Of a DNA stretch of 64,000 nucleotides, positions 1-64,000 are shown piece after piece (positions within the stretch are counted from its first letter, which is position 1; the number at the start of each line of letters is the position of its first letter). The stretch covers positions 1 through 64,000 of the forward strand of contig QPGO01000101.1 of the NCBI GenBank assembly GCA_008632985.1, written 5' to 3'. Under the pieces are notes generated by a model that was not told where the DNA came from, ran no database searches, and saw nothing but the letters and a program-made list of their open reading frames with translations. The position numbers and the translations under genes are program-made. Source of the stretch: Psammoneis japonica. Its lineage: Eukaryota.

Positions 1-3000
1 GTCCAAGGACTCGCACGCTGATGTCATGATTCCAACGGTGAATAAACTCATACAGCAAAGCAACAACAAGCCTGGGGGAGTAGTTGAAGGCCCTGAGAAG
101 CTGCCGCACCTTCTGATGATATCCTTCAAGCGCGCTGGTTCCGCGAAGACACTTGAAAATAGGGATCCCATACGAGTCAGTGCCGACTTGAACGTAGTAT
201 GACATCAAAGGGATGTCGCTGAGGCATCCTTTTCGTATGTGGTGAAGAGTCGACTGGTAGAGGTTCCACGCCTTTTTTTGGAAGAGCGGTTTCTTTGTCT
301 TCGCATCAAGTACTTTTGCTAGAAGATTCACTAGGTTGGTGAATTCTCGCTCCAACTCCTTTGGACCTGGCACAGCACGACGGACTCTTTTGCGAAAAAA
401 GCTCCAAGGCAACGCGTTGATCTCGTCTTCACTCAGGCCGCTCTTTCGCAATGCTTCCTTCACAAACTCAATATCTGTCTGGTATGGAACAAAGAAAACA
501 TCCGATAGTCGAGCCATAAACACCCCAAATGCACCATGGTTTTTGGAGATGACCTTCCCGAATCGAATAAATATATGTTCAATATCTTGTTTCGTGTGGA
601 ATTGACGCTCGTGGTGCGTTGGTGAGTCCTCCATATTTACGTCACATTCACCTTCAACGTCTAAATCACACTCATAATCGTCATCTTCATTCTCAATCTC
701 CGGCGGTGGTACTGCAGCAGGCGGAACAAAATCGTCGGTGATATCATCGCGATCCGAAATTCGCTCCTCCACTCTTTGCGTGTGTATTTCAAACTCCGTA
801 GCATTACATTGAGTATCGGGGACGATCCGTAAGTTTCGCACTTCCCATAAAATTTCTGTTGTGCCATCTGCAGTTATCTCCTCAATGCATTTCTTCTCCA
901 TCTTTGGCACAGTTGCTGAAGGACGCTTAACATTATCGAGTCGAACTTTAACAGCCGCGCGATCGACCGAAATGCCAAACGAAGATACCGATTCTGCTGG
1001 GCCCACATAGCTTGCTTCCGCAACAATGGCAGATTTGTTGGTGGTGTACAACAACAATTTGTCATTCTGCTTTAGTTGCTTCATATCTGGCGGCGGAATC
1101 ACTCTTGGATCGACATACGGCATGGCGGCCATTTTCAAGTAGGACATCATTTGAACCCAGGAGTCAATAGCAGCATAACGATAGTGCTCTTCATCAATAG
1201 TAGCTGCTTTCCAATCATACAGACGCAGGCGGTTGTCTTTATTGACGCCATATCCAAAAAGTGCTTTTGCTATGTCATGCAAACCAACCGTCGCCCTTTC
1301 AATGACACCTCGTTCCTTTGCCACATTCTGCAGGTTGATTGCGTTGGTCAACGATATGCCAATCTGCTTGAGCTTCCTTTGGTCTGCTGAGATCTTGGAC
1401 GCAACTTTACTTATTGTGTTTGACTCCAAAAGAAGCTTGAGTCCATCAGGAAATGGAGACACAAACACGTAGTTCTCCAAATCAGGCGTAGTAATTTGAA
1501 CAGTGTGAGGGCCATCCTCCGTCCCAACGGTCCACTCGGTGTCAATCGAAACTACATCCCAATTGTTGTCAGCGCACTTGGCAAGAATGTCCTTTGCTGT
1601 GGCATCAGCAACTTCTTTCGTAGAAAATGTGATAGGCGGCTTCGGAAGATCAAGATACTCAACATACTTGTACCCCTTACGAGGTTCGTCGGCACCAGTT
1701 TCACGTTGCGGCTCGGCATCACCCAAGATGGCATGATCCATTTCCTCTTCTGATTCTGGAACAAATGAATGGAAGATTGGTTCCTTGCCCTTGTTCTTAT
1801 CACCTTCATAAAATGATCGCTCATTGCAGCAGCGGTCCGTGGTGAACACGATTGGGCCTTTGAAACCGTGAATTCTGTACCGACGGTTGAGACCGCGTAG
1901 GCTATCCTCAACTTCCAGCAAGGTTGTACCGGTGACGAGTCGGAATAGAAGTATTTGTCCAAACTCGTTCATAACCGAGTACAATCCAACGAAACCTCGT
2001 TTGTTCTCGATCAGAACAACCTTTCCGATTTTGATAAAATGATCCCCAGACAAAAACAGACCACCATTCATCGTCATCTTGTGACGATAATATGGAATGT
2101 TTGACTCAATTTCCGATATGGTTACTTCCAACAGGTACGCTAGGGACGGTGCTTGCATTTCCGACCTGTCGTCGTCAGCGTCGAAGTACAAAGAGCGATT
2201 CTTGACTCGACTCTCCTTTCTAACCGCATTGTGGGCCGAATTGACGTATCCTCGCCACATCTTTGCCTTCATAGCATGAGTCTGTTTATATTGTTCAATA
2301 AGAGACTTGAGAAAGCCAAGCCCACTCATTCCATGTGAAAGCTCCGATCTCATCCTGTCGACAAGTGTCCATTTGATTGCTCCTTTAGACGTAATTCTGT
2401 GACCATTTTGTCTCCACCAACCTTGAACAAACTCAGGTGCTTGCGACAGCACTCCAGAGTCATGACTATAGAATGTGTAGCTGTCCTTGTTCCGAGTGCC
2501 ATTGGTCTCCGCTTGCATTCGAGTGCACAAGTATCGTCGCCCAACGAAAGCTTCATTTTGCTTCTCCCCATGTGCGCGCCTGACATGATCTGAACACCCA
2601 AGATGCTTAACACAGGCAGACTCTCCAGGATGAAAAGGGCAGCAGGGCCTGTACTCTGGCCAATACAATGACCGCCAACGATCCTCTGGCCCAAAAAACA
2701 TGATAGGCGGTATGGCGAAATCCTCGCGACAGAGACACGTTGCACTCGGCTCTTCCGTACTTTCTTGTCCTGGAGGAAAAGGGAAGTTGTTGATGGGGTC
2801 AGATGAAAGATCTACCATGGGAGAGGCAAACAACCGAGGCCAGCTTCCGTATGGCTCATGTTTGCCGTTCGCCTGGAAGCCAACAGACGTCTTGCGGTAT
2901 TCTGACAGCTTGTCGTACACGGCCAAGGTGTGTGACGTGAAAGATCCTTTCAAACTCCCATCAACTACATTGTCATCTACTTCTTGACGTGAAACTTTTG

Positions 3001-3331
3001 CTGCTCTGTTGACAGCTCGAGTTTCTGCAGCCCTCTTTGCTCGACGGCTCCTAGCAGCATCTTTGCCACTCTCGACACGAGCTTTGTCCTTTTCAGACGC
3101 TTTCTTCGACGCTTTCATCATTCTGGCCAATGTGCTCTCTGCCAATCTCTTGTTCTTTCTTATGGCTTCATTCTTTGCAGAATATGGGTTGTGTACAGGA
3201 CAATGTGAGCCCTGATTCATGTTGTTTGTTTCCTTGATACACTTCACAAACGTCCATACTAATGCGTTGATGTTATCAGTTGCGCCAGAAAAATGCCGAT
3301 CCGTTGAATACAAATTGATTTGCAGGTTCAT
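1..3331 (-). CDS. KDZ/Zisupton-like DNA transposase with an inserted WRN-type (DEDDy) 3'-5' exonuclease domain; 3'-partial, runs off the window start
   Basis: Manual translation gives one uninterrupted frame of about 1110 codons from ATG 3331 (alternative ATG 3220) to position 2 with no stop, which is why the ORF track lacks it. Transposase-like motifs: LSGDHFIKIGK, YSVMNEFGQI, FTTDRCCNE, GCLSD, FKCLRGTSALEGYHQK. Exonuclease motifs: VSIDTEW (~1530-1555) and YDW...YRYAAIDSW (~1160-1220). Confidence 0.75.
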   Translation of the reverse strand, partial: MNLQINLYSTDRHFSGATDNINALVWTFVKCIKETNNMNQGSHCPVHNPYSAKNEAIRKNKRLAESTLARMMKASKKASEKDKARVESGKDAARSRRAKRAAETRAVNRAAKVSRQEVDDNVVDGSLKGSFTSHTLAVYDKLSEYRKTSVGFQANGKHEPYGSWPRLFASPMVDLSSDPINNFPFPPGQESTEEPSATCLCREDFAIPPIMFFGPEDRWRSLYWPEYRPCCPFHPGESACVKHLGCSDHVRRAHGEKQNEAFVGRRYLCTRMQAETNGTRNKDSYTFYSHDSGVLSQAPEFVQGWWRQNGHRITSKGAIKWTLVDRMRSELSHGMSGLGFLKSLIEQYKQTHAMKAKMWRGYVNSAHNAVRKESRVKNRSLYFDADDDRSEMQAPSLAYLLEVTISEIESNIPYYRHKMTMNGGLFLSGDHFIKIGKVVLIENKRGFVGLYSVMNEFGQILLFRLVTGTTLLEVEDSLRGLNRRYRIHGFKGPIVFTTDRCCNERSFYEGDKNKGKEPIFHSFVPESEEEMDHAILGDAEPQRETGADEPRKGYKYVEYLDLPKPPITFSTKEVADATAKDILAKCADNNWDVVSIDTEWTVGTEDGPHTVQITTPDLENYVFVSPFPDGLKLLLESNTISKVASKISADQRKLKQIGISLTNAINLQNVAKERGVIERATVGLHDIAKALFGYGVNKDNRLRLYDWKAATIDEEHYRYAAIDSWVQMMSYLKMAAMPYVDPRVIPPPDMKQLKQNDKLLLYTTNKSAIVAEASYVGPAESVSSFGISVDRAAVKVRLDNVKRPSATVPKMEKKCIEEITADGTTEILWEVRNLRIVPDTQCNATEFEIHTQRVEERISDRDDITDDFVPPAAVPPPEIENEDDDYECDLDVEGECDVNMEDSPTHHERQFHTKQDIEHIFIRFGKVISKNHGAFGVFMARLSDVFFVPYQTDIEFVKEALRKSGLSEDEINALPWSFFRKRVRRAVPGPKELEREFTNLVNLLAKVLDAKTKKPLFQKKAWNLYQSTLHHIRKGCLSDIPLMSYYVQVGTDSYGIPIFKCLRGTSALEGYHQKVRQLLRAFNYSPRLVVALLYEFIHRWNHDISVRVLG

Positions 3332-3428
3332 TGTCTTTATTTTTTATGTGTCATTCTACGCAAAAGCGACATCAAATGCTAGTCAAGAATTGCATTTCTG
3401 TATTATTAGCTATTTGAAATCCCGACGT

Positions 3429-3514
3429 TAATCATTTAGGTCTCTTCACTAATCATTTAGCAGTCTTTGTGCCGAAGTAGAAATTTTATTTAGGGGGCAT
3501 CACTAACCATTTAG
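3429..3514. repeat. three short direct repeats TAA(T/C)CATTTAG upstream of the transposase, possibly subterminal repeats
   Basis: Copies at 3429-3439, 3450-3460 and 3504-3514. Confidence 0.4.
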
Positions 3515-3692
3515 CTTACTCTGGCTCGAAGTCGTTTAACGAGATGGGTTATGGGCTTATCGTTAACCAGCCACGAGCATGAAATCTTTGCCCATTTTTC
3601 TGCACATGTCATGACCTCCCCGGCGAACTGATAATTGGGCGGCCATTCCGGCCTCGGCATCCCTAATAAGAGCACTATGTGCATCGTCGGTC

Positions 3693-3963
3693 TGTCTCAC
3701 CGCAGCCTCTCCTCAGTTTTAGAGTCATCTTGAAGGAGCACACACACCTAGGTTCAAATCATCAACGGTCCTCGCACCATGACAGGATTTAAACAAGATT
3801 GACCAACTCGATTAAATCCGACCCATCAACCTGAAAAATTGCGATACCCAGGAATCGAACCTAGGTCCTCTTATAACCGGTTACCGACTAAACCATTTAC
3901 CGCATTCTTCAAACTGACAGGCTTTTTGTACATAGTCACACATGTTTCAGCCAGAGAGTGACA
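3693..3963. mobile_element. LTR-like segment bounded by TGTC...GACA
   Basis: Starts tgtctcac, ends gagagtgaca, 271 bp. No matching TSD and no partner copy in the window. Confidence 0.35.
3840..3903 (-). ncRNA. tRNA-like Pol III cassette lacking an anticodon arm
   Basis: Minus strand reads GCGGTAAA-TGGTTTAGTCGGTAACC-GGTTATAAGAGGA-CCTAGGTTCGATTCCTGGG-TATCGCA then ATTTTT. It has an A box, a B box (GGTTCGATTCC), acceptor, D and T stems and a T5 terminator, but only 13 nt between the D and T arms. Confidence 0.55.
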
Positions 3964-3989
3964 TGCACCTTTAATTTCTTCTTAGAATT

Positions 3990-6753
3990 CTGTCACATTC
4001 GGCGTCAGTGTAAGGTCGCATGGCAACATAAGGCAGGCCAGCCTTGATGTCAATGGGGATGACATAGCCATCAGGAGTGGCGGTGCGTTGCAAGCCGTTG
4101 GGCACCTTGACAGAGCGATCGTTGACATCCTGTTTGCACCATTCGAGCTGGCCGCAGGAGTGGATGGTCTTGCCCTTTCCCGTGCATGCGTGCTGATGGA
4201 GGATGGCGATGACGGGACCACGCTGGGTCTCAATGACGGCACCAGCGGTGACAATGGGGATGTCCACCAATTGATGATCGTCAATGTGCAGCACGCGACT
4301 GTCACACACACGTTTGTGATTGCACATCATTTGCACGTCAATCGCGCCACAGTCGTGGATGCGTGCAAAGGACAGAACGATCACACAGAGTTGATCGGAT
4401 GTCGAGAATTGCAAATACGATCGATTGACGATGTTGACATCTTGCGTGTCAACAGCAATCGCACCCGGACAATCTGTTGTCACGAACACATTCTCTGAAA
4501 GGCCTTTTGTCTGCAGAAGCAGCGCAGAAGCTTCAGGCCATTGAAAACTCGTTCGGAGAAACCAAAAATCACAGAGCAAAATCTAATCTCACAATTTCCA
4601 CTTTTCGCACACTGTTCTACTTTCGTTTGCACTCGTTCTTCGAGCACAGTGCAAATGCCCTGAACGTCGACTTGGCGAGAGGTGCGTGCGATGACGCGGA
4701 TGTCGTCGCCAGCAATGCCGCCGTTGGCCCCACGATCGACTAGAGCGCCAGTGCGTGTGGAGCGATGAGCAGAGGCAGAGCAAATGACATTGTGGTTGTC
4801 AACGCGGTGGCAAGTGCGGCCGTCAAGTTCTGTGTCATCTGCAGAAGCTGGCGGGGTAGAGGAAGCGGCGGATGGCCCCGGTCGACTGGCATTGGGGGCT
4901 TGGTTAGGAGACAACAGATGTTGCAGATCACCGGGTGGCAGTGGCTTGCGCTTGGTGAGGTGCGCCAGGATGGGATCATCCGAAATGGCGTCCACATGTG
5001 CAGCGGAGTCACCACAGTCAGCAGGAGTCGTGTTGGACAAGTTGACATCACCGTCACTCCCAAGGTGTTGGTCGTGAAGGTTGGCCGTAACAGACTCATG
5101 GCAGCCACTGGCTCGCGGGTTGCGGGGAGGCGGACGAGAGTGCTCAAGGATGATCGCCTTGGAGGAATCGGGCAACGAATCCCAGAGCCGTTGGTGGTCG
5201 GGAGGGAGACGTCTCCATTGGACACCAGTGAGGCTGGGACCACGGGTGCAGGCAGCATTGGCTTGAAGGACGTCAATGTCGCTGTCAATGTCGCAGAACA
5301 CATCGTCGGACGGTTCCTCGGAGTGGACGTCGTGTGCGCACATGGCGCGTCGGGGAGCTCGAGGTGTTGTCTTGGGTTGAAACGTGCTGTCGCACTGAGC
5401 TGCCGCGGAGAGGAGCAAGCCACAGTGTTGATCGTATGTGAGGCTCTTGCCACTCTGCGTACGATGCTGATCAGCTTGGTTCTTGACAGCACGAAGTTCC
5501 TCGACAGGGTGCACGGCATTCTCGAGCATGACGCGCTTCTGTCCTTCAGAGAAGTGGTCGCTGGCGGGGATGAGTGCCTCGCACTTGCGCAACTGATCTT
5601 GCCAATGAAGGATGAACCCGTGGGTCGGACCTTTCCAAGTGCCATCACCAAGACGTGCGGTGGTGAGGTGCGTGAGCAGGGTGGAGGACTCGACAGATGC
5701 ACGGGTGGAGGCAAGCGCGCATTCAGACAAGGAGCGGCAGACGGTCTGTGCGTCAGAGGACCCCACATTTTCGCGAATGAGAGCCTTGCCCTTGTCAGTG
5801 AGAAGGATGCGTTCGAAGACGGCGAACATGCACTTTTGCTGTTCAGCAAAGAGCAGTTTGTCTTCGGGGCTGGTCGGTTTGTACGACGAGTCTAGAGTGC
5901 ACTCGACGTCTTGGGCACGGGCTTGTGCCACAAGTGAGGTGTGCCAAGTGTGCCACTGCTTGTCGGATTTGAGAGCCGTGAAAGCGGTGGGATCACGCTT
6001 GATGCCTCGCTTGAAGTCTCGCACCGGGTCGCGTGCCTTGGTCGGGTTGGTGACATGTGGAGGTGCAAGGGGTGAGCTGCCGATGGACAGAGAGGACATG
6101 CAGTTCGGGCTGAGGCGGCAGGCAAGGAACTCGTCATGCATGAACAAAGAGGAGTCGTTGGCAACGTCAAGACCTTTGTGTGCTTTGACAATGTACAGGC
6201 TAACTAGTGCTGCTAACATGTTCTTATAACCACGGGGCAAAGGGATTACATTGGTGCCGTTGTCGCACTCAAGCGAGTCGATTTGGGACGGCATGAACGT
6301 GAATGGTTCCTGATGCGAGTCCGTGCCGTCTTGGGCCAAAGCCAAACGAAGAGGACTCCCAGCACCTTGGGCAAGCACGGTTCCAACAACGTGCTCGAAA
6401 CCATCGGTTTGTTGCTGACGAGTGAGAACCATGGCAGACAAAAGTGGTGTCAGGACAATCAATTCTGGTTGGGAAGCGAAGGTGGACTCGAAACTTGGGT
6501 GAGAACAGACTTGACTTGAAATGGACTTGACTTGAAATCTTGAACTATCTTAAAATCAGAAGTCGCCGGGCTTTGTTATCCCGTTCGTTGTCAAGTGCTA
6601 AACTTCCTGTCCGGACCGTAGAGTTGTGCCGGCACGTCCGAACCCGCAGCCAGTGGTGCTTTGGGTTGCTTACGAGCGGAGTAGCGGGTTGTAAACCCCT
6701 GCAGGCAAGCTGACCAGAGGTGGACAAGACCCCCGAACCGTTCTTATTTTACA
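3990..6753 (-). mobile_element. truncated diatom Ty1/copia (CoDi-like) retrotransposon: gag plus protease region, TpA-mutated
   Basis: ORF 4480-6462 has RDFKRGIKRDPTAF, GFILHWQDQLR, MLENAVHP and the protease motif ALVDRGANGGIAGDD. It resumes after an insertion as IDDHQLVDIPIVTAGAV...GKGKTIHSCGQLE...GLPYVAMRPYTD and breaks near 3990. The 5' boundary is approximate. Confidence 0.8.
4287..4653. mobile_element. solo LTR nested in the copia protease region, with 4-bp TSD
   Basis: 367-bp insert TGCA...TGCA flanked by AATG (4283-4286 and 4654-4657). Removing it restores ...VDVQG-I-DDHQLVDIP... Confidence 0.75.
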
Positions 6754-8356
6754 TCGGTTGGATTTCCCGATCAGGCTGGCCAGTTGACGCAGGCGTCAGG
6801 CGCTGTGGACGAACGAACAAACGCGGGAAAGCACCCTCGCCCCAACGCAGGCTGTAATCACGGCTGCTTGCTCTCACAGTCATCCTCGTGGACCTGGCAG
6901 AACTGTAGAGCACCAGCAGTCCGGGGTAGATCAGGTGCAATGGACTCGGTGTGCTTGTAGAGTGGTGGCAAAACCGCAGTCCGAAGAGTGGGTACAGGTT
7001 CTTGGCCGTGAAGATGTGTATATGTGCACATGTCTTCAGCGACGAAGATCCTTGAACATGTGGGGTTCTTGACCTTTAACCGATGAACAGGTGTGTCAAG
7101 GGATGAGGATCAAGGATAGACTTGGATGTGACCGTTGAATGTATGTCTTCAGCGATCAAAGGCAGTGTGATCAATCCAGACATCCAGCGGTAAGGAGACT
7201 TGACGGTGACATTAACTTCCTGCCGATGCCCTGGTGTTGAATGCGCGTAGACTTGCCGATGTATGTAGAACACATACGGAGGTCCACGTAGAATTGAAAT
7301 AGCGTCGTTGGTAAATCAACGACGACGATGGCGGTTGCTCAATGGGTTGACAATGAGCAAGACTGTTAATCTGACAGAAATTGAAGGCAAATGGCAAGAA
7401 TTCAAACAATGACTCCTTGCTGCTGTCTAAACAGCAGATGAGTCTCCGCTCAGAGACCGTTGCAGGAGCCAAAAGACGTGCAAGTCGGTGTGATCGGGCT
7501 GCTGTTGTTGTTCTTGTGAGCCTTGTGGCTCGAAAGCAAACTACATCGCGCGTGAACGCGCGGAACTAAAGCACACAAAACTGTGCGCGGTAAACTGAAC
7601 AGCGCGCGATGCTTCGCGCGCATCCAAATCCTGTTCAAATCCTGTCACTGAAAGATGCAAACATGATCTGAATCGCCGCACCCAACTCCCCAGAGTGGCA
7701 GGTTGACTGTGTTCTTCCCACCCTCCTCCACTGTTCCCGTCTTGGGCCAAAAGTTGTCATCGTGTCGATGGATCGATGCAAATGAACAGTTTTCTTGGAG
7801 AGTCTAATCGCGTTCCATCAGTTTCTGGGTGAACGTAATTTTGAATTCAATGATCACATTCAGCACTAAAGATGTAAATGCAATGTAATTTTAAATTTAA
7901 CAATCACATTCAGCACTTGAGATTTTTGCAATTTTTGTGCCAAATTGTTTGTGGAAGCACGGGATGTCAAAGAAGCCGCCATCACTTCGCACAACTTGGC
8001 ATTTCCACAACACATTGACGGTCACAATCAGCAACACAGTTACATCGAATCGGCTTTGTTCTACATTGAAACATGAGAACAGAGAAATGCTGCCGAAAAG
8101 AGACCCACAACAGTTGACTGATTTCTTCGTGGAACACTTGAAATCTCTCTTTCAAGTGGACTCTTTGGAAGATGTTCCGTTGAACTCAAAAGGAAGCATC
8201 GATTTGAGCACCGAGCAATGTGACAATCTAAAAGACGCTGTCAAGCGGTTTGCTGACATCAATGATGAGAGGAAAGTTGGCAAAAAAGTCGTCAGCAAAT
8301 TGAACACTCTTTTAGGAAGAGACCAAGAACGTCAGTGTGTTGCAAACCAGTCAAAA

Positions 8357-8590
8357 GAACAAGTCGAACGTCGACGTTTTCGAGAACGTGTGGCCAACAT
8401 GGATCCAGAACCAGCCGAACATTGACGTGCTCGACATCGTGTAGCCAACATGGATCCAGAACAAGTCGAACGTCGAAATGCTCGACATCGTGCAGCCAAC
8501 ATGGATCCAGAACAAGTCGAACGTCGAAATGCTCGATGTCGCGTGGGAAACATGACAGCAGCACAAGTCGAACATCGAAATGCTCGATGT
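8357..8590 (+). repeat. 51-bp coding tandem repeat, about 4.5 copies (EQVERRNARHRAANMDP)
   Basis: Units start at 8357, 8408, 8459, 8510 and 8561, within a decayed ORF beginning near 8088. Confidence 0.85.
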
Positions 8591-8935
8591 TGCCTTTGTT
8601 GCGCGATGAATGCAGCCTTTTGCCTCATTTCAAGACACAGGAGTCGCCGAAATCAGATCTTGCATGGCAGTCAATGCACCAGTGCCACTGCACGAATGCA
8701 ACTTGATTGTAAAATCGAGTTTTGGGAGCAATTTCTGGTTGATCTCATTCGTGGCAGATGTGGATCAATGCCAGAGCATGCGGAATTTTTGTCTTCATTG
8801 AACACTTTGAACAAAATAGAACACTGTTTCAAAAGCATTGGCGAGTGTTGCTCGTTTCTCATGGACTCTCTTGCGATTCATTGCACTCACTGTTTTGTTT
8901 TCTTCTGTTGTTGTTTTGTTTTCCTCTGTCACAGG

Positions 8936-11860
8936 TGATCCGCTTGAGCTTCATGAACGAATTCCCTGCTCAAAATTGGGCAGGCTCCTTGGGTGTGGAT
9001 GTTTGCTTTGGCACTTTGTCAACTCCAAGATGCTGACCAGGAGTGACAATGGAAATGGAGGACATGGCGCCAAGACTTCTGCTGCTGCAGTGAAGAAGAT
9101 TTGTGAAGCCATTCGTGATTTCAAACGTTCTGGCAGAGAAGCAAACACTGCCGAGGACGCCAACACTCTTGCGACACCTGAATTAATCCAGGGTCTCATC
9201 AATTCCGAGGAAGGCATCAACAACAACTTCTCCGCAGATGACGTCGAATTGCTTGTGGAAGATCTGGGTTTCCATCAAACAACTTGTCATCACCTGTGGG
9301 ATGAGTCATTTTTAGAGGACGAACATGGTGTTGGTCGAGCGATCTTTGACGAAATGTGTGCGGCTGAGGTTGCTGATGTGTGCAACCCCAACTCTGTCAT
9401 TGCACCCGACATCGATGCTGATCAAGAATTGCAACAAGATCTCTTGTTGGACGAAGCGACATTGGCTCTGGAAATCGCCGAAACTGGTGCAACCCTTCCT
9501 CATGATGCTGATGAGCATGAAGATTTGACTCCCACTCAGCCCGACGATGACACTCAGCCCAAGAAGAAGCGAGTGGCTAAGAAGAAGGCGACCAAGAAAC
9601 CAACCAATGCCAATGACGACACTCTGTCTGACGACGACACTCAGCCCAAGAAGAAGCGAGCGGCCAAGAAGAAGGCGACCAAGAAACCAACCGATGCCGA
9701 TGCCAACACTCTGTCCGATGACGACACTCAGCCCAAGAAGAAGCGAGCGGGCAAGAAGAAGGCGACCAAGAAACCAACTGATGCCGATGACGACACTCTG
9801 TCCGATGACGACACTCAGCCCAAGAAGAAGCGAGCGGACAAGAAGAAGGCGACCAAGAAACCAGCCGATGCCGATGACGACACTCTGTCCGATGACGACA
9901 CTCAGCCCAAGAAGAAGCAAGCGGGCAAGAAGAAGGCGACCAAGAAACCAACCAATGCCGATGACAATGCTCTGTCCGACGACGACACTCAGCCCAAGAA
10001 GAAGCGAGCGGGCAAGAAGAAGGTGACCAAGAAACCAGCCGATGCCAATGACGACACTCTGTCCGACAACGACACTCAGCCCAAGAAGAAGCGAGCGGGC
10101 AAGAAGAAGGCGACCAAGAAACCAACCGATGCCGATGACGACACTCTGTCCAACAACGATGCTCAGCCCAAGAAGAAGCGAGCGGGCAAGAAGAAGCCTT
10201 GTGCCAAACCCAAGTCAAAGGGAGTGGCCTGAGCTGAGCCCAAGTCAAAGTGCATGAACAAGAAAAAGGTTGACAATGCTCTCGCACCCAAGTCCACGAA
10301 ACCAGTTGATCTTGATGCAGTCGATCCCCACAAGACCGAGTTGATTTCAGCCAACCCCTCTCTCAAGAAAGCAAATGACTCTTCGGAATCATCACAGATT
10401 TCTGTGGGAACTGCCAAATCCATTGCTGTGATGGAATGCCCGATGGAATTTGATGACGACTTGTTGGAGAGTGAACCCGAAGAAATTTTCGCACACATCG
10501 AGTCGAGGCGCACGTCCAAGAAACTCATTTCTGTGTCCAAGAAGAACCCCAAATGGAAGCGAGCGGGTGAGAAACCATCCGATCCAGATGCTCAACCGAA
10601 GAAGAAGCGAGCGCCCAAGAAAGGCACCGATCCCAATGATGACACTCAGCCCAAGAAGAAGCGAGCGATCAAAAAACCAATTCCTCAGAAGGCCGAGTTG
10701 AGCACTGCTGCCAAGAAGACCAAGAATTCTGCTGAGAACCCCGTGGCCAAGAGGAAGCATGCTGTGGCCAAGAAACCAGTTGACTCCGATGCCCATGCTG
10801 ATGCCGACACCCATGCCGAGCCCAAGAAGGCTCAGCCCCAGTCAAAGCTCAGGTCGAAGCATGCGAGCAAGAGTGTTCCAGCTTCCAAGAAACTTGTTGA
10901 TTGCGATGACAGTGCTCCGCCCAAGAAGAAGCGAGCTGTTTCAAAGAAGGGTCAACGCAAGCAGTGGTCTCCAAAGGATGCGACCCATTCTTCTCGCTTT
11001 GCTCTTGGTCATGACGATGTAGAGTGTTCCGAGTCCTGTGTGGCAGATGTCCTTTGCGATCGTGACCACTCCGACAAAGACCCTTTTTGTCATTCTGATG
11101 ACTCCAAAGGTTCAAAGGATTGTCAACAAGCCATTTGCACCTCATTGGTGGATGTGTCCAACTCACACAATGCCACGACACCCTTCACTTCCCACAACAT
11201 GGACAATGGATTCATTTCCCTGGAAGCTCCTCATTTGCCGGCTGTCACTCCAGCTACAAATTCATCTGTTTTTCCAGCTGTTTCTGTTGTCTCAGCACAC
11301 GCATCCATGCCTGACACGTCGGAAGATGAAAATGACGAGAACATTCTCCCAGTCCGTCTCACCTCTTTGGAACTGCAAGAGCATGAATTCGAAGAGTGGG
11401 AACGTAAAGACAAGGAGAATCGGAAGAATCCGAACTTTTTCGGATGCAAAAGCGAGAGGTGGAAGAGTCTGGTTGCACATGTCCCAGTCACGACACAAGA
11501 GCAAGAGGTGCTAGAATCTTGTTGCATGCACTTGCCACGAGCAATCGCAAAAGTTGATGAGTTGTCCATTTGTTCAAGAAATTGAGCTGCAATCAGGACA
11601 CTCTGAGACTCACTTTGTTTGTCTGCCCGATTAGACTCATTCGTTGCCATTTGCCTGACAGGCAACAATTCAACAACAGCGTCAGAACATGTGTGTTGCA
11701 CGGATCAAGAACGAAAAAATGGAAAAACCCAACATTGCCGACATGACTAGAAGCGCAAAGCACTGGTGTGGCTGCCCCACTGTCTTGCCGACGCAAATCT
11801 GGCAGTTGTCTTGTGCTGCCCCTCGAGTCAACACCGCGACCTTGGTCCAGTTGCACACTT
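8936..11860 (+). pseudogene. decayed large low-complexity protein gene (Lys/Asp-rich repeats, NLS-like PKKKR motifs), possibly transposon-borne
   Basis: ORFs 8838-10232 and 10254-11585 are in the same frame, separated by TGA. They are essentially Tyr-free and Cys/His-enriched. Confidence 0.5.
9541..10195 (+). repeat. 87-bp coding tandem repeat, about 8 copies (DDDTQPKKKRAGKKKATKKPTDADDDTLS)
   Basis: gacactcagcccaagaagaagcgag recurs every 87 bp. More degenerate copies continue to about 10940. Confidence 0.9.
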
Positions 11861-11866
11861 TGCTTG

Positions 11867-12032
11867 TCTAGCGCACGTAGTGCGCGTTTATTAGACTGTG
11901 CATGCGTGTGCACGTGTGTGAGGTGTAAGTAGAATATACGTGGAATTAATCTAGCGCACGTAGTGCGCGTTTATTAGACTGTGTATGCGTGTGTACGTGT
12001 GTGAGGTGTAAGTAGAATGTACGTAGAATTAA
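11867..12032. repeat. 83-bp tandem duplication containing a GC hairpin (gcgcac-gta-gtgcgc)
   Basis: Copies 11867-11949 and 11950-12032 differ at 4 positions. Confidence 0.9.
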
Positions 12033-13769
12033 CACTGAGTGAATTGACATGCGGTGGATTTTCGGCCGGCACACAATTTACGTGGTCTACATGAAAGATA
12101 AATTTATTCTGGTCTGTGAGGATTTTACATATCATTAACATTTCTTCTGTCTTCAAAATATACATACCCAAATTCAAAAAAGTGAGGAACACCCCGAAAC
12201 ACATTTTAGAATCTGGATAAAAAAAATTTTTATTTAACGGTCCGAACAGGGTCGCCCCGAAGCGCTTCTCGAAATATCTTTAGATTGAATAAGGTAAAAT
12301 ATCTACTGTTGGCAAAACAGAGTCACCATGGGCAAAATAGATCACCGTCCTTCGCGCGCAATGACAGCGGCACGATAACGCACAACAACACCATGGCGAG
12401 CAACGCGAACGCCGTTCACTTGTCTGCCAGCTGGTATTTCCAGATAAGATCAAAGCTGTTGGACAATGTTTATGCACTGCATTCATGGGTCAAGTTGGGT
12501 TCCTTCTCGTTGCTTGTTGTCGTGTCACTTTACAACGTCTTGACCCACGCCGTGTTTTTTGCTCTTTGTTGCTTCTGCTCGATCGCGCGCCACCGAACAG
12601 CTTTTCCTGCAGGGCATGGCTAGTTGCTCATCACATCGAACCCAAACGTGCGCGACCAGCTAGCCCCACCCCGGCTAACTCACAACTTTTGTAAACAACA
12701 GTCATTTTGTCGGCAGGGATTGACAAGATCCAGCTTCCTCCTCGAAAGAACAGCACACCGAGCAACACACTCACCGCTTTTGTGTTTTTGCCGTGACCCG
12801 TGGCATTGCATGCATGCAACACAACAAAATCTTTACCCAAAACATTCTTTCTGGAATGTGGCAGAAGGTCGACAGCCCGTTTTGGGTCCGTCGCCATTCC
12901 CGACTGCGCATTGGCTGCAGATTTGTGGTGCACTCCGTTTTCATTCAACGGCATGTTTTGTGCAGCATGTCCACTGCCTGTGGTGATGTCACCCCTTGGG
13001 TGGTCACCAGCATCTTCCGAATGAGACTTCAACATGTCATCAACCAATCCCTTGATGTCCAACTTGGACAAATGAGGTGCAAAACAATCACGCCAAAAAT
13101 TGCTTTCATGGTCAATGTGTGCAAAGTCGCCAGGGTCAATGTGCGTCCCTTTTGTTCAATTGACAGGAACACCTTGTTTTTTTGCCAGTTTGTTGAGCTT
13201 CCCACGATCAGAGCGGGGATTTTGGCAATGCGGTTCACTGTGTCCGTCCCATGACATGTGCCCCCCAGCTTCCGATGCCTCTAATCTGTTGACAGATTCG
13301 GTCTTCCACTTTTTGGAAAGCAATCCATGTCTTTTCACATTCTCAGGTTTGAACTTGAATGGTGCTTTTGGTTTCTCAAATGCTAAATCTGGTTGTTTTT
13401 CACCTGGCCATCGAGGCCTTGGAGCGTCGCCATGCCATGGAATGCCCTGCACACCCATTTCTTAAAATCTTTGAAGTTCCGCAAGTTGTTTCTGCCCAGT
13501 TTTCACAACGGATCTCACTCAAAGGCAAGACCTCAGCATGACTGTCAATGCAAACTCGTTCTTGTGGGCTCATGTCAAGTTGCTGCAACAAGTTTGCAAT
13601 GCGTTCTAAAGACATTTCACTGATGATGTGCAATCGAGCCAATGCACGTCGACATTCGACATAGTTGGCTGCACGTTGTCGAGCACGTCGACATTCATGT
13701 CTGCTTTCAGCTTGTTCTTCCAACATGTCCTCAATGTGATTTCGTGCACGTCTGTGTTCGGCTTGTTCT

Positions 13770-14386
13770 TCCTCGCCATGATGCACGTCCCAGTCCAGGA
13801 TGAGCATTTTTGAGGCACTTTTCCTGGTCAGCAGAGATTTTGCCACGACCGCCACCGTGTTGATGAGACAACAGCTGCCGCAATGTTCCGCATGGGCATG
13901 ATGCCCGGGGGGTCGTACGAGACAAAAGGAAGTCGCAGCTCTCTTGCCAACAAGTTGATGTGATGCTTCTAGACAAAGACTGATGTTGCAGAGAGCCACC
14001 GACAAAGAGTCTTCACAAAGGTGGACATCTGACTTTCCTTGTGGGATGACAAAGTTGCAGCTCTTTTCTGCTCCACAGACTTGACATGTCTCGAAGTCCT
14101 TTGCGTTTTCGAATGTACACAAAGCGCAGTTCCACGTCTCCATGGCTCTGCATCCGGTGCGGAGCTGCTCCAAATGCTCTGCAGAATGCAAGGCCAGGGC
14201 TTCTGCTTCACTTTTCCATCGAATGGAAAGACTCGTGTCATCTGGAGCATGGCATTGCTGCCATAGACCTTGACTCTGGAGTTCCTGTGCGATGGCCCAA
14301 AGTCGATCGGCACACTCATTCATCTTTCCGTCATGGCGTTCATGGAGAGAATTGCACCCCAGGAGGACACAGGATGAATGCGACAT
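13770..14386 (-). pseudogene. histone deacetylase (class II-like) fragment with a RanBP2-type zinc finger, truncated after DVHHG
   Basis: HERH...E..DRL, WNCALCTFENAKDFETCQVC, VRPPGHHA, ILDWDVHHG. It is then fused to unrelated Arg/Glu repeats. Confidence 0.75.
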
Positions 14387-16688
14387 TTTCTTCGGGGTTC
14401 TAAGGAAGTTTTTGCGGTGTCAGGAAGCATGAACATGGAATGATGCTACCGCATGATGTGCTTCACTCTTCCATTGCAAGTGGAGTGATGCGCGTTTAGA
14501 GTGAGTCTTGGCGCCACCAGAACCCGGACTAAATCCCAGGTTTTTGAACAAGGAAATTGTGCATTCAACCAAGAAATTACTTTTTCACACTGAGCTCACA
14601 GCCGTTGACAGATGATGACACAAACGTCCGTTGAATCATCCACGATGTCTGCACAATGTTGATTGCTGTCATTTCGGTCCTCATTGCATTGCTTCTCAAA
14701 GCGGCAACGGCAGCAGCAGGAGTCATGATGACCATGGTGATGATGGCACTGGGCATTCAAGCCATGCATCTCAAAGCAGCAAAATGGCAGCAGCCAGTGA
14801 GTCATGATGGCCAGGGCAGTGTTGTTGGTGCTGGGCATCAAAGCCGTGCTGACAGCAGCAGGAGCAGAGGAAACAAAAGTGGCAGGAGGAGCATTGTCAT
14901 CAGCAGCAGCTGGAGCACCCACATGATCCACCACAGCTGTGGCGACATTGTTGCTCATTTGCTCTGACGAACTCTCGACGTTGTTGCTCGTTGGCTCTGA
15001 CCAAGCAGCATCTTTGCATTTGATGAGCTGGCCACACCCATGTCCAAGAGCAAAGGCTCTTTTTTCACCTTTGCCCATTCCTTGCAAGTGCCACAATCTG
15101 TCTCAACTGGCTCAACATGGTCCCCCAACTCTGGTGGGAAATTCACACCTTGACACAATGACAAACCAGAGCAAATTGACATGAGAGCTTTGCGCAGATG
15201 TCACTTGAGTGTGTGTGGGTTGGAACTTTTTAGAGCTTCACAAGCTTCTCATCCTTTTCAATGTCAAGTCATGTCACTCAGAGCCACAGCATTTTGTTTG
15301 CAAAACCTGATGACAACTGACTCATGTCTTGCACCCGATGGATTGCCTGTTTGTTGAATGATGTGCCTTGCCACATTGACGACCCCCAAGTTCTCACATG
15401 GTCTGAGTGCTTGTCATCTGGGTCAATCCTGAAGCTTGTTTTTCAGGGGAGAGAGGGTCATGGTGACAGCCTTTGCAGATGTGTTTTGTCATGTCATCAA
15501 CCTTGGCCTCAGCTCCACTGTGCTTCCCTTTTGCAGGCTTCAAAACATGCAAGACAAGCATCATCCATTCCCTCTGAAGAAGGTTTCTTTAGCTCCAAGC
15601 TTTTAAAATGTCTGGTGTGGCATTTTCAATTTCCTCCATGGCACCTGGCTCTGGAGCACAATTTGGAGTTTTGTTTTTGCACTCATGGCATTTCAGCATG
15701 AGGGGGACCCCCAGTTCCCTTGATGAGCATGAAACATCATCATTGGACTCTTTCTGGAACTGCTCAAAGATGTGGATGCTGCTGGCTTCACCAAACCCAA
15801 GGCACTCCAACTTGAGTGAGTTTTCAGATCTGCAATCAGACTCATGTTTTCAGCCTTGTGTGCAGCGAAGGTGTGGGGAGCAGCAAGATCCAACCACCAC
15901 TGTTTGGGATTTCCAGTGTGGGTGTTGCTGCTGCAAGCTCCAATTGCAGACAAGATGGGTGCTCTGCACTTGTTCCCAGCTGTGGTTCATGCAGAGTTCT
16001 TCTTGTGTGGCCAGTCTTGTTGTTGTGCACCTTGTTCTTGTTGCTGCCACACCAAAAACATGGGGTCTTCATGTTCACAACTTTGCACCCACATTTTTCC
16101 AACATTGACAAGGAGGTCCCTGTCAAAAACATCTGGAAAGATGCAAAACACAAGAGTTCCCAAAGGGACCTCAAACTTGCTCTCTGCTTTCTTCATGCCT
16201 GCTGCACTCTGCTTGGCACCTTCTGCAGCTGTGCCAAACATGGCAAGTTGGGCCCGGCCAGCCTGCTTGTGCTTCTCAGCTTAAACTTCCTGCTCTTGGC
16301 AATGCTGTGCACAAAGCCTTGCTGAGGAAAATGCTTCTGTGTGTGCTTGTCCAGTGCCATCCCATCCACTGGTTGTTTTCAAATGAAAAAACATGCCATT
16401 GCCAGAAAACAATGGAAACCAGCCAGACAAAAAGAACCCACCACAACAAAACACATGACAATGATGGCAGCCTCTTGTCTTGGCCCGTTTTTGGCTTTTT
16501 TGCTTGGCCGATGTTTCATTTTCAACACACAAGGGAGTTGCATGCTGTGCATCAACGCACCACATCACTGCATGAGAAACCAGAACTTTTGTTTGTCAGG
16601 GGGGGAATTGAGCATGTTTCATCTGCACCTCACAGTGTGAAACACCCTGCGCCGCAAAAAATGGTTTGCCTTCCATGAGTGTGTCTGG

Positions 16689-17103
16689 TTCATGTCCACA
16701 TCCACATGTGGCGTGGATGTGTCATCTGCTCTTAAAATTTTAATTTTGGGTTTGTTGCTGTCAGAGTTGTTGAGGCATGTCAGCTGCGTCAATGCAGGAA
16801 ATTTGAAAATTTGAAGTGCGGTCTCGCCCCACAATTTTTTTCTTGCCATCAGCCGCAAGAGAGATGTGATCAAGTTGTGCTGTGCAAATGCACTGGACAT
16901 GGCAACCCGACACCACATTCAGCTCTTGCTGTCTGTTTTTTTTTTAAATCACAACATGTCAGAGGAGTCGTCAAAGAAAATGACACCAGAGTGGGGCAGA
17001 GTTTGGAAGCAGATCACTGCCATGTTGCTCATCGTGATCGTCTTGGCCAACGCGTGTGCCATCATTGCCAAGGAAAACAACAATGAACACATCAACACCG
17101 TCC
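16689..17103 (+). repeat. hypermutated direct copy of the promoter and 5' coding end of the gene at 19567 (partner 19289-19738)
   Basis: Colinear alignment, including the shared ttgaaaatttgaagtgcggtctcgcccc. SEESSKKMTPEWGRVWK corresponds to LEESSKKTTTEWGRVWK. Confidence 0.9.
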
Positions 17104-19566
17104 ATGCAGGTTTCTTGGTGAGGTGGGTGGTCTTTGGGTGAGGCTTGAACAAGATTTTGAAGTGCATGGGGGCATTGTCATGGGGTGAAATGACTGGGAC
17201 GGTGGTGGTGCAATGTGGGGCAGCAAGGATGCATTTGATGTCAGCCTCAGTGGCAGTGTGCATGCGGGTGGTGAGGATGCAGTGGGCCTGCATTGGGCAT
17301 TGGTTGATTTCAAGGAGTTGTTGGGTGAGGCAGTCAGCATCGTTGGCATTGGTGGGAAAGGGGGGTGGCACAGCAAAAGGGATGTTGCAGATGGTGAATT
17401 TGCCACACTCTTTGCCGGGTGGGCTGGGGAGCTTGGTGAGTGTGGTCCAAGCAGCATCGGTGGTTGTGCAGATGCAGTGTGCATTTGCTGATGGTCCAGT
17501 GTGGCAACCTTTCCAGTGGGTGGGATGGAGACTGATGCAATTGATGAGCTTTTGCAGGAGCAGAGCTGGGGTTGAACAGAGGTGCCAGGTGGGTCTTGAT
17601 CAGGGAGGAGAGAGTGTGTGCAGCTGTGCAGGCATGTGAGTGGAAATTCCATGGTGCAATGTGTGGGACCGCAGCAGTTGGGGGAGGCACTGGCAAGGAT
17701 GCCACAAGTGGTGTCTGTGAAGTTGTTGGAGGCAGGGATTCAGGGCGCACAACATTCTGCCCATGGCTCCGTGATGGTGTGGCGAATTCCAGGGGGCATG
17801 TGGAGGGGATGTGATGCGGGCATTGGTCATTGCAGGCGAGTTTGTGGAAGTGGTGAGTGGGGCAGCAGCACCAGTTTTGGATGTTGAGGTGGATGGCTTG
17901 TTCTCAGAAAAGTTGGAAATTGAATTGGTTGTTGGCGATGGCTGGGATGAGGGCAATGTTGCGTTGTGAGTGCCAGCTCTTGGTTTTGCGCAGTGTGTTG
18001 CAGTCAACATCAGTGGTGGAGGTGTGTGCTGCACATCCCACAATTTGATGGCAGGAGGCTTGCGTTGGGCATGGTGGGTGAGCGGTTGCGTGATGGTGTG
18101 GCTAATTGCATCGGTGTTGAGTGGGCCTGGTTCCATGGTCAGGTGATTTGCATCAAACATGAACTTGAAAGTGGTGGTTGGCATGGGATTTTTGCTGGTG
18201 GAGTCAGAGGGAGGGTTGTTGGAATCAACTGCAATGGCGGAGGTGTCATCAACAGCGGTGGTTTCAGTGATGCTGCCAGTGTCAGTGTGGTGGTGGTGAC
18301 GGCAGAGCAAGCAGGGGCAGCAGGATCCTCATTGGCGGGGATGGAGTTGGGCTTGGTGGGCGATTGCGAAGTGGTGTCGATGGCTGTGGTGAGGGAAGTG
18401 GTGGCTTGGATGGGAGTTGCATGGGTGTGATTGGGTGTGGCACATTGGCCAGCATCAACAGCAAGACATGGGTTGGCAGGAGTGGTGGTGACACCATTCG
18501 GGTCGGTGTTGGGTTGGGATGACATGGTGTGCAAAGGCAGAAGCAAAAGTGGAGAAGGTGGCAAAGAGAGCAGGCAGTGGTGCAATGAGGGATGAGGGTC
18601 CAGTTTTGTGAGAGAGTGATGTGAGGCAGTGGAGGACAGGTGATGGTGGCGTGTTGTCAAAAGGATGTGGTGATGCATGTGGGTCATTTGGGTTGGCTGG
18701 TTGGCAACATGTGTGTGTCACTGAGGGCAGTTGAAAGTGACTCGTTGGGCATTGGGTGGTGAATGGGTGACAGGAGGTGTGCGCTGAGCATTGGGTGGAG
18801 AATTGTGTGAGCGTTGGACATTTGGTTGGTGACATTGGTGAGATGGGAAGGGCAACAGTGGCAGCGGGCAGAGTGTTCGTTGGTGGAGTCATCAGCAGGG
18901 AGTTGGGCGGCGCATGGGTGGGGCATTTGGAGTTGTGAGCAAGGATGTTGGGGCCACAGGAGGGGCAATTGCAGGGGAGATGGTGTTGGTGGTTGGTGAT
19001 GGGGAGGCGGTGATTTCTAGGAAGGAGCGATGATGAATGGGGGTGGTGACGATTGCGACGATGGTGGTGCAGATGGCTGCCACGAGGCGCGTGGAATGAT
19101 GCGTGCAAAAGCCGAGACTCGGTGGCGGGTCAGGAGGCCATGCCAGGATGCAGGCAGCATTGTCATGGGGGTGGAGAGCCAAGAGAGAGGTCATCGTTGT
19201 TGCGTGCGTTCGATGGTTGCGTTGAACTCGAAAAGTGTTGAGTTGCTCAAGCGGATTGACGTACAGACTTACGGGTGGGTCCCGTTAATTCATGTTATGC
19301 TACATACGGCGTGGACATGTCATCTCCTCTTCAATTTTTTATCTTAGGTTTGTTACTATCAGAGTTGTTGAGATATGTTAGCTACATTAACGTAGAAAAT
19401 TTGAAAATTTGAAGTGCGGTCTCGCCCCATAATTTTTTTTTCTCCGTCAGCCGCCGCAAGAGAGATGTGATCGAGTTATGTTATACACACAATGCTTTGG
19501 ATATAGCAACCCGACACCACGTTACAGCACTGTTGCTCTCGCTGTCTGTTTTTTTCATCAATAAAA

Positions 19567-20829
19567 ATGATGTTAGAGGAGTCGTCGAAGAAAACGACGA
19601 CGGAGTGGGGTAGAGTTTGGAAGCTGATCGCGACCACGTCGCTCATCGCGACCACGTCGCTCATCGCGATCGTCCTGGCCAACGCGTACTACGCCATCAT
19701 CGCCAAGGAAAACGATATTGAACTCGTCAACACCGTCCCGTCGGAAAAGAATGTGCCGAGCCGCAAGACCTTGCCTAAAATCGAAGAGCTCAGGTTCGAA
19801 CTCGCCCGGATCCATCTGGACCTTATGGAATCGGACAGCAGGGATCTCGACCATGCCAAGACCTTGGAAGAACGTCACCTCCTGAGAATCGATCCGTTGT
19901 ACGACTTTATCGACAACGCAATCGACACGGTGGGGATGAAACCTGTGCTTTCGACGCTGTGGCACCACTACAAGCTTCTGGACGCGCTCGAAACAGTTGC
20001 ACACTTCGAAAGGAACCTCACCAAGTTTTTCACTGAGTTCCGCCACAACGAGAACCATCAGCCCCACTTCATCGTGAAGCACGTACCGAACGACCGCGAG
20101 CTGTTTGATTCCCCATCGGATGGGTCACTCTGCTTCGGCTGTCCGTGGTGGATGTTTCATTGGGTAGGTGCGATCGCTGCCGAGAAGATGCTCAAGGACG
20201 GCCGCCTCCGGATTGACGCATACGCAGAAACCGAGAGAACGCATGGAGGCAGACAGGAGGATAAGAAATACCTCAACAGCCTGAAGGAGGTACCAATGGC
20301 CATCATTAAGTGGATGTACGACGATCCATACGCAGAGCTCATGACAAACCACGCCCTTCACGGTTTCATCTGGCAAGCCATGGCCCAAACCATGCCTCAC
20401 ATGGACACCTACCCCACCGAGTTTGCCCAGAGCATGTGCGGTGACCTTTCCAGGGAGTATGGTAACGTGCACTAGGCGGTAGGAGTCAGAGCCACCACTG
20501 AGTGCTGGCACTCGGTTGGCCACGGCATCTTCATGGTGTTGGCTAACCGGCAACTGGAAATCTCGGAGACCACGACGGCTCGGATGCAGTTCCGCCCTGA
20601 GTCCAGCTTCTTCCTGGCCAAGGAGAACGTCTGTCTCGGTGAAACAATCTGTAATCAGCCCCCCAGACTCAGCCTCTTCTCTGGGAAAGATGAATGGAGG
20701 AACGACACACCCGTGAACCACTGTCACAACGCTTTCAGGCACAGCATGCGGCTGTTGGGCCCCCCTTACCTGAACAGCAAGGACAAAAAGCTGCTCATCA
20801 ATAAGCAAGTTGAAGAGTGCAGCCGGTAG
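19567..20829 (+). CDS. membrane-anchored hypothetical protein with HG/CWHxxGHG motifs and one in-frame TAG at 20473-20475 (possible pseudogene)
   Basis: ORFs 19567-20475 and 20533-20829 share a frame. The sequence between reads H*AVGVRATTECWHSVGHGIF. N-terminal TM helix and normal Tyr content. Confidence 0.6.
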
Positions 20830-21646
20830 TCACTGTCTGTAGGCGATAATTCTTATATAGGAGCATACGGGTTGACGGAATATTGGCTTTTCTCTAAAGC
20901 ATACTTCTAGCTAGATAGCAATTCCGATATCATAAAAAGGATGTCATCTTGCTCTAGAGATTGCAACTTAAGTTCTCCAATTTTGAGAGTAAGTCTCTAG
21001 AGCCAGAACATAAAAGCATTCTTTGTTCTTTTTGATCCCCCGCAAGGACGATAAAGACTTGTCGTTCAAGATGAATAGATCAAAGCACTCCATAGTTGTT
21101 GTGACGGCTAGAGTGAACGGCAAGAACACAACCCCTAGTTATGTGCCAATGACCTCACAACGGCAGTTGTGGCTGTGAGAATAGAGAAGAGGCGAACTCT
21201 TTCATGGTCTTTGTATAAAAATGTTGAGAAAGCGGCGACAAGCTTTGACACAAAAGATCTTTCTGGTTCACTAGCCCTGTTGGTTGACAGCAGCAGTGAT
21301 AAACAAAAATATGATAATCAATCTACAACTGCTACAAAATGCTGTTTTGTGTTGTGTGTCTTGGATTTGATTATGCTGGTAACAAACACACATACTTTGA
21401 AGTGAAGCACAACAAAGACGAGACCTGTCCAACTTTTCCGGCCGACAATAGCACGACAAACATTTGGGTACAGCACTGTAACCTACAGCAGCGTGGTGCG
21501 GCAATACCTGGTTGACAGACAATTTGACACTACTAGAATTATTAATCCGCTACCAATACGCACAGATTTGACAAGATGCTGCGCTGGCGGAAACACACGT
21601 TTTTGAGGCCATCGATCCTCTTCTTAAGGATAGTGCGATACTCTTC

Positions 21647-22012
21647 TTAATCATAGTGTTCTTCCTCCTCTTCTTCTTCCTCCCCCTCCTCTTCCTCCTC
21701 CTCTTCTTCTTCCTCTTCTTCCTCCTCCTCTTCTTCTTCCTCCTCCTCCTCCTCTTCTTCCTCTTCTTCCTCTTCTTCCTCTTCCATGGATGATTTGCTT
21801 GACTTGCTAGACTTGCTTGACTTGCTTGACTTGCTTGACTTACTTGACTTGCTTCCCATTCCTTTGCCATACAGCTCGCGAGCATTGTAGGTCGATGTTT
21901 TCTCCAACTTGCGGGCATGGATCTCGCGGCCGCGGACACGCGACTGAGCGGCAGCAACGTCCACCAACGCCATCGTGGCAACAGCAAGGAGGAACAACGG
22001 AAGAAGCTTCAT
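21647..22012 (-). CDS. small secreted silaffin-like protein: signal peptide, RXL sites, (SKS)n block, poly-Glu tail
   Basis: MKLLPLFLLAVATMALVDVAAA-QSRVRG...ARKL...AREL...GSKSSKSSKSSKSSKSSKSSM-poly(E)-HYD, 121 aa from ATG 22012. Confidence 0.7.
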   Translation of the reverse strand: MKLLPLFLLAVATMALVDVAAAQSRVRGREIHARKLEKTSTYNARELYGKGMGSKSSKSSKSSKSSKSSKSSKSSMEEEEEEEEEEEEEEEEEEEEEEEEEEEEEEEEEGEEEEEEEEHYD

Positions 22013-22572
22013 GGTTGAGGGGGGAGAAAACACTGAAAACCACGCTGCAATCTGTTTTGTGAGAGTTGTGAGTTGTGAGACGATGGCGGGTACGAAGTGG
22101 GCAAAGTTTTTTGTTTTTTCACAAAAAATGTTGATAAATTTTGAAACATTTATATGACCTTCAGAAGAGTATGATTCGCAAAAATTTAAAAATCAATGAT
22201 ATAAATAAGCGCTAAATACCTAATAATAAAATTTCAACTATCAAACCACATACCGTATCAAAAATTTTTATCCTATGCTCAAATATGAACGTGCAGATAC
22301 TAATCAAATATCGAAAATTATTTATTAAAAATGTTAACGACTAAGAATCTTAGATGCTGTATGTCGAAGTCATAACTCACATAAAACGTCAAATTTTAAA
22401 AATTGAGAAACAAAAAAATGAGTCGTACACATGACTGACTGCGAAAGTAAAAATTTGTAAAGCGCTGCGCCAGTCGTGGGAAAGCAATTTCTTTCTCGCA
22501 CAACCGCTTCCATCGTGCCGCTTCTCACTTTTTCTTGTTTAAAAGAATCATACCCCAACCCTGTTTCCAACC

Positions 22573-23639
22573 ATGCGTGTTTCTACCTGTGTTTTCTTTG
22601 GTGTTGCCGGTCTGCTCGATTGGCAGAATGGAGCCTTGGCGATTGCCAATCCTTCGGGAGAAGAAGCGGTCGAAAAGGTGGAGGACCCGGAGCAAAAGTT
22701 TGTGTTGAAGCCGGATGCGAGCCTTTTAGACTATCTGGACCCCTCCCTGTTTGAAGATCCATCGGTTTTGAAAGAAGTCAAGGAAACCCTTCGTAGAGGG
22801 AGCCTCGTTGTTCTCAAGGATGCGTTTATTCCAGAGTTTGCTGAATATGCGTGGTCCTCTTTTAGTCGAGATGATCTTGAATGGGAGCCGTTTGTGTCTA
22901 TCAAACCTAATGGCCACAACTTTTTAAAGCACAGACCGGTCTCGAAAGATAAAGAGGAGGTGTTTAAACAAGTTTCAGATGTCTTCAAGCACAAGGACTC
23001 GAGGAAGTTCATGTCTTTTCTTTCAGGCAGAAATTGCCATTCCAGCAACATTTCTACCTTGTTGAGCTGGTATAAGCCGGGAGATCACAGTAATCCACAC
23101 AGTGATAGACTGGGAAAAGAACTGTGACGTTTCTTTGGCAGCTATCCAAAGATTGGGATCCAGCTTGGGGTGGTGCCTTTTATTGGAACAATGCATTCTT
23201 TCAAAACGCTTACCAGCACGCCTCGTTTAACACGCTCCTCCTGTTCCCCGTAACGGCCACGTCAACTCATGCGGTCACCCCAGTCTTGCCTGCTTCGGAA
23301 GGTTACAAACGGCTGACCTTTTGTGGTTGGTACAATGCCAAAATAACTCGAGACGAATGGGATACTGTGGATGATCCTTTGGAACTCATGTATGCCACCC
23401 CGGAGGATCGATCCGAATTGACATATGAGGAGGCAAAGCGAATTGTGGCGATGGATCTTTCCGAGGTCAAGGACGAGGCTCGCCGACAGAAACTTGATGC
23501 TCTTAAGGACGACATTCTGGATGAAGCTATTCATCCCTTATATGAAGATGCTATTTATGTGTTGGGTTTTCCTGAGGAGAACCACGACCTTGAGAAAAAG
23601 GAAGGGCTGTCGGAGGGACAACGAGAGAGAACCTCTTGA
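22573..23639 (+). CDS. 2OG-Fe(II) oxygenase (prolyl-hydroxylase-like) with a 1-nt frameshift near 23116-23119
   Basis: SWYKPGDHSNPHSD (HxD), WQLSKDWDPAWGGAFYW, FNTLLLF, STHAVTPV, KRLTFCGW. One extra A in ggaaaagaac joins the two ORFs. Confidence 0.8.
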
Positions 23640-23799
23640 ACCGTTTCATTGAATCTTTAGCTTTTCGCGTACGAGTGTAACTCTATAGCGCCAGACCTGC
23701 ATACTTTCTTTGTTCTTCCGGATATCCTGCGAGGACGATAAAACTTACTTAATGAATCAGGGTGAATGGCAAAATTGCAATGCACAACTTGAAATCGGG

Positions 23800-24130
23800 A
23801 CCAAAAGGTGGTGAATTTCTGTTGCATTGATGGCAACTTTGCCAGGCCGAGGCAATCAGCAACAAAAAGTTTGAGGTTTGGATGATGCAAAGGGCCCACA
23901 AGGTGTGAAGAGGAGCCAAGTGGTCGTGCAGGGATGCTGTTCCAGTGATCCCAGTCCAGCAAGCCTCTGTTGTGGAGAAGGAAAATGAGATGTGTTGACC
24001 CCCAAGGGAGACAGAGTGCCAATGCTGTTCCTCCTTCCAAGGCTCATTTGCAATCTGTGGTGGTGTTGATGATGCCAAACTGATCTTTGAGGAGAGCTGA
24101 TTTGTCAAGTGTGGCTGGGAAGAGTGTCTT
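23800..24130 (-). pseudogene. hypermutated 3' fragment of a paralogue of the GT61-like gene at 29578-31059
   Basis: EGGTALALCLPWGSTHLIFLLHNRGLLDWDHWNSIP...LHHPNLKLFVADCLGLAKLP versus GGGTASAFFLPRGSHLILFYDKGLLDWDYWNNIP...LHLPNLKLLVEDCLGLAKLP. Confidence 0.85.
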
Positions 24131-25609
24131 GATGCCCAGCATTTTCAACCAGAGTCTTGACATGCTGCTGGTGTGTTTGGGAGTTGCTGAGCTTTGTGGG
24201 ATCCCTGCCCACTGCAGACTTGCCAGCCTCAAGCCAAGATCTGAAACTTTCTTCATCTCAGCCACTGCTTTGCCCAGCTTGTCTGGTTCATTGTGAGCCT
24301 TCACACAGTGCACAGTGCATTGGTCAATGGAGAACCATCCCCTGCCAGCACACTTTTCAGCAGCAATCACAGCATGGGTGTGGCTTTTCCTGGCACTTGT
24401 GTTGCCACCAACCTTTCCACCTGCTGTTTCAAAGGTCAGGCTGTTCCATGGCTATCATGTGTGTGGTGGCTGGCTGCAGAACACAGTGGAGATGACTTTT
24501 GTTGTGGTGGTTGTGCTCAGGACCTTGTGTGCCACAGGCAGCAGCTCACAGCACATCTGCAACTGCTTCCCCTTCATGGAGTGGGTGGATCAAATGGGAT
24601 CCTGTTGTGGCACAATGACAATGGTGAAGTTTGGTCTCCAACAACTTGATGAAAAGAAGGTGGGGAACTCATGGACCTGCGTTGACAAGGTGGCCTTGCA
24701 CTTGCCATTGTCTTCCAAGTCTGAGGGCTTGAGCCAGCTCTGCAAGGCACTTGGCAAGAACATGCCTGGCCTGTCATGTTGCCAGCAAAGTTGGCACCTG
24801 CAAATGAAAGGGAGCCTTGTTGGCGCCAAAGGTGCTTCTTGGCATGTTGGAGAACAACCCAAGTGCAAGATCTTTGACCCAGGCCTTTCACACTCAGTGT
24901 GGGGCAGCGCAGTGCTCACTTGGAAAATTGAGTGAGGTGCCAAGCAAGATTTGGAAAACCTGTGCTGCACATTCTCAAAAAACATGTTGCGTGGGAATGC
25001 AGTGTGGGAGTTGCTGATTTGGCATGTTTGCTCATCTTTCCATGGCAGACAGAGCCCCTCAAGATGTTCTTGAACCCTTGCCAAAAGGGCACATCATTGG
25101 GGATTGGGGTGGAAACCGGCAACACAGAGAGCAAGATTCTCTGTGACAGCAGCTGCACCAGCAATTGTCTGCACTCCAGTCTGCCCCTGGAGGCACCCAC
25201 AGGGAAATGATGGGAAGACATGACCCATCAAATTCAAGGGGTTGGCAATCCTTTGCTCCAATTGACCACTGTGCTTTTCTTGACAGTGACTCTCAAATGT
25301 CTTTGAAACATCAAGTGCCAAATGTGGCGTTCCACAATCCCAGATCCTCATGATGCACATTGGGCATCAACATTCTTCAATGATGTCTCTTGGAAACCCA
25401 GCTTGGGTGTCAGAGGTTTTCCACTCAGAAGCACACCAAGAGCACAGCCACCACACCAAACAGTGCCACTCTCCCATTTGTTCTTTCCTTGACTTTCAAC
25501 CTCTCCCTGGCAATCAGGTCAGCCTCTGCACTGACGCTGCTCACTCCTGTGCTTTTGCTCCCACTCACTCATCAACTGGAAGTGACTCCACATCCCCACA
25601 ATTGTTGGT

Positions 25610-26600
25610 CACATGGCACATGCCTCTGTGACTGTCTGAGCAGGTTCAGTGAGAGCATCCACAACCATGTCAGCCATGTCATCAACAAAGGTGCCATCAG
25701 CATTCAAGGCTGGAGACCTTCTCCAGTTTGTCACGCTGCTTTTTTTGGCCAACTCTCTGCACTCAATGTTGATTTCTTCAAGCATTTCAATGTGTTTGCT
25801 GATGCTGACAAAGCCAATTGGCACAACAACCAAGTTTCTAACACCACTGGCCCCAAGCTCTGGAAGCACATTGTCAGTGTGCAGATGAAGCCATTTGTTG
25901 GGGCCCACCTGACTTTGGCAGCTCAAATGGATTTCAACGCCGTCCTTGGGCCCAGGAAGCAATTTGGGTGTTTTTCTGATCTGGTGCAATCCTTTGTCTG
26001 TTCTTGACATGCCTTCCCCCCATCAATGTAAGATTTTGGCACCCGATGAGCAGAGAACAGCACGTGGTGGGCACATTTCTGCCCCACTGCCGTGCCCTCT
26101 GTGACATCTTCAGGCGTGAAGGACTCAAGCTTTTTCTGAATTGCCGCTGCCTTGACACAACCCGGCCCATCGCACCATGAGGGACCACCATGTGAACCAT
26201 TTCATCAGAGCCCAAACCAAGCTGTGTTCTTGGCAAAGATCTCCTGCAAAACTTGCAGGCTGCTCCCAGACATGGACCTGCTCCTGAACTGAGGACAGAG
26301 TGGGAGAATGACAAGAGCACTTGTGTGCCATCCTTTTGAATCTGTTCCAAAGCATCCTCAGCAAATGGGTGCCAGCATCACATCCCAACACATGCCTTGA
26401 CATCCAGGCCATGATGTCATTTTTTCAAAGAGTGACTCATGAGATTTGTTGCAAGCAGCCCTTGATTTGGGAACTTGCTTTCCACATCATCTGCGCAATT
26501 GGTGACAGCAATGGTGCCAGTGGTCCTGGCAGTCAAATGATGTCAGGGGCGGCAAACAGGTTGCACAGCTCACCTGTTGGAAGGTGGCAATTTTGGCATC
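25610..26600 (-). pseudogene. hemH: ferrochelatase pseudogene
   Basis: LCNLFAAPDII*LP (~26530-26570; canonical LYNLFADPDIIRLP), EQIQKDG, HLSCQSQVGP..WL..HTD.VLPELG..GVRNLVVVPIGFVS..HIEMLEEINIECRELA...WRRSPALN. Multiple frameshifts. Confidence 0.85.
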
Positions 26601-27049
26601 TCCATCTAAAGCTCAGCTGCTCACTCCTCTTTTGTCAAATGCCGCTGGCACTCCCTCAGTGCTCAATCATCTGCTGCTGCATGTTGGGCAGCAACTGCTT
26701 GATGAATGTTGAGTGCATCAACTGATGATGCAGTGCTGCAAAAAAAGGGGGCTGGAGTGCTGATTGCAAAAAGTGGAAAATTGAAAATTGCAACCAGCTT
26801 CCACAGACCACAAGCTGCTGCAAGAATTGAAAATTCCCTTCGCAGTTTTTGATTTGCCCAACAAGCACCCAATTTGGGTGGCAGTGCAACTTGTGGTCCA
26901 TTCCAGAAAATTGTTGGTCAGACAAAAATGTGTTGCAACAGGCACAGCTGATTTTTTGCTTGTGAAAAAACACAAAAAATGTGCTGAAAAGTGAGGAAAT
27001 GCCAAACACAGGAGCCTCTTGCTGATCTTTGCTCACCCTGGATCTTTCT

Positions 27050-27580
27050 CTCTTTAAGCTGCATCTTCAAGGTGCAAAAATGGGCCAGCTTCTGCACACA
27101 CACAGAGCTTGGCATGCGCTCCACACAAATCACCAAAGTCAGCTTGCCAACTTTTTCAATGCTCTCCAGGATGATGGAAGCCTGGACAACTCATGCAGCA
27201 AAGAGTTCAAAGTGCTTGTTTGGACTCCCCTTGACTTGCTCATGGAGAAAAAGTGCATGTTTTCACAGGTTTTTGAAGACGTGCACTAAGTCCATTCAGA
27301 AAGGTGCCAAAATCATGATGCTTGAGTTTTGTGGAGCCATGTCAAATGGCTGGGGTGGTGCATGAAAACATGTGGTCTCTCTTGATGAACAATTTGAGGG
27401 GAGCTCACCAAGCAAGCAGCCCAAACACTTGTTTGTCATGAGAAATGCAAAAGTTTCCATCACCTGGGAGAGGGCCAAAGTGGGTGACACAACTTTGGTG
27501 ATTTGTGTGGAGAAAACATGCTGAGTTCTGCGTGTGCAAAATCTGGCCCAAATTTGCACCCATGCCGCCTTAAAGGGGCC
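27050..27580. repeat. degenerate inverted repeat with ~220-bp arms (fold-back/MITE-like)
   Basis: Arms ~27050-27270 and ~27360-27580. tccacacaaatcaccaaagt occurs at 27120 (+) and as its reverse complement at ~27492-27511, and the flanking sequence also aligns. Confidence 0.7.
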
Positions 27581-29577
27581 ATCCTCCTTGCAGTGGAACC
27601 CAAATTTTTCTTTCATTTTTGGAAATCTTGCCAGGCCTGAAGGGGAGAATTGACCATGGTGGTGCCAGCTCTCCACCCCCCCATGCTCCTGCACTGTGCA
27701 TTGGCAGTGGGTGGGCTGCCATGGTGCATGGCACAGCATGTGCATGTGGTGTGCTTGCAATGTGGGCGACCATCATGTTTGATGGTTCACACCATTTTTG
27801 GGGCTGGAGCAAGGTGCACAAACTTTTTTGCCACCACGGTGGTGCATGGCACGAACTTGCTTGTTGCTCAACATGTTTTTCTTTTTCCATGGTGGCCACT
27901 TTATGTGGAATTTGCAGCAAATTGTGTTTGTCCAAAGGTGAGCAAAATTTTCAACATTCCATGCTGGCAACCCCAGTTTTTAACAAATCTCAAGCTTTCC
28001 TGAAAAACAGCTCTGTGTGCCAATTTTTTAGGAAGAAGTCCCCATGAACTCCAATGCCCCAATGATCATTCCACAAATTTGAATAGATCAATTTGACTGA
28101 ATGGCCTGTGCCATTTGACATGACAAGGGGCACACTTTAAAAGGGCAACTGACCCATCCACTGCCTGGCCAACAGACCAGCCAACAGACCGCCAAAACAA
28201 AAAAGTGTCCTGGGACACCAACCACTCAGCGGTCAATGAAATCTTTTGCACCACCCACCAAAGGTTGGGGGGGGGGTCCAAGTGTGTTTTAGAGAAAGGG
28301 GAGAAAGCCCCTGCTCTGGCCATTTGGGTTTTCAAAGAAAGCCAGATCACCAAGTCAAAAAGGAAAAAAAGCACAAGACCTTGCCCAAATGGTGGGGAAG
28401 AAGTGTGCGACATCAACAACTTTGCACGGTCATTGGGCAAAGACTGCACACCCAAGTGAAAACAGCGCAGCTGAGGCTGACAACAATGTTTCAATGAATG
28501 AGTGCCAGTGCACACCATGGACAACACTGGCTGCCACAGCAGTGTTGCAGCTGTCTTCACAGCAACAGGCTGGGCCTGAAAGTGGCCAAGGCTTTGACAC
28601 AATGCTCCAGACGTTGGCCGCAAAAAATGATCACACAGCTGAGTTGTGAGTCACATGACAAGCTGGGTGGCTGCTGGGCTGTCTTGCAGCATTGACAGTC
28701 AACAACACAGCAAGATCCATGAGAAGGCACACATTGTTTTGTGGTCTCAGTAAAAAAAAAATAAAAAAAGCAGCTGCAAGCTTCAAAGCAAAACTCCACT
28801 CTCCAAGATCTCCAACCAGCGCATCCCTTGCTCTTGCTTTCTTGTCAGTGTTTGCCTTGCTTTGCACCTGCCACCCCTTTCTTTGTCCTGTTTGTGCTTT
28901 TGGGAACATGTGCACAAGTGGCCTTATTTGAGCACCACTTGAGGGGGGTCATTTGCTGGAATTTTAGCTTGAGTTTGGCCAAACAGCTCCCAGTTCACAC
29001 AGTGTTTTTTTTTAGTTTCACTGCTCTTCATCCTGGTGAAAACAGCAAGCCATGAGACTGGGTGGAGGGGGGGAGCTCTGCCAACTCTTGTTCATTTTGT
29101 GTTTGTTGTGTGTCAAAGGTCACACATGCACCAAAAGTTTGTGGACGGCCCACTGCGTTTTGGAGAAAAATCGACGGTTGTCGTCATCGCCGTGCTTCGA
29201 TCGCGGTGCCTGATGTTCTCGTTTCCGTGCCAATCGGGTGAGAATGTGAACAATTTGTGCATTCAAAAATAATGACTGTAAAAAATCTTAATCAAATGCC
29301 ACGGTAATTTTAGGTTAAACGCGGGGATGACCTCACTCAAATCGCAGGATCTACCGTATCTGGGGATGACCTTAAACAACAGTGGAACATTCTTCCTATG
29401 AGTAGAGAACCTTCTATTTGTAAATGTCAACGCATCGAATTCCTCGTGGCGCCTGTGCAATTTCGCACCGACCTGGTCGTTCTTCCTCGAATCTCGTAGA
29501 GAGGGATTATATGATGTGCGTCCACCTCTATTCGGGTGAGGCATCAGCAGGGGGGGCTAGGCACAACTTGATCGAGG

Positions 29578-31059
29578 CTAAAAGGTGACGTATGCTCGTT
29601 GCCTCGGTGGCAACTTTGCGAGGCCAAGGCAATCCTCAACCAGAAGTTTGAGGTTTGGCAGATGCAATGGGTCCTCAAGGTGTTGAAAAGGAATCCAGTG
29701 GACATGCACATCAGGGATGTTATTCCAGTAATCCCAGTCCAACAGTCCTTTATCGTAGAAAAGGATGAGATGCGATCCTCGGGGGAGAAAGAAAGCCGAA
29801 GCTGTTCCTCCTCCCACCGCTGATAAAAATATGTCTGTCTTCGAGAGCATTTGCATTTGCTCTTCGAGTGTCATTTCTGCGAGAGTTGCTTCCTCAATTT
29901 GAACTTGAGCATCATCAAACGCAACCCGAAGGTAATCCATTTGTTGTTTGAAATCAAGGCTTCCCCGTTTCTTTTTGGTGCTAGAATTTTTTGAAAATAG
30001 AATCATGGCCTGAGATCCGGAAGCCACCCCGCTTTCTTCAATTCCGACCTTTTGCATCATGAATCTACGCATCCGTCGAAAGAATCCTCCTCTTCCTGTA
30101 TTCGCAGGAGCAAGAGTTCGATCCTTGCCATCTGAAGTAAGGACGTGCGTTCCATTTTGAAGGTGGGTCTCATGACGTCCAAAATGTGATACTCCCGTTA
30201 GACCGGTCTTTGCACAAATAGTTCGCGAGGAAAGGGATTGGAGCGGCACGGGCTGCCCATCCAGTCGGATATCAAACTCGCCATCTTCCCAAAAGGGGTT
30301 GTGCTTATCAAAGTTTCGCATACCCATTAACTTGGAGCCCCATCTATTCATCATGTCAGATCCACCTTCTCGATCGTAAGATTCATCAATTTCCTGTTTC
30401 AATGGGACCAAATAAATGTCAGTCTCCTCTTTTGCAAACATTTCGATCAACGTATATAGAGACGTAAGATCCTGCCACAGGTGGTGCCCTGGATTGCGGT
30501 AGCCAATACGGTGTCGGAAGAAAGGCATCATCGTGACATTCAGAAGATAATATGAGGATGGAGGCGTTGCGTTCACGATTAGTGGATAGAACAGTCCATG
30601 TGGCTCGGGGTCAGAGGTCACTTTTATTTCTTTACTCAGTGCCTGGGCGTTGACCTTCATGCCCGTGACAGGATGGTCCTCCCGTAGGGTGCTAGAATAC
30701 CACCCATCCGGTAGTTGCGAAGATACATCGTCTTTGTAAATCACAAATTTCAAGCGATCCATATCAAAGCAGAAAAGCTCATATTCACAGGAGCGATAAA
30801 GCCAGGAAGTCCTCTCTTGGTATGTATCTCCAACACAATGTATTCTTGTCTTTGGGGGCTCTTCCAACAGCACTAGATCGTATCCGTTGAGTGTAGTACC
30901 GCCTACGGGAGAGCTAGCGGTGTGTCCTTGTGACTTTATTTGAATTTGTTCCATGCCCATGAAACCGTTTCGCAGATCCCTTCCGAGATGATTCAGAACC
31001 GCGCAAGTCACAACCAAAAAAAGGAGTAACAATGGCAGTTGTATGGCCATCATCTTCAT
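29578..31059 (-). CDS. type II membrane glycosyltransferase family 61-like protein
   Basis: 493 aa with N-terminal TM helix, HCVG...YRSC...FCFD, NPGHHLWQD, LEEQMQMLSKTDIFLSAVGGG...FLPRGS. Confidence 0.7.
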   Translation of the reverse strand: MKMMAIQLPLLLLFLVVTCAVLNHLGRDLRNGFMGMEQIQIKSQGHTASSPVGGTTLNGYDLVLLEEPPKTRIHCVGDTYQERTSWLYRSCEYELFCFDMDRLKFVIYKDDVSSQLPDGWYSSTLREDHPVTGMKVNAQALSKEIKVTSDPEPHGLFYPLIVNATPPSSYYLLNVTMMPFFRHRIGYRNPGHHLWQDLTSLYTLIEMFAKEETDIYLVPLKQEIDESYDREGGSDMMNRWGSKLMGMRNFDKHNPFWEDGEFDIRLDGQPVPLQSLSSRTICAKTGLTGVSHFGRHETHLQNGTHVLTSDGKDRTLAPANTGRGGFFRRMRRFMMQKVGIEESGVASGSQAMILFSKNSSTKKKRGSLDFKQQMDYLRVAFDDAQVQIEEATLAEMTLEEQMQMLSKTDIFLSAVGGGTASAFFLPRGSHLILFYDKGLLDWDYWNNIPDVHVHWIPFQHLEDPLHLPNLKLLVEDCLGLAKLPPRQRAYVTF

Positions 31060-31522
31060 CTCTACGTACGGTACAAACAGCTGAACAATAAGTTCTCTAT
31101 TTATACAGCTTTAGGTGCACCTCCTGAACATCCGCACCTACCGACTAGACCTACCGAGCACAACTACTAGATAGAGCACCGACTCACAGAAAAATGTGAC
31201 GACAAGCGTGTCAGTTCAACGCATATATAAATATGCTCATTCATTAAGAAGTTAAATACGAATTGTTATGCGTTCGTCGTGCGTTTGCTTTGGCTGCGTT
31301 ATGCGTTGAGTCGTGCGTTAGTTTTGGCTGTGTCGGTGCAGGTCACTCCCAGCTTGGGAGGTCTGTAATTGGTTGCAGGTAGGTACAGTAGGAGTTTGTG
31401 AACTTGTTTGTGAAGACATGGGGCCCTACAGTACAATAGCTCGTATGCAGTAGCATTGCCTGCAGCGATCGATCAAAGATCATCGCTCCCAAACTATTCT
31501 TTCTCCTTTCCTTAATCGAAGC

Positions 31523-33943
31523 ATGCCGGAACGATCCTCTACTTGGACCACAATAACGTCCTTGATCCGGCTCATTGCTGTGCAAGCCGTAGTATGGTTG
31601 CTAACGGTTCAGGTAGTACGAAAGAAAAGAGTGAAAGATCCAGGTACTGCGGCGATGCAGCAAGTCCATGACTATAGCGAGTATTACACGACGCCCTCCG
31701 ATGTTGCAAACTGGCCATCGTTGGAGGAATGGCAAAAAGAATTGGGATTGGAATTGTCCAGGAATGCCGAATTGTTCTATCATCATATTTTATATGAAAG
31801 TGAAAATGGCACTTCCATTGATGATTTGTATCGCCAACACTGTCACTACGAGCCCGACAACTTTGAAAAGAAGAATGGCATTGTTGGGTATGATTTGATT
31901 GAGGAGGGACGTGGATTGTGTATGATTAAGTACAATTGCATATACCAGTTCTGCAACAGAGGACCAAATGCGACAGAACGGAGATCGTACAATTTACCAG
32001 CCGCAACTGTCAAGGTGAAAAATCAAGACGATGTGGTCCATGCCATCCAGTTTGCGAATCGGCATAACATTCCCATTTCGATCAAGTTGTCTGGCCATAA
32101 CTTTGCCGGATCGTCACTGCTCAAAGACTCTTTGAACATATGGATGATCCATTACGAGAAAGATGGTACCATCAACACCAATTCCCAAAATTCGTGTCCT
32201 TCTAATGAGCAACGTCCTGTCACGACCGTCGGTATCGGTGGAGGAGAACTCCAAAACGACCTCTTCAACCATGTCAGAGATTCATATCACATCTTGTCGG
32301 GTGATACTCGTTCCGTCGGTGTCGCGGGTTGGTTGCAAGGCGTCGGATTGAGTCATACCGCTCGGACTTATGGATTGGGTGTCGACCACGTTATGAGATT
32401 TGACCTTGTGTTGGCGAATGGGACCCAAACCTTTGCGGATGAATGTACGAATCCCGACTTGTTTTGGGCCTTGAAGGGTGGCGGAGGTGGTACCTATGGC
32501 GTTGTCACGCATATGGATTATAGATTGGAAGAGCCCAGCAAGGTCACAATCATAAAGTTCAAATTGCCCATTGACAAGAAAACAAAACGGCCCAAGAAAT
32601 CTCATGTGTACAAGTATTTGAGATATTGGATCGATGTGACACCTAACATGGATACACGTGTAGGTGGGTCCTTCTTTAAAAGCCACGGATTCGAATTGCA
32701 CATTTTGGGGGATATGGAGTTGGCGTACGATTTGTTTTTGAATGATTTTGAGCAGTTCTTGGACGACGAAGGATTTCTTGAAGAAGAAGATTACACGTTG
32801 AATATCAACGAATACAAATCGTGGTACGACTTCATGGGTGGTGACGAAGGATACGAATGGGATCGCACCCAGCACAACATTAATGAAAGTGGTCATGGTC
32901 CCAAAGCGTCGACGCGATTGGTACCGCACGATCTTGTCGTACAAGATCCCGAGTACATTTTGGAAATTATGATGAACATGACATTCATCCACTCCCATTC
33001 CTTTGGCGCATATTGGTTGGGTGGAAAAGTCCGTGACCTCGGCTACATACCAACACCTGTGGAGCCAGAGTCAAAGGAAAAACAGATCATTGTGACAGCA
33101 AGCTTCCATAACAGCAGCAGCGATGGTTTTGTATATCAGGACGACGTGTTTAGGGGCACCGATAATCCCTCACACGCATCCGGTCAACATGTACATGTTC
33201 ATGATAGTTTCAACAATGCTTCTGGCGCGTTACAGGTGACTGTCGGGGGCATGGACGACGAGGATGTCAACAAGGAAATGTCCGGTGGTTGGTCCTATAC
33301 CTTCCGGCTGGATGAAGATGCGGCTGCCGTATATGTTGAGTTGGATTACGAATTAACCATTTCCTCCAAGTACAACGCCGATGAGCACTGTGAAGTTCGA
33401 TTAAAACTGGACGATGACTCTACCGAACGCTGCATTACGACTCTGAAGAATTTCAAGACTGCCGGGGCATCCGACGAATTCTCGTCGGTCGAACAAGGCA
33501 AGGTTGTCACCTTTGTCAATGTGAGGAAAGGCGTCCATACTCTCTATGTTGGTGGTTACAATAACAAAAAGACATTAGACGACACCAAAGCAATCAAGGT
33601 ACAATTTGACAAGATACAGATAAGTTCGATTCCCGCAAACATCCATGCGTTCAGCAAGGTCCCATTGTATAAATCAACCACGGCAATACATCCCCTCCTG
33701 CGTGATTCGATATATGCCATCACTACCACCACGGATCGTGGTACCGCATACCTTTTAGAGAGATTGCCAGATTCATTCTCGGGCTGTTCCTTCAATCATC
33801 AGGGTGCGTACCATCAAAATTGGAGGACTTGTTTGTGGGGCCAAGATCATTACAAGCGACTGCTGAACATCAAGCAAAAGTACGATCCCAATCATCGATT
33901 TAATTGTTGGCATTGCGTCGGATATAAGGGTCCTGAAGCATGA
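31523..33943 (+). CDS. berberine-bridge-enzyme-like FAD-linked oxidoreductase with a ~200-aa inserted domain
   Basis: 806 aa. DVVHAIQFANRHNI.ISIKLSGHNFAGSS, SVGVAGWLQGVG, YGLGVD, DLFWALKGGGGGTYGVVT, and the C-terminal BBE motif WGQDHYKRLLNIKQKYDPNHRFNCWHCVG. Confidence 0.9.
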   Translation: MPERSSTWTTITSLIRLIAVQAVVWLLTVQVVRKKRVKDPGTAAMQQVHDYSEYYTTPSDVANWPSLEEWQKELGLELSRNAELFYHHILYESENGTSIDDLYRQHCHYEPDNFEKKNGIVGYDLIEEGRGLCMIKYNCIYQFCNRGPNATERRSYNLPAATVKVKNQDDVVHAIQFANRHNIPISIKLSGHNFAGSSLLKDSLNIWMIHYEKDGTINTNSQNSCPSNEQRPVTTVGIGGGELQNDLFNHVRDSYHILSGDTRSVGVAGWLQGVGLSHTARTYGLGVDHVMRFDLVLANGTQTFADECTNPDLFWALKGGGGGTYGVVTHMDYRLEEPSKVTIIKFKLPIDKKTKRPKKSHVYKYLRYWIDVTPNMDTRVGGSFFKSHGFELHILGDMELAYDLFLNDFEQFLDDEGFLEEEDYTLNINEYKSWYDFMGGDEGYEWDRTQHNINESGHGPKASTRLVPHDLVVQDPEYILEIMMNMTFIHSHSFGAYWLGGKVRDLGYIPTPVEPESKEKQIIVTASFHNSSSDGFVYQDDVFRGTDNPSHASGQHVHVHDSFNNASGALQVTVGGMDDEDVNKEMSGGWSYTFRLDEDAAAVYVELDYELTISSKYNADEHCEVRLKLDDDSTERCITTLKNFKTAGASDEFSSVEQGKVVTFVNVRKGVHTLYVGGYNNKKTLDDTKAIKVQFDKIQISSIPANIHAFSKVPLYKSTTAIHPLLRDSIYAITTTTDRGTAYLLERLPDSFSGCSFNHQGAYHQNWRTCLWGQDHYKRLLNIKQKYDPNHRFNCWHCVGYKGPEA

Positions 33944-34129
33944 TCTGTTTGTACTTGCAGACACGTTTTTTTTTTTGCCAGTAACAATAGAACTTGTCTC
34001 CCCACATTTTGGTGCTCGTCACAGAAAATCACATCTCATCCAACGTAGAATTCTGCGCGTGGCACCCTGGAGTCAAGTCATTGGAAACGTTGACATTAGA
34101 CAGTTTCAACAGAAACTGATGTTACATTG

Positions 34130-37100
34130 TCAGTTTCAAAAAAAATCTTGAAACCACATGGAGATGAGACAAATGCTGTCAATTGAGCTTTTGTGCATTC
34201 ACGAATGATGTGTTTGACATTTTAGCTTCAATGAGTTTGAGCCGACTCCCAGACAAAACGCCCACATGACGTTAGACGCCAAGTGATGAAATGCTCGAAG
34301 GGTGCAATGGAAAACGACCCCACCACACGAGAAACTGAAATGCAAAAAAGTCATTGTGCTCCACAAGATCAGAACATTCAACCACTCATGGGCTGCAAAC
34401 CATCCAGTGTTTGCACGTGACTTCAAGAGCTGTGCAAACAGAGAGAGTGAATCCCCTGTGCAAACAAAAACTTTCATTGTTCTGCATTGTGCTGGACACG
34501 CAAAAATGCATGAAGTGAGGCAAACATTCATGACTGATGATTGTTGACATGGACCAAGTGGTGCACATGTCCCAGGGTCAAATTCAGAGCAAAACTTGAG
34601 CAGGCGAAGGTGCTCTGAAATCAAAAAGAGTGTCGTTCCAACAAACTTTTGGAGCAAACAAAAAAAAACTTTGGGCACATTCCAGGCATGCTGTCCACAG
34701 TGTTCAAGAACAACAACATTTTTTGTTCATGAGAAAGAGTGTGCTGGGTTGCTTTTGTCACTCGACTGACCTTGTCACAGGAGTGAGTGCTGCAAACAAC
34801 TGTGGATTCAATGACAAGGCCACTTTCCTGCATTTGCAGTCTGTCCACAATGATGTCAATTGTGCAAAAGCATGTGTTGGAAAATGTGACTCCTGGCAAC
34901 TGTGCAGATGGCACCACAGGAGTTTTGTGCAAATGAGTCATGAGCTGGCTGGCCATTGCACAAGCAATGATGTGCTCCAGTCGCACACAAACAAAAGCAC
35001 GCACAAAAATGACATTGGCGCAATTTCTGTGCAGCAGTCTCTGAATTGCAAACAAACTTTCACCACCAAAAGCACAGATTTGCTCAAATTTCAATGTTTT
35101 GCAATGCTGACAAGACTTGTGTCAGTGTTGCAATGTCAACGTTTTTGTGCGATCAATGTTTTTTCATTGCGACAAATGAGTTGCAAGATGATGGATGATT
35201 TTTGCCAAAATTTTTGAAGATTCATTTGCCATTGCTGTTTGGATGTTGGCACAAAATGTCTCAGCATGCATTTCATGGCAGTGATCTGCTTGCAGCACAA
35301 AATGCTCTGTGACATGAACATGGCTGATGTGCAGCGCCAGCATTGACTCTGCAAAAAAAAAATTGTGACATGCATCCCATGAAAAATTGAGCACCAATGA
35401 AAAAAATCATTTGAGTGTGTCAGTGCACAGAAAATGGGAATCCCCCAAGACAGGGCCCATCTTGGTGGACCCTTTCCACTGCTCCTTCCTGTCCTGCCCC
35501 CTGCACCCCTCAGAAGTTGGTTCAAAGTTGCTTTTTCGTGGTGCAGCTGTGGTCACAGGTGGTCAATGGCATTGGTGATCCAGAGCCAATGTTGGGGGTG
35601 TCAAGACTGGAGCACATGGCATTGCCACATTGACGGGGATTTAGGAGGTGTGATCTTGAGTCAGCGGTGTGCCAGGGAGCTGCCAGGGGGGAAGTCAATG
35701 TCAGATGGGGCAGCACTTCTCCAAACAATGCAAAGGGGAGTTGTTGACATCATCTGACTCAACGGGGTGACCATCAATGGATGGTTTCCTTTTGCATTGT
35801 GAGCTTGCTTGCTCCATTGTTGGTTTGTGGCAAAATGGTTGACAATGGCAGAGCATTTGAGGTGCAGGACAAAATGAGGTCAGGAAGGAAGCTGGAGAGT
35901 GGCAGGAAGATGGGCACCATGAAATGCATCTGTTGTGTGTTTTGAGCGGGGAAAGCTGGTCAAGAGCATTTGCAAAGAATGACATGGGATTCTGACGACT
36001 TGCAGCCAATTGTGGCAAGTTGGCATTTCCAACAGGACTTGGGTGCTCAGCATGGATTGCTTGGATTGGCACACTGCAAAAAAGATGGAAAATGGGTTGA
36101 GAAGGCTCACAATGACTTTGTTGTGTCCTCTTTGCTGTTGACAGCAAGGCTGTGATCTGTGCTGTGTTCGCTGGTGCTGTCACATGCATCCCATGATCTG
36201 CAGGCACACTGCACCCAGATTTGCTCAGCATGGCATGCAAGAGCTGCTGTGTGGCACTCATCTTGTGTGGTCACCACACACACAATCAAAATCTTGTGAA
36301 TTTTGCCCACTCACACAAAGTCTTGCACCATGGCTGCTGTGGCACCCCCACCTTTTGTGCCATTGTGATTGTCGTTGTGCATTGTCATGTCTGTTGCTGG
36401 CTGTTGGCATGGTGCAACCCAACATCATGTCAATGCACAAATCAGCTGCTTTGTCTGCAAGAGCAATGGCCTCCAGTTTGGCAGGGTTGCTGCTGATGCC
36501 AACTTTTGGCCAAGCTGGGAGAAGTTTTAACAAAGCAGCAGCTTGGCAACAGAGCTGCTCCCAATGAAGAAGATCACAACAAGCTGCTCTCATGAGGCCA
36601 GACCCAGGACAAAAATGAAGACAAGCAGGGGCTGCAGCAACTCTGGTGCAATGCAGTTGAGCCCAGATGAGGACACCAGAGTGCCATGTGGGTGTGGCCC
36701 ATGTGCAGGAATTGATGCATCACAAATGACTCCATCAAGGTGAGTCATTTGTGCACCTTTTTTGCCACCTGCACTCAAGCTGAGATGCGGTCTGTTGATG
36801 AACACATGCACCCCCCATCTCAACAAGAACAAAGAGAACACAAGTGTGAGAAGCAAGCTCTCTTCTTGGGGCTTGTTGGCTCAGTTTGGCAAAAAGGCTG
36901 AGATTTGTTTGATGAGTGTGGTGGGTGGGCCATGCTGTCTTTCACATTGTCATGGCCAACCCAAAGACAGCTTGTTCCTTGTCATTGCCAACATGCACAA
37001 AAGAGCCACTTTGTGTGTCATCAAAGGGGCCACGCGGCAGCTGGGTCATCTCAGAGGTCTCCTCCCTCAGAGAATGCTTTTGTGTGCTGGCGAGGTTCCT

Positions 37101-37400
37101 GGATTGGTGTGGGCATGGCAAGAGCATCACTGAGCTCAGCACTGCAAGAGATCCTGCCAGAATTTTTTCATTTGTTGTTGGGAAATGTGCCCATGCTCTG
37201 CACACACAGCAAAAAAAAGCGGCTCTCGCTTCCACACAACATTTTTTGTGGGTGGTGAGAGCAGCACCCATGGTGGATCAGTGTTTTGCAATTGTTGACC
37301 TCTGTTGTCATTCTAATTTGTTTGTTTGTGGCAACATTTCTTGTGTCAAGAGACAAAAGAGCTGGAAAACAGGCCACAGTCACAAACGACTTTTGTTGCG
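34130..37400. other. TpA- and CpG-depleted block, content unidentified
   Basis: Almost no TA between the BBE gene 3' flank and ~37430. Confidence 0.9.
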
Positions 37401-38884
37401 CCCCATGTCCGCGGTCAGCCAACAAACAATAAATTGGAGCTCGCATGACACTGACGTCATTCGACCACACATGTCCGCGAGGGGGTGCTGGGTCTGTCCC
37501 CCTGTGTTTATTCGGTTGCCTCTCCACGTAGATTTGCGGTAGTGAGATTTTTGAAGGCCCAAACGGTGTGATGGGGGCAAGCCCCATCCAGCTCTGCCGT
37601 GTAGCTACAGTAACAACCCGACGCAACACACATCACACATCTCACATTTGACCATGGTGTTTTCACGGAGTTCCAAAATGGCAGCCGACATTGTACTAGA
37701 CGCTCATCATCATGTCTCGTCCACATCATTTCATTTTGAAGAAGCTTTGTCATGGGGTGATTTCATTATTGGTTGGATTTTAATCTATGCGTTGCTGTGA
37801 GTACTACTAGTGCGATAAGACGTTGTTGTTTTATGAAAAAGATTTGTTGTTGCTATATGCATGTGTTTTTTTTCTCACTCATCTTTTACCAACAACACAC
37901 AATATTCAATATCAGATTGCATTAATTAATACAGTCATTCTCATGGTACAGCACTTGACGGGTGCACGCTTTGGCATGTTTTTTGGCATTACCCAACCCA
38001 AAGCTGCATCGTCACGTTGGATCGCATCAAGCTGGAATCGGGACGAATCGTTTCCTTTGCTTTGTTGTTGTTGGTAGCGGCCGATGTGTTGGAGACTCTC
38101 ATGAAACCCATGCACGATATTCAAATGGAGACTATACAAAATGGCACTCATTAGTGCCATTCGAACGGGATTGGCATACTTTTTGGGAAAGGAAATGGAA
38201 GAAGTCATGCATCATGTGCAACATGCAGAAGAAGAGCGTACACAGGTAGTAGTAGTAGCAACAATAGTGTGGCCATGATGGAAATGAAGAAAATGAAATG
38301 AAATGGGATTGTGAACGTGAATGTGTTGGGATATGGTGGTAACGCTCGTGTTGGTGTTGTTGTGGCTTTTTTTTTTTGGCGTGAGATCGGCGGCTTGACT
38401 TGAGTGTGGGGTTATTATAAAAAGCAATGTGCGTTAAAATTTTTCATAGCAAATCTTGTAGTTTTTTGTTTGCCAGTAGAGGCGTCGATTTTAAATTGGT
38501 GAATGGCGATTTGCTTGGGATAAACGTAAAGAAAGTCTCTTGCTGGTGGAGAGCAAAAAAAAAAGAAACTGTTTCGTCGTTGAACGACCAGGGACTCACT
38601 CTAGATAACCAATGTTATTGCGTACTCCTCTAGTATTTTCGTTATGAGTGCTGCGCACTTGACGAAAGAATACCCTAGTCGCAAAGACATTACTACCTTT
38701 GGAGCTACAGTTGAAAGTAATGTAGCTACCGGACGATATACGATGGAGTGGCTATCAATTACCAGCATTATAATATGTGCTCCAAACATAGACCATGTCG
38801 TGCTTGCTACTACTGTATGCTACGCGATTTTGCCACCGTACAGTAATAAGACCTTTGCGTTTGCTAAAATACCAAACGCACATG

Positions 38885-39568
38885 CTACTTAGTGTCCGCC
38901 AGGAGGAAGGAGACCATCACATTGCCCAACTTGTCGTGAACCATCAAACCCAACAAACCCATTTGGGCGGCACGACCATTGTTCAACTCAATGGCACGCT
39001 TCCTCAGTTTGGTTTCGTCCGAATAGCTGTCCCAACCAAAGTCGAGGGCACCGTTCCTATAATAGCAGGAGAATGACAGACTTGAATCAGTAAACACAAA
39101 CAATAAACACTTGTTGAAATTGCCATTATGATGGAACAATACGCACCTGAAATCACCAACAAATTCTCCCTTGCCTGTAAAGTCCTGGTTAATGGCTTCC
39201 GCCAACAACACAGCCAACGCCATTTGCCCAAACACAGCCGGGGGGACCTTTTCAAGGGCCGCAAAACCCGAGGGAATGTCTTCGGCTCCGGGGAAACGAA
39301 CTCCGGCATACGTTACCAAGTATCCAACGACTCCCAACATGGCAATACGGCCATGCTTGAGCTCGACGTATCGAAGGCGATCGAATTTTTCTTGGTCGGC
39401 ATCCTTGACCATACCGAGTGGATCAAAGAAACCAAGAGGAGGCTGCGCACCAAGCTCATCTTTAAAGGCCTTCAACAAAGTGGAAGAAGAAGCCTGCTGC
39501 TGCTGCTGCTGGGCAGGAGCAAAGGCAGCGGCCGAAGCAAGAAGGGAGGCAAGGATAGCAGTCTTCAT
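38885..39568 (-). CDS. Lhcf: fucoxanthin-chlorophyll a/c binding protein; exons 39568-39147 and 39056-38885, 90-bp intron
   Basis: MKTAILASLLASAAAFAP (bipartite plastid targeting), ELGAQPPLGFFDPLG, RLRYVELKHGRIAML, GDFR|NGALDFGWD, RAIELNNGRAAQMG. GT-AG intron 39146-39057; 197 aa. Confidence 0.95.
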   Translation of the reverse strand: MKTAILASLLASAAAFAPAQQQQQQASSSTLLKAFKDELGAQPPLGFFDPLGMVKDADQEKFDRLRYVELKHGRIAMLGVVGYLVTYAGVRFPGAEDIPSGFAALEKVPPAVFGQMALAVLLAEAINQDFTGKGEFVGDFRCVLFHHNGNFNKCLLFVFTDSSLSFSCYYRNGALDFGWDSYSDETKLRKRAIELNNGRAAQMGLLGLMVHDKLGNVMVSFLLADTK

Positions 39569-39636
39569 GGTGAAACGGTACGATACAGTGTTGCAGTGCG
39601 CTGTTGCGAGGAGGAAGTGCATGATGAACACGTGAA

Positions 39637-39675
39637 TCTCGCGATCTTCTGTGGAGCTGAATTCAACATCCGGGT
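39637..39675 (-). promoter_or_regulatory. conserved upstream motifs of Lhcf copy 1
   Basis: TCTCGCGATC (39637-39646) and TTCAACATCCGGGT (39662-39675), both also present upstream of copy 2. Confidence 0.55.
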
Positions 39676-40168
39676 ATTTCAATAAAGACAGGATGATTGA
39701 GTGGTGATTCGCGACCAATCAGTCCGTTTCTACGTGAATACATAGTAGTCTACAGTGCCGCTATAAAGTTTCCGATGCATGGCTCTGCGGGACTCGAAAA
39801 TGCCTCGTCGTCTCATCCAAACGCCGAATTCGAAACTCCACAGCTTATTGTTGTGCTACTAGATATGGTAGTAGAGTAGTCGTAGAGGATAGCCCTAGAG
39901 AAATAATATGGCTAGGGTACAATGACAAGGCGGTTCCCAAAGACCCATCAAATGATCCGCTGCGTACCCCAACTCAGTTCCCGAAGAGATGACAAGGTCC
40001 CCTTCTCTTGGAAGGGGTGCTTGATGCATGACACGAACAAAAGCAGTTGGCTGTAGTCCACTACGTTGCAATCGGGGACAGTTTGAAGGATCGACTTATA
40101 ATTAGCCATTCTACAGTTTGAGACTTGCTAGTAACATTTACAATCCAAGTCCATGTCGTACAATGTAC

Positions 40169-40842
40169 TTAGTTTCCTCCGGGAGGGAGGAGAATATCAA
40201 CATTTCCCATCTTGTCGTGAACCATCAATCCCAACAATCCCATCATGGCAGCGCGTCCTTGGTTCAACTCAATGGCACGCTTCTGAAGTTTGGTTTCTTC
40301 CGAAAAGGTGTCCCAACCGAAGTCGAGGGCGCCGTTCCTAAATCATAGTCAAAAACAAGAGTATGAGTGATCAGAACAAAAGTGTCCTTTCCTGAAGCCA
40401 CTCGTTGCACTCCTGGTTAGAATGATACATACCTGAAATCACCGACGAATTCTCCCAGACCCGTGTCGTCACGGTTAACACCTTCCATCAACAAAACGGT
40501 GAAAAAGACTTGGGCCCATACCGGAGCGGGAACCTTGTCAAGGGCGGCAAATCCGGCAGGAATGTCTTCGGCACCGGGGAAACGGATTCCGGCATAGGTC
40601 ACCAAGTATCCGACAACACCCAACATGGCAATACGTCCGTGCTTGATCTCTACCAATCGAAGACGGTCGAATTTTTCTTGGTCGCCATCTTCCACGAGAC
40701 CAAGTGGATCAAAGAAACCAAGCGGAGGTTGCGCACCAAGCTCGTTTTCAAAGGCCTTCAACGCAGTAGAAGAAGCAGCTTGCTTGGCGGGAGCAAAGGC
40801 GACAGCCGAGGCAATGAGGGAGGCAAGGACAACAGTCTTCAT
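40169..40842 (-). CDS. Lhcf: fucoxanthin-chlorophyll a/c binding protein; exons 40842-40433 and 40337-40169, 95-bp intron
   Basis: MKTVVLASLIASAVAFAP, FENELGAQPPLGFFDPLG, EIKHGRIAML. The intron is at the same GDFR position as in copy 1, and exon 2 has RAIELNQGRAAMMG. 192 aa. Confidence 0.95.
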
Positions 40843-40880
40843 GATATAACCGTGGATCGAAAATGAAAGTGTAGTTCAGG

Positions 40881-40950
40881 TCTCGCGATCGGAACAACAG
40901 CACAATCCAAGAAGTATCTTTTTGATCTTTTGCGCGTTCAACATCCGGGT
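40881..40950 (-). promoter_or_regulatory. conserved upstream motifs of Lhcf copy 2
   Basis: TCTCGCGATC (40881-40890) and TTCAACATCCGGGT (40937-40950). Confidence 0.55.
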
Positions 40951-40999
40951 TCAGAATCGACGTGGCCGCGCGCCTACCGTACAGTAAATGGATCGCGCT

Positions 41000-43900
41000 T
41001 CAGTCTTGAAGCTCGACTGGATGCACGACTCAAAAAGACCTTCGGTCGGCGGCAGTGCTGCAGGCGCACCGGTGCAGTGGACGATGGCTCACCTTGTTAA
41101 TCCGGATGGGCAGAGCAGCACCACAAGACGAACAGGTGGGATGACAAGATGACAAACTTTGGTGGTGTCAAGGTGACAAAGGTTGCACGCTGATGCTCGA
41201 CAGCAAAATTCAAATCTCTCTGCGCGTGCCAGAGCAAAGGCTGAAACAACGCAGTGCCTCTTTTTTCCTGACCAAAACCAGCACTCTACAACAGTGTCAA
41301 GAAGATTGGGGTTGCAATCATTTCCAAAGTCAGCACAGCTTTCTTCTTGGGCAAAGACTGTCGTGACCCCCACTTCTCACCAGTCACTTCCAAAATCGTC
41401 CAAAGCACTGTCACTCAAGTTTTGCTGCCACCAAAACGCAATGTGCGCGTTGTTGATTAAGTTGCTTGCTCTTCTGGCAACCCATTTTGTGCTGCTTTTT
41501 GTTTTTTGTTGCTGCTTCTTTCTGACATCGCTTTGTCACAAATGCAAGAATTGCCTGACTCTCTGTGCCTGAAAATGACAAAACGCCAGCATGTGTCCCG
41601 GCGACATTGACTGGCAGCTCCACAAGGGATGGCTCTGATCAAACTGTGCAGCATCACCTGTTGCAAGATCAATCCTGTGCACATGAACTGGCATCTGATG
41701 TCACAGAGGAATCAACGTGAACTCCATGGAGCTCTCCATTGGGGCTGTGCTCAACACTGCCAAAAACTCGCCAGGTGTGGATTCTTCCACTTTGTCACCC
41801 TGCCTGTTGCAAGATCCATTTTTGCCAAATGAGAGCCATTGAAAGAACAGTTGCATTCATTGTCAAAGGCCACCCCCCAAGTGATCAAGGTGCCCATGTT
41901 GTGGGCAAGCGCTGCTGTTCTTCTTTTGCCGGTGCAGCTGACCCTTGTCAACTCACCTGTGGTGGCACCAATGATCGTTGGCTGACTGCTGCTGCTGTTG
42001 GTCCTGTCATCCATGTGTGCTGTGTGCATCACACCACCAGCACTCTTCAAGCAGTGGAAACACACTTTTGTCAACTCAATCTCCTGTGTTGTTTCCATGT
42101 CGATGTGGCGCCTGCACATGTTGCGGGCAATTTGATCTCAAACCACGTGACAAAGAGTCTCAAAACAATGAAATGTGCTGCCATCAGAGCCATCATGTGG
42201 CAAGCCATTTGAGCCACATTTTGTCAAAATGCCACCTTTTGCTCAAACAACTGCATCTTTGAGCAGTTGCATCTTTGAGCAATTGCTCAAACATGACATG
42301 CTTGAGTGATTGCTCAAACATGCAGCATCTTTGAGCAACTGCGCAAACGTGCACCTCCAGTCCAAAATGGTGGACACCGGTGCAAAGCCACTGCACAGTG
42401 CCGGCCTTCTGCACTCAGCACCACACTCTCCTCCTTGCAACAACTCACACACTTTGGATGCAACTGCCATTTGGCACATGTTTCACAGGAGAGAGAGTGC
42501 AAGCATCATGATTTGAGGTGCAGCTGCAGGCACCTGCATTTGGCAAGCAAAATTTTTGCTGACAATGCAGCACAGCTGTGCACAGTCAGTGCCACAAACA
42601 TTGCTGTGCAGGTTGTGGCACAGAGCTGATGCAACAGAAACAAAGTGTTTGTGGCCATTGCACATTTCTAAACTGCGTGTGGTGTGCTTTGTTCTGTTCT
42701 CAACAACAGACATTGTTGTGTTGCATTTCAGCTCCTTGCAATGGCCCTCATTTTCGTGGATGCACATTTGAGCAATTGCTCAAACTTTTGCTGGAAAAAG
42801 CCAAAACTGAAACTCTCAGTCGTGACTGGCAAATGTTGCCAAACAAATTGTTTGCTCGCATCTGCTGCAAATGCGCACTTGCACATGTTTGAGCATTTTT
42901 CTTGCATGGAGCTGCCACCCAACAGCAACAAATCCACATCTGCATGTCTTTTGACATGAGTGAGATTCGCGACAAATCATCAATGGCCCCACTTGAGCTG
43001 GGCCCCAACTGTCAATGCCTGTGCACTGGAAGAGTGTGTGGATGGTGATGGCATGGTGATGCAACCCAGAAGTTGTCAAATTTTTTGCACATCACTCCAG
43101 TGCTTGATGATGTTTGGCATTTGCGCACAAGTGCTCACAGCGCCAGGGAAAATTCTGTTCCATGCTCTCCCCTGATTCTCTCACCAACAACACCAAGGGT
43201 GGGAGTTGGCCATTTGCACCTCTCACACAACACACACAAACATCACGCGTCAACAGATGACCACCATGAAGATGTCAAGCAACTCGTCTTCATCGCCTTC
43301 CCATGATGTGGCGCCCATTGAATCTGGCCTCAATGACTCTGGTGTTTTGGGTGAGTCATTGTGCTCAACAACATGCAACTGTTGGTGCAAACATTGATGC
43401 ATGCAACTCAACACATGAGATGATGTCATCAGACATTGCACCCACCTCTGCATCCCATGGAAGCCCTTGCAGAGGGGTGGTGACATGCAAAACAAAAATT
43501 TTGTCAATTTGTGCGCTGATCACACTTGGACAAAATTGTCTTGAACTCCAGTGTCAAAAACAATTGAGTGCCTTGTCCATGCTCCAAGGAGTCATTTTCT
43601 AAATGAAGGAAACTCCCAAAAGCCACACCACATGGCAACAAACATGACGGCACACAGCAGCGGCCAATTTCCACCTTGTGTCAACAAAAATGACATTGTC
43701 AGAACTGTCATGTCTTCTCTGTCTGTGGGTGCCATTGTTCTTTTGTTCAGCAAAATGGCTTTAGACTCATGTTTTCAGCATCTTGAAAGTTGCAAAGTTT
43801 TTGCTTCCTCTTCTTGGGCTGTTCAACCCCCTGCTCCAAAAGCACTCAACACAAAAAAACAGCGCCATTGAGCCCACCACATCTAAACTGGCCCATGCAG

Positions 43901-46900
43901 TTGTTTCTGTGTCACAAAGATCCACTTCATTGACCTCATGCATCAAGTCTTGGTTGATGCAACAAGACCCACAAAAGCTCCTTTGAACACAACAGGTCTG
44001 TTTTTGCATGAAATGCTCCACAATTCAACATTTCCTTCACAGCACAAATCACATCTGCCTCTTTTTGTCAATCAGCACTCTGCTTCTGCAGCTGCAAAGT
44101 TGAAGGAAGTTGTCAAAAACAACCACACACTGCCATGGTGATTTGCACAAAAAACACATGGCAGCACTTCATGAAGCTGTTCCCGCATGTCCTTGTGGTG
44201 TGAAAGCTTTTGTTGCCAGTTTGAAAGTGCTTTTTGTGCCACACCAAAAAACCACCATCTTGTTTGACCAGTTCTGGAGATTCCTGATGATTGTTCATGT
44301 GTGCAGCTGGAATGTTTTGTTGACTTGCACACTTGCAAGGACAAACAAAACTTTGCTCCCAAGAACAATCACCCTTTGTGTGTTTTGTGGTGCAATTTGC
44401 ACAACGAAAAGTGGAAATGAAGAGCAACAACCACTTGTTTTGATGCACTCCAGTGCAGGTCTTGTTCATGTGTTGAAGCATTCACAAGAACAAAGATGCT
44501 GTTTTCCAATCATCAAAGCAATTGCAAGTTGGTGAAAAAGCTCGAAAATTGCACAAATGTTTTTTTCAGTGCAGGTGTTGACCTGGCACTGGAACACTTC
44601 TCCCAGCAGACAACCTTGACATCCCAAGACAGCCAAAACACCGTTGCTGCTGATGCACAGTTGCAGTGCCAGATCCCACTTGAATTTTGTGACTGCATCA
44701 ACTGTGCAATGCCCAGTGCTTCTCTCATTTTCAGTGGATCACAAACGTGTTTTTTGAGCCAACAACCCTTTTTAGATTTGCCATTCATGGAAATGACAAA
44801 CGACAAATCAGGCCTTGGATGTGACCCACCTTCCAGAATTGCAAATGAAAAAACTGCAAATTTCTGGCACACAAAAAGGATCAGAAAGTGTGCGTCACCA
44901 TGACAAAATGACAGCCTGCACTTTCTTGATGAGAGGACCTTGCAGAGGCCCAAAATGAGCACTGCTTTGTTGCATTTTGTGAACTTGCATGTGGCCACAT
45001 TGAGACATGGGAGCAGAGCAGACATGTGGGGGTTCAGGGGCCAAAGGAGAATGAGGCATGTGTTGTGTGAAAGCATTTTGCTTGTTTTTGTGACGCAGGA
45101 TGACTTTCAAAACATGGAGACACACAGACATGCAATGTGGGCCAAGCTGTGTTGACAGAAGTTGACATGTCCTTGAACAGACAGTGACACATGACACAAT
45201 CTGTCACCATCATTGCCGTTGACCATGGATCAAGATTTCACTTGTTGCAAACAATGTCAAAGCCGGGCAAACATTGACACAACTCTCCTTCTTGCAGGTG
45301 ATTGCTGATCAAGTGACAGGAATCCTCAAAGTCATCACAGTTGTTGACCATTTCCTCCAGCAACTCATGGCAGTTTTCATGGTTTTCATGCAAATGGTTG
45401 GCGAGTGGGCGCACTTGTCCATTGATCCAAAAATGCTCCCCATCTGCTGTTTGCAACATCCCCATGACTGACTTGGCCATGCCGGCATCATTGTCGTGGA
45501 TGTTGCATTGGGGTTGTTCACATCCCCAGTGCACAACCGTGCACAGACTCCCGACAGTTGTTTGGATGGATGGTTTGGGCACAATCTGCTTTGCATTTTG
45601 GATTCTTCAGATCATCAAATGCACCCAATCCACTTGGAACCCAGCTGGCAGCAGGTGACATTGCAGCTGAAAGATCACTGAACCCAGCCATGTGCTGAAC
45701 AACTGGTTGTTGAAAAGCAACAGCTCTTGGGTTGGGCTTCAAGTGTCCGTTGGTGGTTTTTCACACAAGCTGCTCTTGCTGCTTGGCACTCTGTTGCAGG
45801 AAATGAATCCAGGTCATGTGTTTTTCCAACAGGGAATGAAGAATGAACAGCTTCCCTTTCCCAATCAGACTTTTCTTGTTGGACTTGAGCAGATCCCAGC
45901 AGCTTGCACTTGGCCATTCAAACACAAAGCCAAAATTTTGAAAATTGATTCCTTGAACAAGTGGTGGTGCGGTTCTTTCTTGAAAAGCGACATGAGCAAC
46001 TTGCAGTGTCAGATGGCAAAGAGATGTCCCCAATCAGCAGAAAAAGTGGGGCACCAGTGTGGGTCACCCTGGAGTCAGAGATGTCAACCACAGAAGTGCC
46101 AGCTCTGCTGCTGGCAACATTGTCAAAGACACCCAGTTCAGGAGCATCAACAAAAGACAAGAGATCACCTTTGCTGTTGACTGGGACACTGGCAAATTCT
46201 GCAGCCAGACTCTTTGCCAGGACTGACAGAAGCACCGCTGCAGCTGGAATCAGGAGAAACACCCAACTTGGAGACACCACTGCCACAACCAATGCTGGCA
46301 GTGTCGCCACCCTGGGCAAAACCTTCTGCACAGCTGCAACCACCTTTGGTGGCAGCCACACCCAGCCTGGCACCAGGGACATCACACAAACTGGGAGTGC
46401 TGCAGGAGCCACCCACAACAGGATCAGTTTCAACAATGACAATCCCATGTGCTGCAGGTGGCCTCCCTGCATGACCCTGCCCTTGGTGTGAATTGCACAC
46501 GAGGCACACATGACAGCCCAAAAATCTCCCAACATTGTTGACGTGCTTCGCGGGTGATGTGTGTGATGTGTTTTTGTGCACAGCTTTGTCACTCGACTTG
46601 TCTCTTCAAGCATTGCAGTCAACAAATCCCAGTGCAACCTTGTCTTCCACTGCACTTGATGCACTTCATGCTGTGTTTCTGGGATTTGATTGGCTTGCCT
46701 TGTTCTCAAATGATTGCCTCATCAACCACCAATCAGAAAGCATGTGACAATGCATGTGAATGAGGCACAAAAACTTCCAACCCCATTTTGTTGTCAAGAA
46801 GCATTTCCAGATGAAGCAAGAAAGATCCAGGTGACAACAGTGGAGTGCACACATGCAGAAGCCGCTGTGGGTCCCAACTTCATGCTTCCAAGTGCAGCAA

Positions 46901-48880
46901 CAAAACTCCCTTTTTCTTGCCAAAATGCACTTCCAGCCAACTGATGTCATGCCAACACAAAGTTCTCAATGGCTTTTGGGGTTGCAAGCAGAGGGTTGCG
47001 TTGGCCACAGAGCTGCAGCTGAAAATCATCCCTTGCACTTTTGCGTGCAATGAGGTGCTCTGCAAAAAGTCAGCTCCATTTTCAAATGCCCAACACCATG
47101 AACAACACACACCCAATCTGTTCTTGCAAGACATTGGTTTAAAAAGCAGGAGACTGACAATGCTCCAGGGAGTGGGGGCGCAGTGATTTGCCGTTGGCTT
47201 GTCATTTTTTGTGGCTTGGCCCAGGAGGTGCAAGAAAAATCAAAATTTTTATTTTCCCTTGTTTTTTCCCTCTTTTTTGAACTTTTGTGCCTCATCTTGC
47301 AGCAAGCAAAGCATGATGCAAGTGAATGGACAGCACTGCTGCCCAAAAATCCACACTGAGCCATGCTGCACTGGCATCTGAGTGCAACTTTCTGGGGTTG
47401 ACAATCTGCTGTGGCTTTGGGCATCGGGTGCATGGATGTGGCAAGTGCGCGCTTCTGTGCATCACATGTTTGATGATTTTGTCCTTGCCACATTCTTGCA
47501 GCGTGCCACCATGAGAGAGCAGGGAGCATGCAGAAGCTTTTGTTGCCACAGGTGGATTTGGTTGCTGCTGACCTGTTGGGGTTCTCATTTGTTCAGAGCG
47601 CAGTCAAAAATTTTGTTTCATGGACAGGCTTTTTTTCCAAAATGGTCCTCCCCCCAAGAGGCCTTTTTTGGTTTTGGCAGCTGGGGTCATTTGGCAAGAT
47701 TTGAATTTGAGGTGGAGCATCCTGCAAAAATTTGAAGGTGAGAGGGTCGCGAATGACTCAAATTGGAGTTCTCATCATTGGCATTGAAGCAAGCTCAGTG
47801 CATGCAGATGCACCCATGGGATTGGGTGAAAGGTGCAAACCTCAATGATGGATTCTTTGGGGCAGAAGCAAAATCGTCCAGCGCCATTCACAAATGAGAT
47901 TTGTTGCATTTTTGCTGGCAAAAATCAATGCAAAAAATTCAAACTTCTGCAAAATTGACCAAGGCTGCAGCTTTGGAAAGACCGCAGTGTTTGAAAACAA
48001 TGATGAAGAGAAAACAAGGGGAAAAAGGCAATCATCCAGCTGTGTGGGGGCAGCTCTTCACAAACTGTGCAGAAAATGTGCTGGAATTTGTGCAGAATCC
48101 CATGACAACACAATTCCATTTCCACAATGACAAGCAGAAACACACACAGTTTTCCAGCACAAATTTGATGGCAATGCCACAGACAGAGTCATTGTCAATG
48201 TGCCAATCACTGCATCATTTTGGGGTTTTTGACATCAGAGTTCCTCACTTGGCTCTGAATTTTCTCAGACAAGGAAAGACAAGGAAGTGAGACAAGGAAA
48301 AATTAGTTGGTGATTCAAAGTGTGGTTGCAACTGTCGTGATCCTTTCACCCAGCTGTTGATTTGTCCAGAGCTGGTGGCTGCTGGGACACCTCTTTTTGT
48401 GCGCCAGCTGTTGATTTTTCTGGAGCTTGTGGCTGCTGAAACACCTCTTTTTGTGTCAATGAGTGAGGCAGACGCCATTGGGGGGCACTTTCTCAAGGAC
48501 AAAAAGATGTGCTTCCATGATGGTCTCTTCAAGCATGCTGCCTGCTCCAATGAAGCCCAAGAGGCTGCTCGCACAGGCACAGTGTGGCAGCAGAACCTGG
48601 TGCAAAAGGCCTTTGTGCCTGCCCTGCTTGTGCTTGGGTTTTCTTGTGCCTCTCTTTTCACTGGCACACTTGCCAAAGAGAAACAGCACAGCATGCTGCT
48701 CATCAGCAGCTTTGACAGGAAAGGTTTGAGAGCAAAAGCAGAACATTGGCTGTTGCTGTGCAAGTTGTGAAAATCCGGAGTCTGGGCAGCAGCACAGCCG
48801 CAGGAAAAAGCTTTTTTGTGTTGTCCATTTTTGGGTTTTCTCTCATGTCTCTTGCCATTGACACACTTGTCACAGCAAAA
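41000..48880. other. TpA- and CpG-depleted block containing unidentified decayed coding sequence
   Basis: TA is nearly absent between the Lhcf promoter and the beta-helix gene promoter. Confidence 0.9.
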
Positions 48881-49145
48881 TGTAGATGTCATGCATTGAC
48901 ATTTTGGGCAGGAAACGGTTTGGTGGCAAGATCAAACATCGATCATTGCCACATTTGGTTTGTTGTTTCCGTCTTCTGTCGCGGCGCAAAACGTCCGGCC
49001 GTTGTACGTGCGAATTGAAGGATGGCGTTCTCTACTCGACTCCTCTCCTCCTTTTCCTCTTCTTTTTTTCATCGTGACCGGACACAGTATGAAAATTTCG
49101 ATTTTTCGCGGATTTTCGTGCAACCCCCCATGACCCATAAGCACC

Positions 49146-50012
49146 ATGAAGACGCCTTCGCTGCTGGCTTTAACATTGGCCCTCACCTTGTCCTCTTCTG
49201 TCGTTTCCTCATTGGAGCAGATCAAAGGTGCCCGATCCTCCCATCGGCGCAAACTGAAAAGCAGCACAGGAAAAGGAGGAAAAAAGGGCGCGTGTTCTGT
49301 TGGAGCGACCGTTCTTTCTACCTGTGATGACACTCTTGCTACTGACAACGAGCTGGTCGTCCTCTACGACGATCTTGATTGTTCGTCGTTTGATGGAATC
49401 AATGGAGTCACCATAACAGGAAACGGAATCGTTTTGGACTGCAAGGGCAACAAAATCATTGGCAACTCCAGTGCAACAAGCACTGCGATGGACGGCATTT
49501 CCATCACTGGAAATGTCGACACCATCCAGAATTGTGTCGTTGAAGAATGGAGCAATGATGGAATTGAGGTGAAGGGTCAAGGAACAAAAATCATTGGTGC
49601 TGTTTCTACCAAAAACTTTTATGGACTCTTCCTCAGTTCGAGTGGTTCGGCAACCATCTGGGATTCCTGTTTTGATGAAAATCATCAGAACGGAGCATTC
49701 CTCTCAACCTCAACCTCTTTGCATGCCACCAAGTCAACCTTCAACAAGAATGACAACAACGGAGTCACTTCTAATGGGCAGGTCACCCTTGTTGACAGCG
49801 AAGCGCTGATGAATGGTCGGCGTGGCATTTACGGACGTGCCGCGTCCACGGTCCTTCTGCACAATGTGCGTGCCTGCGACAACGACCAAGATGGCGTTGG
49901 CAGGGATGACGTGAACGTCCTTGGCACAGGCACAACCGACGACGTCTTCAATTCTGTAACCTGTGATACCAGCGACACCCCAAGTGGCGACATTTGTGTA
50001 TGTGAATGTTAG
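49146..50012 (+). CDS. secreted right-handed parallel beta-helix (pectin-lyase-like) protein with an RXL site and a KGGK motif
   Basis: Signal peptide, HRRKLKSSTGKGGKKG, DLDC..GVTITGNGIVLDCKGNKIIG, repeated N-x-x-x-G-I/V motifs. Confidence 0.75.
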   Translation: MKTPSLLALTLALTLSSSVVSSLEQIKGARSSHRRKLKSSTGKGGKKGACSVGATVLSTCDDTLATDNELVVLYDDLDCSSFDGINGVTITGNGIVLDCKGNKIIGNSSATSTAMDGISITGNVDTIQNCVVEEWSNDGIEVKGQGTKIIGAVSTKNFYGLFLSSSGSATIWDSCFDENHQNGAFLSTSTSLHATKSTFNKNDNNGVTSNGQVTLVDSEALMNGRRGIYGRAASTVLLHNVRACDNDQDGVGRDDVNVLGTGTTDDVFNSVTCDTSDTPSGDICVCEC

Positions 50013-50595
50013 GTACATTGCCCCACTAGAAGTACAAGAGTAGTGGCACCCACCAGTGCTGTAGTCTAGAATAATGCTAGACCTAAAGTAGTTGTTCTTC
50101 CTTTGAACAAGCGAGGTGCTATCCTTTTCTCCAAGCCGTCGTATGCTGTTATTCGAGGAGCGACATACAACTAGGATGCCACGAAAATAAAATAGGTAAA
50201 ATTTTGACTACGGTACAGTAAGGCTGTTCGTGTCTTTCGCTCTAGATTGCCAAACGCAAGCTCAAGAGAATTCATCAATGATAACACACAGTCTTTCGTT
50301 TCATCACCAACAACGCATAAATAGGTGCAGTGAGTGCTGCAGTCTGTAAAATCCAACGTGACTTCGAGCGGCGCCTGCAGTGTTGTTGCATGACATCAAA
50401 ATCATAGAGTCGCCGGATCCATGTTGCGTGCTTCACCACCCACCGCAATCACAATAGCTTGCATTATCAGCCCATTGAAAAATCACGTCCTTTGTTTGGC
50501 GCTTTTTGTATATATTTTTCAAAAAGCTTGAATGCCTTCGAGCACCTATGCCGGTCAGCCGCATTTCATCCAGAGTGATACCTCATTCCTGCGGG

Positions 50596-51459
50596 TCAAT
50601 ACCCCATCCTAAAAGAAGACAACTTGAACTGATGTTCAAACACCTCTAGGTCTTCCAGGGCAGGTCTAGCGTGCTTTGTAAGTTTCTTGCCAATTTTAAT
50701 GATTGCTTGATTCAAAAGATGTTCCAGACCTGCCAACTCGCCAGCGCCGTTCAGTAAATACAAGGTTTTAATGTCCTTGTATCGCTGTCGGTCAAAACAA
50801 AGAGACGACTTGGTACCGTTTTCAAACACTGGATAGTGTCCTCTGTAGCTTTTTCTCACAGCAATCTCGAATATGACAGACTCGTCATTCAAGGAGATTA
50901 CATCGATACATAAGGATTAATCGAGCATCCACAATTCGAATAGCTCCGTAGCAATACCCGCTCGGAACTGATTGCCTGGCAATGCTTTCGGAACCAATAC
51001 TTGGGAGGAGTTTTGTGATATTCGATGGTACACATCTCACACCATTTGCCTATCCGCAAGGTACTCGCTTGTTTTGGCAAGACTGTAATTGGATTCTGTT
51101 TTGAAAGATAACATTGCATCGCTTTGTAGTATTTTTTAAAAGTTTCGCCTTGTATCACAAAGGGATCCAATCATACATGACGCTGAACGAGCCTCTTGGC
51201 AAATCAATCCTGAATGACGCTGCACGAGCCGCAACTTGGCAAATCGAATGGAAAAAGAACTGCCAGAGCAGCTGCTCGTGAGCATCACTAAGGGTGGAAA
51301 TGACGTCGCTTTGCTGTTCTTCTCGTAAATTTCGCTTCGAATCACTCTTTCTTCTTTGATGCCTTTGTTACTCTTTACAGAGGATGGTGGAGTCTCTAAA
51401 CGATCCACCGAGAACCAGAGAACTATAAAGGCCAACACCATCAACGTCACTGCAGACAT
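50596..51459 (-). pseudogene. fragmented membrane-anchored hypothetical gene (frameshifts or unrecognised introns)
   Basis: MSAVTLMVLAFIVLWFSV...LTSSCSGSS followed by successive ORFs 50898-51170 and 50596-50892. Normal composition. Confidence 0.4.
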
Positions 51460-51620
51460 CCTGCGTGGGGGGCATATGCAACGACTGCTGTACTTCTTCT
51501 GTGAAAGACTGTTACGAGTACACACAAAACTGTGCAGAAACTCTGGGAGCCACGGCCTTTTCAGAAATTGGAACAGAGCATGCCACCATACCGGTACATC
51601 CAGTCCTCACAACACTGACA

Positions 51621-51867
51621 AGTCACGACTTAGACGTCATCTGGTCGCAGAACACGACTGCCAACCAAGACATCGAAATTATTAGCCTCGAGATTCGAAA
51701 TAATTAGCCACCGCTTGAAACGCAAATCGGATTGTAACGAACTTTGTTCATAATCTTTAGACAACGACAGTTGACAACGTCCGTTCACCTCTTTGCTATT
51801 GCTATTGTTACTTCTATCAACGAGATCTCCGTTGACTGCTTGTCAGCCTCGGAACAGTACATCGAGT
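51621..51867 (+). repeat. 5' LTR
   Basis: Aligns without gaps to 58522-58768. Confidence 0.95.
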
Positions 51868-51880
51868 GGTCATGAGCCCA
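51868..51880 (+). promoter_or_regulatory. primer-binding site, half-tRNAiMet type (GGTCATGAGCCCA, cf. GGTTATGGGCCCA)
   Basis: Lies immediately after the 5' LTR and resembles the copia internal-tRNAiMet PBS with a TA->CA change. Confidence 0.6.
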
Positions 51881-51987
51881 ATTTACGCGACGGCGCCGAG
51901 CTTCTAGCCGAGTTTGCCGCCACGGACGCCATTTTTGAAGCAAACCCGGGAAAGCAGCGAGTTTGAAACGCACTTCTCGTCTTCACC

Positions 51988-54100
51988 ATGGCACCAACTC
52001 CTCCACCCTCACCCACGAGCACTGGGACCGGCGCCGCGACGCCGAACACCAAGCTCATGAAAGACCTGCTGTCGGTGTTCTCCGGCACGGGAATCAAGAA
52101 CGAACCGCCGCCAACTCCTCCACTTCGAGGCGGAATCCACAAGTCCCATGGAGTGCACATTGGTGGTTCGAAACTCAACGACACCCATGACCAGACCGAG
52201 CCGCGTGCTTGCCGATTCGCACCCCAGCGTCGTCACCCCAAGGCTGTCGATTCGATCGAGCGCTCTCTCCGAGACCAACAAGCTTCCGCGATGACCTCCA
52301 AGTTCAACGGACGACTTGAGATTTCAAATGGCCCTGTCAACGAGCTCGACAAGGATCACTTTGTAAAGACCATTCAAGATTTAGTTGAAGCTCATGGACA
52401 GGAGACGTTCTGCCACGTGAAGAAATCGGATGGGACGGTCGCCTGCATTTTTGACAATCTCCACGAGTTTTCAGCAACGGATCTATGAAACGAATGCACC
52501 ACCCATTCGGCAGCTTCGGACAACTCAGCCTACGATGACATCGAGAACGACAACATCGGGCTCTCCCAGCTGCTGGCATCATCTAGAATCACAAATTCCT
52601 TCCGTGAGAAAATCGACACCAAGTTCAACCATTTGAAAAACTTCAAGAACCACCCGGGGTCCACACTTTTCATGATGGCCCTGGATGTGTGCAATGCCAG
52701 TGCTCCAGCTGACGTTGAAAGTGCCAAGATGGATCTAGAGGAGCTCAGTCCATCCAAATGTCCTGGAGAAGATTGCACGGAACTCGCTGCCGAAGCCCTC
52801 CGACTCATCAAGATTGTGCAGACGGACTGCGCCGCACCGCCCAATGCGGGCTCCAAAATTTTGCACAAGGCATCCAACACGTCCTCAGAGCACTTCAATC
52901 GCTCAGTGCACAACAAGTTTGATGATGTTAAACTGATGGAACGCAAGCACCGCTTGAAGGACCCTGCCGCAATCAAGTCGGACAGTTCCTGCGCGACCCT
53001 CGGACCGGTTGGCATCATCGCATGGATCCAGGAGGAGCACAATGAACTCGTCAAGGATAGAGAGTGGCCTGCTTTGGCAGCGAAACTTCCTGAGAGCAAC
53101 CTGTTGTCCGCTGACAAGCCTGCCAAGACGAAAAGTTGTTGGGGATGTGGTCTCGAGGGTTGCACCAAGAAGACCTGCCCCAAGTGCAGCAAGAATCAGC
53201 CTTCCGCGAACTCCGAGCGCGAATCCTCGGGACCGTCCGACCCCAAGAACAACAAATTGCGCATCGCCGCGTGGCGCATCAAGTTTGTTGGGGATGCTGC
53301 TGCGGATCCGAAGGGGCGCCCGTACAAATGGTGTGCGAAATGCAGAGCCAAGGGTTCGGACAAACCCGGACTCTACCAGCGACACTCTACCGCGGAGCAT
53401 GCGGAGGATTTCAAACGCCCTCCGAAGGAAGAGCCGTCCGGGAACTTGTCTTCCGTTGAGGACCCTGATCATGGAGTGCCCATGGGTCCCCCGGCACAGA
53501 CAGACAGGGAGCCCTCCGATGAGGAATCGGACCCGAGCGAGTTGATTTTTACAGGCGTCTGGTGTGCCGCTGCTGACGCGGCCGACGACCCTGACTTCCT
53601 TGCTGCCCGCATTCCTGCTACGGTGCTAGTTGCTCCTGCACCTTCGGCCGAGAGGGAGAGCGATGAGGATGTTAGCATGGATGTGAGTTGCATTCAAACG
53701 AGCTCACATGTCAATGTCCCAGTTGGGGATCGAGTCGTCCCTCCAGTCGTGGTTGAGACAGTGACTCCCGAAGACGCAGACGATTTTTTTGAATGCTCCG
53801 ATGCTTTGTCTGCTTTTGAGGACTTGCCTCCGGCTGTTGAGCTGTTCCCGGCCTCCAAGATGCATTCGATCAAGAACCCCGACGAGTTTTTCGACGCACC
53901 CGTGATCCTCACGGACATGCTGTCAGACGTCGTGTTGCACGACCTCGTTGTTGAGCACGACACACACTTTGAAGATGCCTGCGATGACTCACCTCCGAGC
54001 ATTGCGTGCCATGGTTTTGATTTTTATGACCCAGAGAACATTGGCCTGGATGATTGTCAGGCAGAAGACGAAGAAGAGACCTCTTCGCGTCGGTCTCTCT
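51988..54100 (+). pseudogene. gag region of the copia element (in-frame TGA at 52486, frameshift near 54100)
   Basis: ORFs 51988-52488 and 52633-54396 share a frame. CWGCG zinc-knuckle-like and YKWCAKC...H motifs. Confidence 0.7.
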
Positions 54101-57100
54101 GGGGAACGAGCCAAACTCTTCGTGTTCTGGCTCGCCGCCATGTTTTGGGAGACAGTGTTGCATGTCTGCTTTGCCCCTGTCCCTCATTTGCCTCGAGCAC
54201 TATGCCGCCGACGCAAAATCCCTACCCCTGCATGGGTTCCCAGCATCATGGATGGTCCTTTCCGTGGCCGTCATGGTCTGGACGTCTGTCTACGTTGGTC
54301 AGCTACCCATCTGTCCATTTTCGGACGTACCAAGCCGACTCTCGACCGCTGGCTCCCAGGTCTACGACACAATTGGCGAGCTCGACGACCGCATAGAGTT
54401 AGACGCTGGAGCTCTGTTCGAATGCAACAAAATCAAGGGCAAACAAGTGCTCACCGAGTTCGTCTCGCGCCATCCATCGCACGCGCTCAGCAAGCGACTT
54501 CAAACCCGCTGGAAGCAAGTGTCGCTGCTAGAGGAGTCAGCAGCGGTCGATGAATCAGCCTGTTTCGATTCCTGTGAGGAATTAGAACCTCTCGACGACC
54601 AAAAGTACTTCTTCGACGCCCAGGACAAGCTCTGTCCCGATTTCTTTCGGTTCGACGAGCTCTGCATCCCTCATCACGTGGTTGACACTACGAAATTTCA
54701 AGATCCTACAGCTTTGTTGGAAGAAGCACGTGTCAGTTCAGTTGTGTGCAACGCGTGTGCGCTTCAGGTGCTCACCGGAAAGTCCGAAGCCGAGTTGCCA
54801 GCAACTGACCCGCAAGCTCTCATCGGTCTGTCCGACGAAGACCTGACGGTTGTCATGGACACAGGAGCCTCTTTGGCCATCACACCAGATAAAAATGACT
54901 TCATTGGCCCCATCACGGTCCCCAACAAGCCCTTGAAGTTGGGCGGGATGTCGAGCGGCCTCACTGTTCAAGATGCAGGTGCATGTGGCAAGCGTGAGGG
55001 CGATGGCCAGACTTTTCGCATCATTGTCGACGGAGCAGGAAAGTTGGTCGTGCCACATCATCCATCAAATCACTCACCTGCTGCATCCATGTCAAAGGGA
55101 GCATCTGAAGCTCCCCAGATGAACCCACTTGTTCTCAACGAAGAAAACCAAAACCTGACAGCCGGTCAGAAGCTTCTGTTGGAGACACATGCCAAGTTTG
55201 GTCATTTGAATTTCGCACGAGTTCAATCGATTTTGCACACTGTTCCGTTCCTTTCGAGCCGTTTCAAGTGCGCGTCAAAGTGCGATCTCCCACGTTGCGA
55301 GGCATGTGAACACGCCAAGGGTCACCGACGCTCTCTTGGTTCCACCCGCAAAACGACAGTCCCTGAACGCGACGGGGCCCTTCGCGCTGACCATCTTCGA
55401 CCGGGTCAGGCTGTCAGTGTCGATCATTTTGAATCACGTCTCCTCGGCCGGACTTGCAACTCCTGCAGGAAGGCCACGTCCAAGCAGTGTAAAGGAGGAT
55501 GCATTTTTGTCGATCACGCCTCAGGATGTGTCCAAGTAGAGCACCAACTCGGGTTCTCCGCTGTGGAAACGATGCGGGCGAAGCAAGCGCATGAGAAACA
55601 CGCGTTGGACCATGGGGTCATTGTTCAAGAGTTTCTCACCGATGGCGGAGTGTTCAAAGCCAACAAATTTGTCCAGCATGTTCGCGAACATGAACAGAGA
55701 CTTCGATTCTGTGGTGCCAATGCCCATCATCAGAACGGCGTCGCCGAGAGATCCATCCACAGTGTGTCCAACATGGCGAGAGCGATGTTGCTTCACGCAT
55801 CAATCCATTGGAAGGGGGGGGTTGACAGCTCATCATGGCCCATGGCAGTTTCTTGCGCCACTTGCATCTACAATGTCACCCCCAATGTCCACGGGTGTTG
55901 CCCTGCAGACATTTTCACAGGTTCAATGGTTCCTCATCATCGCCTGCGAGACATGCACACATGGGGTTGTCCGGTGTACGTCCTTGACCCGGTTCTTGCC
56001 TCCGGCAAGAAACTCCCATGATGGCAACCTCGCACTCGCCGCGGTCTTTTTGTTGGCTTGAGTGCAATCCATTCAAGCGAGGTCCCACAGGTCCTGAACC
56101 TACAAACAGGAAGCGTCACTGCCCAGTGTCATGTGGCGTTTGACGATCTGTTCACTGCCGTTCCTTCGATCGAGAGGGAGACGGAACCACCTGACCACTG
56201 GGAGCAACTGTGTCTCGAGCAGTCCATTTGCATCCCATTGGAGAAAGATCAACCGGTTCACCTTGATGATGAATGGCTTGCTCCTCCAGAGCGTCTTCGC
56301 AAGGAACGAGAGGCAGCTCGAGAGACTCGCACTCGTCAGAATTTCGAGCCTCCGCCTTCGATTTCGGCTGCGGATCAACCCAACTCTCGTCAATCTGACA
56401 CGGATCGAGTCCTGCCTGCGACTCAGGAACCGCCTCCAGTCCCACATGCGACTCAAGTGCTGCCAGAAACCACTGAGCCTACGACAATTCAGCCACCCAC
56501 CGAAAATGGCAACGACTTTCCGCCACCAGAGCCGCCTGAAGCACCTCCCGATTCCACAGCACCTCCTCCTCCGGTCGAACCATCTCCAAGCTCGAACTCA
56601 GAGGGAGCCACAGGGCTGAGACGGTCTTCACGGTCTGCAAAGGGACAGTTTCACTCCACCAAGTTCATCGACGAAGCATTCTTCAGTCCGGCAGAAGAGG
56701 AAACAGAACCGATTGGCCACGGTGCGCAGCTCGCCTGTCTTGCATCACTCGAAACTGATTTTGACAATGGAGAATGCAACATCTACGATCCTAGAGCCTA
56801 CGCAGCATCTAAAAAGATGGCTGATCCCAACATGCCTTCATTGCACAACGCCCTAAAAGGTCCAGATGCCAAAGAATGGATCAAGGCGATGAAGATCGAG
56901 GTCAACACGCTCATTTTGCGTCGAGCTTGGGTCGCAGTCGAACGAACTCCAGACATGAATGCACTGCCTGGGACTTGGGTTTTTAAACTCAAGCACCTGC
57001 CCAATGGCACGCCATTGAAGTTCAAGGCACGGCATTGCGTTCATGGTGACTTGCAGAAGGAAGGAGTCGATTGTTTCGAAACTTGTGCGCCGGCAGTCCA

Positions 57101-58514
57101 ATGGTCCAGCATTCGGCTGCTGCTCACGACTGCACTCAAAGAAGGATGGACCACTCGACAGGTGGATTACACCACAGCATTCTGTCAAGCTGACATCACC
57201 AAAAAGGTCTGCGTCCAGCCTCCGAAGGGTTTCACGCCGAAATCGGGTTTCAACATGGTGCTGAGACTCCTGAAGGGACTCTACGGACTCAAGCAGTCAC
57301 CCAAGTGTTTTTGTGAGAAGCTGCGAGATGGCTTGCTCGAACGCGGTTGGGCAGCGTCCGCCATCGACCCTTGTTTGTACTTCAAGAAGGGCATGCTGTG
57401 CGTGGTGCACGTTGATGATGCAGTGTTCGCTGGAGCGTCCGCCAAGGCTGTCGAGGAAGAGATGCGAAAGCCAGGGGTCGCCGACAGCGAGCATCGACAC
57501 GCATTTGACCTTAGAAACGAAGGAGAGGTCGGAGATTTCCTCAGAATCAAGATTGAGAAACTGTCCGATGGCCGATTTCGCCTGACTCAACCCGGACTGA
57601 TCAAGAAGGTCCTGCGTGCGGCCCAGATGGAGGATTGCCGTGGAGTTGCTGCTCCGGCTCTACCTGAAGCTGTTGGTGCCGATGCAGACGGCCCGCCCTT
57701 TGACGAACCCTACGATTGCCGTTCTGTTGTCGGAATGTTGATGCATTTGGCAGCGAACAGCCGGCCAGACATCGCACATGCCACGCACCAAGCAGCTCGG
57801 TTTTCGTTTGCTCCCCGAGCGTCCCACTCTGTTGCAGTGAAGAGGACACTCAGACACCTCAAAGCCACCTCCTCCGAAGGTCTCATCTTGAAGCCGACTT
57901 CAGACGATCGTGTTGATTGCTACGTCGATTCGGACTTCGCGGGACTTTTTGGTGTCGAAGATGGCCAAGACCCAATTTCAGTCAAGTCCAGGACTGGATG
58001 CCTTGTTTTCTGCTCTGGCTGCCCGCTTGTCTGGGTGTCCAAGCTGCAGACTCTTGCAGCCTTGTCCACTGTGGAGGCGGAGCATGTCGCCCTGTCACAG
58101 GCTGTGCGCGATCTCATCCCTCTACGTGAAGTTCTCAAGGAGCTCAACCACCACGTTTTCGGAAAATCTGACCGCCGTAACCCTGTCACGACTCACTCCA
58201 AGGCTTTCGAGCTCGCAAACCAAGGCACCGATGACTCGCCTGTTGAGCAGAGTGTCCCACCTGTGTCCGTTGTGTACGAAGACAATGCCGCGTGCCTCAA
58301 GTTCGCACGCATGCCCAAACTGTCTCCACGAACCAAACACATTGGCACCCCGCATCACTGGTTTCAGACCAAAGTCGAACAATTGGAAATCGACATCCAA
58401 CCTGTCAACACCCTCGAGCAACCAGCCGATCAATTCACCAAGGGCCTGCCTGCAGACATGTTCCATGCAGCCAGACTAGCTCCAATGGGATGGCAATTTC
58501 TCTCTGTCGGTTGA
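54054..58514 (+). pseudogene. pol (protease, integrase, reverse transcriptase, RNase H) with one in-frame TGA at 56019-56021
   Basis: VMDTGAS; HAKFGH...CEAC; VSVDH...FLTDGG...HQNGVAER; KFKAR.C..GD.Q, LYGLKQSP, VHVDD; CYVDSDFAG, ALSTVEAE, YEDNAAC, RTKHI, ADQFTKGL. Confidence 0.92.
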
Positions 58515-58521
58515 GAGGGAG
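58513..58521 (+). promoter_or_regulatory. polypurine tract
   Basis: GAGAGGGAG directly before the 3' LTR. Confidence 0.8.
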
Positions 58522-58768
58522 AGTCACGACTTGGACGTCATCTGGTCGCAGAACACGACTGCCAACCAAGACATCGAAATTATCAGCTTCGAGATTCGAA
58601 ATAATTGGCCACCGCTTGAAGCGCAAATCGGATTGCAACGAACTTTGTTCACAATCTTTAGACAACGACAGTTGACAACGTCCGTTCACCTCTTTGCCAT
58701 TGCCATTGTCGCTTCTGTCAACGAGATCTCCGTTGACTGCTTGTCAGCCTCGGAATGGCACATCGAGT
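58522..58768 (+). repeat. 3' LTR (heavily TpA-mutated)
   Basis: Aligns to 51621-51867. Confidence 0.95.
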
Positions 58769-59379
58769 TGACATGAAACTGGTTTGATGGGTTCGTCGCA
58801 ACATTGCATGGAGCGTTCCTCATCTGTGCCACAAGCAGGTTTTAGAGTCAAGAGTCAATTGTTGAAGCACGAAGAGCACGCAAGCCCAGAAAGTGCAAGG
58901 ATGCAGCAACGCAGGTGGCGGATGCAGTCAAGAACCCAAGACTCAAGGATCTGCCGGCACAGCAGTGAGCAGGCAGAAACTGCACTGAAGACGGTGCTGC
59001 GAACGGAACCACAAGCAGAGGTGAAAGCAAGAAGATGAGGAACGACAACATTCTTGACATCATCAGGGAAAACAACAAGATCAGTGAAGGGAAGAAGTGA
59101 GAGAGCAGAGGAGTGTGGGGCCTGCTCACTCCAAAACAACTGTTGACTCCAACACCTGTCAGAGTGTGCTGAATCTTTTTGTGGGAGATTTGTGATTTTA
59201 GAAATCCAAACCCTGGTGCCAAATGCAGTTGTTCCAACACAACCATTTTAGAAACACCACACTGACCATGCGAGAGAACAGCGGTGGAGACAGAGCCACA
59301 CCCAGCCTGTCTGCAATGGCAACAAAGACGGACGAGATGAGCAGCATCTCAACAAAGACATTCAAGAACAAGAGTGAGT

Positions 59380-61380
59380 TCAAGAAATGCCCACAAAACA
59401 CCAACCAAGGTCAAGGGCTGCATGGAGGAGCTGTGTGACTGCACACATGACAAGATGGGCCGCAAGCGGCAGCAAGCTGGGTGCCTGCTGCACAAAGACT
59501 GCGCAAGAAGTTGGGTGACTGCATGAAAGTTGCACCATTGAGCAGCTGGAAGAGGTGGGTGTCAATGCAGAGAAGACCTCAGCACCTCCAAAGGAAAACA
59601 AAGGAAATGTGGACAAGGTTGACCAAGAAATGTGGGCAGAGGAGATCAAAAGCTTCATCAGATTGAAACAAAAATGCCGACAAAACATGAAAAAGGAGCA
59701 CACACGCAGATTTGGAGCCAGTGCAGCAACACCATGAGATTGGTGGTGGAAGCTCACAACAATTGTGTTCAAGTTGCAATGAGGAGAAAAATGCCAGCCA
59801 CTGGTGGGTTGATCCATGTGGCTGTGCGGCATTTGTGCAACTCCCGCCAAGGCCAACAACTTGACTTGACACAAGCATGGTGCAAGAGGTTCCAGGCATC
59901 ATCAAACATTGTGATGTTCATTGGCAGGGAGGTGGCTCACCATGAGATGCTGCAGAAGAGCAGCCTTTGCAAAAAAATCCCACCAGATGGACAAGGCAAT
60001 GTTGGCACAGAAGAGAACTGCATGAGCAGAGGCCAAGGAAGAACATCTGGCCACCGCCTGTGTGTTCATTCTTGGAGCAGCAGTCCGAAGGTGATGTGGG
60101 GTGTGATCAAAACCCCAACAAGTTTCCACCCAACAGGGGATGACAGATGCCCAAGGACCGTGGTGCAAGCATGTGGCATGCTGTCAAACTGGTGCAGCTG
60201 GTCCAACATGCAGCACGCCACATCAACAGGCAATGACTGTGCAGCATCGCCAATGTCAACAGAGCCTCTTCCAAAGGTGGGGGGGGCTGATCTGCAGACC
60301 TCATCACATGCTGTCTTGCAACAACAACACTCCATTGCAAACTTTGTGGAAGTGGCAGAAAGTGGGGAACTTGATGATGCCAATGACCTTGGTTTCCAGT
60401 TTTGCACAGTGACCAAGGAAGACAATGAAAGGGGATCAGCTGACTTTCAGCTGACTTTCAGCTGACACACCAGGCACAAGCAGTCAGATGATGGTGGCAT
60501 GCACCAAAGCTGGACATTGACCAGCAACCAGCCCATGTGCAACACATTTGTGAGTGCAGGCATGCTCCAGAACATCCAGCCAAGGCAAAAGAGAAATGTC
60601 AGGTCACTTGCAACAACCATGAATTCAACACATTCATCATCCACAAGAACAGCAGCAGCACCCAGAAATTCAAAGAGCCCCCATCAGGTTCACATTTCTG
60701 TGACACCACATCACCAGAGCATCAAGCACAAGCAGCCATCACACTGGTCAATGGTGGTCAACACGGTTGCAGGAAACAAGGCCACATGCTTGGCTTGCCA
60801 TGATGTCAAGCAGGCCCAACCAGCAAGAACAATCCAGAATGAAGACCATGACACCAAATTGCAGGGGCAATCACCCTCTGACCAACCAGGAACACCCAAG
60901 GCAGACACTTCTTTGTCAGCCTTGAGTCAGGATGCCACATCAACTTCTGGAGCTGCGGAAGCCATGAATCCAGGCACTCCTGAGAGGTGTGGGGGATGAC
61001 ATTGCTGCTGCTTGTTTCAGCAATGCCAGCTGTGCTGACAGTTGTCATGTGATGCAAAGGCCCTGCACTGGGATGATCATTTTTGTGCCCCTTGCCCCAA
61101 TCTTTTTGCACTTGGCATGGCAGAACACTGTTGCATTTTCAACCTTTGAGTTGGAGGTTGTTGTGATGAAGACAATCAATGCATTTTGCTGCACACTGTG
61201 GATGGACCCACTGGTCTCTTCTGAGACAATGAAGCCACATTTGAGAACCCCAAGTCAAACAGAACCTGCACTTGAAAAAAAGTGCAACACAGCTGCACAT
61301 GTCAATGAGCTCATGCAATGCAGGTGGCTGGAACATCACAGGTTGCATGGGGAGGAGGACACAGAAATTCAGCCAATGTT
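59380..61380 (+). mobile_element. very decayed copia-like retroelement remnant
   Basis: VDQEMWAEEIKSF...AHTQIWSQCS (gag-like), LTSNQPMCNTFVSAGMLQNI (cf. LLDNQST..F.N...L.NI), VNTVAGNK...DVKQAQ.AR.IQ. Confidence 0.5.
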
Positions 61381-62249
61381 CTCACCAAGTTGGTGCCTGG
61401 GCTGACTCATCAGTTGCATCTTAAACGTGACTGGCAGCATCATTTTCAGCAATCACAAACCCATTCTCTTGAAAGACAGAAAAGCAAAGGACAAATGCAA
61501 TGGACACACAGTTTCCATGGCTGCCTCTCATGGGTTGCTGTTTTTGCAGTGTTCATTTTGCTTCTCATCACTGCAGCCAGAGAAGAAACAAGGGGCTGGC
61601 CATTTGAGCAAACAGCAGATCAACAAACCCTGTCCATGCTCTTTGAGATGGGGACAAAGAACTCTGGGAATCTAGAAGCATGAGAGTGCAACATGCAGCA
61701 GATGGGGTCATGACTTGGGGTGCATGCTCTCCAAGTTAGGATGAAGCAATTGTGGCTGGTGTTGCAACCGAAATGAAGTTGGCAGCCCAGCTGTGTTCCA
61801 GCAGCAAATGGACAGATCTTCTGCTCTTCTTGTCTCTCAACAACAATGCTGACCACAATTGGAAGAACGCCTTTGATGTCAAGCACAAGTCGCAAAGTGG
61901 AAATGTCATGCCAGTGTGGAACAAAGGCGAAGAGTTCATGTGCTGCTTCTTCACATTGGATGGTGATGCACAAAGCAAATGTTCTCAGTTCAAATTTGAT
62001 GGGAAAAAAGTGGCACCAATGATTGATGATTGTTTTTGGTGTCCAATCTAAACTCAAACAGAAGAGACTGGAGTGGCTTTTTGCAGCCTGTGAACAGAAA
62101 AACAAGTTGAGCTCTTCCAGAGTGGCGCGCCACACATTTTCCAGCTTTGAATGGAGTGGTGAATGTTCTGTTGCACCACCAAGAGAAATCTCAGTCAATG
62201 TGAAACAGCTTGCACTTTCTGGCAGGTGTGGGTGGATGTGTCAACAAAT

Positions 62250-62720
62250 TGAGTTGCCCTGGGGTTCATGATGCCTGCAAAAAAAAAAAACCATCACAGG
62301 TCCCATTGTGCACTCCAACACCCCAGCCTTCTTTTGCACCAATTCAAGAACCCTTGGTGCATCAAACAGCTCTCCCAACTCATCCACCAACAAGACAAAC
62401 CACAGGGGAAACCCCATCCAATTCACCAACAACCTTGATGCCTGCCCAGGATCCAACTTTGACACCAACAAATTTCTCCAACAGCCCAAACACTTGATCC
62501 TGTGGCAAGAGCAACATTGAGCCCAACAAGTTTGCCAACCACATTGCAAACATTGAATCCTGTGTCACCTCCCATGCTGTCTGTGACTCAGGGACCAACA
62601 CCCATCCCTTCAAACTCAACCATGCCCATGCCAAATTCAAACCCCTGCTTCATTTTAAACACCTTGTCCAACACAAAAAGAGCCTCACCTGTCCCAGCAA
62701 GGCATCTCACTCTGGCACCA
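62250..62720 (+). pseudogene. relic of a Pro/Thr-rich (PT-repeat) secreted protein
   Basis: TPTPQPSFAP..EP..PTHPPTRQ.T..PSNSPT..PT, SPTSLPT. Confidence 0.4.
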
Positions 62721-63039
62721 GCTGATGCACCAAAGAAGGCCCAAACACTGCCAGAAGTGAGTGACAATGACAAGAAAATTGAAGTGGCTTCAGAACTGGG
62801 GTCCTTGGGTGCTGGCAGGAATGCCAAAACAACAATGAATGCAAATCTTCAATGTGTCAGAGTGGTGCTTGTGTGGCATGGTCTGCTTGCTTCCCAATCA
62901 AGCACAAAACTGGCATGCTCTCTTTGACAAAGACAGAGCCAACAATCAACACTGTGTTTGATGCCTCTGCTTTTTTGACTCAAGCGGCCACCAAGCTTGG
63001 CACAATCAAGTTGACCAGACATGCAGCATGATGCAAAGC

Positions 63040-63370
63040 TGCACCATGTTCGCGGAGAAGATGGAGGTGCTCAATGTCTTTGTGGTGGATCTGTTTGAGT
63101 TGGACTTGTCATTTTGTGATTTTGGATGCCATGGAATTGATCGACTTTTGTGCTGTGACACAAAACGCACCCACGATTTAGGCTGCAAATGCTTCCCTGT
63201 TGGAACCTGTCTTCAAATCGTCCTCGTCATTCACAACTCAAGGCGGTGTGGTTGCGCAGGTCATGCCAATGAAAATGTTGCCACTGCAACAATGCATCCT
63301 GCCTCCTCTCTGGTGTTGGCACATGAGCTTTGTCATTCACTCTCTGAACCAGGCAATGAGTGCCATTGTG
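63040..63370 (+). pseudogene. relic metallopeptidase fragment (M64/IgA-peptidase-like)
   Basis: LNVFVVD...FGCHGIDRLL...IVLVIHNSRRCGCAG...VATA....LVLAHELCHSLSEPGNEC, cf. N...YGGAG...HE.GHS...LADEY. Confidence 0.5.
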
Positions 63371-64000
63371 GGCGTGGCAATGACTCGGCCTCACGGGGAA
63401 GGCAAACAAGCCAAAAGGTTATGACAGAGTGAAATGCATCCCTGGTTGCACAAACAAGGCCTTTTTTGGTAAAGGCGATCCAAGCGGACTGCCCAACCGC
63501 TAAAGTGTGAAAGCTGTTTCTATTTAAAATGATTTGAGGGTCTTGTCACTAGCTTGTCAATTTTGTTTTGGCCAAAAGTTATCATCCAGCATGTGTCGAA
63601 TTGCACTGCTCTCCTAACACCCCGTAGAGTCTTTGGGACTACCCTTGGGTCTAAAGTCAACGACGCTCGTGTGTTGGCCCCGCAAGATTTGAGATTGCCG
63701 AGAGATAGACAAAAATCATGGCGGGCAATTCAAATCCCGCGTCTTGGAGGGAATCCTTGCCACGCACCACGGCGAGTTGAAAGCCACCGTTTGTCGCGGC
63801 AAATGAAATGATCCAAGCCAGAGCTTCTCCGTCTGACGACGCTTGGCAAAAGGAAAGATAACACTAGTTGGAGAGATTTGATAAGGTTAGGAAAAAATAC
63901 AGCCCGCGTAACTCAAACGATTTCTCAAAACTGTTGCACGACGAAAGTGTTTGGAGCAGCAGAGCACGCGAAGAAGGCGTCTTGCCGAGGGAAATGCGTT

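Follow-up and report, generated by a model that had tools for sequence, protein, structure and literature searches.

Dead transposons and gene fragments, from which nearly all TA dinucleotides have been erased, make up about two-thirds of the 64,000-nt stretch of diatom DNA analysed here (the window). We consider it fairly probable (about 0.6) that this erasure is the work of a DNA-level mutator that converts TA to TG or CA in delimited, probably silent, nuclear stretches, the likeliest chemistry being adenine deamination.

Across the whole window, the observed/expected ratio (o/e) of TA is 0.27, and those of TG and CA are 1.50 each. A two-state HMM on TA density delineated seven depleted blocks (observed versus expected TA in parentheses): block 1, 4066–6193 (11/99); block 2, 7899–11868 (16/250); block 3, 12693–19261 (24/396); block 4, 23751–29269 (18/360); block 5, 34124–37508 (6/235); block 6, 40986–49956, the right end of which was trimmed to 48883 because 49134–50009 is an intact gene, for a secreted beta-helix protein, in which TA is merely low (11/550); and block 7, 51906–63419 (65/651). 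Together, the blocks (40,983 bp) hold 151 TA, compared with ~2,541 expected from base composition, and the longest TA-free run extends over 2,367 bp (44773–47140, block 6). These blocks nearly coincide with the seven TA-poor, TG/CA-rich blocks, totalling about 40 kb, that had been proposed in an earlier sequence-only reading, and the 17 TA that we count between 24000 and 29000 bear out its estimate of about 20. The interleaved genes are normal, as that reading had stated, with TA o/e of 0.45–0.79 in the segments between blocks and Tyr contents of 2.9–5.1% in the four intact genes tested. The TG:CA ratio ranges from 0.81 to 1.25, block by block. We distinguish type A DNA, in which TA is gone and CpG is normal, from type B DNA, in which both are gone: CpG is strongly reduced in five stretches (o/e 0.16–0.40), and three stretches combine full TA loss with normal CpG. 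The CpG depletion of the older blocks was absent from the earlier reading and is added here.

Block 1 (type A; CpG o/e 0.95) lies within a truncated, minus-strand retroelement gag-like ORF with homology over ~3986–6432. Tyr makes up 0.6% of this fragment and 2.3–5.3% of all 67 homologues, and the 12 conserved Tyr columns read 7 Cys, 2 His, 2 Tyr, and 1 Phe; in the printed alignments, the final ~80 bp of the fragment (3986–4065), outside the block, retain 3 Tyr codons. Block 2 (type A; CpG o/e 0.80) carries a tandem repeat (87 bp × 7.6) encoding a Lys-rich 29-aa unit, has no TA at all over 9578–11020 and no Tyr among 921 codons, and yielded no family above the cut-off in a Pfam search. Between blocks 2 and 3 sits an undepleted high-copy repeat (11869–12692; TA o/e 0.79, CpG 1.24) present in ~90 copies, with a summed contig word depth of ~5,092 in the public run X1 compared with ~55–65 for single-copy parts.

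Block 3 (type B; CpG o/e 0.40, TG+CA 1.80) contains a dead histone deacetylase fragment (13403–14419, minus strand; Pfam Hist_deacetyl, 2.5e-26, profile positions 3–158 of 298) with 0.3% Tyr, 6.8% Cys, and 6.2% His, in which His is aligned opposite a Tyr of HDAC6. In addition, the promoter and 5′ end of a neighbouring live gene recur in this block as a dead copy (16686–17104, plus strand; 76% identity). The live counterpart (19286–19739, plus strand), comprising the upstream region and start of ORF 19567–20475, has normal TA, in a segment with TA o/e of 0.59. Block 4 (type B; CpG o/e 0.16) begins at an abrupt border, evident in the sequence, at 23750/23751, and includes a dead duplicate (23782–24040, plus strand) that matches the 3′ end of a glycosyltransferase-61-like gene at 75% identity (live copy, 29561–29817) and a dead ferrochelatase C-terminal fragment (25612–26022, minus strand; Pfam Ferrochelatase, 1.3e-23, profile positions 223–315 of 317) that has no Tyr in 137 codons and a Cys opposite a Tyr of the human enzyme. 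Block 5 (type B; CpG o/e 0.23, TG+CA 1.91) has no recognisable homology and no Pfam match. Block 6 (type B), likewise without a Pfam match, begins ~110 bp away from the ORF of a light-harvesting (FCP) gene (40420–40875), counted from its upper end. Block 7 comprises the interior and 3′ LTR of a copia element, which up to 58776 are type A, followed by an older type-B relic (58777–63419; CpG 0.05–0.22 over 59001–63000). A Pfam profile search revealed no homology in most type-B DNA; the earlier claim that the block content consists of transposable elements (TE) or dead gene copies is true of what could be recognised.

The copia element bears on both timing and rate. Its 5′ LTR (51621–51875, plus strand), which adjoins normal gene-bearing DNA, is spared, with 13 TA (o/e 0.65), whereas its 3′ LTR (58522–58776, plus strand; 93% identity) is hypermutated, with 3 TA. 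Of the 17 differences between the two, 11 fall at 10 sites where the 5′ LTR has TA and the 3′ LTR has TG, CA, or CG; one further site is CA versus TG, 4 differences are not at TA, and none is at CpG. Overall, of 14 TA sites, 11 have been lost in the 3′ LTR but only 1 in the 5′ LTR (Fisher p = 3e-4); set against the 4 non-TA differences, this amounts to a rate ratio of ~87. Because the LTRs were identical at integration, yet differ at 11 TA sites, the mutation followed integration; furthermore, TA loss precedes CpG loss and is ~90 times faster than background. The interior still holds 55 TA (o/e 0.16; CpG 0.91). In the reverse transcriptase ORF (56022–58511, plus strand; Pfam RVT_2, 1e-36), the catalytic YVDD box reads HVDD, and the 15 Tyr columns conserved across 22 homologues read 5 Cys, 4 His, 4 Tyr, 1 Trp, and 1 Val, with TAC coding all four retained Tyr.

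The direction of change was polarised by comparing dead fragments with their live neighbours, the two copia LTRs with each other, and conserved Tyr codons in two TE proteins with those of homologues. In three alignments with 42 ancestral TA, the outcome was CA at 17, TG at 16, CG at 1, some other change at 5, and no change at 3. Thus, 34 of the 42 fit a single T:A→C:G change at TpA on either DNA strand, and the near-equal occurrence of both outcomes on one strand agrees with what had been read from the sequence. The copy at 16686–17104 is the most informative: of 22 TA retained in 440 bp of the live paralogue, 10 read CA, 10 TG, and 2 otherwise, none being kept, compared with 28 changes at 294 other sites. 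In the same comparison, 30 CG sites yielded 11 kept, 9 TG, and 9 CA, AA steps were kept in 26 of 30 cases, and the changes at TA were almost exclusively transitions. The 8 TA of the glycosyltransferase gene became TG (4), CA (1), or other dinucleotides (3) at 23782–24040. At the protein level, the 27 conserved Tyr columns of the two TE proteins read 12 Cys, 6 His, 6 Tyr, and 3 other residues, confirming the reported replacement of Tyr by Cys or His (18 of 27); other conserved residues were retained in 475 of 572 columns, compared with 6 of 27 for Tyr (Fisher p = 3e-11). These results support a mutational rather than selective origin of the depletion. Because TpA is palindromic, T→C and A→G are inseparable by sequence.

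The TA that survive differ in context from those outside the blocks (χ2 = 120, df 9, p = 2e-21, a test that presumes ancestral contexts like those of present gene DNA). CTAA/TTAG, TTAA, or CTAG account for 51 of 68 type-B survivors and 118 of 671 TA in normal DNA, whereas ATAT and ATAC account for none of the 68 and 160 of the 671. Survivors are thus mostly YTAA/TTAR, suggesting 5′-TAY as the target, and this appears to be the favoured site; a directional test of the 3′-pyrimidine preference on polarised sites (13 of 19 in agreement, p = 0.17) is only suggestive. The same bias could equally reflect a purine immediately 5′ of the T.

We propose that a mutator changes 5′-TA-3′ to TG or CA by a T:A→C:G transition that can occur on either strand; most likely, the adenine following T is deaminated to inosine and hence read as G. 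The process acts after integration and extends up to sharp borders, which may fall within an element. Live genes and their promoters are spared, as is at least one high-copy repeat, and conversion runs to near saturation, outpacing background substitution by about two orders of magnitude. With the apparent 5′-TAY preference, Tyr codons (TAY) become Cys or His, and TAA and TAG survive better; presumably, TATA-like words in promoters and signals of the AATAAA type would be destroyed as well, and the whole may serve in defence. CpG decay, expected from cytosine methylation, is a separate, slower, and later process in the same stretches, with the same TG and CA products. Borders are sharp and lie inside elements, as at the edge of the gag-like fragment and the spared 5′ LTR. 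Given these borders, the position of the 5′ LTR beside genes, and the sparing of the ~90-copy repeat and live paralogues, the target looks like a silent domain of chromatin rather than repeats. A repeat trigger appears not to be involved, judging from the TA o/e of the ~90-copy repeat (0.79), the intact live paralogue, and the 3 Tyr codons at the edge of the gag fragment. In public data, no relative of either TE protein was Tyr-poor (0 of 120 and 0 of 67 proteins), nor was the Tyr to Cys/His pattern found in related metagenome loci (0 of 80), so that the signature is seen here in one organism.

Other explanations can be weighed against the same evidence. It is very improbable that a modified base in silent DNA was miscalled and the real DNA still reads TA. 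Contigs assembled by exact 31-mers from the accurate reads of X1 reproduce blocks 3 and 4, so that a base-calling artefact is unlikely; word depth is ~55–95 over most of the block DNA covered and higher in moderately repeated stretches, being, in block 3, ~55–95 over 14669–19337 and 130–407 over 12668–14668, and block 3 shows few differences, with only 1 of the 20 listed restoring TA, although the library type of this sole matching run is unrecorded and it may be the same data that polished the assembly. Moreover, intermediate states exist (the 55 TA of the copia interior, 3 of 14 in the 3′ LTR), and Tyr to Cys/His replacement at the codon level fits true substitutions. Just as improbable is A-to-I editing of transposon transcripts fixed via reverse transcription. 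ADAR-type enzymes prefer a 5′ U, and one block does hold an LTR retrotransposon, but these enzymes favour a 3′ G whereas the survivors carry 3′ purines, the two strands are hit equally, and gene fragments outside TE, including an upstream region, are affected. The once-identical LTRs that differ at 11 TA sites also speak against it, in line with the earlier exclusion of strand-specific RNA editing.

A thymine-side origin, in which the T of TpA in silent DNA is excised or modified (a TET/JBP-type enzyme might, for example, oxidise it to 5-hydroxymethyluracil) and then mis-paired or mis-repaired to C, is unlikely but deserves some weight, being masked by the palindrome and compatible with a 5′ purine. 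The window offers no sign of it: its single 2OG-oxygenase ORF (23109–23636) matches 2OG-FeII_Oxy_3/Oxy_4, not Tet_JBP. Furthermore, 5-hydroxymethyluracil pairs with A, and we know of no near-quantitative T→C change caused by it. Comparably unlikely is a homology-triggered, RIP-like process with TpA instead of CpA specificity, in which duplicates are recognised, perhaps around meiosis. Dead fragments of adjacent live genes in two blocks, the repetitive nature of TE families, and the clustering of diatom DNMT4 enzymes with RID, the fungal RIP factor, in the part of the source available (PMC9998398), would fit such a process. Against it, the live partner is untouched in each duplicate, the ~90-copy repeat is unmutated between two blocks, the two LTRs of one element, though identical to begin with, met different fates, and borders run inside elements. 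Somewhat less probable still is error-prone repair, whereby a Pol-eta-like polymerase causes A→G at WA while patching deaminated 5mC. The coincidence of TA and CpG losses in five stretches is in line with this possibility, but the three stretches with normal CpG and the LTR pair (11 TA and 0 CpG hits) are not; Pol eta also mutates AA and produces many transversions, whereas here AA is spared and nearly all changes at TA are transitions.

Among known systems, fungal RIP in ascomycetes is similarly dense, transition-only, and dinucleotide-specific, inactivates transposons as well as duplicated parts of genes, and produces blocks of odd composition. Its direction is opposite, as the sequence-only reading had recognised: RIP makes TpA from CpA, whereas here TpA is removed (34 of 42 polarised sites, including CG). 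RIP also mutates both copies and all repeats and creates stop codons; here, live copies and the ~90-copy repeat are spared, and creation of TAA or TAG is impossible. Decay of 5mC at CpG, evident in five stretches, shares the TG/CA products but cannot remove TpA and was rightly excluded as the cause of its loss; it lags behind, with no hits in the LTR pair and normal CpG in three stretches. TadA/ADAT2-type adenine deaminases, like the base editors built from them, have a chemistry that would give A→G, and the natural site of TadA, U-A-C in the tRNA anticodon loop, resembles the putative TAY preference. To our knowledge, TA in double-stranded chromatin DNA is not edited by any natural enzyme. 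Amphioxus BjADAT2, the only eukaryotic ADAT2 with demonstrated DNA editing, prefers GAA, not TA, for adenine and also deaminates C at TCG, according to the sections of the report available (PMC10354150). Animal APOBEC and ADAR likewise restrain mobile elements through deaminase-driven hypermutation, but they work before integration, on cDNA or RNA, and with strand bias, whereas here both strands of integrated DNA, including non-mobile DNA, are affected.

The closest parallel is the process in Bigelowiella natans, an unrelated alga belonging to the rhizarians, whereas the host here is a stramenopile. The earlier reading knew of no description in diatoms, and our literature searches found no TpA-erasing process there either, but the process itself is no longer undescribed, since integrated DNA of giant viruses and virophages was reported in 2026 to undergo de novo, TpA-only A/T→G/C hypermutation in B. 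natans (Mettrop et al., bioRxiv, 10.64898/2026.01.13.699255); the words "diatom", "stramenopile", and "CpG" are absent from the portion of the preprint available. The targets there are viral, whereas here they are LTR retrotransposons, unrecognisable relics, and host-gene fragments, with no viral genes seen. Erasure is near complete here (o/e 0.03–0.11) compared with a Rho of 0.45 in the B. natans NCLDV region, is accompanied by CpG decay, and displays an apparent TAY context and within-element borders; it is a historical footprint, whereas the B. natans mutations arose de novo in mutation-accumulation lines, where two viral inserts gained 231 mutations, 230 of them A→G or T→C and all of these 230 at TpA (10.64898/2026.01.13.699255). 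Nevertheless, the two systems share the essential features: T:A→C:G change only, at TpA only, giving TpG or CpA depending on the strand; confinement to delimited regions, at rates orders of magnitude above background; a silent NCLDV insert among the targets, akin to the probably silent targets here; and, in the long term, windows poor in TpA and rich in CpA+TpG, in which RT and DDE domains are over-represented (10.64898/2026.01.13.699255).

Across the window, TA occurs at an observed/expected ratio (o/e) of 0.27, and TG and CA stand at 1.50 each. A two-state HMM on TA density delimits seven depleted blocks (4066–6193, 7899–11868, 12693–19261, 23751–29269, 34124–37508, 40986–48883 and 51906–63419), whose 40,983 bp hold 151 TA against about 2,541 predicted from composition, the longest TA-free run reaching 2,367 bp. 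TA o/e is 0.03–0.11 in the blocks and 0.45–0.79 in the segments between them, and the borders are sharp, with TA-bearing normal sequence up to 23750, where TA ceases; four intact genes tested between the blocks have 2.9–5.1% Tyr. A sequence-only reading had described seven such blocks and ascribed them to one T:A→C:G change at TpA, made at the DNA level and the reverse of RIP. The finding is real and this core claim stands, the HMM coordinates lying within about 100–250 bp of that reading's except for block 6, which is ended here at 48883 because 49134–50009 is an intact signal-peptide beta-helix gene in which TA is merely low. This gene, on the forward strand at the block edge, has 13 TA, and the secreted NosD-like protein that it encodes has 1.0% Tyr; it may be naturally low in TA or lightly touched by the TA-removing process. 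Only about 110 bp separate the start of block 6 from the upper end of ORF 40420–40875, which holds the second of two tandem fucoxanthin-chlorophyll-type light-harvesting genes on the reverse strand (38886–39569 and 40166–40843; DNA identity 75.5%, TA normal in both), with best matches in diatoms at 55–64% identity.

The depleted stretches are of two types. In type A (4066–6193, 7899–11868 and 51906–58776), TA is lost and CpG is normal (o/e 0.80–0.95); in type B (blocks 3 to 6 and 58777–63419), CpG is lost as well (o/e 0.16–0.40), with TG+CA at about 1.8–1.9. Pfam yields only three matches within the blocks: a copia reverse transcriptase (RT; 56022–58511), the first half of a histone deacetylase (HDAC) domain (13403–14419) and the last third of a ferrochelatase (25612–26022). 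The copia element, whose best named match is from Fragilaria crotonensis, is flanked by LTRs at 51621–51875 and 58522–58776 that are 93% identical in the self-comparison of the window. ORF 4483–6549 belongs to a family without a Pfam entry (67 relatives) and, judged by eye, looks like a retroelement gag/protease. Self-comparison further identifies two dead duplicates, each of part of a live gene next to its block, 16686–17104 (live counterpart 19286–19739; the best pair) and 23782–24040 (29561–29817, glycosyltransferase-61-like). A transition-tolerant alignment does not extend these copies past about 420 and 260 bp, scores further out being those of shuffles, and simple tandem duplication of neighbouring genes therefore does not account for the blocks. 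For most type-B DNA, Pfam and a search of the window with the fetched TE-family proteins recognised no homology, and the same search, for which every fetched protein served as a query, turned up no additional copy of either TE family in type-B blocks; a six-frame self-comparison by tblastx added little but noise to the pairs already obtained with blastn. In block 2, ORF 8820–11582 (+) has 921 codons, one TGA stop, no Tyr, 1,442 bp without TA, normal CpG and a tandem repeat (9533–10196, 87 bp x 7.6) coding for a Lys-rich 29-aa unit; since TA-free DNA is open in several frames, it can be read as a gene or as a relic.

The ancestral state is TA, as fixed by the live gene copy and by the Tyr codons of the homologues. 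Among 42 polarised ancestral TA sites pooled from three DNA alignments, 34 have become TG, CA or CG, with 17 CA and 16 TG. In the best pair, none of the 22 TAs of the live copy is kept in the dead one (10 read CA, 10 TG and 2 otherwise), 19 of 30 CGs are lost, 18 of them to TG or CA, and 28 of the remaining 294 positions are changed. The LTR pair is informative because both LTRs of an element start out identical when it integrates: there are now 13 TA in the 5′ LTR and 3 in the 3′ LTR, the latter reading TG, CA or CG at ten TA sites of the former, with one further site CA in one and TG in the other. Thus, TA sites were hit at 11/14 in the 3′ LTR vs. 1/14 in the 5′ LTR (p 3e-4), and there are four differences at non-TA sites, none at CpG; as far as these small counts allow, TA mutated some 87 times faster than other sites of the same element. 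At protein level, 27 conserved Tyr columns of the two TE proteins, defined against 22 and 21 close homologues, read Cys in 12 cases, His in 6, Tyr in 6 and other residues in 3, with the catalytic box of the copia RT reading HVDD; other conserved residues are retained at 475/572 columns. Taken together, the dead/live pairs, the LTR pair and the conserved Tyr columns identify the process as mutational, transition-only, strand-symmetric and post-integration.

Other explanations of the depletion fare less well. Selection against TA does not fit the polarised alignments, the LTR pair and the Tyr columns. RNA editing of the ADAR type, acting on the sense strand before reverse transcription and hence before integration, is rejected given that the LTRs differ at 11 TA sites and that TG to CA ratios are about 1. 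Decay of CpG through 5mC would fit the CpG loss of type B and does not account for the loss of TA. A base-calling artefact was examined with one public sequencing run matched to the window (X1), whose library type is not on record and which may not be independent of the assembly's own data; it contains 78% of sampled words from 21001–31000. Its contigs, built from exact 31-mers, reproduce most of blocks 3 and 4 at a word depth of about 55–95, similar to that of genes, with higher depth at the moderately repeated 12668–14668, 23340–24673 and 26675–28008 and at the repeat 28676–29342. The contig pieces listed (1.1–2.2 kb) show 3–12 differences each from the window, and the 20 differences listed for block 3 include seven at CpG sites and one that restores TA. 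Noisy long reads could presumably not yield such contigs, and an artefact is therefore unlikely.

Loss of CpG with gain of TG/CA is confined to type-B stretches. In type-A stretches and the LTR pair, TA loss is full or advanced and CpG loss is nil; in the older dead gene copy, changed at 9.5% of other sites, every TA and 63% of CpGs are gone. The erasure of TA is first and fast, and CpG decay is slower. The latter resembles what ordinarily befalls methylated transposons in diatoms, whose TEs are reported to be methylated (PMC9998398). Among surviving CpGs in type-B blocks, GCGC is 3.2-fold up and TCG-containing words are at 0.65–0.71, except for TCGC/GCGA at 1.06, a weak hint that CpG loss, too, has a flanking-base preference.

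The TAs that survive differ in sequence context from those outside the blocks (chi2 120, p 2e-21). In type-B blocks, 51 of 68 survivors lie in CTAA/TTAG, TTAA or CTAG, contexts with a purine after TA on both strands, vs. 118/671 in normal DNA, and ATAT plus ATAC/GTAT account for none of the 68 vs. 160/671; where the RT retains a conserved Tyr, the codon is TAC in all four cases and never TAT. The survivors point to 5′-TAY as what seems to be the preferred site, and a direct 3′-pyrimidine test on polarised sites agrees in 13 of 19 cases, which is not significant. TadA acts on U-A-C, which 5′-TAY resembles, unlike ADAR's liking for a 3′ G. A TadA/ADAT2-like DNA adenine deaminase (HxE-PCxxC type, active at TA) would be a candidate agent; the window ORFs scanned contain no deaminase domain. 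One of the window's ORFs, the intron-free 2–3343 (−; 1,114 codons), carries a 3′-5′ exonuclease domain (DNA_pol_A_exo1) of the kind present in Mut-7/WRN-exonuclease proteins, which take part in transposon silencing in animals, and any connection with TA loss is purely speculative.

What is hit and what is spared differ by place. Neither of the duplicates' live partners has been touched, and an 824-bp repeat between blocks 2 and 3 (11869–12692), whose word depth in X1 is about 90 times that of single-copy DNA, is unmutated (TA 0.79, CpG 1.24). This repeat, which opens with a tandem of 83 bp x 2, may have inserted recently and have escaped the mutator or not yet been reached. The copia 5′ LTR adjoins gene-bearing DNA and is spared, and its twin, identical at integration, adjoins older relic DNA and is hit; at the end of the truncated gag-like fragment, some 80 bp retain the 3 Tyr codons visible in the printed alignments, and upstream 9 of 12 conserved Tyr are gone. 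Therefore, neither copy number nor sequence identity is decisive; position is, and it decides the outcome at a scale of ~100–250 bp. The LTR result, taken alone, could also be explained by a link to the transcription unit of the element itself, of which the U3 of the 5′ LTR is not a part. If position is what counts, as the four cases jointly argue, the target would be a chromatin-type domain. The targets include selfish DNA (copia and the gag-like element) and host-gene fragments (HDAC, ferrochelatase and two neighbouring genes); viral genes were not seen in the blocks, most of whose DNA is unrecognisable, and any role in defence is one that we infer.

A search for a second case in public data found no Tyr-poor relatives among 120 copia and 67 gag-like homologues. 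Among 80 metagenome loci that carry related copia genes, two are low in both TA and CpG: L037 (1–4349; TA o/e 0.12, CpG 0.09) and L027 (1–1776; 0.18 and 0.10). The RT match of neither has an excess of Tyr→Cys/His. The two long ORFs of L037 have only 1.0–1.9% Tyr, and 18 of their 25 TAs are in codon phase 0, 17 of these being Tyr codons, as expected of an element still selected in a host with the same pressures or of a host low in TA and CpG genome-wide. Given this ambiguity and the lack of a Tyr→Cys/His excess, the two loci are not counted as a second case.

The literature provides a close parallel. According to a 2026 preprint on Bigelowiella natans (10.64898/2026.01.13.699255), 15 mutation-accumulation lines acquired 302 single-nucleotide mutations, of which 231 fell within two integrated viral regions; 230 of the 231 were A→G or T→C, all 230 at TpA, with rates given as about 6e-7 and, for de novo change in some of the cultured lines only, as about 1e-7 per site per generation. 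It also describes clusters that are poor in TpA, rich in CpA+TpG and enriched for RT and DDE domains, and it puts forward an ADAT2 homologue as a candidate; the words 'diatom', 'stramenopile' and 'CpG' are absent from its text (10.64898/2026.01.13.699255). Amphioxus ADAT2 can deaminate DNA, preferring GAA and TCG (PMC10354150). We found no description of TpA hypermutation in diatoms in the literature; a Phaeodactylum mutation-accumulation paper reports a GC→AT bias, and the word 'TpA' does not occur in its accessible part (PMC6604790).

If confirmed genome-wide, the finding would extend TpA-specific hypermutation to a second lineage and, for the first time, to a stramenopile; what had been a peculiarity of one species would become a candidate for a widespread mechanism of genome defence in marine algae. 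It adds details beyond B. natans, namely, action after integration, borders within elements, indifference to copy number, a pace that outruns CpG decay and a seeming preference for TAY. In practice, the blocks conceal transposons from homology searches and lead gene prediction astray, since without TA each of the six frames contains long open stretches; a TA-specific DNA adenine deaminase, if that is the enzyme, would be of interest for base editing. More tentatively, with a probability of roughly one in three, diatoms and chlorarachniophytes might share an ancient natural adenine editor on chromatin that recognises silent domains of any origin (transposon, virus or dead host gene) rather than repeats and rewrites 5′-TAY on either strand until neither Tyr codons nor TA-rich control signals are left. 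Such an editor would mirror fungal RIP across SAR lineages and would have had a major, hitherto hidden influence on the composition of algal genomes.

Fungal RIP itself differs in direction, since its C→T change at CpA enriches TpA, and in trigger: RIP responds to duplication and mutates all copies, whereas here the live paralogues, the ~90-copy repeat and the 5′ LTR are spared. The process in B. natans is alike in that the changes in the window are almost exclusively T:A→C:G at TpA, on either strand and in delimited blocks. There, however, the evidence consists of de novo mutations in cultured lines, whereas the window preserves a historical footprint, with the rate ratio of ~87, that is far more complete than the one in B. 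natans. The window is thus best regarded as a new case of the B. natans type, much more saturated and in a diatom, hitting retrotransposons and dead pieces of host genes.

Follow-up and report, generated by a model that had tools for sequence, protein, structure and literature searches.

The window analysed here, the whole 64,000-nucleotide stretch at the start of a Psammoneis japonica contig, holds a direct duplication in which one copy keeps its TpA dinucleotides and the other has almost none. This raises the question of whether the process that removed them is aimed by the pairing of repeats or by position in the chromosome. We favor in-place, DNA-level hypermutation of defined chromosome stretches, aimed by location, and give this reading a probability of about 0.7; the base for generalization is three duplicate pairs in one 64-kb window. 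The features on which the argument draws are collected in Table 1.

Table 1 Features of the 64-kb window and their state of conversion.
Feature	Position	Strand	Remarks
TpA-only block with ORF689 (4483-6549)	4065..6546	-	
Converted block containing copy A	12834..19262	n/a	TpA/CpG depletion
Histone-deacetylase-domain fragment in block	13403..14419	-	Pfam E 2.5e-26, first half of domain only
Copy A, converted	16675..17103	+	direct-duplication partner of copy B
Spacer X between copies A and B, converted	17104..19274	n/a	
Copy B, unconverted	19275..19738	+	ORF302 upstream region and first 57 codons
ORF302 (302 aa)	19567..20475	+	intact open frame, TpA content normal
Converted block, TpA and CpG depleted	23750..29270	n/a	holds copy 23782-24047 at left end
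Ferrochelatase C-terminal fragment in block	25612..26022	-	Pfam E 1.3e-23
Converted block, TpA and CpG depleted	34273..37314	n/a	no Pfam match
Two tandem fucoxanthin-chlorophyll-protein (Lhcf-type) genes, unconverted	38886..40854	-	control pair
Converted block, TpA and CpG depleted	41458..48883	n/a	no Pfam match; longest TpA-free run
copia 5' LTR, spared	51621..51875	+	13 TpA
copia internal region, TpA depleted, CpG normal	51905..58521	+	RVT_2 domain
copia 3' LTR, converted	58522..58776	+	
Converted block, TpA and CpG depleted	58843..63420	n/a	immediately right of copia 3' LTR

The initial annotation had described a direct duplication of ~420 bp with one pristine and one converted copy. We recovered this duplication, and every example change quoted for it is found in our alignment; a purine/pyrimidine-coded comparison, which sets the extent of both copies, makes copy B slightly wider than the 19289-19738 first given. 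The decayed ORF302 upstream region and first codons are still recognizable in copy A. Over 400 aligned bases the copies differ at 68 positions (52 transitions and 16 transversions), plus indels, and an 18-bp tandem duplication is present in B and absent from A. The 21 TpA of copy B read TG at 10 sites, CA at 9, AA at 1, TC at 1 and TA at none in copy A, whose aligned part has 3 TpA, none of them opposite TG or CA in B. Conversion from B to A versus the reverse therefore stands at 19 versus 0 (binomial p = 3.8e-6). The 30 CpG of B became TG (9), CA (9), CG (11) or CT (1), or 18 conversions versus 1 in the reverse direction (p = 7.6e-5), and the aligned part of A holds 12 CpG. Existing TG and CA of B are unchanged in A at 21/23 and 18/23 sites, respectively. 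It had been suggested that the intact copies might prove to be recent re-insertions. Given the 16 transversions and several indels between A and B, they are not. A search for homologues of ORF302 of near lengths found none.

Spacer X retains TpA at 18103 and 19018 only; it matches nothing in Pfam and is not homologous to the DNA that follows copy B. Its GC skew is +0.41 to +0.54, and its minus strand carries open frames rich in Pro, Thr, His and Ser. In the surrounding block, depletion of TpA begins at ~12834, and CpG is depleted together with it over 14578-19018. At the right edge CpG is back at ~19050; TpA returns at 19262, which leaves 13 bp to the X|B junction (19275). The 290-bp upstream part of copy B is spared, with 11 TpA in 100 bp. 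On the location-aimed reading, only A was converted because it lies inside the converted stretch, while B lies in the spared ORF302 flank. These duplicates amount to a natural experiment, one sequence having been mutated at one site and left intact 2.6 kb from it, which argues for positional aiming, by chromatin or transcription, and against RIP-like pairing.

The two LTRs of one element are identical at integration, owing to the mechanism of reverse transcription. Where the copia 5' LTR has TpA, the 3' LTR reads CA at 6 sites, TG at 3, CG at 1 and TA at 3. The 10/13 changed sites are spread along the whole LTR, one having reached CpG via a double hit. The 3' LTR retains each of the 18 CpG present in the 5' LTR, and the pair has 4 non-TpA differences in 255 bp. 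This bears out the initial annotation, which had the 5' LTR nearly spared and the 3' LTR converted. Since the LTRs of one integrated element differ, DNA was the substrate and conversion came after integration. The internal region (TpA o/e 0.07-0.29) has three long open frames with Tyr at about 1%. A third pair, 23782-24047 and 29561-29824, has 0 versus 6 TpA (5/6 changed), the partner at 29561 lying outside the block in the 3' end of a GT61 gene. As a control, the Lhcf paralogues (38886-39569 and 40166-40843) differ at 152 of 667 aligned bases, by 72 transitions and 80 transversions, and hold 20 and 16 TpA with no one-sidedness; they are indeed untouched, as had been claimed. All three informative pairs are converted on one side only, in the member inside a TpA-free block, and the LTRs and the 23782/29561 pair would owe their one-sidedness to position in or out of a block, as would A and B. 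The earlier proposal of position-dependence instead of pairing is thus supported. The coded self-comparison showed no further duplicate pairs above the shuffled control (~99 bits), and a metagenome scan with a 30-nt LTR word gave 0 matches.

The direction of change can be read from protein alignments. In the copia reverse transcriptase ORF, compared with 80 homologues, nine conserved-Tyr columns hold Y (2), C (3) and H (4), while conserved C, H and P are kept at 4/4, 3/3 and 15/15 positions; the reverse transcriptase box YVDD has become HVDD (VVHVDD in the ORF). ORF689, compared with 66 homologues, has Y (2), C (6), H (2) and F (1) in 11 such columns and a Tyr content of 0.6% versus 3.7% in those homologues. 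It belongs to an unnamed multi-copy protein family and probably comes from a transposable element. Because conserved Tyr columns in these two block ORFs read Cys or His (15/20), the change ran from TA to TG or CA, and TpA was lost. This agrees with the initial view that the process is the reverse of RIP.

We next consider the window as a whole. About 25 kb (25.3 kb) lies in fully converted blocks, with TpA o/e 0.03, CpG o/e 0.20 and TG/CA o/e about 1.85, and about 9 kb (9.4 kb; the copia element and the TE-like ORF) lost TpA only. Counts of TA, CG and TG+CA are 848, 1032 and 3105 in unconverted DNA (20.7 kb), 50, 301 and 5838 in the fully converted blocks and 76, 644 and 1545 in the TpA-only blocks. 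Per base, the three kinds of DNA keep a constant density of YpR steps (0.245, 0.242 and 0.241). The longest TpA-free run measures 2367 bp (44773-47140) and has a probability of 8e-43 at the TpA density of the unconverted segments. Separately, we observed a stretch of 87-bp repeats at 8442-11255 with a Lys/Asp-rich frame that is TpA-free for 1442 bp. It was left out of the block statistics; low-complexity coding could explain its absence of TpA.

The identifiable contents of the blocks are the copia element, the TE-like ORF, the histone-deacetylase and ferrochelatase fragments, the ORF302 5' end and the GT61 3' end. From their sequences, we read the histone-deacetylase fragment (Tyr 0.3%, Cys 6.8%, His 6.2%) and the ferrochelatase fragment as putative converted pseudogenes, and such cellular-gene fragments presumably have intact copies elsewhere. 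Among 135 block ORFs of at least 95 aa, Pfam placed only ferrochelatase above its cut-off and returned no viral gene or hallmark; DUF7315, DUF7455, Peptidase_M64 and Gmx_para_CXXCG fell below the cut-offs. These 135 are the full list of 162 less the 27 ORFs of 4065-6546 and 8442-11255, five of which were scanned and gave no Pfam match. In the Protein Atlas, the FAD/BBE ORF had family-level matches only. The k-mer depth of the blocks is ~50-80, equal to that of neighboring genes, and they are therefore single-copy today.

One-sided conversion would also result if the process were triggered by duplication, as in RIP or MIP, with the repeat recognized by homology and the functional or transcribed partner shielded. 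All identifiable block contents are copies of some kind, be it copia, the TE-like ORF or a gene fragment, and DNMT4, which is related to the RIP enzyme RID and has no known function, is present in many diatoms according to PMC9998398. We nevertheless consider a duplication trigger unlikely. Conversion is as complete in the unpaired spacer X as in copy A, the spared partners show zero TpA loss, and the main target in Bigelowiella natans is single-copy, as the main text of a preprint has it (10.64898/2026.01.13.699255). The present single-copy state of the blocks also speaks against it, as does the absence of further pairs, both in the coded self-comparison and by tblastx among the eight blocks (no match at 1e-4).

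The block sequences recur in public data. Contigs from a public run (run X1) cover 12000-31000 with a depth of ~50-80 in blocks and genes alike and 3-12 differing letters per 1-2 kb relative to the window. One of them, 2178 nt long, runs across the 19262 border, covering 17250-19426 and differing at 10 letters. The run may come from the same sample as the window assembly and is thus not fully independent of it; the block sequence is no product of faulty assembly of the window itself. In nanopore data, A-to-G and C-to-T miscalls occur at modified bases, and the blocks could in principle record such miscalls or another sequencing or assembly error in long reads, with modified bases read as G or T. 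That the public-run contigs reproduce the blocks and bridge a border makes this extremely improbable, as do the indels and transversions that also separate the copies and the consistency of Tyr to Cys/His along whole ORFs.

As a sign of new mutation under way, there are only two TG/TA differences between the window and run X1 (14244 and 19055), the latter in the border zone. The one at 19055 bears on the idea that the blocks were mutated before or during insertion, as extrachromosomal, foreign or mobile DNA, and that the borders are insertion junctions. The TpA-free zone ends 13 bp from X|B and, at the left border 23750, starts 32 bp before copy 23782; both blocks are flanked by direct duplications, resembling long target duplications around an insert. 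Borders this close to X|B and to copy 23782 are equally compatible with a chromatin domain and with a discrete unit that was inserted or duplicated. However, conversion has also reached copy A and copy 23782, which duplicate resident host sequence; 10 TpA conversions set the two LTRs of one copia apart; both strands are hit; and the difference at 19055 suggests change in place. Mutation ahead of insertion is accordingly, in our judgment, quite improbable.

Counted in 50-bp bins, TpA and CpG change level across a border within one or two bins. The TpA-free zone exceeds the CpG-poor zone by 50-300 bp at four borders and coincides with it at two. Most gene ends lie 100-700 bp from a border. The initial annotation had inferred protection near active promoters, and 5' flanks are indeed spared, over 305 bp before the ORF302 ATG and 251 bp before the beta-helix ORF. 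Yet borders come equally close to 3' ends (114 bp for the 2OG-oxygenase ORF, 311 bp from the GT61 stop and 333 bp for the FAD/BBE ORF), and a promoter rule is too narrow.

Selection was considered in the same context. A genome-wide bias from TpA and CpG to TpG and CpA, with purifying selection retaining both dinucleotides in functional DNA only, would place converted blocks in non-genic DNA and genes in spared segments, as is the case here. In seven ORFs of the unconverted segments, however, TpA o/e is 0.51, 0.51 and 0.55 in codon phases 1-2, 2-3 and 3-1, although many changes in phases 2-3 and 3-1 are silent; in block ORFs the same phases give 0.15, 0.19 and 0.18. Because the values for the spared ORFs are equal in all three phases, selection did not clear changes from genes that had once been hit. 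The 100-700 bp next to genes are spared as well, including the upstream 290 bp of copy B, and the borders are step-like. Selection alone does not account for the spared copies, and we regard bias combined with selection as very unlikely.

Three further candidates were rejected. GC-biased gene conversion is not dinucleotide-specific, and the CpG loss is opposite in direction. UV photoproducts at TpA left by a lack of transcription-coupled repair do not agree with spared non-transcribed gene flanks or with the lack of strand bias in copy A (10 TG, 9 CA). Foreign DNA with its own composition does not explain the conversion of host-derived copy A and of conserved Tyr codons.

TpA loss and CpG loss are two separable steps, because the young copia lost TpA yet keeps 18/18 CpG of its 5' LTR. 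Diatom transposable elements are CpG-methylated, by DNMT5a, as PMC9998398 reports. The CpG loss seen here resembles methyl-CpG decay in that CpG to TpG/CpA change is confined to silent repeats (18/30 CpG lost in A). Such decay covers only the CpG half of the signature, and the young copia, having lost TpA, has lost no 5' LTR CpG. The residual CpG sites show a flank bias, YCGR being most depleted (chi-square p = 9e-5), which might reflect an enzyme instead of passive CpG decay. For TpA, outcomes sorted by the next base weakly favor T-A-pyrimidine (13 versus 6, p = 0.17), and among residual sites YTAR, where a purine comes after TpA on either strand, resists conversion most. A rule requiring a purine at position -2 of the target A was discarded, the counts (YTAY to TG 8 versus 3, RTAR to CA 5 versus 3) being the opposite of what it predicts.

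Under location-aimed hypermutation, TpA would be changed to TpG or CpA (A:T to G:C, with either strand as the target) to the point where TpA is nearly gone, and in older blocks CpG would also have decayed to TpG/CpA. The targets would be nearly all DNA between transcription units, namely dead transposable elements, gene fragments and spacers, with conversion stopping within about 50 bp at the borders. The chemistry may be adenine deamination at T-A, weakly favoring T-A-pyrimidine, and the loss of CpG a separate, slower decay of methylated CpG. To judge from positions only, the aiming signal may be silent or methylated chromatin. The process may serve as a defense against mobile or foreign DNA, as proposed for B. 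natans.

Diatoms and chlorarachniophytes are distant branches of the SAR group. We tentatively suggest, as a possibility that we hold to be somewhat doubtful, that they share a defense in which a DNA adenine deaminase, guided by silent chromatin and not by homology, erases every TpA outside active transcription units and a linked cytosine process then erases CpG. Such a system would cost the DNA its TATA boxes, TAA/TAG stops, AATAAA signals and every tyrosine codon yet create no stop codon, and the duplicates of this window would be the first evidence of purely positional aiming, with borders within one nucleosome. To date there is a single description of TpA-directed hypermutation, in a 2026 preprint on a rhizarian alga (10.64898/2026.01.13.699255), and our literature search for TpA hypermutation in diatoms found no report. 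If an alga with diatom-type antenna proteins carries the footprint in saturated form, the mechanism would be widespread and extend beyond one species. Converted elements are unrecognizable at the DNA level, and repeat and gene annotation will miss them; purine/pyrimidine coding recovers them. Sequence alone is enough to chart the silent compartment, by scanning for low TpA o/e where YpR density stays constant. Should the enzyme be identified, it would offer a naturally occurring adenine editor that works on double-stranded DNA or chromatin.

Among known systems, RIP, the repeat-induced point mutation of ascomycete fungi, changes C to T (G to A), makes TpA mostly from CpA, needs homology and hits both copies; it relies on a RID/DNMT4-type enzyme and is tied to a premeiotic stage (see also PMC3318451). 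The process seen here is like RIP in being transition-only and dinucleotide-specific, in ruining mobile or duplicated DNA in place and in leaving compositionally odd blocks. It differs in that TpA is destroyed, whereas RIP creates it from CpA, and in that one copy is converted in 3/3 pairs, whereas RIP mutates both. It may also differ in not needing homology, given that unpaired spacer DNA is converted and the blocks are single-copy by depth, although the block contents are copies of genes or transposable elements. Deamination by ADAR or ADAT likewise turns A to G with a 5' T(U) neighbor. Those enzymes act on RNA, however, and the differing LTRs of one element point to a DNA substrate here. 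ADAR-type editing fixed by reverse transcription, which would leave the two LTRs of a new copy alike and one strand dominant, is also unlike what we see, the LTRs differing at 10 TpA and both TG and CA outcomes occurring. ADAR prefers G after the edited A, whereas YTAR is the most resistant class here.

The closest parallel is B. natans. In its mutation-accumulation lines, integrated viral regions present in single copy mutate TpA to TpG/CpA about 1000 times as fast as normal, according to the main text of the preprint (Mettrop et al., bioRxiv 10.64898/2026.01.13.699255, 2026), which proposes ADAT2/3 as the candidate enzyme and finds TpA-poor genes enriched in reverse transcriptase and transposase domains. 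A term search of that main text returned no mention of CpG, flanking bases or borders. Unlike this chlorarachniophyte, the alga studied here encodes fucoxanthin-type antenna proteins in the window; most of its blocks are CpG-depleted as well, and its targets are copia, the TE-like ORF and cellular-gene fragments, with no viral gene among the 135 block ORFs. TpA loss is near saturation here (o/e 0.03), compared with a Rho of 0.45 in the B. natans viral region as the main text gives it. Targets are single-copy in both, here by k-mer depth, but those of mobile origin (copia, the TE-like ORF) stand here beside the histone-deacetylase and ferrochelatase fragments. In conclusion, and as far as that text goes, the two systems share the change of TpA to TpG or CpA on both strands (19/21, 10/13 and 5/6 changed in our pairs), clusters poor in TpA and rich in CpA+TpG, and confinement to regions in strong contrast to the rest of the genome, with step-like borders here.

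We observed that ordinary DNA and converted blocks, stretches in which TpA is almost absent, succeed each other along the window. In the dinucleotide observed/expected (o/e) profile, ordinary DNA shows TpA at about 0.5-0.7 and CpG at about 0.9, and TpA is essentially nil in the blocks. The longest TpA-free run measures 2367 bp; if TpA were as dense there as in ordinary DNA, its probability would be 8e-43. Segments were pooled into three classes for statistics (Table). Pyrimidine-purine steps per base are nearly constant (0.245 fully converted, 0.242 TpA-only, 0.241 ordinary), as expected if TA and CG became TG or CA via transitions alone. An 87-bp tandem repeat (about 7.6 copies, 9533-10196) lies in a Lys/Asp-rich open frame (8820-10229); identity between copies is about 99% in purine/pyrimidine coding and about 92% in four letters, the variable columns being mostly CG/TG/CA mixtures, and region 9578-11020 has no TpA. 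On the minus strand, 21553-22192 holds low-complexity frames, one with long Glu runs and SKS repeats, another with Lys/Arg runs; Pfam matches Rpc31 there, weakly and below threshold. In X1, a public sequencing run whose contigs we compared with the window, word depth is elevated at 20876-24045.

Table. Duplicate copies, segment classes, block borders and block contents in the window
Feature	Position	Strand	Detail
Copy A	16675-17103		limits from purine/pyrimidine-collapsed comparison
Copy B	19275-19738		limits from purine/pyrimidine-collapsed comparison
Fully converted class, 25.3 kb	14578-19262, 23750-29270, 34273-37314, 41458-48883, 58843-63420		o/e: TpA 0.03, CpG 0.20, TG 1.82, CA 1.89
TpA-only class, 9.4 kb	4065-6546, 51905-58777		o/e: TpA 0.16, CpG 0.91, TG 1.34, CA 1.33
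Ordinary class, 20.7 kb	five gene-bearing segments		o/e: TpA 0.57, CpG 0.92, TG 1.19, CA 1.21
Border to ORF302 ATG			305 bp before
Border to beta-helix ORF			251 bp before
Border to exonuclease-domain ORF 5' end			about 720 bp
Border to 2OG-oxygenase ORF			114 bp after
Border to GT61 stop			311 bp after
Border to FAD/BBE ORF			333 bp after
Copia element in block			RVT_2, E 1e-36
TE-like ORF in block			unnamed multi-copy family
Half histone-deacetylase (HDAC) domain in block	13403-14419	-	E 2.5e-26
Ferrochelatase C-terminus in block	25612-26022	-	E 1.3e-23
Two gene-end duplicates in blocks	copy A; 23782-24047		

The direct duplication of copies A and B was recovered by repeat search, MAFFT and BLAST alike, and its limits were set with purines and pyrimidines collapsed so that transitions are ignored. 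Copy B comprises the upstream region and first codons of ORF302. Over 400 aligned bases the copies differ at 68 positions, of which 52 are transitions and 16 are transversions, and also by several indels. None of the 21 TpA of B is kept in A, where 10 read TG and 9 read CA, and its 30 CpG include 9 that became TG and 9 that became CA. TG and CA of B are retained at 21/23 and 18/23 sites, and changes in the reverse direction number 0 for TpA (binomial p 3.8e-6) and 1 for CpG (p 7.6e-5). The initial annotation had called one copy converted and the other pristine; all the strings it quoted are found in the alignment, and the claim is borne out more strongly than it was stated. Copy B also carries an 18-bp tandem duplication (about 19626-19661), six codons that place ATTSLI twice in ORF302 and that A is without. 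The unpaired spacer X between the copies (17104-19274) is converted as completely as copy A. It shows an excess of G over C (GC skew +0.41 to +0.54), TG outnumbers CA by 318 to 176 over 16945-19018, and its minus strand has Pro/Thr/His/Ser-rich frames. Spacer X may be a decayed low-complexity gene, and the skew may be a trace of that origin rather than of one-strand editing.

Three pairs in the window have one member in a block and one outside: A/B, the copia LTRs (5' LTR 51621-51875, 3' LTR 58522-58776), and 23782-24047 with its counterpart 29561-29824 in the 3' end of a GT61 gene. Conversion is one-sided in all three, and the converted member is the in-block member every time. Since the unpaired spacer X is converted like copy A, pairing is probably not the mark for conversion, at least not now. 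As far as sequence can tell, these data support the earlier proposal that position rather than pairing decides. The tandem Lhcf genes in ordinary DNA are untouched, as had also been noted, with symmetric differences (72 transitions, 80 transversions). Word depth in X1 contigs is about 50-80 on blocks and genes alike, which indicates that blocks are single-copy, apart from 12000-13267 and 29118-29751. Both of these are repeats of high copy number on the edges of blocks, with word depths of about 1000-3800 and about 550, respectively, versus about 55 elsewhere, and many X1 contigs end or join there.

Under RIP, copy B and the 5' LTR would have gained TpA. However, DNA lacking TpA over kilobases includes duplicated promoter and coding-start sequence of the ordinary kind, so the TpA-free state cannot have been the starting state. 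Under the genetic code, a change from TpA to TpG or CpA creates no in-frame stop and removes TAA, TAG and all Tyr codons, which accounts for the long open stretches seen in each of the six frames of blocks. It also turns TAY into TGY or CAY, and thus Tyr into Cys or His, matching the replacements of conserved Tyr in block ORFs. The copia RT/RNase H frame (56022-58511), aligned with 80 homologues, has 2 Y, 3 C and 4 H at its 9 conserved Tyr columns (Tyr in at least 60% of homologues), and it retains other conserved residues (Cys 4/4, His 3/3, Pro 15/15, Asp 14/16). Copia elements carry YVDD at the RT box; the window reads VVHVDD. For ORF689 (4483-6549, minus strand), an alignment to 66 homologues shows 2 Y, 6 C, 2 H and 1 F at 11 conserved Tyr columns, and Tyr makes up 0.58% of it versus 3.7% of the homologues. 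Compared with solved structures, the HDAC and ferrochelatase fragments show like changes, e.g. vYl to vHl and ieY to ieC. The sequence evidence says that the direction is TpA loss in the converted members, the opposite of the RIP prediction. We rejected RIP for this wrong direction and because one partner is converted where RIP predicts two-sidedness.

By the mechanism of reverse transcription, the two LTRs of one element are identical when integrated. The 13 TpA of the 5' LTR read CA 6, TG 3, CG 1 and TA 3 in the 3' LTR, so the 3' LTR, described earlier as converted, is so at 10/13 sites. These changes are distributed along the entire LTR, and 18/18 CpG of the 5' LTR are unchanged. Only four differences lie beyond TpA sites, which makes the element young and the loss of TpA rapid. 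Since some sites became TG and others CA, both strands were hit. At 51809-51810 (58710-58711 in the 3' LTR) a TpA corresponds to CpG, indicating hits on both strands at a single site and that the process can make new CpG. The alignments indicate that conversion acted on resident DNA, later than duplication or integration. ADAR-type RNA editing was rejected because the LTRs of one element differ. Our data show a DNA-level transition process that is TpA-specific, acts on both strands, in place and within limited regions, and outpaces both CpG decay and background substitution.

Block borders are step-like at 50-bp resolution and lie near most gene ends, on both gene sides; the exception is border 37314, about 1.6 kb from the 3' end of the first Lhcf gene. 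The TpA-free zone extends 50-300 bp past the CpG-poor zone at borders 19262, 29270, 48883 and 41458, and the two zones end together at 23750 and 34273. A chromatin domain with promoter protection would be a reasonable mechanism; gene 3' ends are spared as well as promoters. The right border 19262 is 13 bp from the junction of spacer X with copy B, which may reflect coincidence or recognition of a discrete unit. A/B and 23782/29561 share the layout copy, insert, copy, gene, with the gene-distal copy and the insert converted. At 16675-19738 and 23782-29824, a direct duplication of 265-430 bp surrounds a 2.2-5.5 kb insert beside a gene. Beyond the contents in the Table, nothing was recognisable in the window's blocks, and tblastx found no relation between them. 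The HDAC and ferrochelatase fragments derive from cellular-type genes, not mobile elements, and are presumably pseudogene copies with intact partners elsewhere.

If the process hit all DNA and selection rescued functional sites, silent TpA in genes should vanish. Instead, seven ORFs of ordinary segments have TpA o/e of 0.51 for codon phase 1-2, 0.51 for phase 2-3 and 0.55 for phase 3-1; silent TpA positions persist, and we rejected selection rescue. The corresponding values for five block ORFs are 0.15, 0.19 and 0.18. The block sequence recurs in the X1 contigs, one of which crosses border 19262, spanning 17250-19426 with 10 differing letters in 2178. This agreement excludes an error in the window consensus, not every artefact, as X1 may be the source sample. 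The window reads TTGCG at 19055, in the border zone, and CTGGA at 14244, where X1 reads TTACG and CTAGA; these are possible segregating conversions. Among 40 listed differences between window and X1 (192 further), 11 of the 23 transitions examined are CpG/TpG/CpA changes.

The TpA that survive in fully converted blocks (n = 50) are YTAR (TTAA, TTAG, CTAA, CTAG) in 41 cases (82%) and RTAY in none; of the TpA in ordinary DNA, these two contexts make up 18% and 32% (odds ratio 20.5, p 8e-21). This symmetric survival means that a target A is disfavoured where both strands read Y-T-A-R. Across the three pairs, YTAY sites became TG 8 and CA 3 times, and RTAR sites CA 5 and TG 3 times; these counts are in keeping with a target A preferably followed by a pyrimidine (13 vs 6, p 0.17), which is suggestive only. 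Surviving CpG is lowest in YCGR (44 vs 272 in the reference set, chi-square p 9e-5). The surviving contexts point to flanking-base preferences of both processes.

We infer that the process would be adenine deamination to inosine at T-A, aimed via a silent or methylated state that marks the DNA lying outside transcription units, and CpG would be lost as methylated CpG decays. In diatoms, TEs are reported to be CpG-methylated via DNMT5a (PMC9998398). The closest match to the window's process is TpA hypermutation in Bigelowiella natans, as described in a 2026 preprint (bioRxiv 10.64898/2026.01.13.699255). There, two integrated viral regions accounted for 231/302 nuclear mutations in mutation-accumulation lines, almost all being A to G or T to C at TpA; single-copy status was confirmed for the NCLDV region, 124 TpA-poor, CpA+TpG-rich clusters were found in the genome, and adenine deamination was raised as a candidate, with ADAT2/3 proposed. 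In the main text of the preprint, a search by term turned up nothing on CpG, flanking bases or borders. A full-text literature search, with most subscription journals outside its reach, found no report of the signature in diatoms among the papers it listed. The window is not from B. natans: its antenna proteins best match fucoxanthin chlorophyll a/c proteins (6ly5_W FCPI-17, E 1e-63), PDB entries from diatoms, and its ORFs are long and uninterrupted. We file the process as the just-described kind of TpA hypermutation in a different algal lineage, to which the window adds conversion near saturation, accompanying loss of CpG, sharp borders, a bias in flanking bases and duplicates that serve as a natural control.

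Follow-up and report, generated by a model that had tools for sequence, protein, structure and literature searches.

One-sided TpA differences between the two LTRs of a copia insertion at the edge of a TpA-poor domain

Organization of the locus and evidence for a single insertion

The window, i.e. the whole 64-kb stretch of DNA analysed here, is bimodal in composition and its compositional edges are sharp. About 41 of the 64 kb are poor in TA, with observed/expected (o/e) ratios of 0.03-0.19 in the TA-poor runs and of 0.00-0.29 in their 1-kb bins; the maximum of any 1-kb bin in the window is 0.83. Altered blocks combine a TA o/e of 0-0.2 with CA/TG of up to about 2, and the older depleted domains are characterized by a CpG o/e of 0.12-0.31 together with an excess of TG and CA. 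Long open frames persist. An LTR retrotransposon is located at the edge of one such depleted domain, and its 5' LTR adjoins normal DNA. The left flank (49101..51615), which harbors a beta-helix gene (49134-50012), has an ordinary composition with 5-19 TA per 200 bp from position 50000 onwards, and the TA o/e and CG o/e of the stretch 49101-52400 amount to about 0.50 and about 0.97. The TA-poor tract has its left boundary within the interval 51906..52363 according to the list of TA positions: the last close-set TAs are found at 51884 and 51905, followed by none before 52364. The right flank (58774..63500) represents an older depleted domain according to its TA positions and composition. Up to position 60500 it contains TA only at 58843, 59199 and 59249, and CpG is sparse from about 59000. 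The element itself is low in TA and normal in CpG (o/e about 0.9).

All features of the element lie on the plus strand. The 5' LTR (51621..51867; 247 bp, 13 TpA), which is the TA-keeping copy, is followed by a presumed primer-binding region (51868..51885), named from its position only, whose initial GG reads TGG together with the terminal T of the LTR; a tRNA scan of the window returned no genes and hence no partner for a comparison of this region. A gag-like reading frame (51967..54396) with one in-frame TGA (52486-52488) matched no family in a Pfam search. The overlapping pol frame (54054..58514) with integrase, reverse transcriptase (RT) and RNase H also contains a single in-frame TGA (56019-56021). 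In tblastn searches with eight full-length copia homologues the coverage extends from 54810 to 58493, and no second copia element was detected in the window with these queries. The four zinc-binding His, His, Cys and Cys codons of the integrase (55188..55307; columns 55188, 55203, 55296 and 55305) are all retained, and the integrase is visibly present despite the absence of a Pfam rve match. The RT domain RVT_2 (PF07727, E 1e-36; 56925..57662) corresponds to residues 290-535 of the ORF 56058-58514. Within it, translation and homologue column 463 locate the catalytic Tyr codon of the YxDD motif at 57408..57410, which now reads CAC (His). The integrase columns (55188-55305) are situated upstream of the RT, which is the gene order of Ty1/copia, and the element is a Ty1/copia LTR retrotransposon. 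A polypurine tract-like run (58512..58521), likewise assigned by position, directly precedes the 3' LTR (58522..58768; 247 bp, 3 TpA).

The pentanucleotide TGACA, read directly from the sequence, flanks the element on both sides (51616..51620 and 58769..58773). The window was compared with contigs from three runs (X1-X3) of one sample, which is maybe the sample that the window was assembled from. An empty-site form is present in X1 and X2: its joint leads from 51615 to 58769 and skips exactly 7153 bases, and the five letters TGACA fit on either side of this joint. The element and one duplication, and nothing else, are accordingly missing from the empty allele. Compared with the window, its left flank (51400-51615) contains no other letter and six gaps, and its right flank (58769-58813) one other letter. 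The element-bearing contigs have a depth of 27-34 compared with 55-67 for the others, although contig depth is not copy number. The matching TGACA and the empty-site form document that both LTRs stem from one insertion, as the preliminary description of this locus had assumed, and this insertion is single and polymorphic in the sample.

Differences between the two LTRs

The ungapped alignment of 51621-51867 with 58522-58768 revealed 15 differences at 247 positions (94% identity), and all 15 are transitions, which reproduces the previous count. In the 5' LTR, ten TpA dinucleotides hold eleven of the differing nucleotides, one of these dinucleotides being altered at both bases (TA vs CG) as described before, and no difference falls on a TpA in the 3' LTR. 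The remaining four lie outside any extant TA. Two of them (C/T at position 67, A/G at position 100) are the non-TA differences that had already been recognized, and the other two form the adjacent positions 235-236, which read CA in one copy and TG in the other. This site probably derives from an ancestral TA that is no longer present in either LTR. The original statement that 13 of 15 differences lie at TpA sites is thus observed for 11 nucleotides in ten extant TAs, and for the last two it depends on this reconstruction.

The 5' LTR harbors 13 TAs and the 3' LTR three, and these three are common to both; at the other ten sites the 3' LTR reads CA, TG or CG. The occurrence of 11 of 15 differences at TA positions, which account for 26 of the 247 LTR positions, is highly non-random (binomial p = 1.6e-8), and the same holds for the 10:0 ratio of TAs kept in the 5' LTR and lost from the 3' LTR (two-sided sign test, p = 0.002). 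Both strands are affected within one LTR, as seen from seven T/C and four A/G differences at TA. The CpGs provide an internal comparison: there are 18 in the 5' LTR and 19 in the 3' LTR, 18 of them are common to both, and the shared CpGs are unchanged (0/18), just as previously noted. The loss of 10 out of 13 TAs next to 18 intact CpGs supports the claim that the TpA change is much faster than CpG decay. The TA o/e drops from 0.67 in the 5' LTR to 0.18 in the 3' LTR, and the TAs still present in the former extend to LTR position 238 of 247. A TA o/e of 0.67 is also the level of ordinary DNA in the window. The divergence of the LTRs is 6.1%, compared with 0.9-1.8% when the TA sites are masked, and the dating of insertions by LTR divergence is not valid here; the preliminary description was right to expect inflated ages. 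It was silent on the one-sidedness of the differences and on the position of the element, at the border of a TA-depleted domain.

Polarity of the change within and outside the element

The LTR pair alone gives no direction, because a comparison of two sequences is unpolarised. The direction from TA to CA/TG, which had been claimed from the LTRs, is in fact provided by the Tyr codons of pol, a ferrochelatase pseudogene, a pair of paralogues and the window-wide erasure of TA. In pol, columns with the same residue in at least 60% of the homologues were defined as conserved. The nine conserved Tyr columns of the RT and RNase H are occupied by His (4), Cys (4) and Tyr (1) in the element, and the three of the integrase by Cys, Phe and Tyr. 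Altogether, 9 of 12 conserved Tyr codons have become His (four columns) or Cys (five columns), so both strands were affected. Conserved His and Cys residues, in turn, are completely retained in the RT and RNase H (5/5 and 3/3) as well as in the integrase (7/7 and 3/3). One example of the losses is the YxDD motif of the RT, which reads HVDD although its column 463 is Tyr in 87% of the homologues; the missing Tyr argues that the changes are later than the last autonomous transposition. The proportion of TA retained in the 3' LTR (3/13) and in the Tyr codons of pol (2/12) is indistinguishable (Fisher p = 1.0), and we infer that the changes of the 3' LTR have the same polarity as those of the element interior. 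Three homologues (P0137, P0143 and P0068) are Tyr-poor as well, and the named relatives retrieved in a homologue search with P0137 are diatoms.

The TA-depleted sequences of the window comprise, in addition to the copia element, a ferrochelatase pseudogene, a frame with a histone deacetylase (HDAC) domain and the paralogous copy of a local gene. In the depleted blocks, a Pfam search of 94 stop-to-stop frames identified only the ferrochelatase and the HDAC domain above the curated cut-offs, and most of the blocks had no match. In the ferrochelatase pseudogene, 12 conserved Tyr columns read Cys (8), His (2), Phe (1) and Tyr (1), i.e. Tyr has changed to Cys or His in 10 of 12 cases, while conserved His (4/4), Gln (6/6) and Trp (4/4) are kept. 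In the tests of pol and ferrochelatase none of the conserved His, Cys, Gln and Trp residues has become Tyr or a stop. The paralogue pair consists of one copy in normal DNA (19248-19720) and one in depleted DNA (16650-17100). Sites with TA in the normal copy and CA/TG in the depleted copy outnumber the converse by 22:0, and the corresponding ratio for CG versus CA/TG is 20:1. FCP paralogues that are both located in normal DNA served as a control and exhibit a balanced ratio of 7:7 among 211 differences. The presence of the same change in pol Tyr codons, on both strands and in non-retroelement sequences upholds the view that it happened after the insertion and at the level of DNA.

The search for unmutated copies was extended to other contigs. 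In the sample contigs, for which 40 of 643 differences were listed, the LTR bins have a depth of only 44 and 64 and thus give no hint of additional LTR copies with at least 80% likeness, and an LTR 24-mer had no match in metagenome contigs. The element interior aligned with 373 contigs of the sample, 204 of which are less than 90% alike. Among the 40 of 643 differences listed there is no case of TA in the relatives where the window has CA/TG, one of TA in the window where the relatives have TG, and seven of CG in the window where the relatives have TG/CA. Given these counts the relatives provide no unmutated reference, and a consensus of the LTR family would be confounded because the relatives of the element have themselves decayed. 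Three loci with pol relatives in metagenome contigs have an ordinary TA o/e (0.73-0.85), but they are useless for polarity because of their low identity of 32-33%.

Origin of the pattern and comparison with known systems

The probable explanation is one copia insertion at the edge of a TA-poor domain, followed by a regional conversion of TpA to CpA or TpG at the DNA level. The Ty1/copia element would have inserted once, with duplication of TGACA, at the left edge of a TpA-erased domain. A confined process would then have caused A:T to G:C transitions in the 5'-TA-3' of either strand and converted the interior and the 3' LTR, which are now continuous with the depleted domain, whereas the 5' LTR next to ordinary DNA would have been left nearly unaffected. 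The LTR pair, identical at insertion, would represent a natural before-and-after experiment with one affected and one spared copy, and the loss of 10/13 TAs as opposed to 0/18 CpGs from the 3' LTR would record the spectrum of the process. The one-sided damage fits the place of the element at the domain edge, and the asymmetry may reflect a silenced or targeted state that spread from the right. The domain edge is an auxiliary idea that the 10:0 ratio requires. In the older domains a slower decay of CpG to TpG/CpA would have come after the loss of TpA. With this explanation the process would extend to diatoms, a major group of primary producers, and the locus shows that it observes a boundary of a few hundred bases in width, outpaces CpG decay and is able to affect copies of host genes. 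Mutated elements retain long open frames, since neither TAA nor TAG can form and those already present are lost, and are therefore prone to mis-annotation as genes; their proteins escape domain searches because of the loss of Tyr, as exemplified by the unmatched integrase.

A RIP-like process in the opposite direction would have started from TA-poor LTRs, ten TAs being gained in the 5' LTR only by C-to-T changes of CpA/TpG. The LTR pair by itself, being unpolarised, is compatible with it, the indices of the 5' LTR are RIP-like (TA/AT 0.81; (CA+TG)/(AC+GT) 0.83), and diatoms are reportedly treated alongside RID-like DNMT4 enzymes (PMC9998398). It is nevertheless very unlikely, since all polarised tests run from TA to CA/TG, no 1-kb bin exceeds a TA o/e of 0.83 and the altered blocks are the opposite of RIP. 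Moreover, the 5' LTR has the same TA o/e as the ordinary DNA of the window, and positions 235-236 could not have arisen without one or more T-to-C or A-to-G changes if their ancestor was anything but CG, while the other CpGs are intact in 18 of 18 cases. The LTRs might also never have been identical in the chromosome if RNA or single-stranded cDNA was edited prior to integration in the manner of APOBEC3 or ADAR. In retroviral replication, the plus strand of the 3' LTR is made after the minus strand has served as template for plus-strand strong-stop DNA, and late editing could mark one LTR only; ADARs furthermore favour U before the edited A, according to the accessible text of a preprint (bioRxiv 10.64898/2026.01.13.699255). 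Such editing should be strand-specific, but the LTR differences and pol document changes of both strands, the ferrochelatase pseudogene and the paralogue pair show the same spectrum without being retroelements, and RNA editing could not have produced the LTR difference, which makes this scenario highly improbable.

The least credible alternative is a mixed origin of the LTRs, either from different insertions or by recombination or gene conversion that overwrote one of them. The many diverged relatives of the interior could have supplied donors, yet the 5-bp duplications match, the empty allele lacks precisely the element with one duplication, the sample contigs, with 40 of 643 differences listed, give no hint of donor LTR copies, and differences at TA sites only (11 of 15, p = 1.6e-8) are not what a donor should produce. 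It is also conceivable that the element is a defective copy whose mutations predate its mobilisation in trans. Three other candidates were rejected: transcription-coupled asymmetry predicts an affected R-U5 region of the 5' LTR, where spared TAs reach almost to its end; targeting by homology or small RNAs alone is unable to distinguish the two LTRs; and GC-biased gene conversion predicts no TA context.

The chemistry of the proposed regional TpA conversion is its least certain step. Our preferred, though tentative, candidate is an enzyme that deaminates adenine to inosine in the TpAs of both strands. The natural tRNA target of ADAT2/TadA-type enzymes, A34, comes after U33, which is why they would suit this reaction. 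An attack on the thymine of TpA, e.g. enzymatic oxidation to 5-hydroxymethyluracil or to a base modified further, which copying or repair errors would then turn into C, would involve the same process and direction. TpA is self-complementary, hence T-to-C and A-to-G are indistinguishable from sequence, and the hydroxymethyluracil of dinoflagellate DNA is found preferentially at TpA and TpC. The double change from TA to CG in the LTR is compatible with either chemistry. We regard the thymine route as unlikely, because nothing within the window supports it and the authors of the preprint on Bigelowiella natans, in its accessible text, favour adenine deamination with an ADAT2-like candidate (bioRxiv 10.64898/2026.01.13.699255).

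A more far-reaching and rather doubtful proposal is that diatoms possess a chromatin-domain-bound "inverse RIP", which would erase TpA from silenced DNA including mobile elements and host duplicates and might be an old genome defence of SAR algae. Adenines on both strands of TpA would be attacked, TA would disappear within perhaps 10^5 generations and long before the decay of CpG, and the edges would be sharp enough to split one retrotransposon; the shared origin across SAR algae is proposed because a chlorarachniophyte has the same spectrum. If true, it would distort the dating of transposable elements, the prediction of genes (TGA being the sole stop to survive) and the base composition of these genomes.

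Fungal RIP shares with the window its dinucleotide specificity, the restriction to transitions, the inactivation of genes in mobile and duplicated DNA, and the uselessness of LTR or repeat divergence as a clock. RIP, however, converts CpA/TpG to TpA and lowers the GC content, which is the opposite direction; C:G to T:A changes in TA-rich, GC-poor repeats were not found in the window, where no TAA or TAG stops are created. APOBEC3 and ADAR resemble the process in their deaminase-type transitions with neighbour preference and in crippling retroelements, but they act strand-specifically on single-stranded cDNA or RNA, whereas the changes in the window are neither strand-specific nor limited to reverse-transcribed sequences. 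Methylation-driven CpG decay resembles the older domains, with their low CpG o/e and the 20:1 ratio of the paralogues, and fails to explain the unchanged LTR CpGs and the young element with normal CpG and low TA.

A literature search for TpA hypermutation in diatoms yielded the B. natans preprint only, and A:T to G:C hypermutation at TpA is known from this 2026 preprint on one chlorarachniophyte; the window would add a new lineage (diatom) and a new type of target. According to the accessible preprint text, A-to-G/T-to-C changes on TpA account for 230 of the 231 mutations that B. natans mutation-accumulation lines acquired in two regions of integrated viral DNA, and the targets proven there, inserts of an NCLDV and of a virophage, have a TpA rho of only 0.45 (bioRxiv 10.64898/2026.01.13.699255). 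The targets in the window are an LTR retrotransposon, a pseudogene of a host gene and a paralogue, and TA o/e values reach as little as 0.03 in the roughly 41 of 64 kb that are depleted. With regard to the foreign (viral or mobile) origin of the targets in B. natans, the copia element conforms, but the ferrochelatase pseudogene, the HDAC-domain frame and the paralogous copy of a local gene are affected too. CpG, which is lost as well from the older domains of the window, is not mentioned in the accessible text on B. natans, and neither are LTRs and diatoms. In B. natans, a rhizarian, de novo events could be followed directly and were episodic among the lines, whereas they are inferred in the diatom-like window. 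Both systems nevertheless share, as far as the accessible preprint text goes, almost exclusive A-to-G/T-to-C changes from TpA to TpG/CpA that are regional and far above background, and a lasting signature of clusters in which TpA is scarce and CpA+TpG abundant, including depleted reverse-transcriptase genes. Two hallmarks of the B. natans process, namely A:T to G:C changes confined to TpA and a regional distribution with ordinary DNA beside it, are both found in the window.

The copia insertion and its LTR pair

The retrotransposon is bordered at both ends by a TGACA target-site duplication and has a purine run directly upstream of its 3' LTR. Its gag-like frame (51967-54396, + strand) and its pol frame (54054-58514, + strand) are each broken by one TGA. 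The sequence assigns it to the Ty1/copia group, because it matches RVT_2 (PF07727, E = 1e-36), full-length copia homologues cover 54810-58493 in the alignment, and the conserved His and Cys columns of the integrase lie upstream of the reverse transcriptase (RT). The contigs of one sample, possibly the one from which the window was assembled, include a joint from 51615 to 58769 that skips 7153 bases, corresponding to the element plus one duplication, and five letters fit either side. The flanks of this empty-site form differ from the window by six gaps and no other letter over 51400-51615 and by one other letter in 58769-58813. Element-specific contigs show a depth of 27-34 and the others of 55-67, depth not being copy number. 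These observations fit an insertion that is heterozygous or otherwise polymorphic, and hence young. No outgroup LTR was found: the LTR bins in the sample contigs reach a depth of only 44 and 64, and an LTR 24-mer was absent from the metagenome contigs searched.

The two 247-bp LTRs (51621-51867 and 58522-58768) align without gaps and differ at 15 positions, all by transitions, which reproduces the alignment of the preliminary description. Ten TpA dinucleotides of the 5' LTR, including one that differs at both bases (TA vs CG in the 3' LTR), account for 11 of the 15 differing nucleotides, and the TpAs of the 3' LTR for none. The other four differences are C/T (position 67), A/G (position 100) and an adjacent CA vs TG (235-236). 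The previously claimed 13 of 15 differences at TpA thus comprise 11 in extant TA and two, at 235-236, for which an ancestral TA is inferred. This site requires a T-to-C or A-to-G change, unless a CpG ancestor was hit independently in both LTRs, which would contrast with the 18 other CpGs: all those of the 5' LTR are unchanged in the 3' LTR (18/18), as had been stated. The 5' LTR harbors 13 TAs and the 3' LTR three, all common to both. Given that TA occupies 26 of 247 positions, the concentration of 11/15 differences is significant (binomial p = 1.6e-8), and so are the one-sided split of 10:0 between the LTRs (sign test, p = 0.002) and the loss of 10/13 TAs vs 0/18 CpGs (Fisher p = 6e-6), the latter in line with the claim of a change faster than CpG decay. 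The overall divergence of 6.1% falls to 4/221 (1.8%) when TA sites are masked and to 2/219 (0.9%) when the inferred TA site is masked as well.

Direction of the change

The LTR pair alone cannot give the direction of change. The interpretation of the preliminary description, TA to CA/TG, is nevertheless supported, but by evidence outside the pair that was thought to fix it, namely, three independent polarised tests based on the element's pol, a ferrochelatase pseudogene and a paralogue pair. The pol test compared the element with 150 homologues, retrieved by searching 1.84 billion representatives, at those columns that at least 60% of the homologues conserve. Nine of the 228 conserved RT/RNase H columns are Tyr, and the element has His at four, Cys at four and Tyr at one of them, while conserved His (5/5) and Cys (3/3) are intact. 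At the three Tyr columns of the integrase part the element has Cys, Phe and Tyr; conserved His (7/7) and Cys (3/3) are again kept, and the catalytic YxDD motif is now HVDD. Tyr is encoded by TAY, His by CAY and Cys by TGY; the direction was therefore TA to CA/TG, with both strands affected and catalytic residues lost. The change would accordingly postdate the last autonomous transposition, which agrees with its earlier description as post-insertional. The retention of TA is alike in the pol Tyr codons (2/12) and the 3' LTR (3/13).

The ferrochelatase pseudogene (~25434-26574, - strand) contains stops and frameshifts and sits in a block free of TA and CpG. Of its 12 columns with conserved Tyr, eight now have Cys, two His, one Phe and one Tyr, and conserved His (4/4), Gln (6/6) and Trp (4/4) are kept. 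Four of nine conserved Arg columns have become Gln, His or stop and one Gly, with four kept. The block is bracketed by a direct repeat (23740-23960 and 29517-29740, ~75% identity) whose differences are mixed (TA 3:2, CG 4:2, 21 transversions).

Of the two paralogues, which are 79% identical, one (19248-19720) is located in ordinary DNA and the other (16650-17100) in a depleted block. Sites with TA in the former and CA/TG in the latter outnumber the reverse by 22:0, and sites with CG vs CA/TG by 20:1. The ordinary copy begins exactly at the right edge of the depleted block and runs into an ORF at 19507-20475. The control, two ~73% identical tandem paralogues of the fucoxanthin chlorophyll a/c protein (38885-39718, - strand, and ~40170-41005) that are both located in ordinary DNA, shows a balanced 7:7 of TA vs CA/TG among 211 differences. 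Against this reading, the 40 contig differences listed include no site with CA/TG in the window and TA in the relatives; one is the reverse case (window TA), and seven have CG in the window and TG/CA in the relatives. The element's relatives are themselves decayed, and in this genome a family consensus would therefore be of little use for refutation.

The signature also exists in other public sequences, as documented by Tyr-poor homologues. Five of the 262 copia homologues retrieved, the copia-type polyproteins P0137, P0143, P0068, P0009 and P0261, contain less than 1% Tyr (0.05-0.89%; median of all ~2.9%), one of them 0.05% in 2061 residues. Three (P0137, P0143, P0068) have His or Cys at 7-8 of the nine conserved Tyr columns, as in the element.

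TA-poor domains and reading frames

The composition of the window is bimodal. About 40.9 of the 64 kb are located in TA-poor runs with a TA observed/expected ratio (o/e) of 0.03-0.19, and the rest shows a TA o/e of 0.45-0.76 and a CG o/e of 0.91-1.25. The older runs (14451-19250, 23751-29000, 34051-37500, 40951-49100 and ~58800-63500) are also poor in CpG (o/e 0.12-0.43) and rich in CA/TG (o/e 1.6-2.2). In the copia interior TA is depleted (o/e 0.16) but CpG is not (o/e 0.91). The stretch 17001-19000 is strand-asymmetric unlike other depleted blocks (GC skew 0.41-0.54; CA o/e 2.7-3.2 vs TG o/e 1.5). Just outside the TA-poor run 7901-11850, tandem 83-base copies (11867-12032) differ at four positions, all TA vs CA/TG, in a 3:1 split.

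The insertion site represents the left edge of a TA-poor domain. TA is ordinary to its left (5-19 per 200 bp, the final ones at 51589 and 51595), and just three TAs are found from 58769 to 60500. Within the element the ordinary density continues through the 5' LTR to 51905 and then drops, the next TA being located at 52364. Hence it is the spared LTR that adjoins ordinary DNA, and the mutated 3' LTR has the mutated interior on one side and the old depleted domain on the other. Neither this one-sidedness nor the domain edge was part of the earlier account. Transcription-coupled targeting predicts hits in R-U5 of the 5' LTR as well, which is spared, and targeting by homology only cannot tell the two LTRs apart. 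The pattern would be explained by a targeted state that extends over the element from its right-hand side up to about 51.9 kb.

Neither TAA nor TAG can arise by this process, which also removes those already present; as a result, depleted DNA commonly contains long spurious open frames. Counted at every + strand position, the element interior contains 104 TGA, 15 TAG and 8 TAA triplets, and the left flank 48, 20 and 27, respectively. A histone-deacetylase-domain frame (13403-14419, - strand; PF00850, E = 2.5e-26, first half of the profile only) lies in a TA-poor, partly CpG-poor stretch, reads VHL vs VYL of solved HDAC6 in one alignment, and may be another decaying gene copy. The long frame 8820-11585 (+ strand), a Lys/Asp/Thr-rich repeat protein with 87-base tandem repeats (9446-10267), is TA-poor with normal CpG; for this frame and the GC-rich frame 4483-6549 (- strand), own composition and the mutational process are both possible.

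Mechanism and known systems

The change is DNA-level, strand-symmetric, regional and specific to TpA, and it outpaces CpG decay. The natural target of ADAT2/TadA deaminases is A34, which follows U33. If an enzyme turned the adenine of 5'-TA-3' into inosine, on whichever strand, TG would result there and CA opposite, and hits on both strands of one TpA would yield CG, matching the single LTR case; thymine-directed chemistry would also be compatible with the sequence. APOBEC/ADAR-type editing does not fit the strand symmetry and the non-retro targets. Fungal RIP, the functional mirror image of the process, fails the polarity test.

The organism is diatom-like, judging from its genes: the window contains an intronless light-harvesting gene with a match to solved fucoxanthin chlorophyll a/c proteins (E = 1e-64), the ferrochelatase fragment shares 60-75% identity with proteins of Nitzschia, Seminavis, Ditylum, Thalassiosira-type and other diatoms, and the named relatives of the copia family are diatoms. 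Literature searches for the phenomenon in diatoms found nothing.

TpA hypermutation has been known since 2026 from one preprint on Bigelowiella natans (bioRxiv 10.64898/2026.01.13.699255), and what is new here is the lineage and the target. In that work, 231 of 302 nuclear mutations in mutation-accumulation lines fell in integrated NCLDV and virophage regions, 230 of these 231 being A-to-G or T-to-C changes and invariably located at TpA. Rates were ~6e-7 per site per generation in these regions vs 3.5e-10 elsewhere, and only some lines showed the mutations; 124 clusters were TpA-poor and CpA+TpG-rich, and the authors propose an ADAT2-like adenine deaminase. From the figures for the NCLDV region (211 events, 3132 generations, 6169 TpA) we computed ~1e-5 per TpA per generation. 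By analogy only, the loss of 10/13 TAs would need the order of 1e5 generations at that rate, and the LTR divergence read at the background rate would suggest the order of 1e8. The main text does not mention diatoms, CpG or LTRs. Both systems share the same spectrum, and the window differs from the B. natans case in lineage, in targets, in how far the erasure has gone and in the CpG loss that goes with it.
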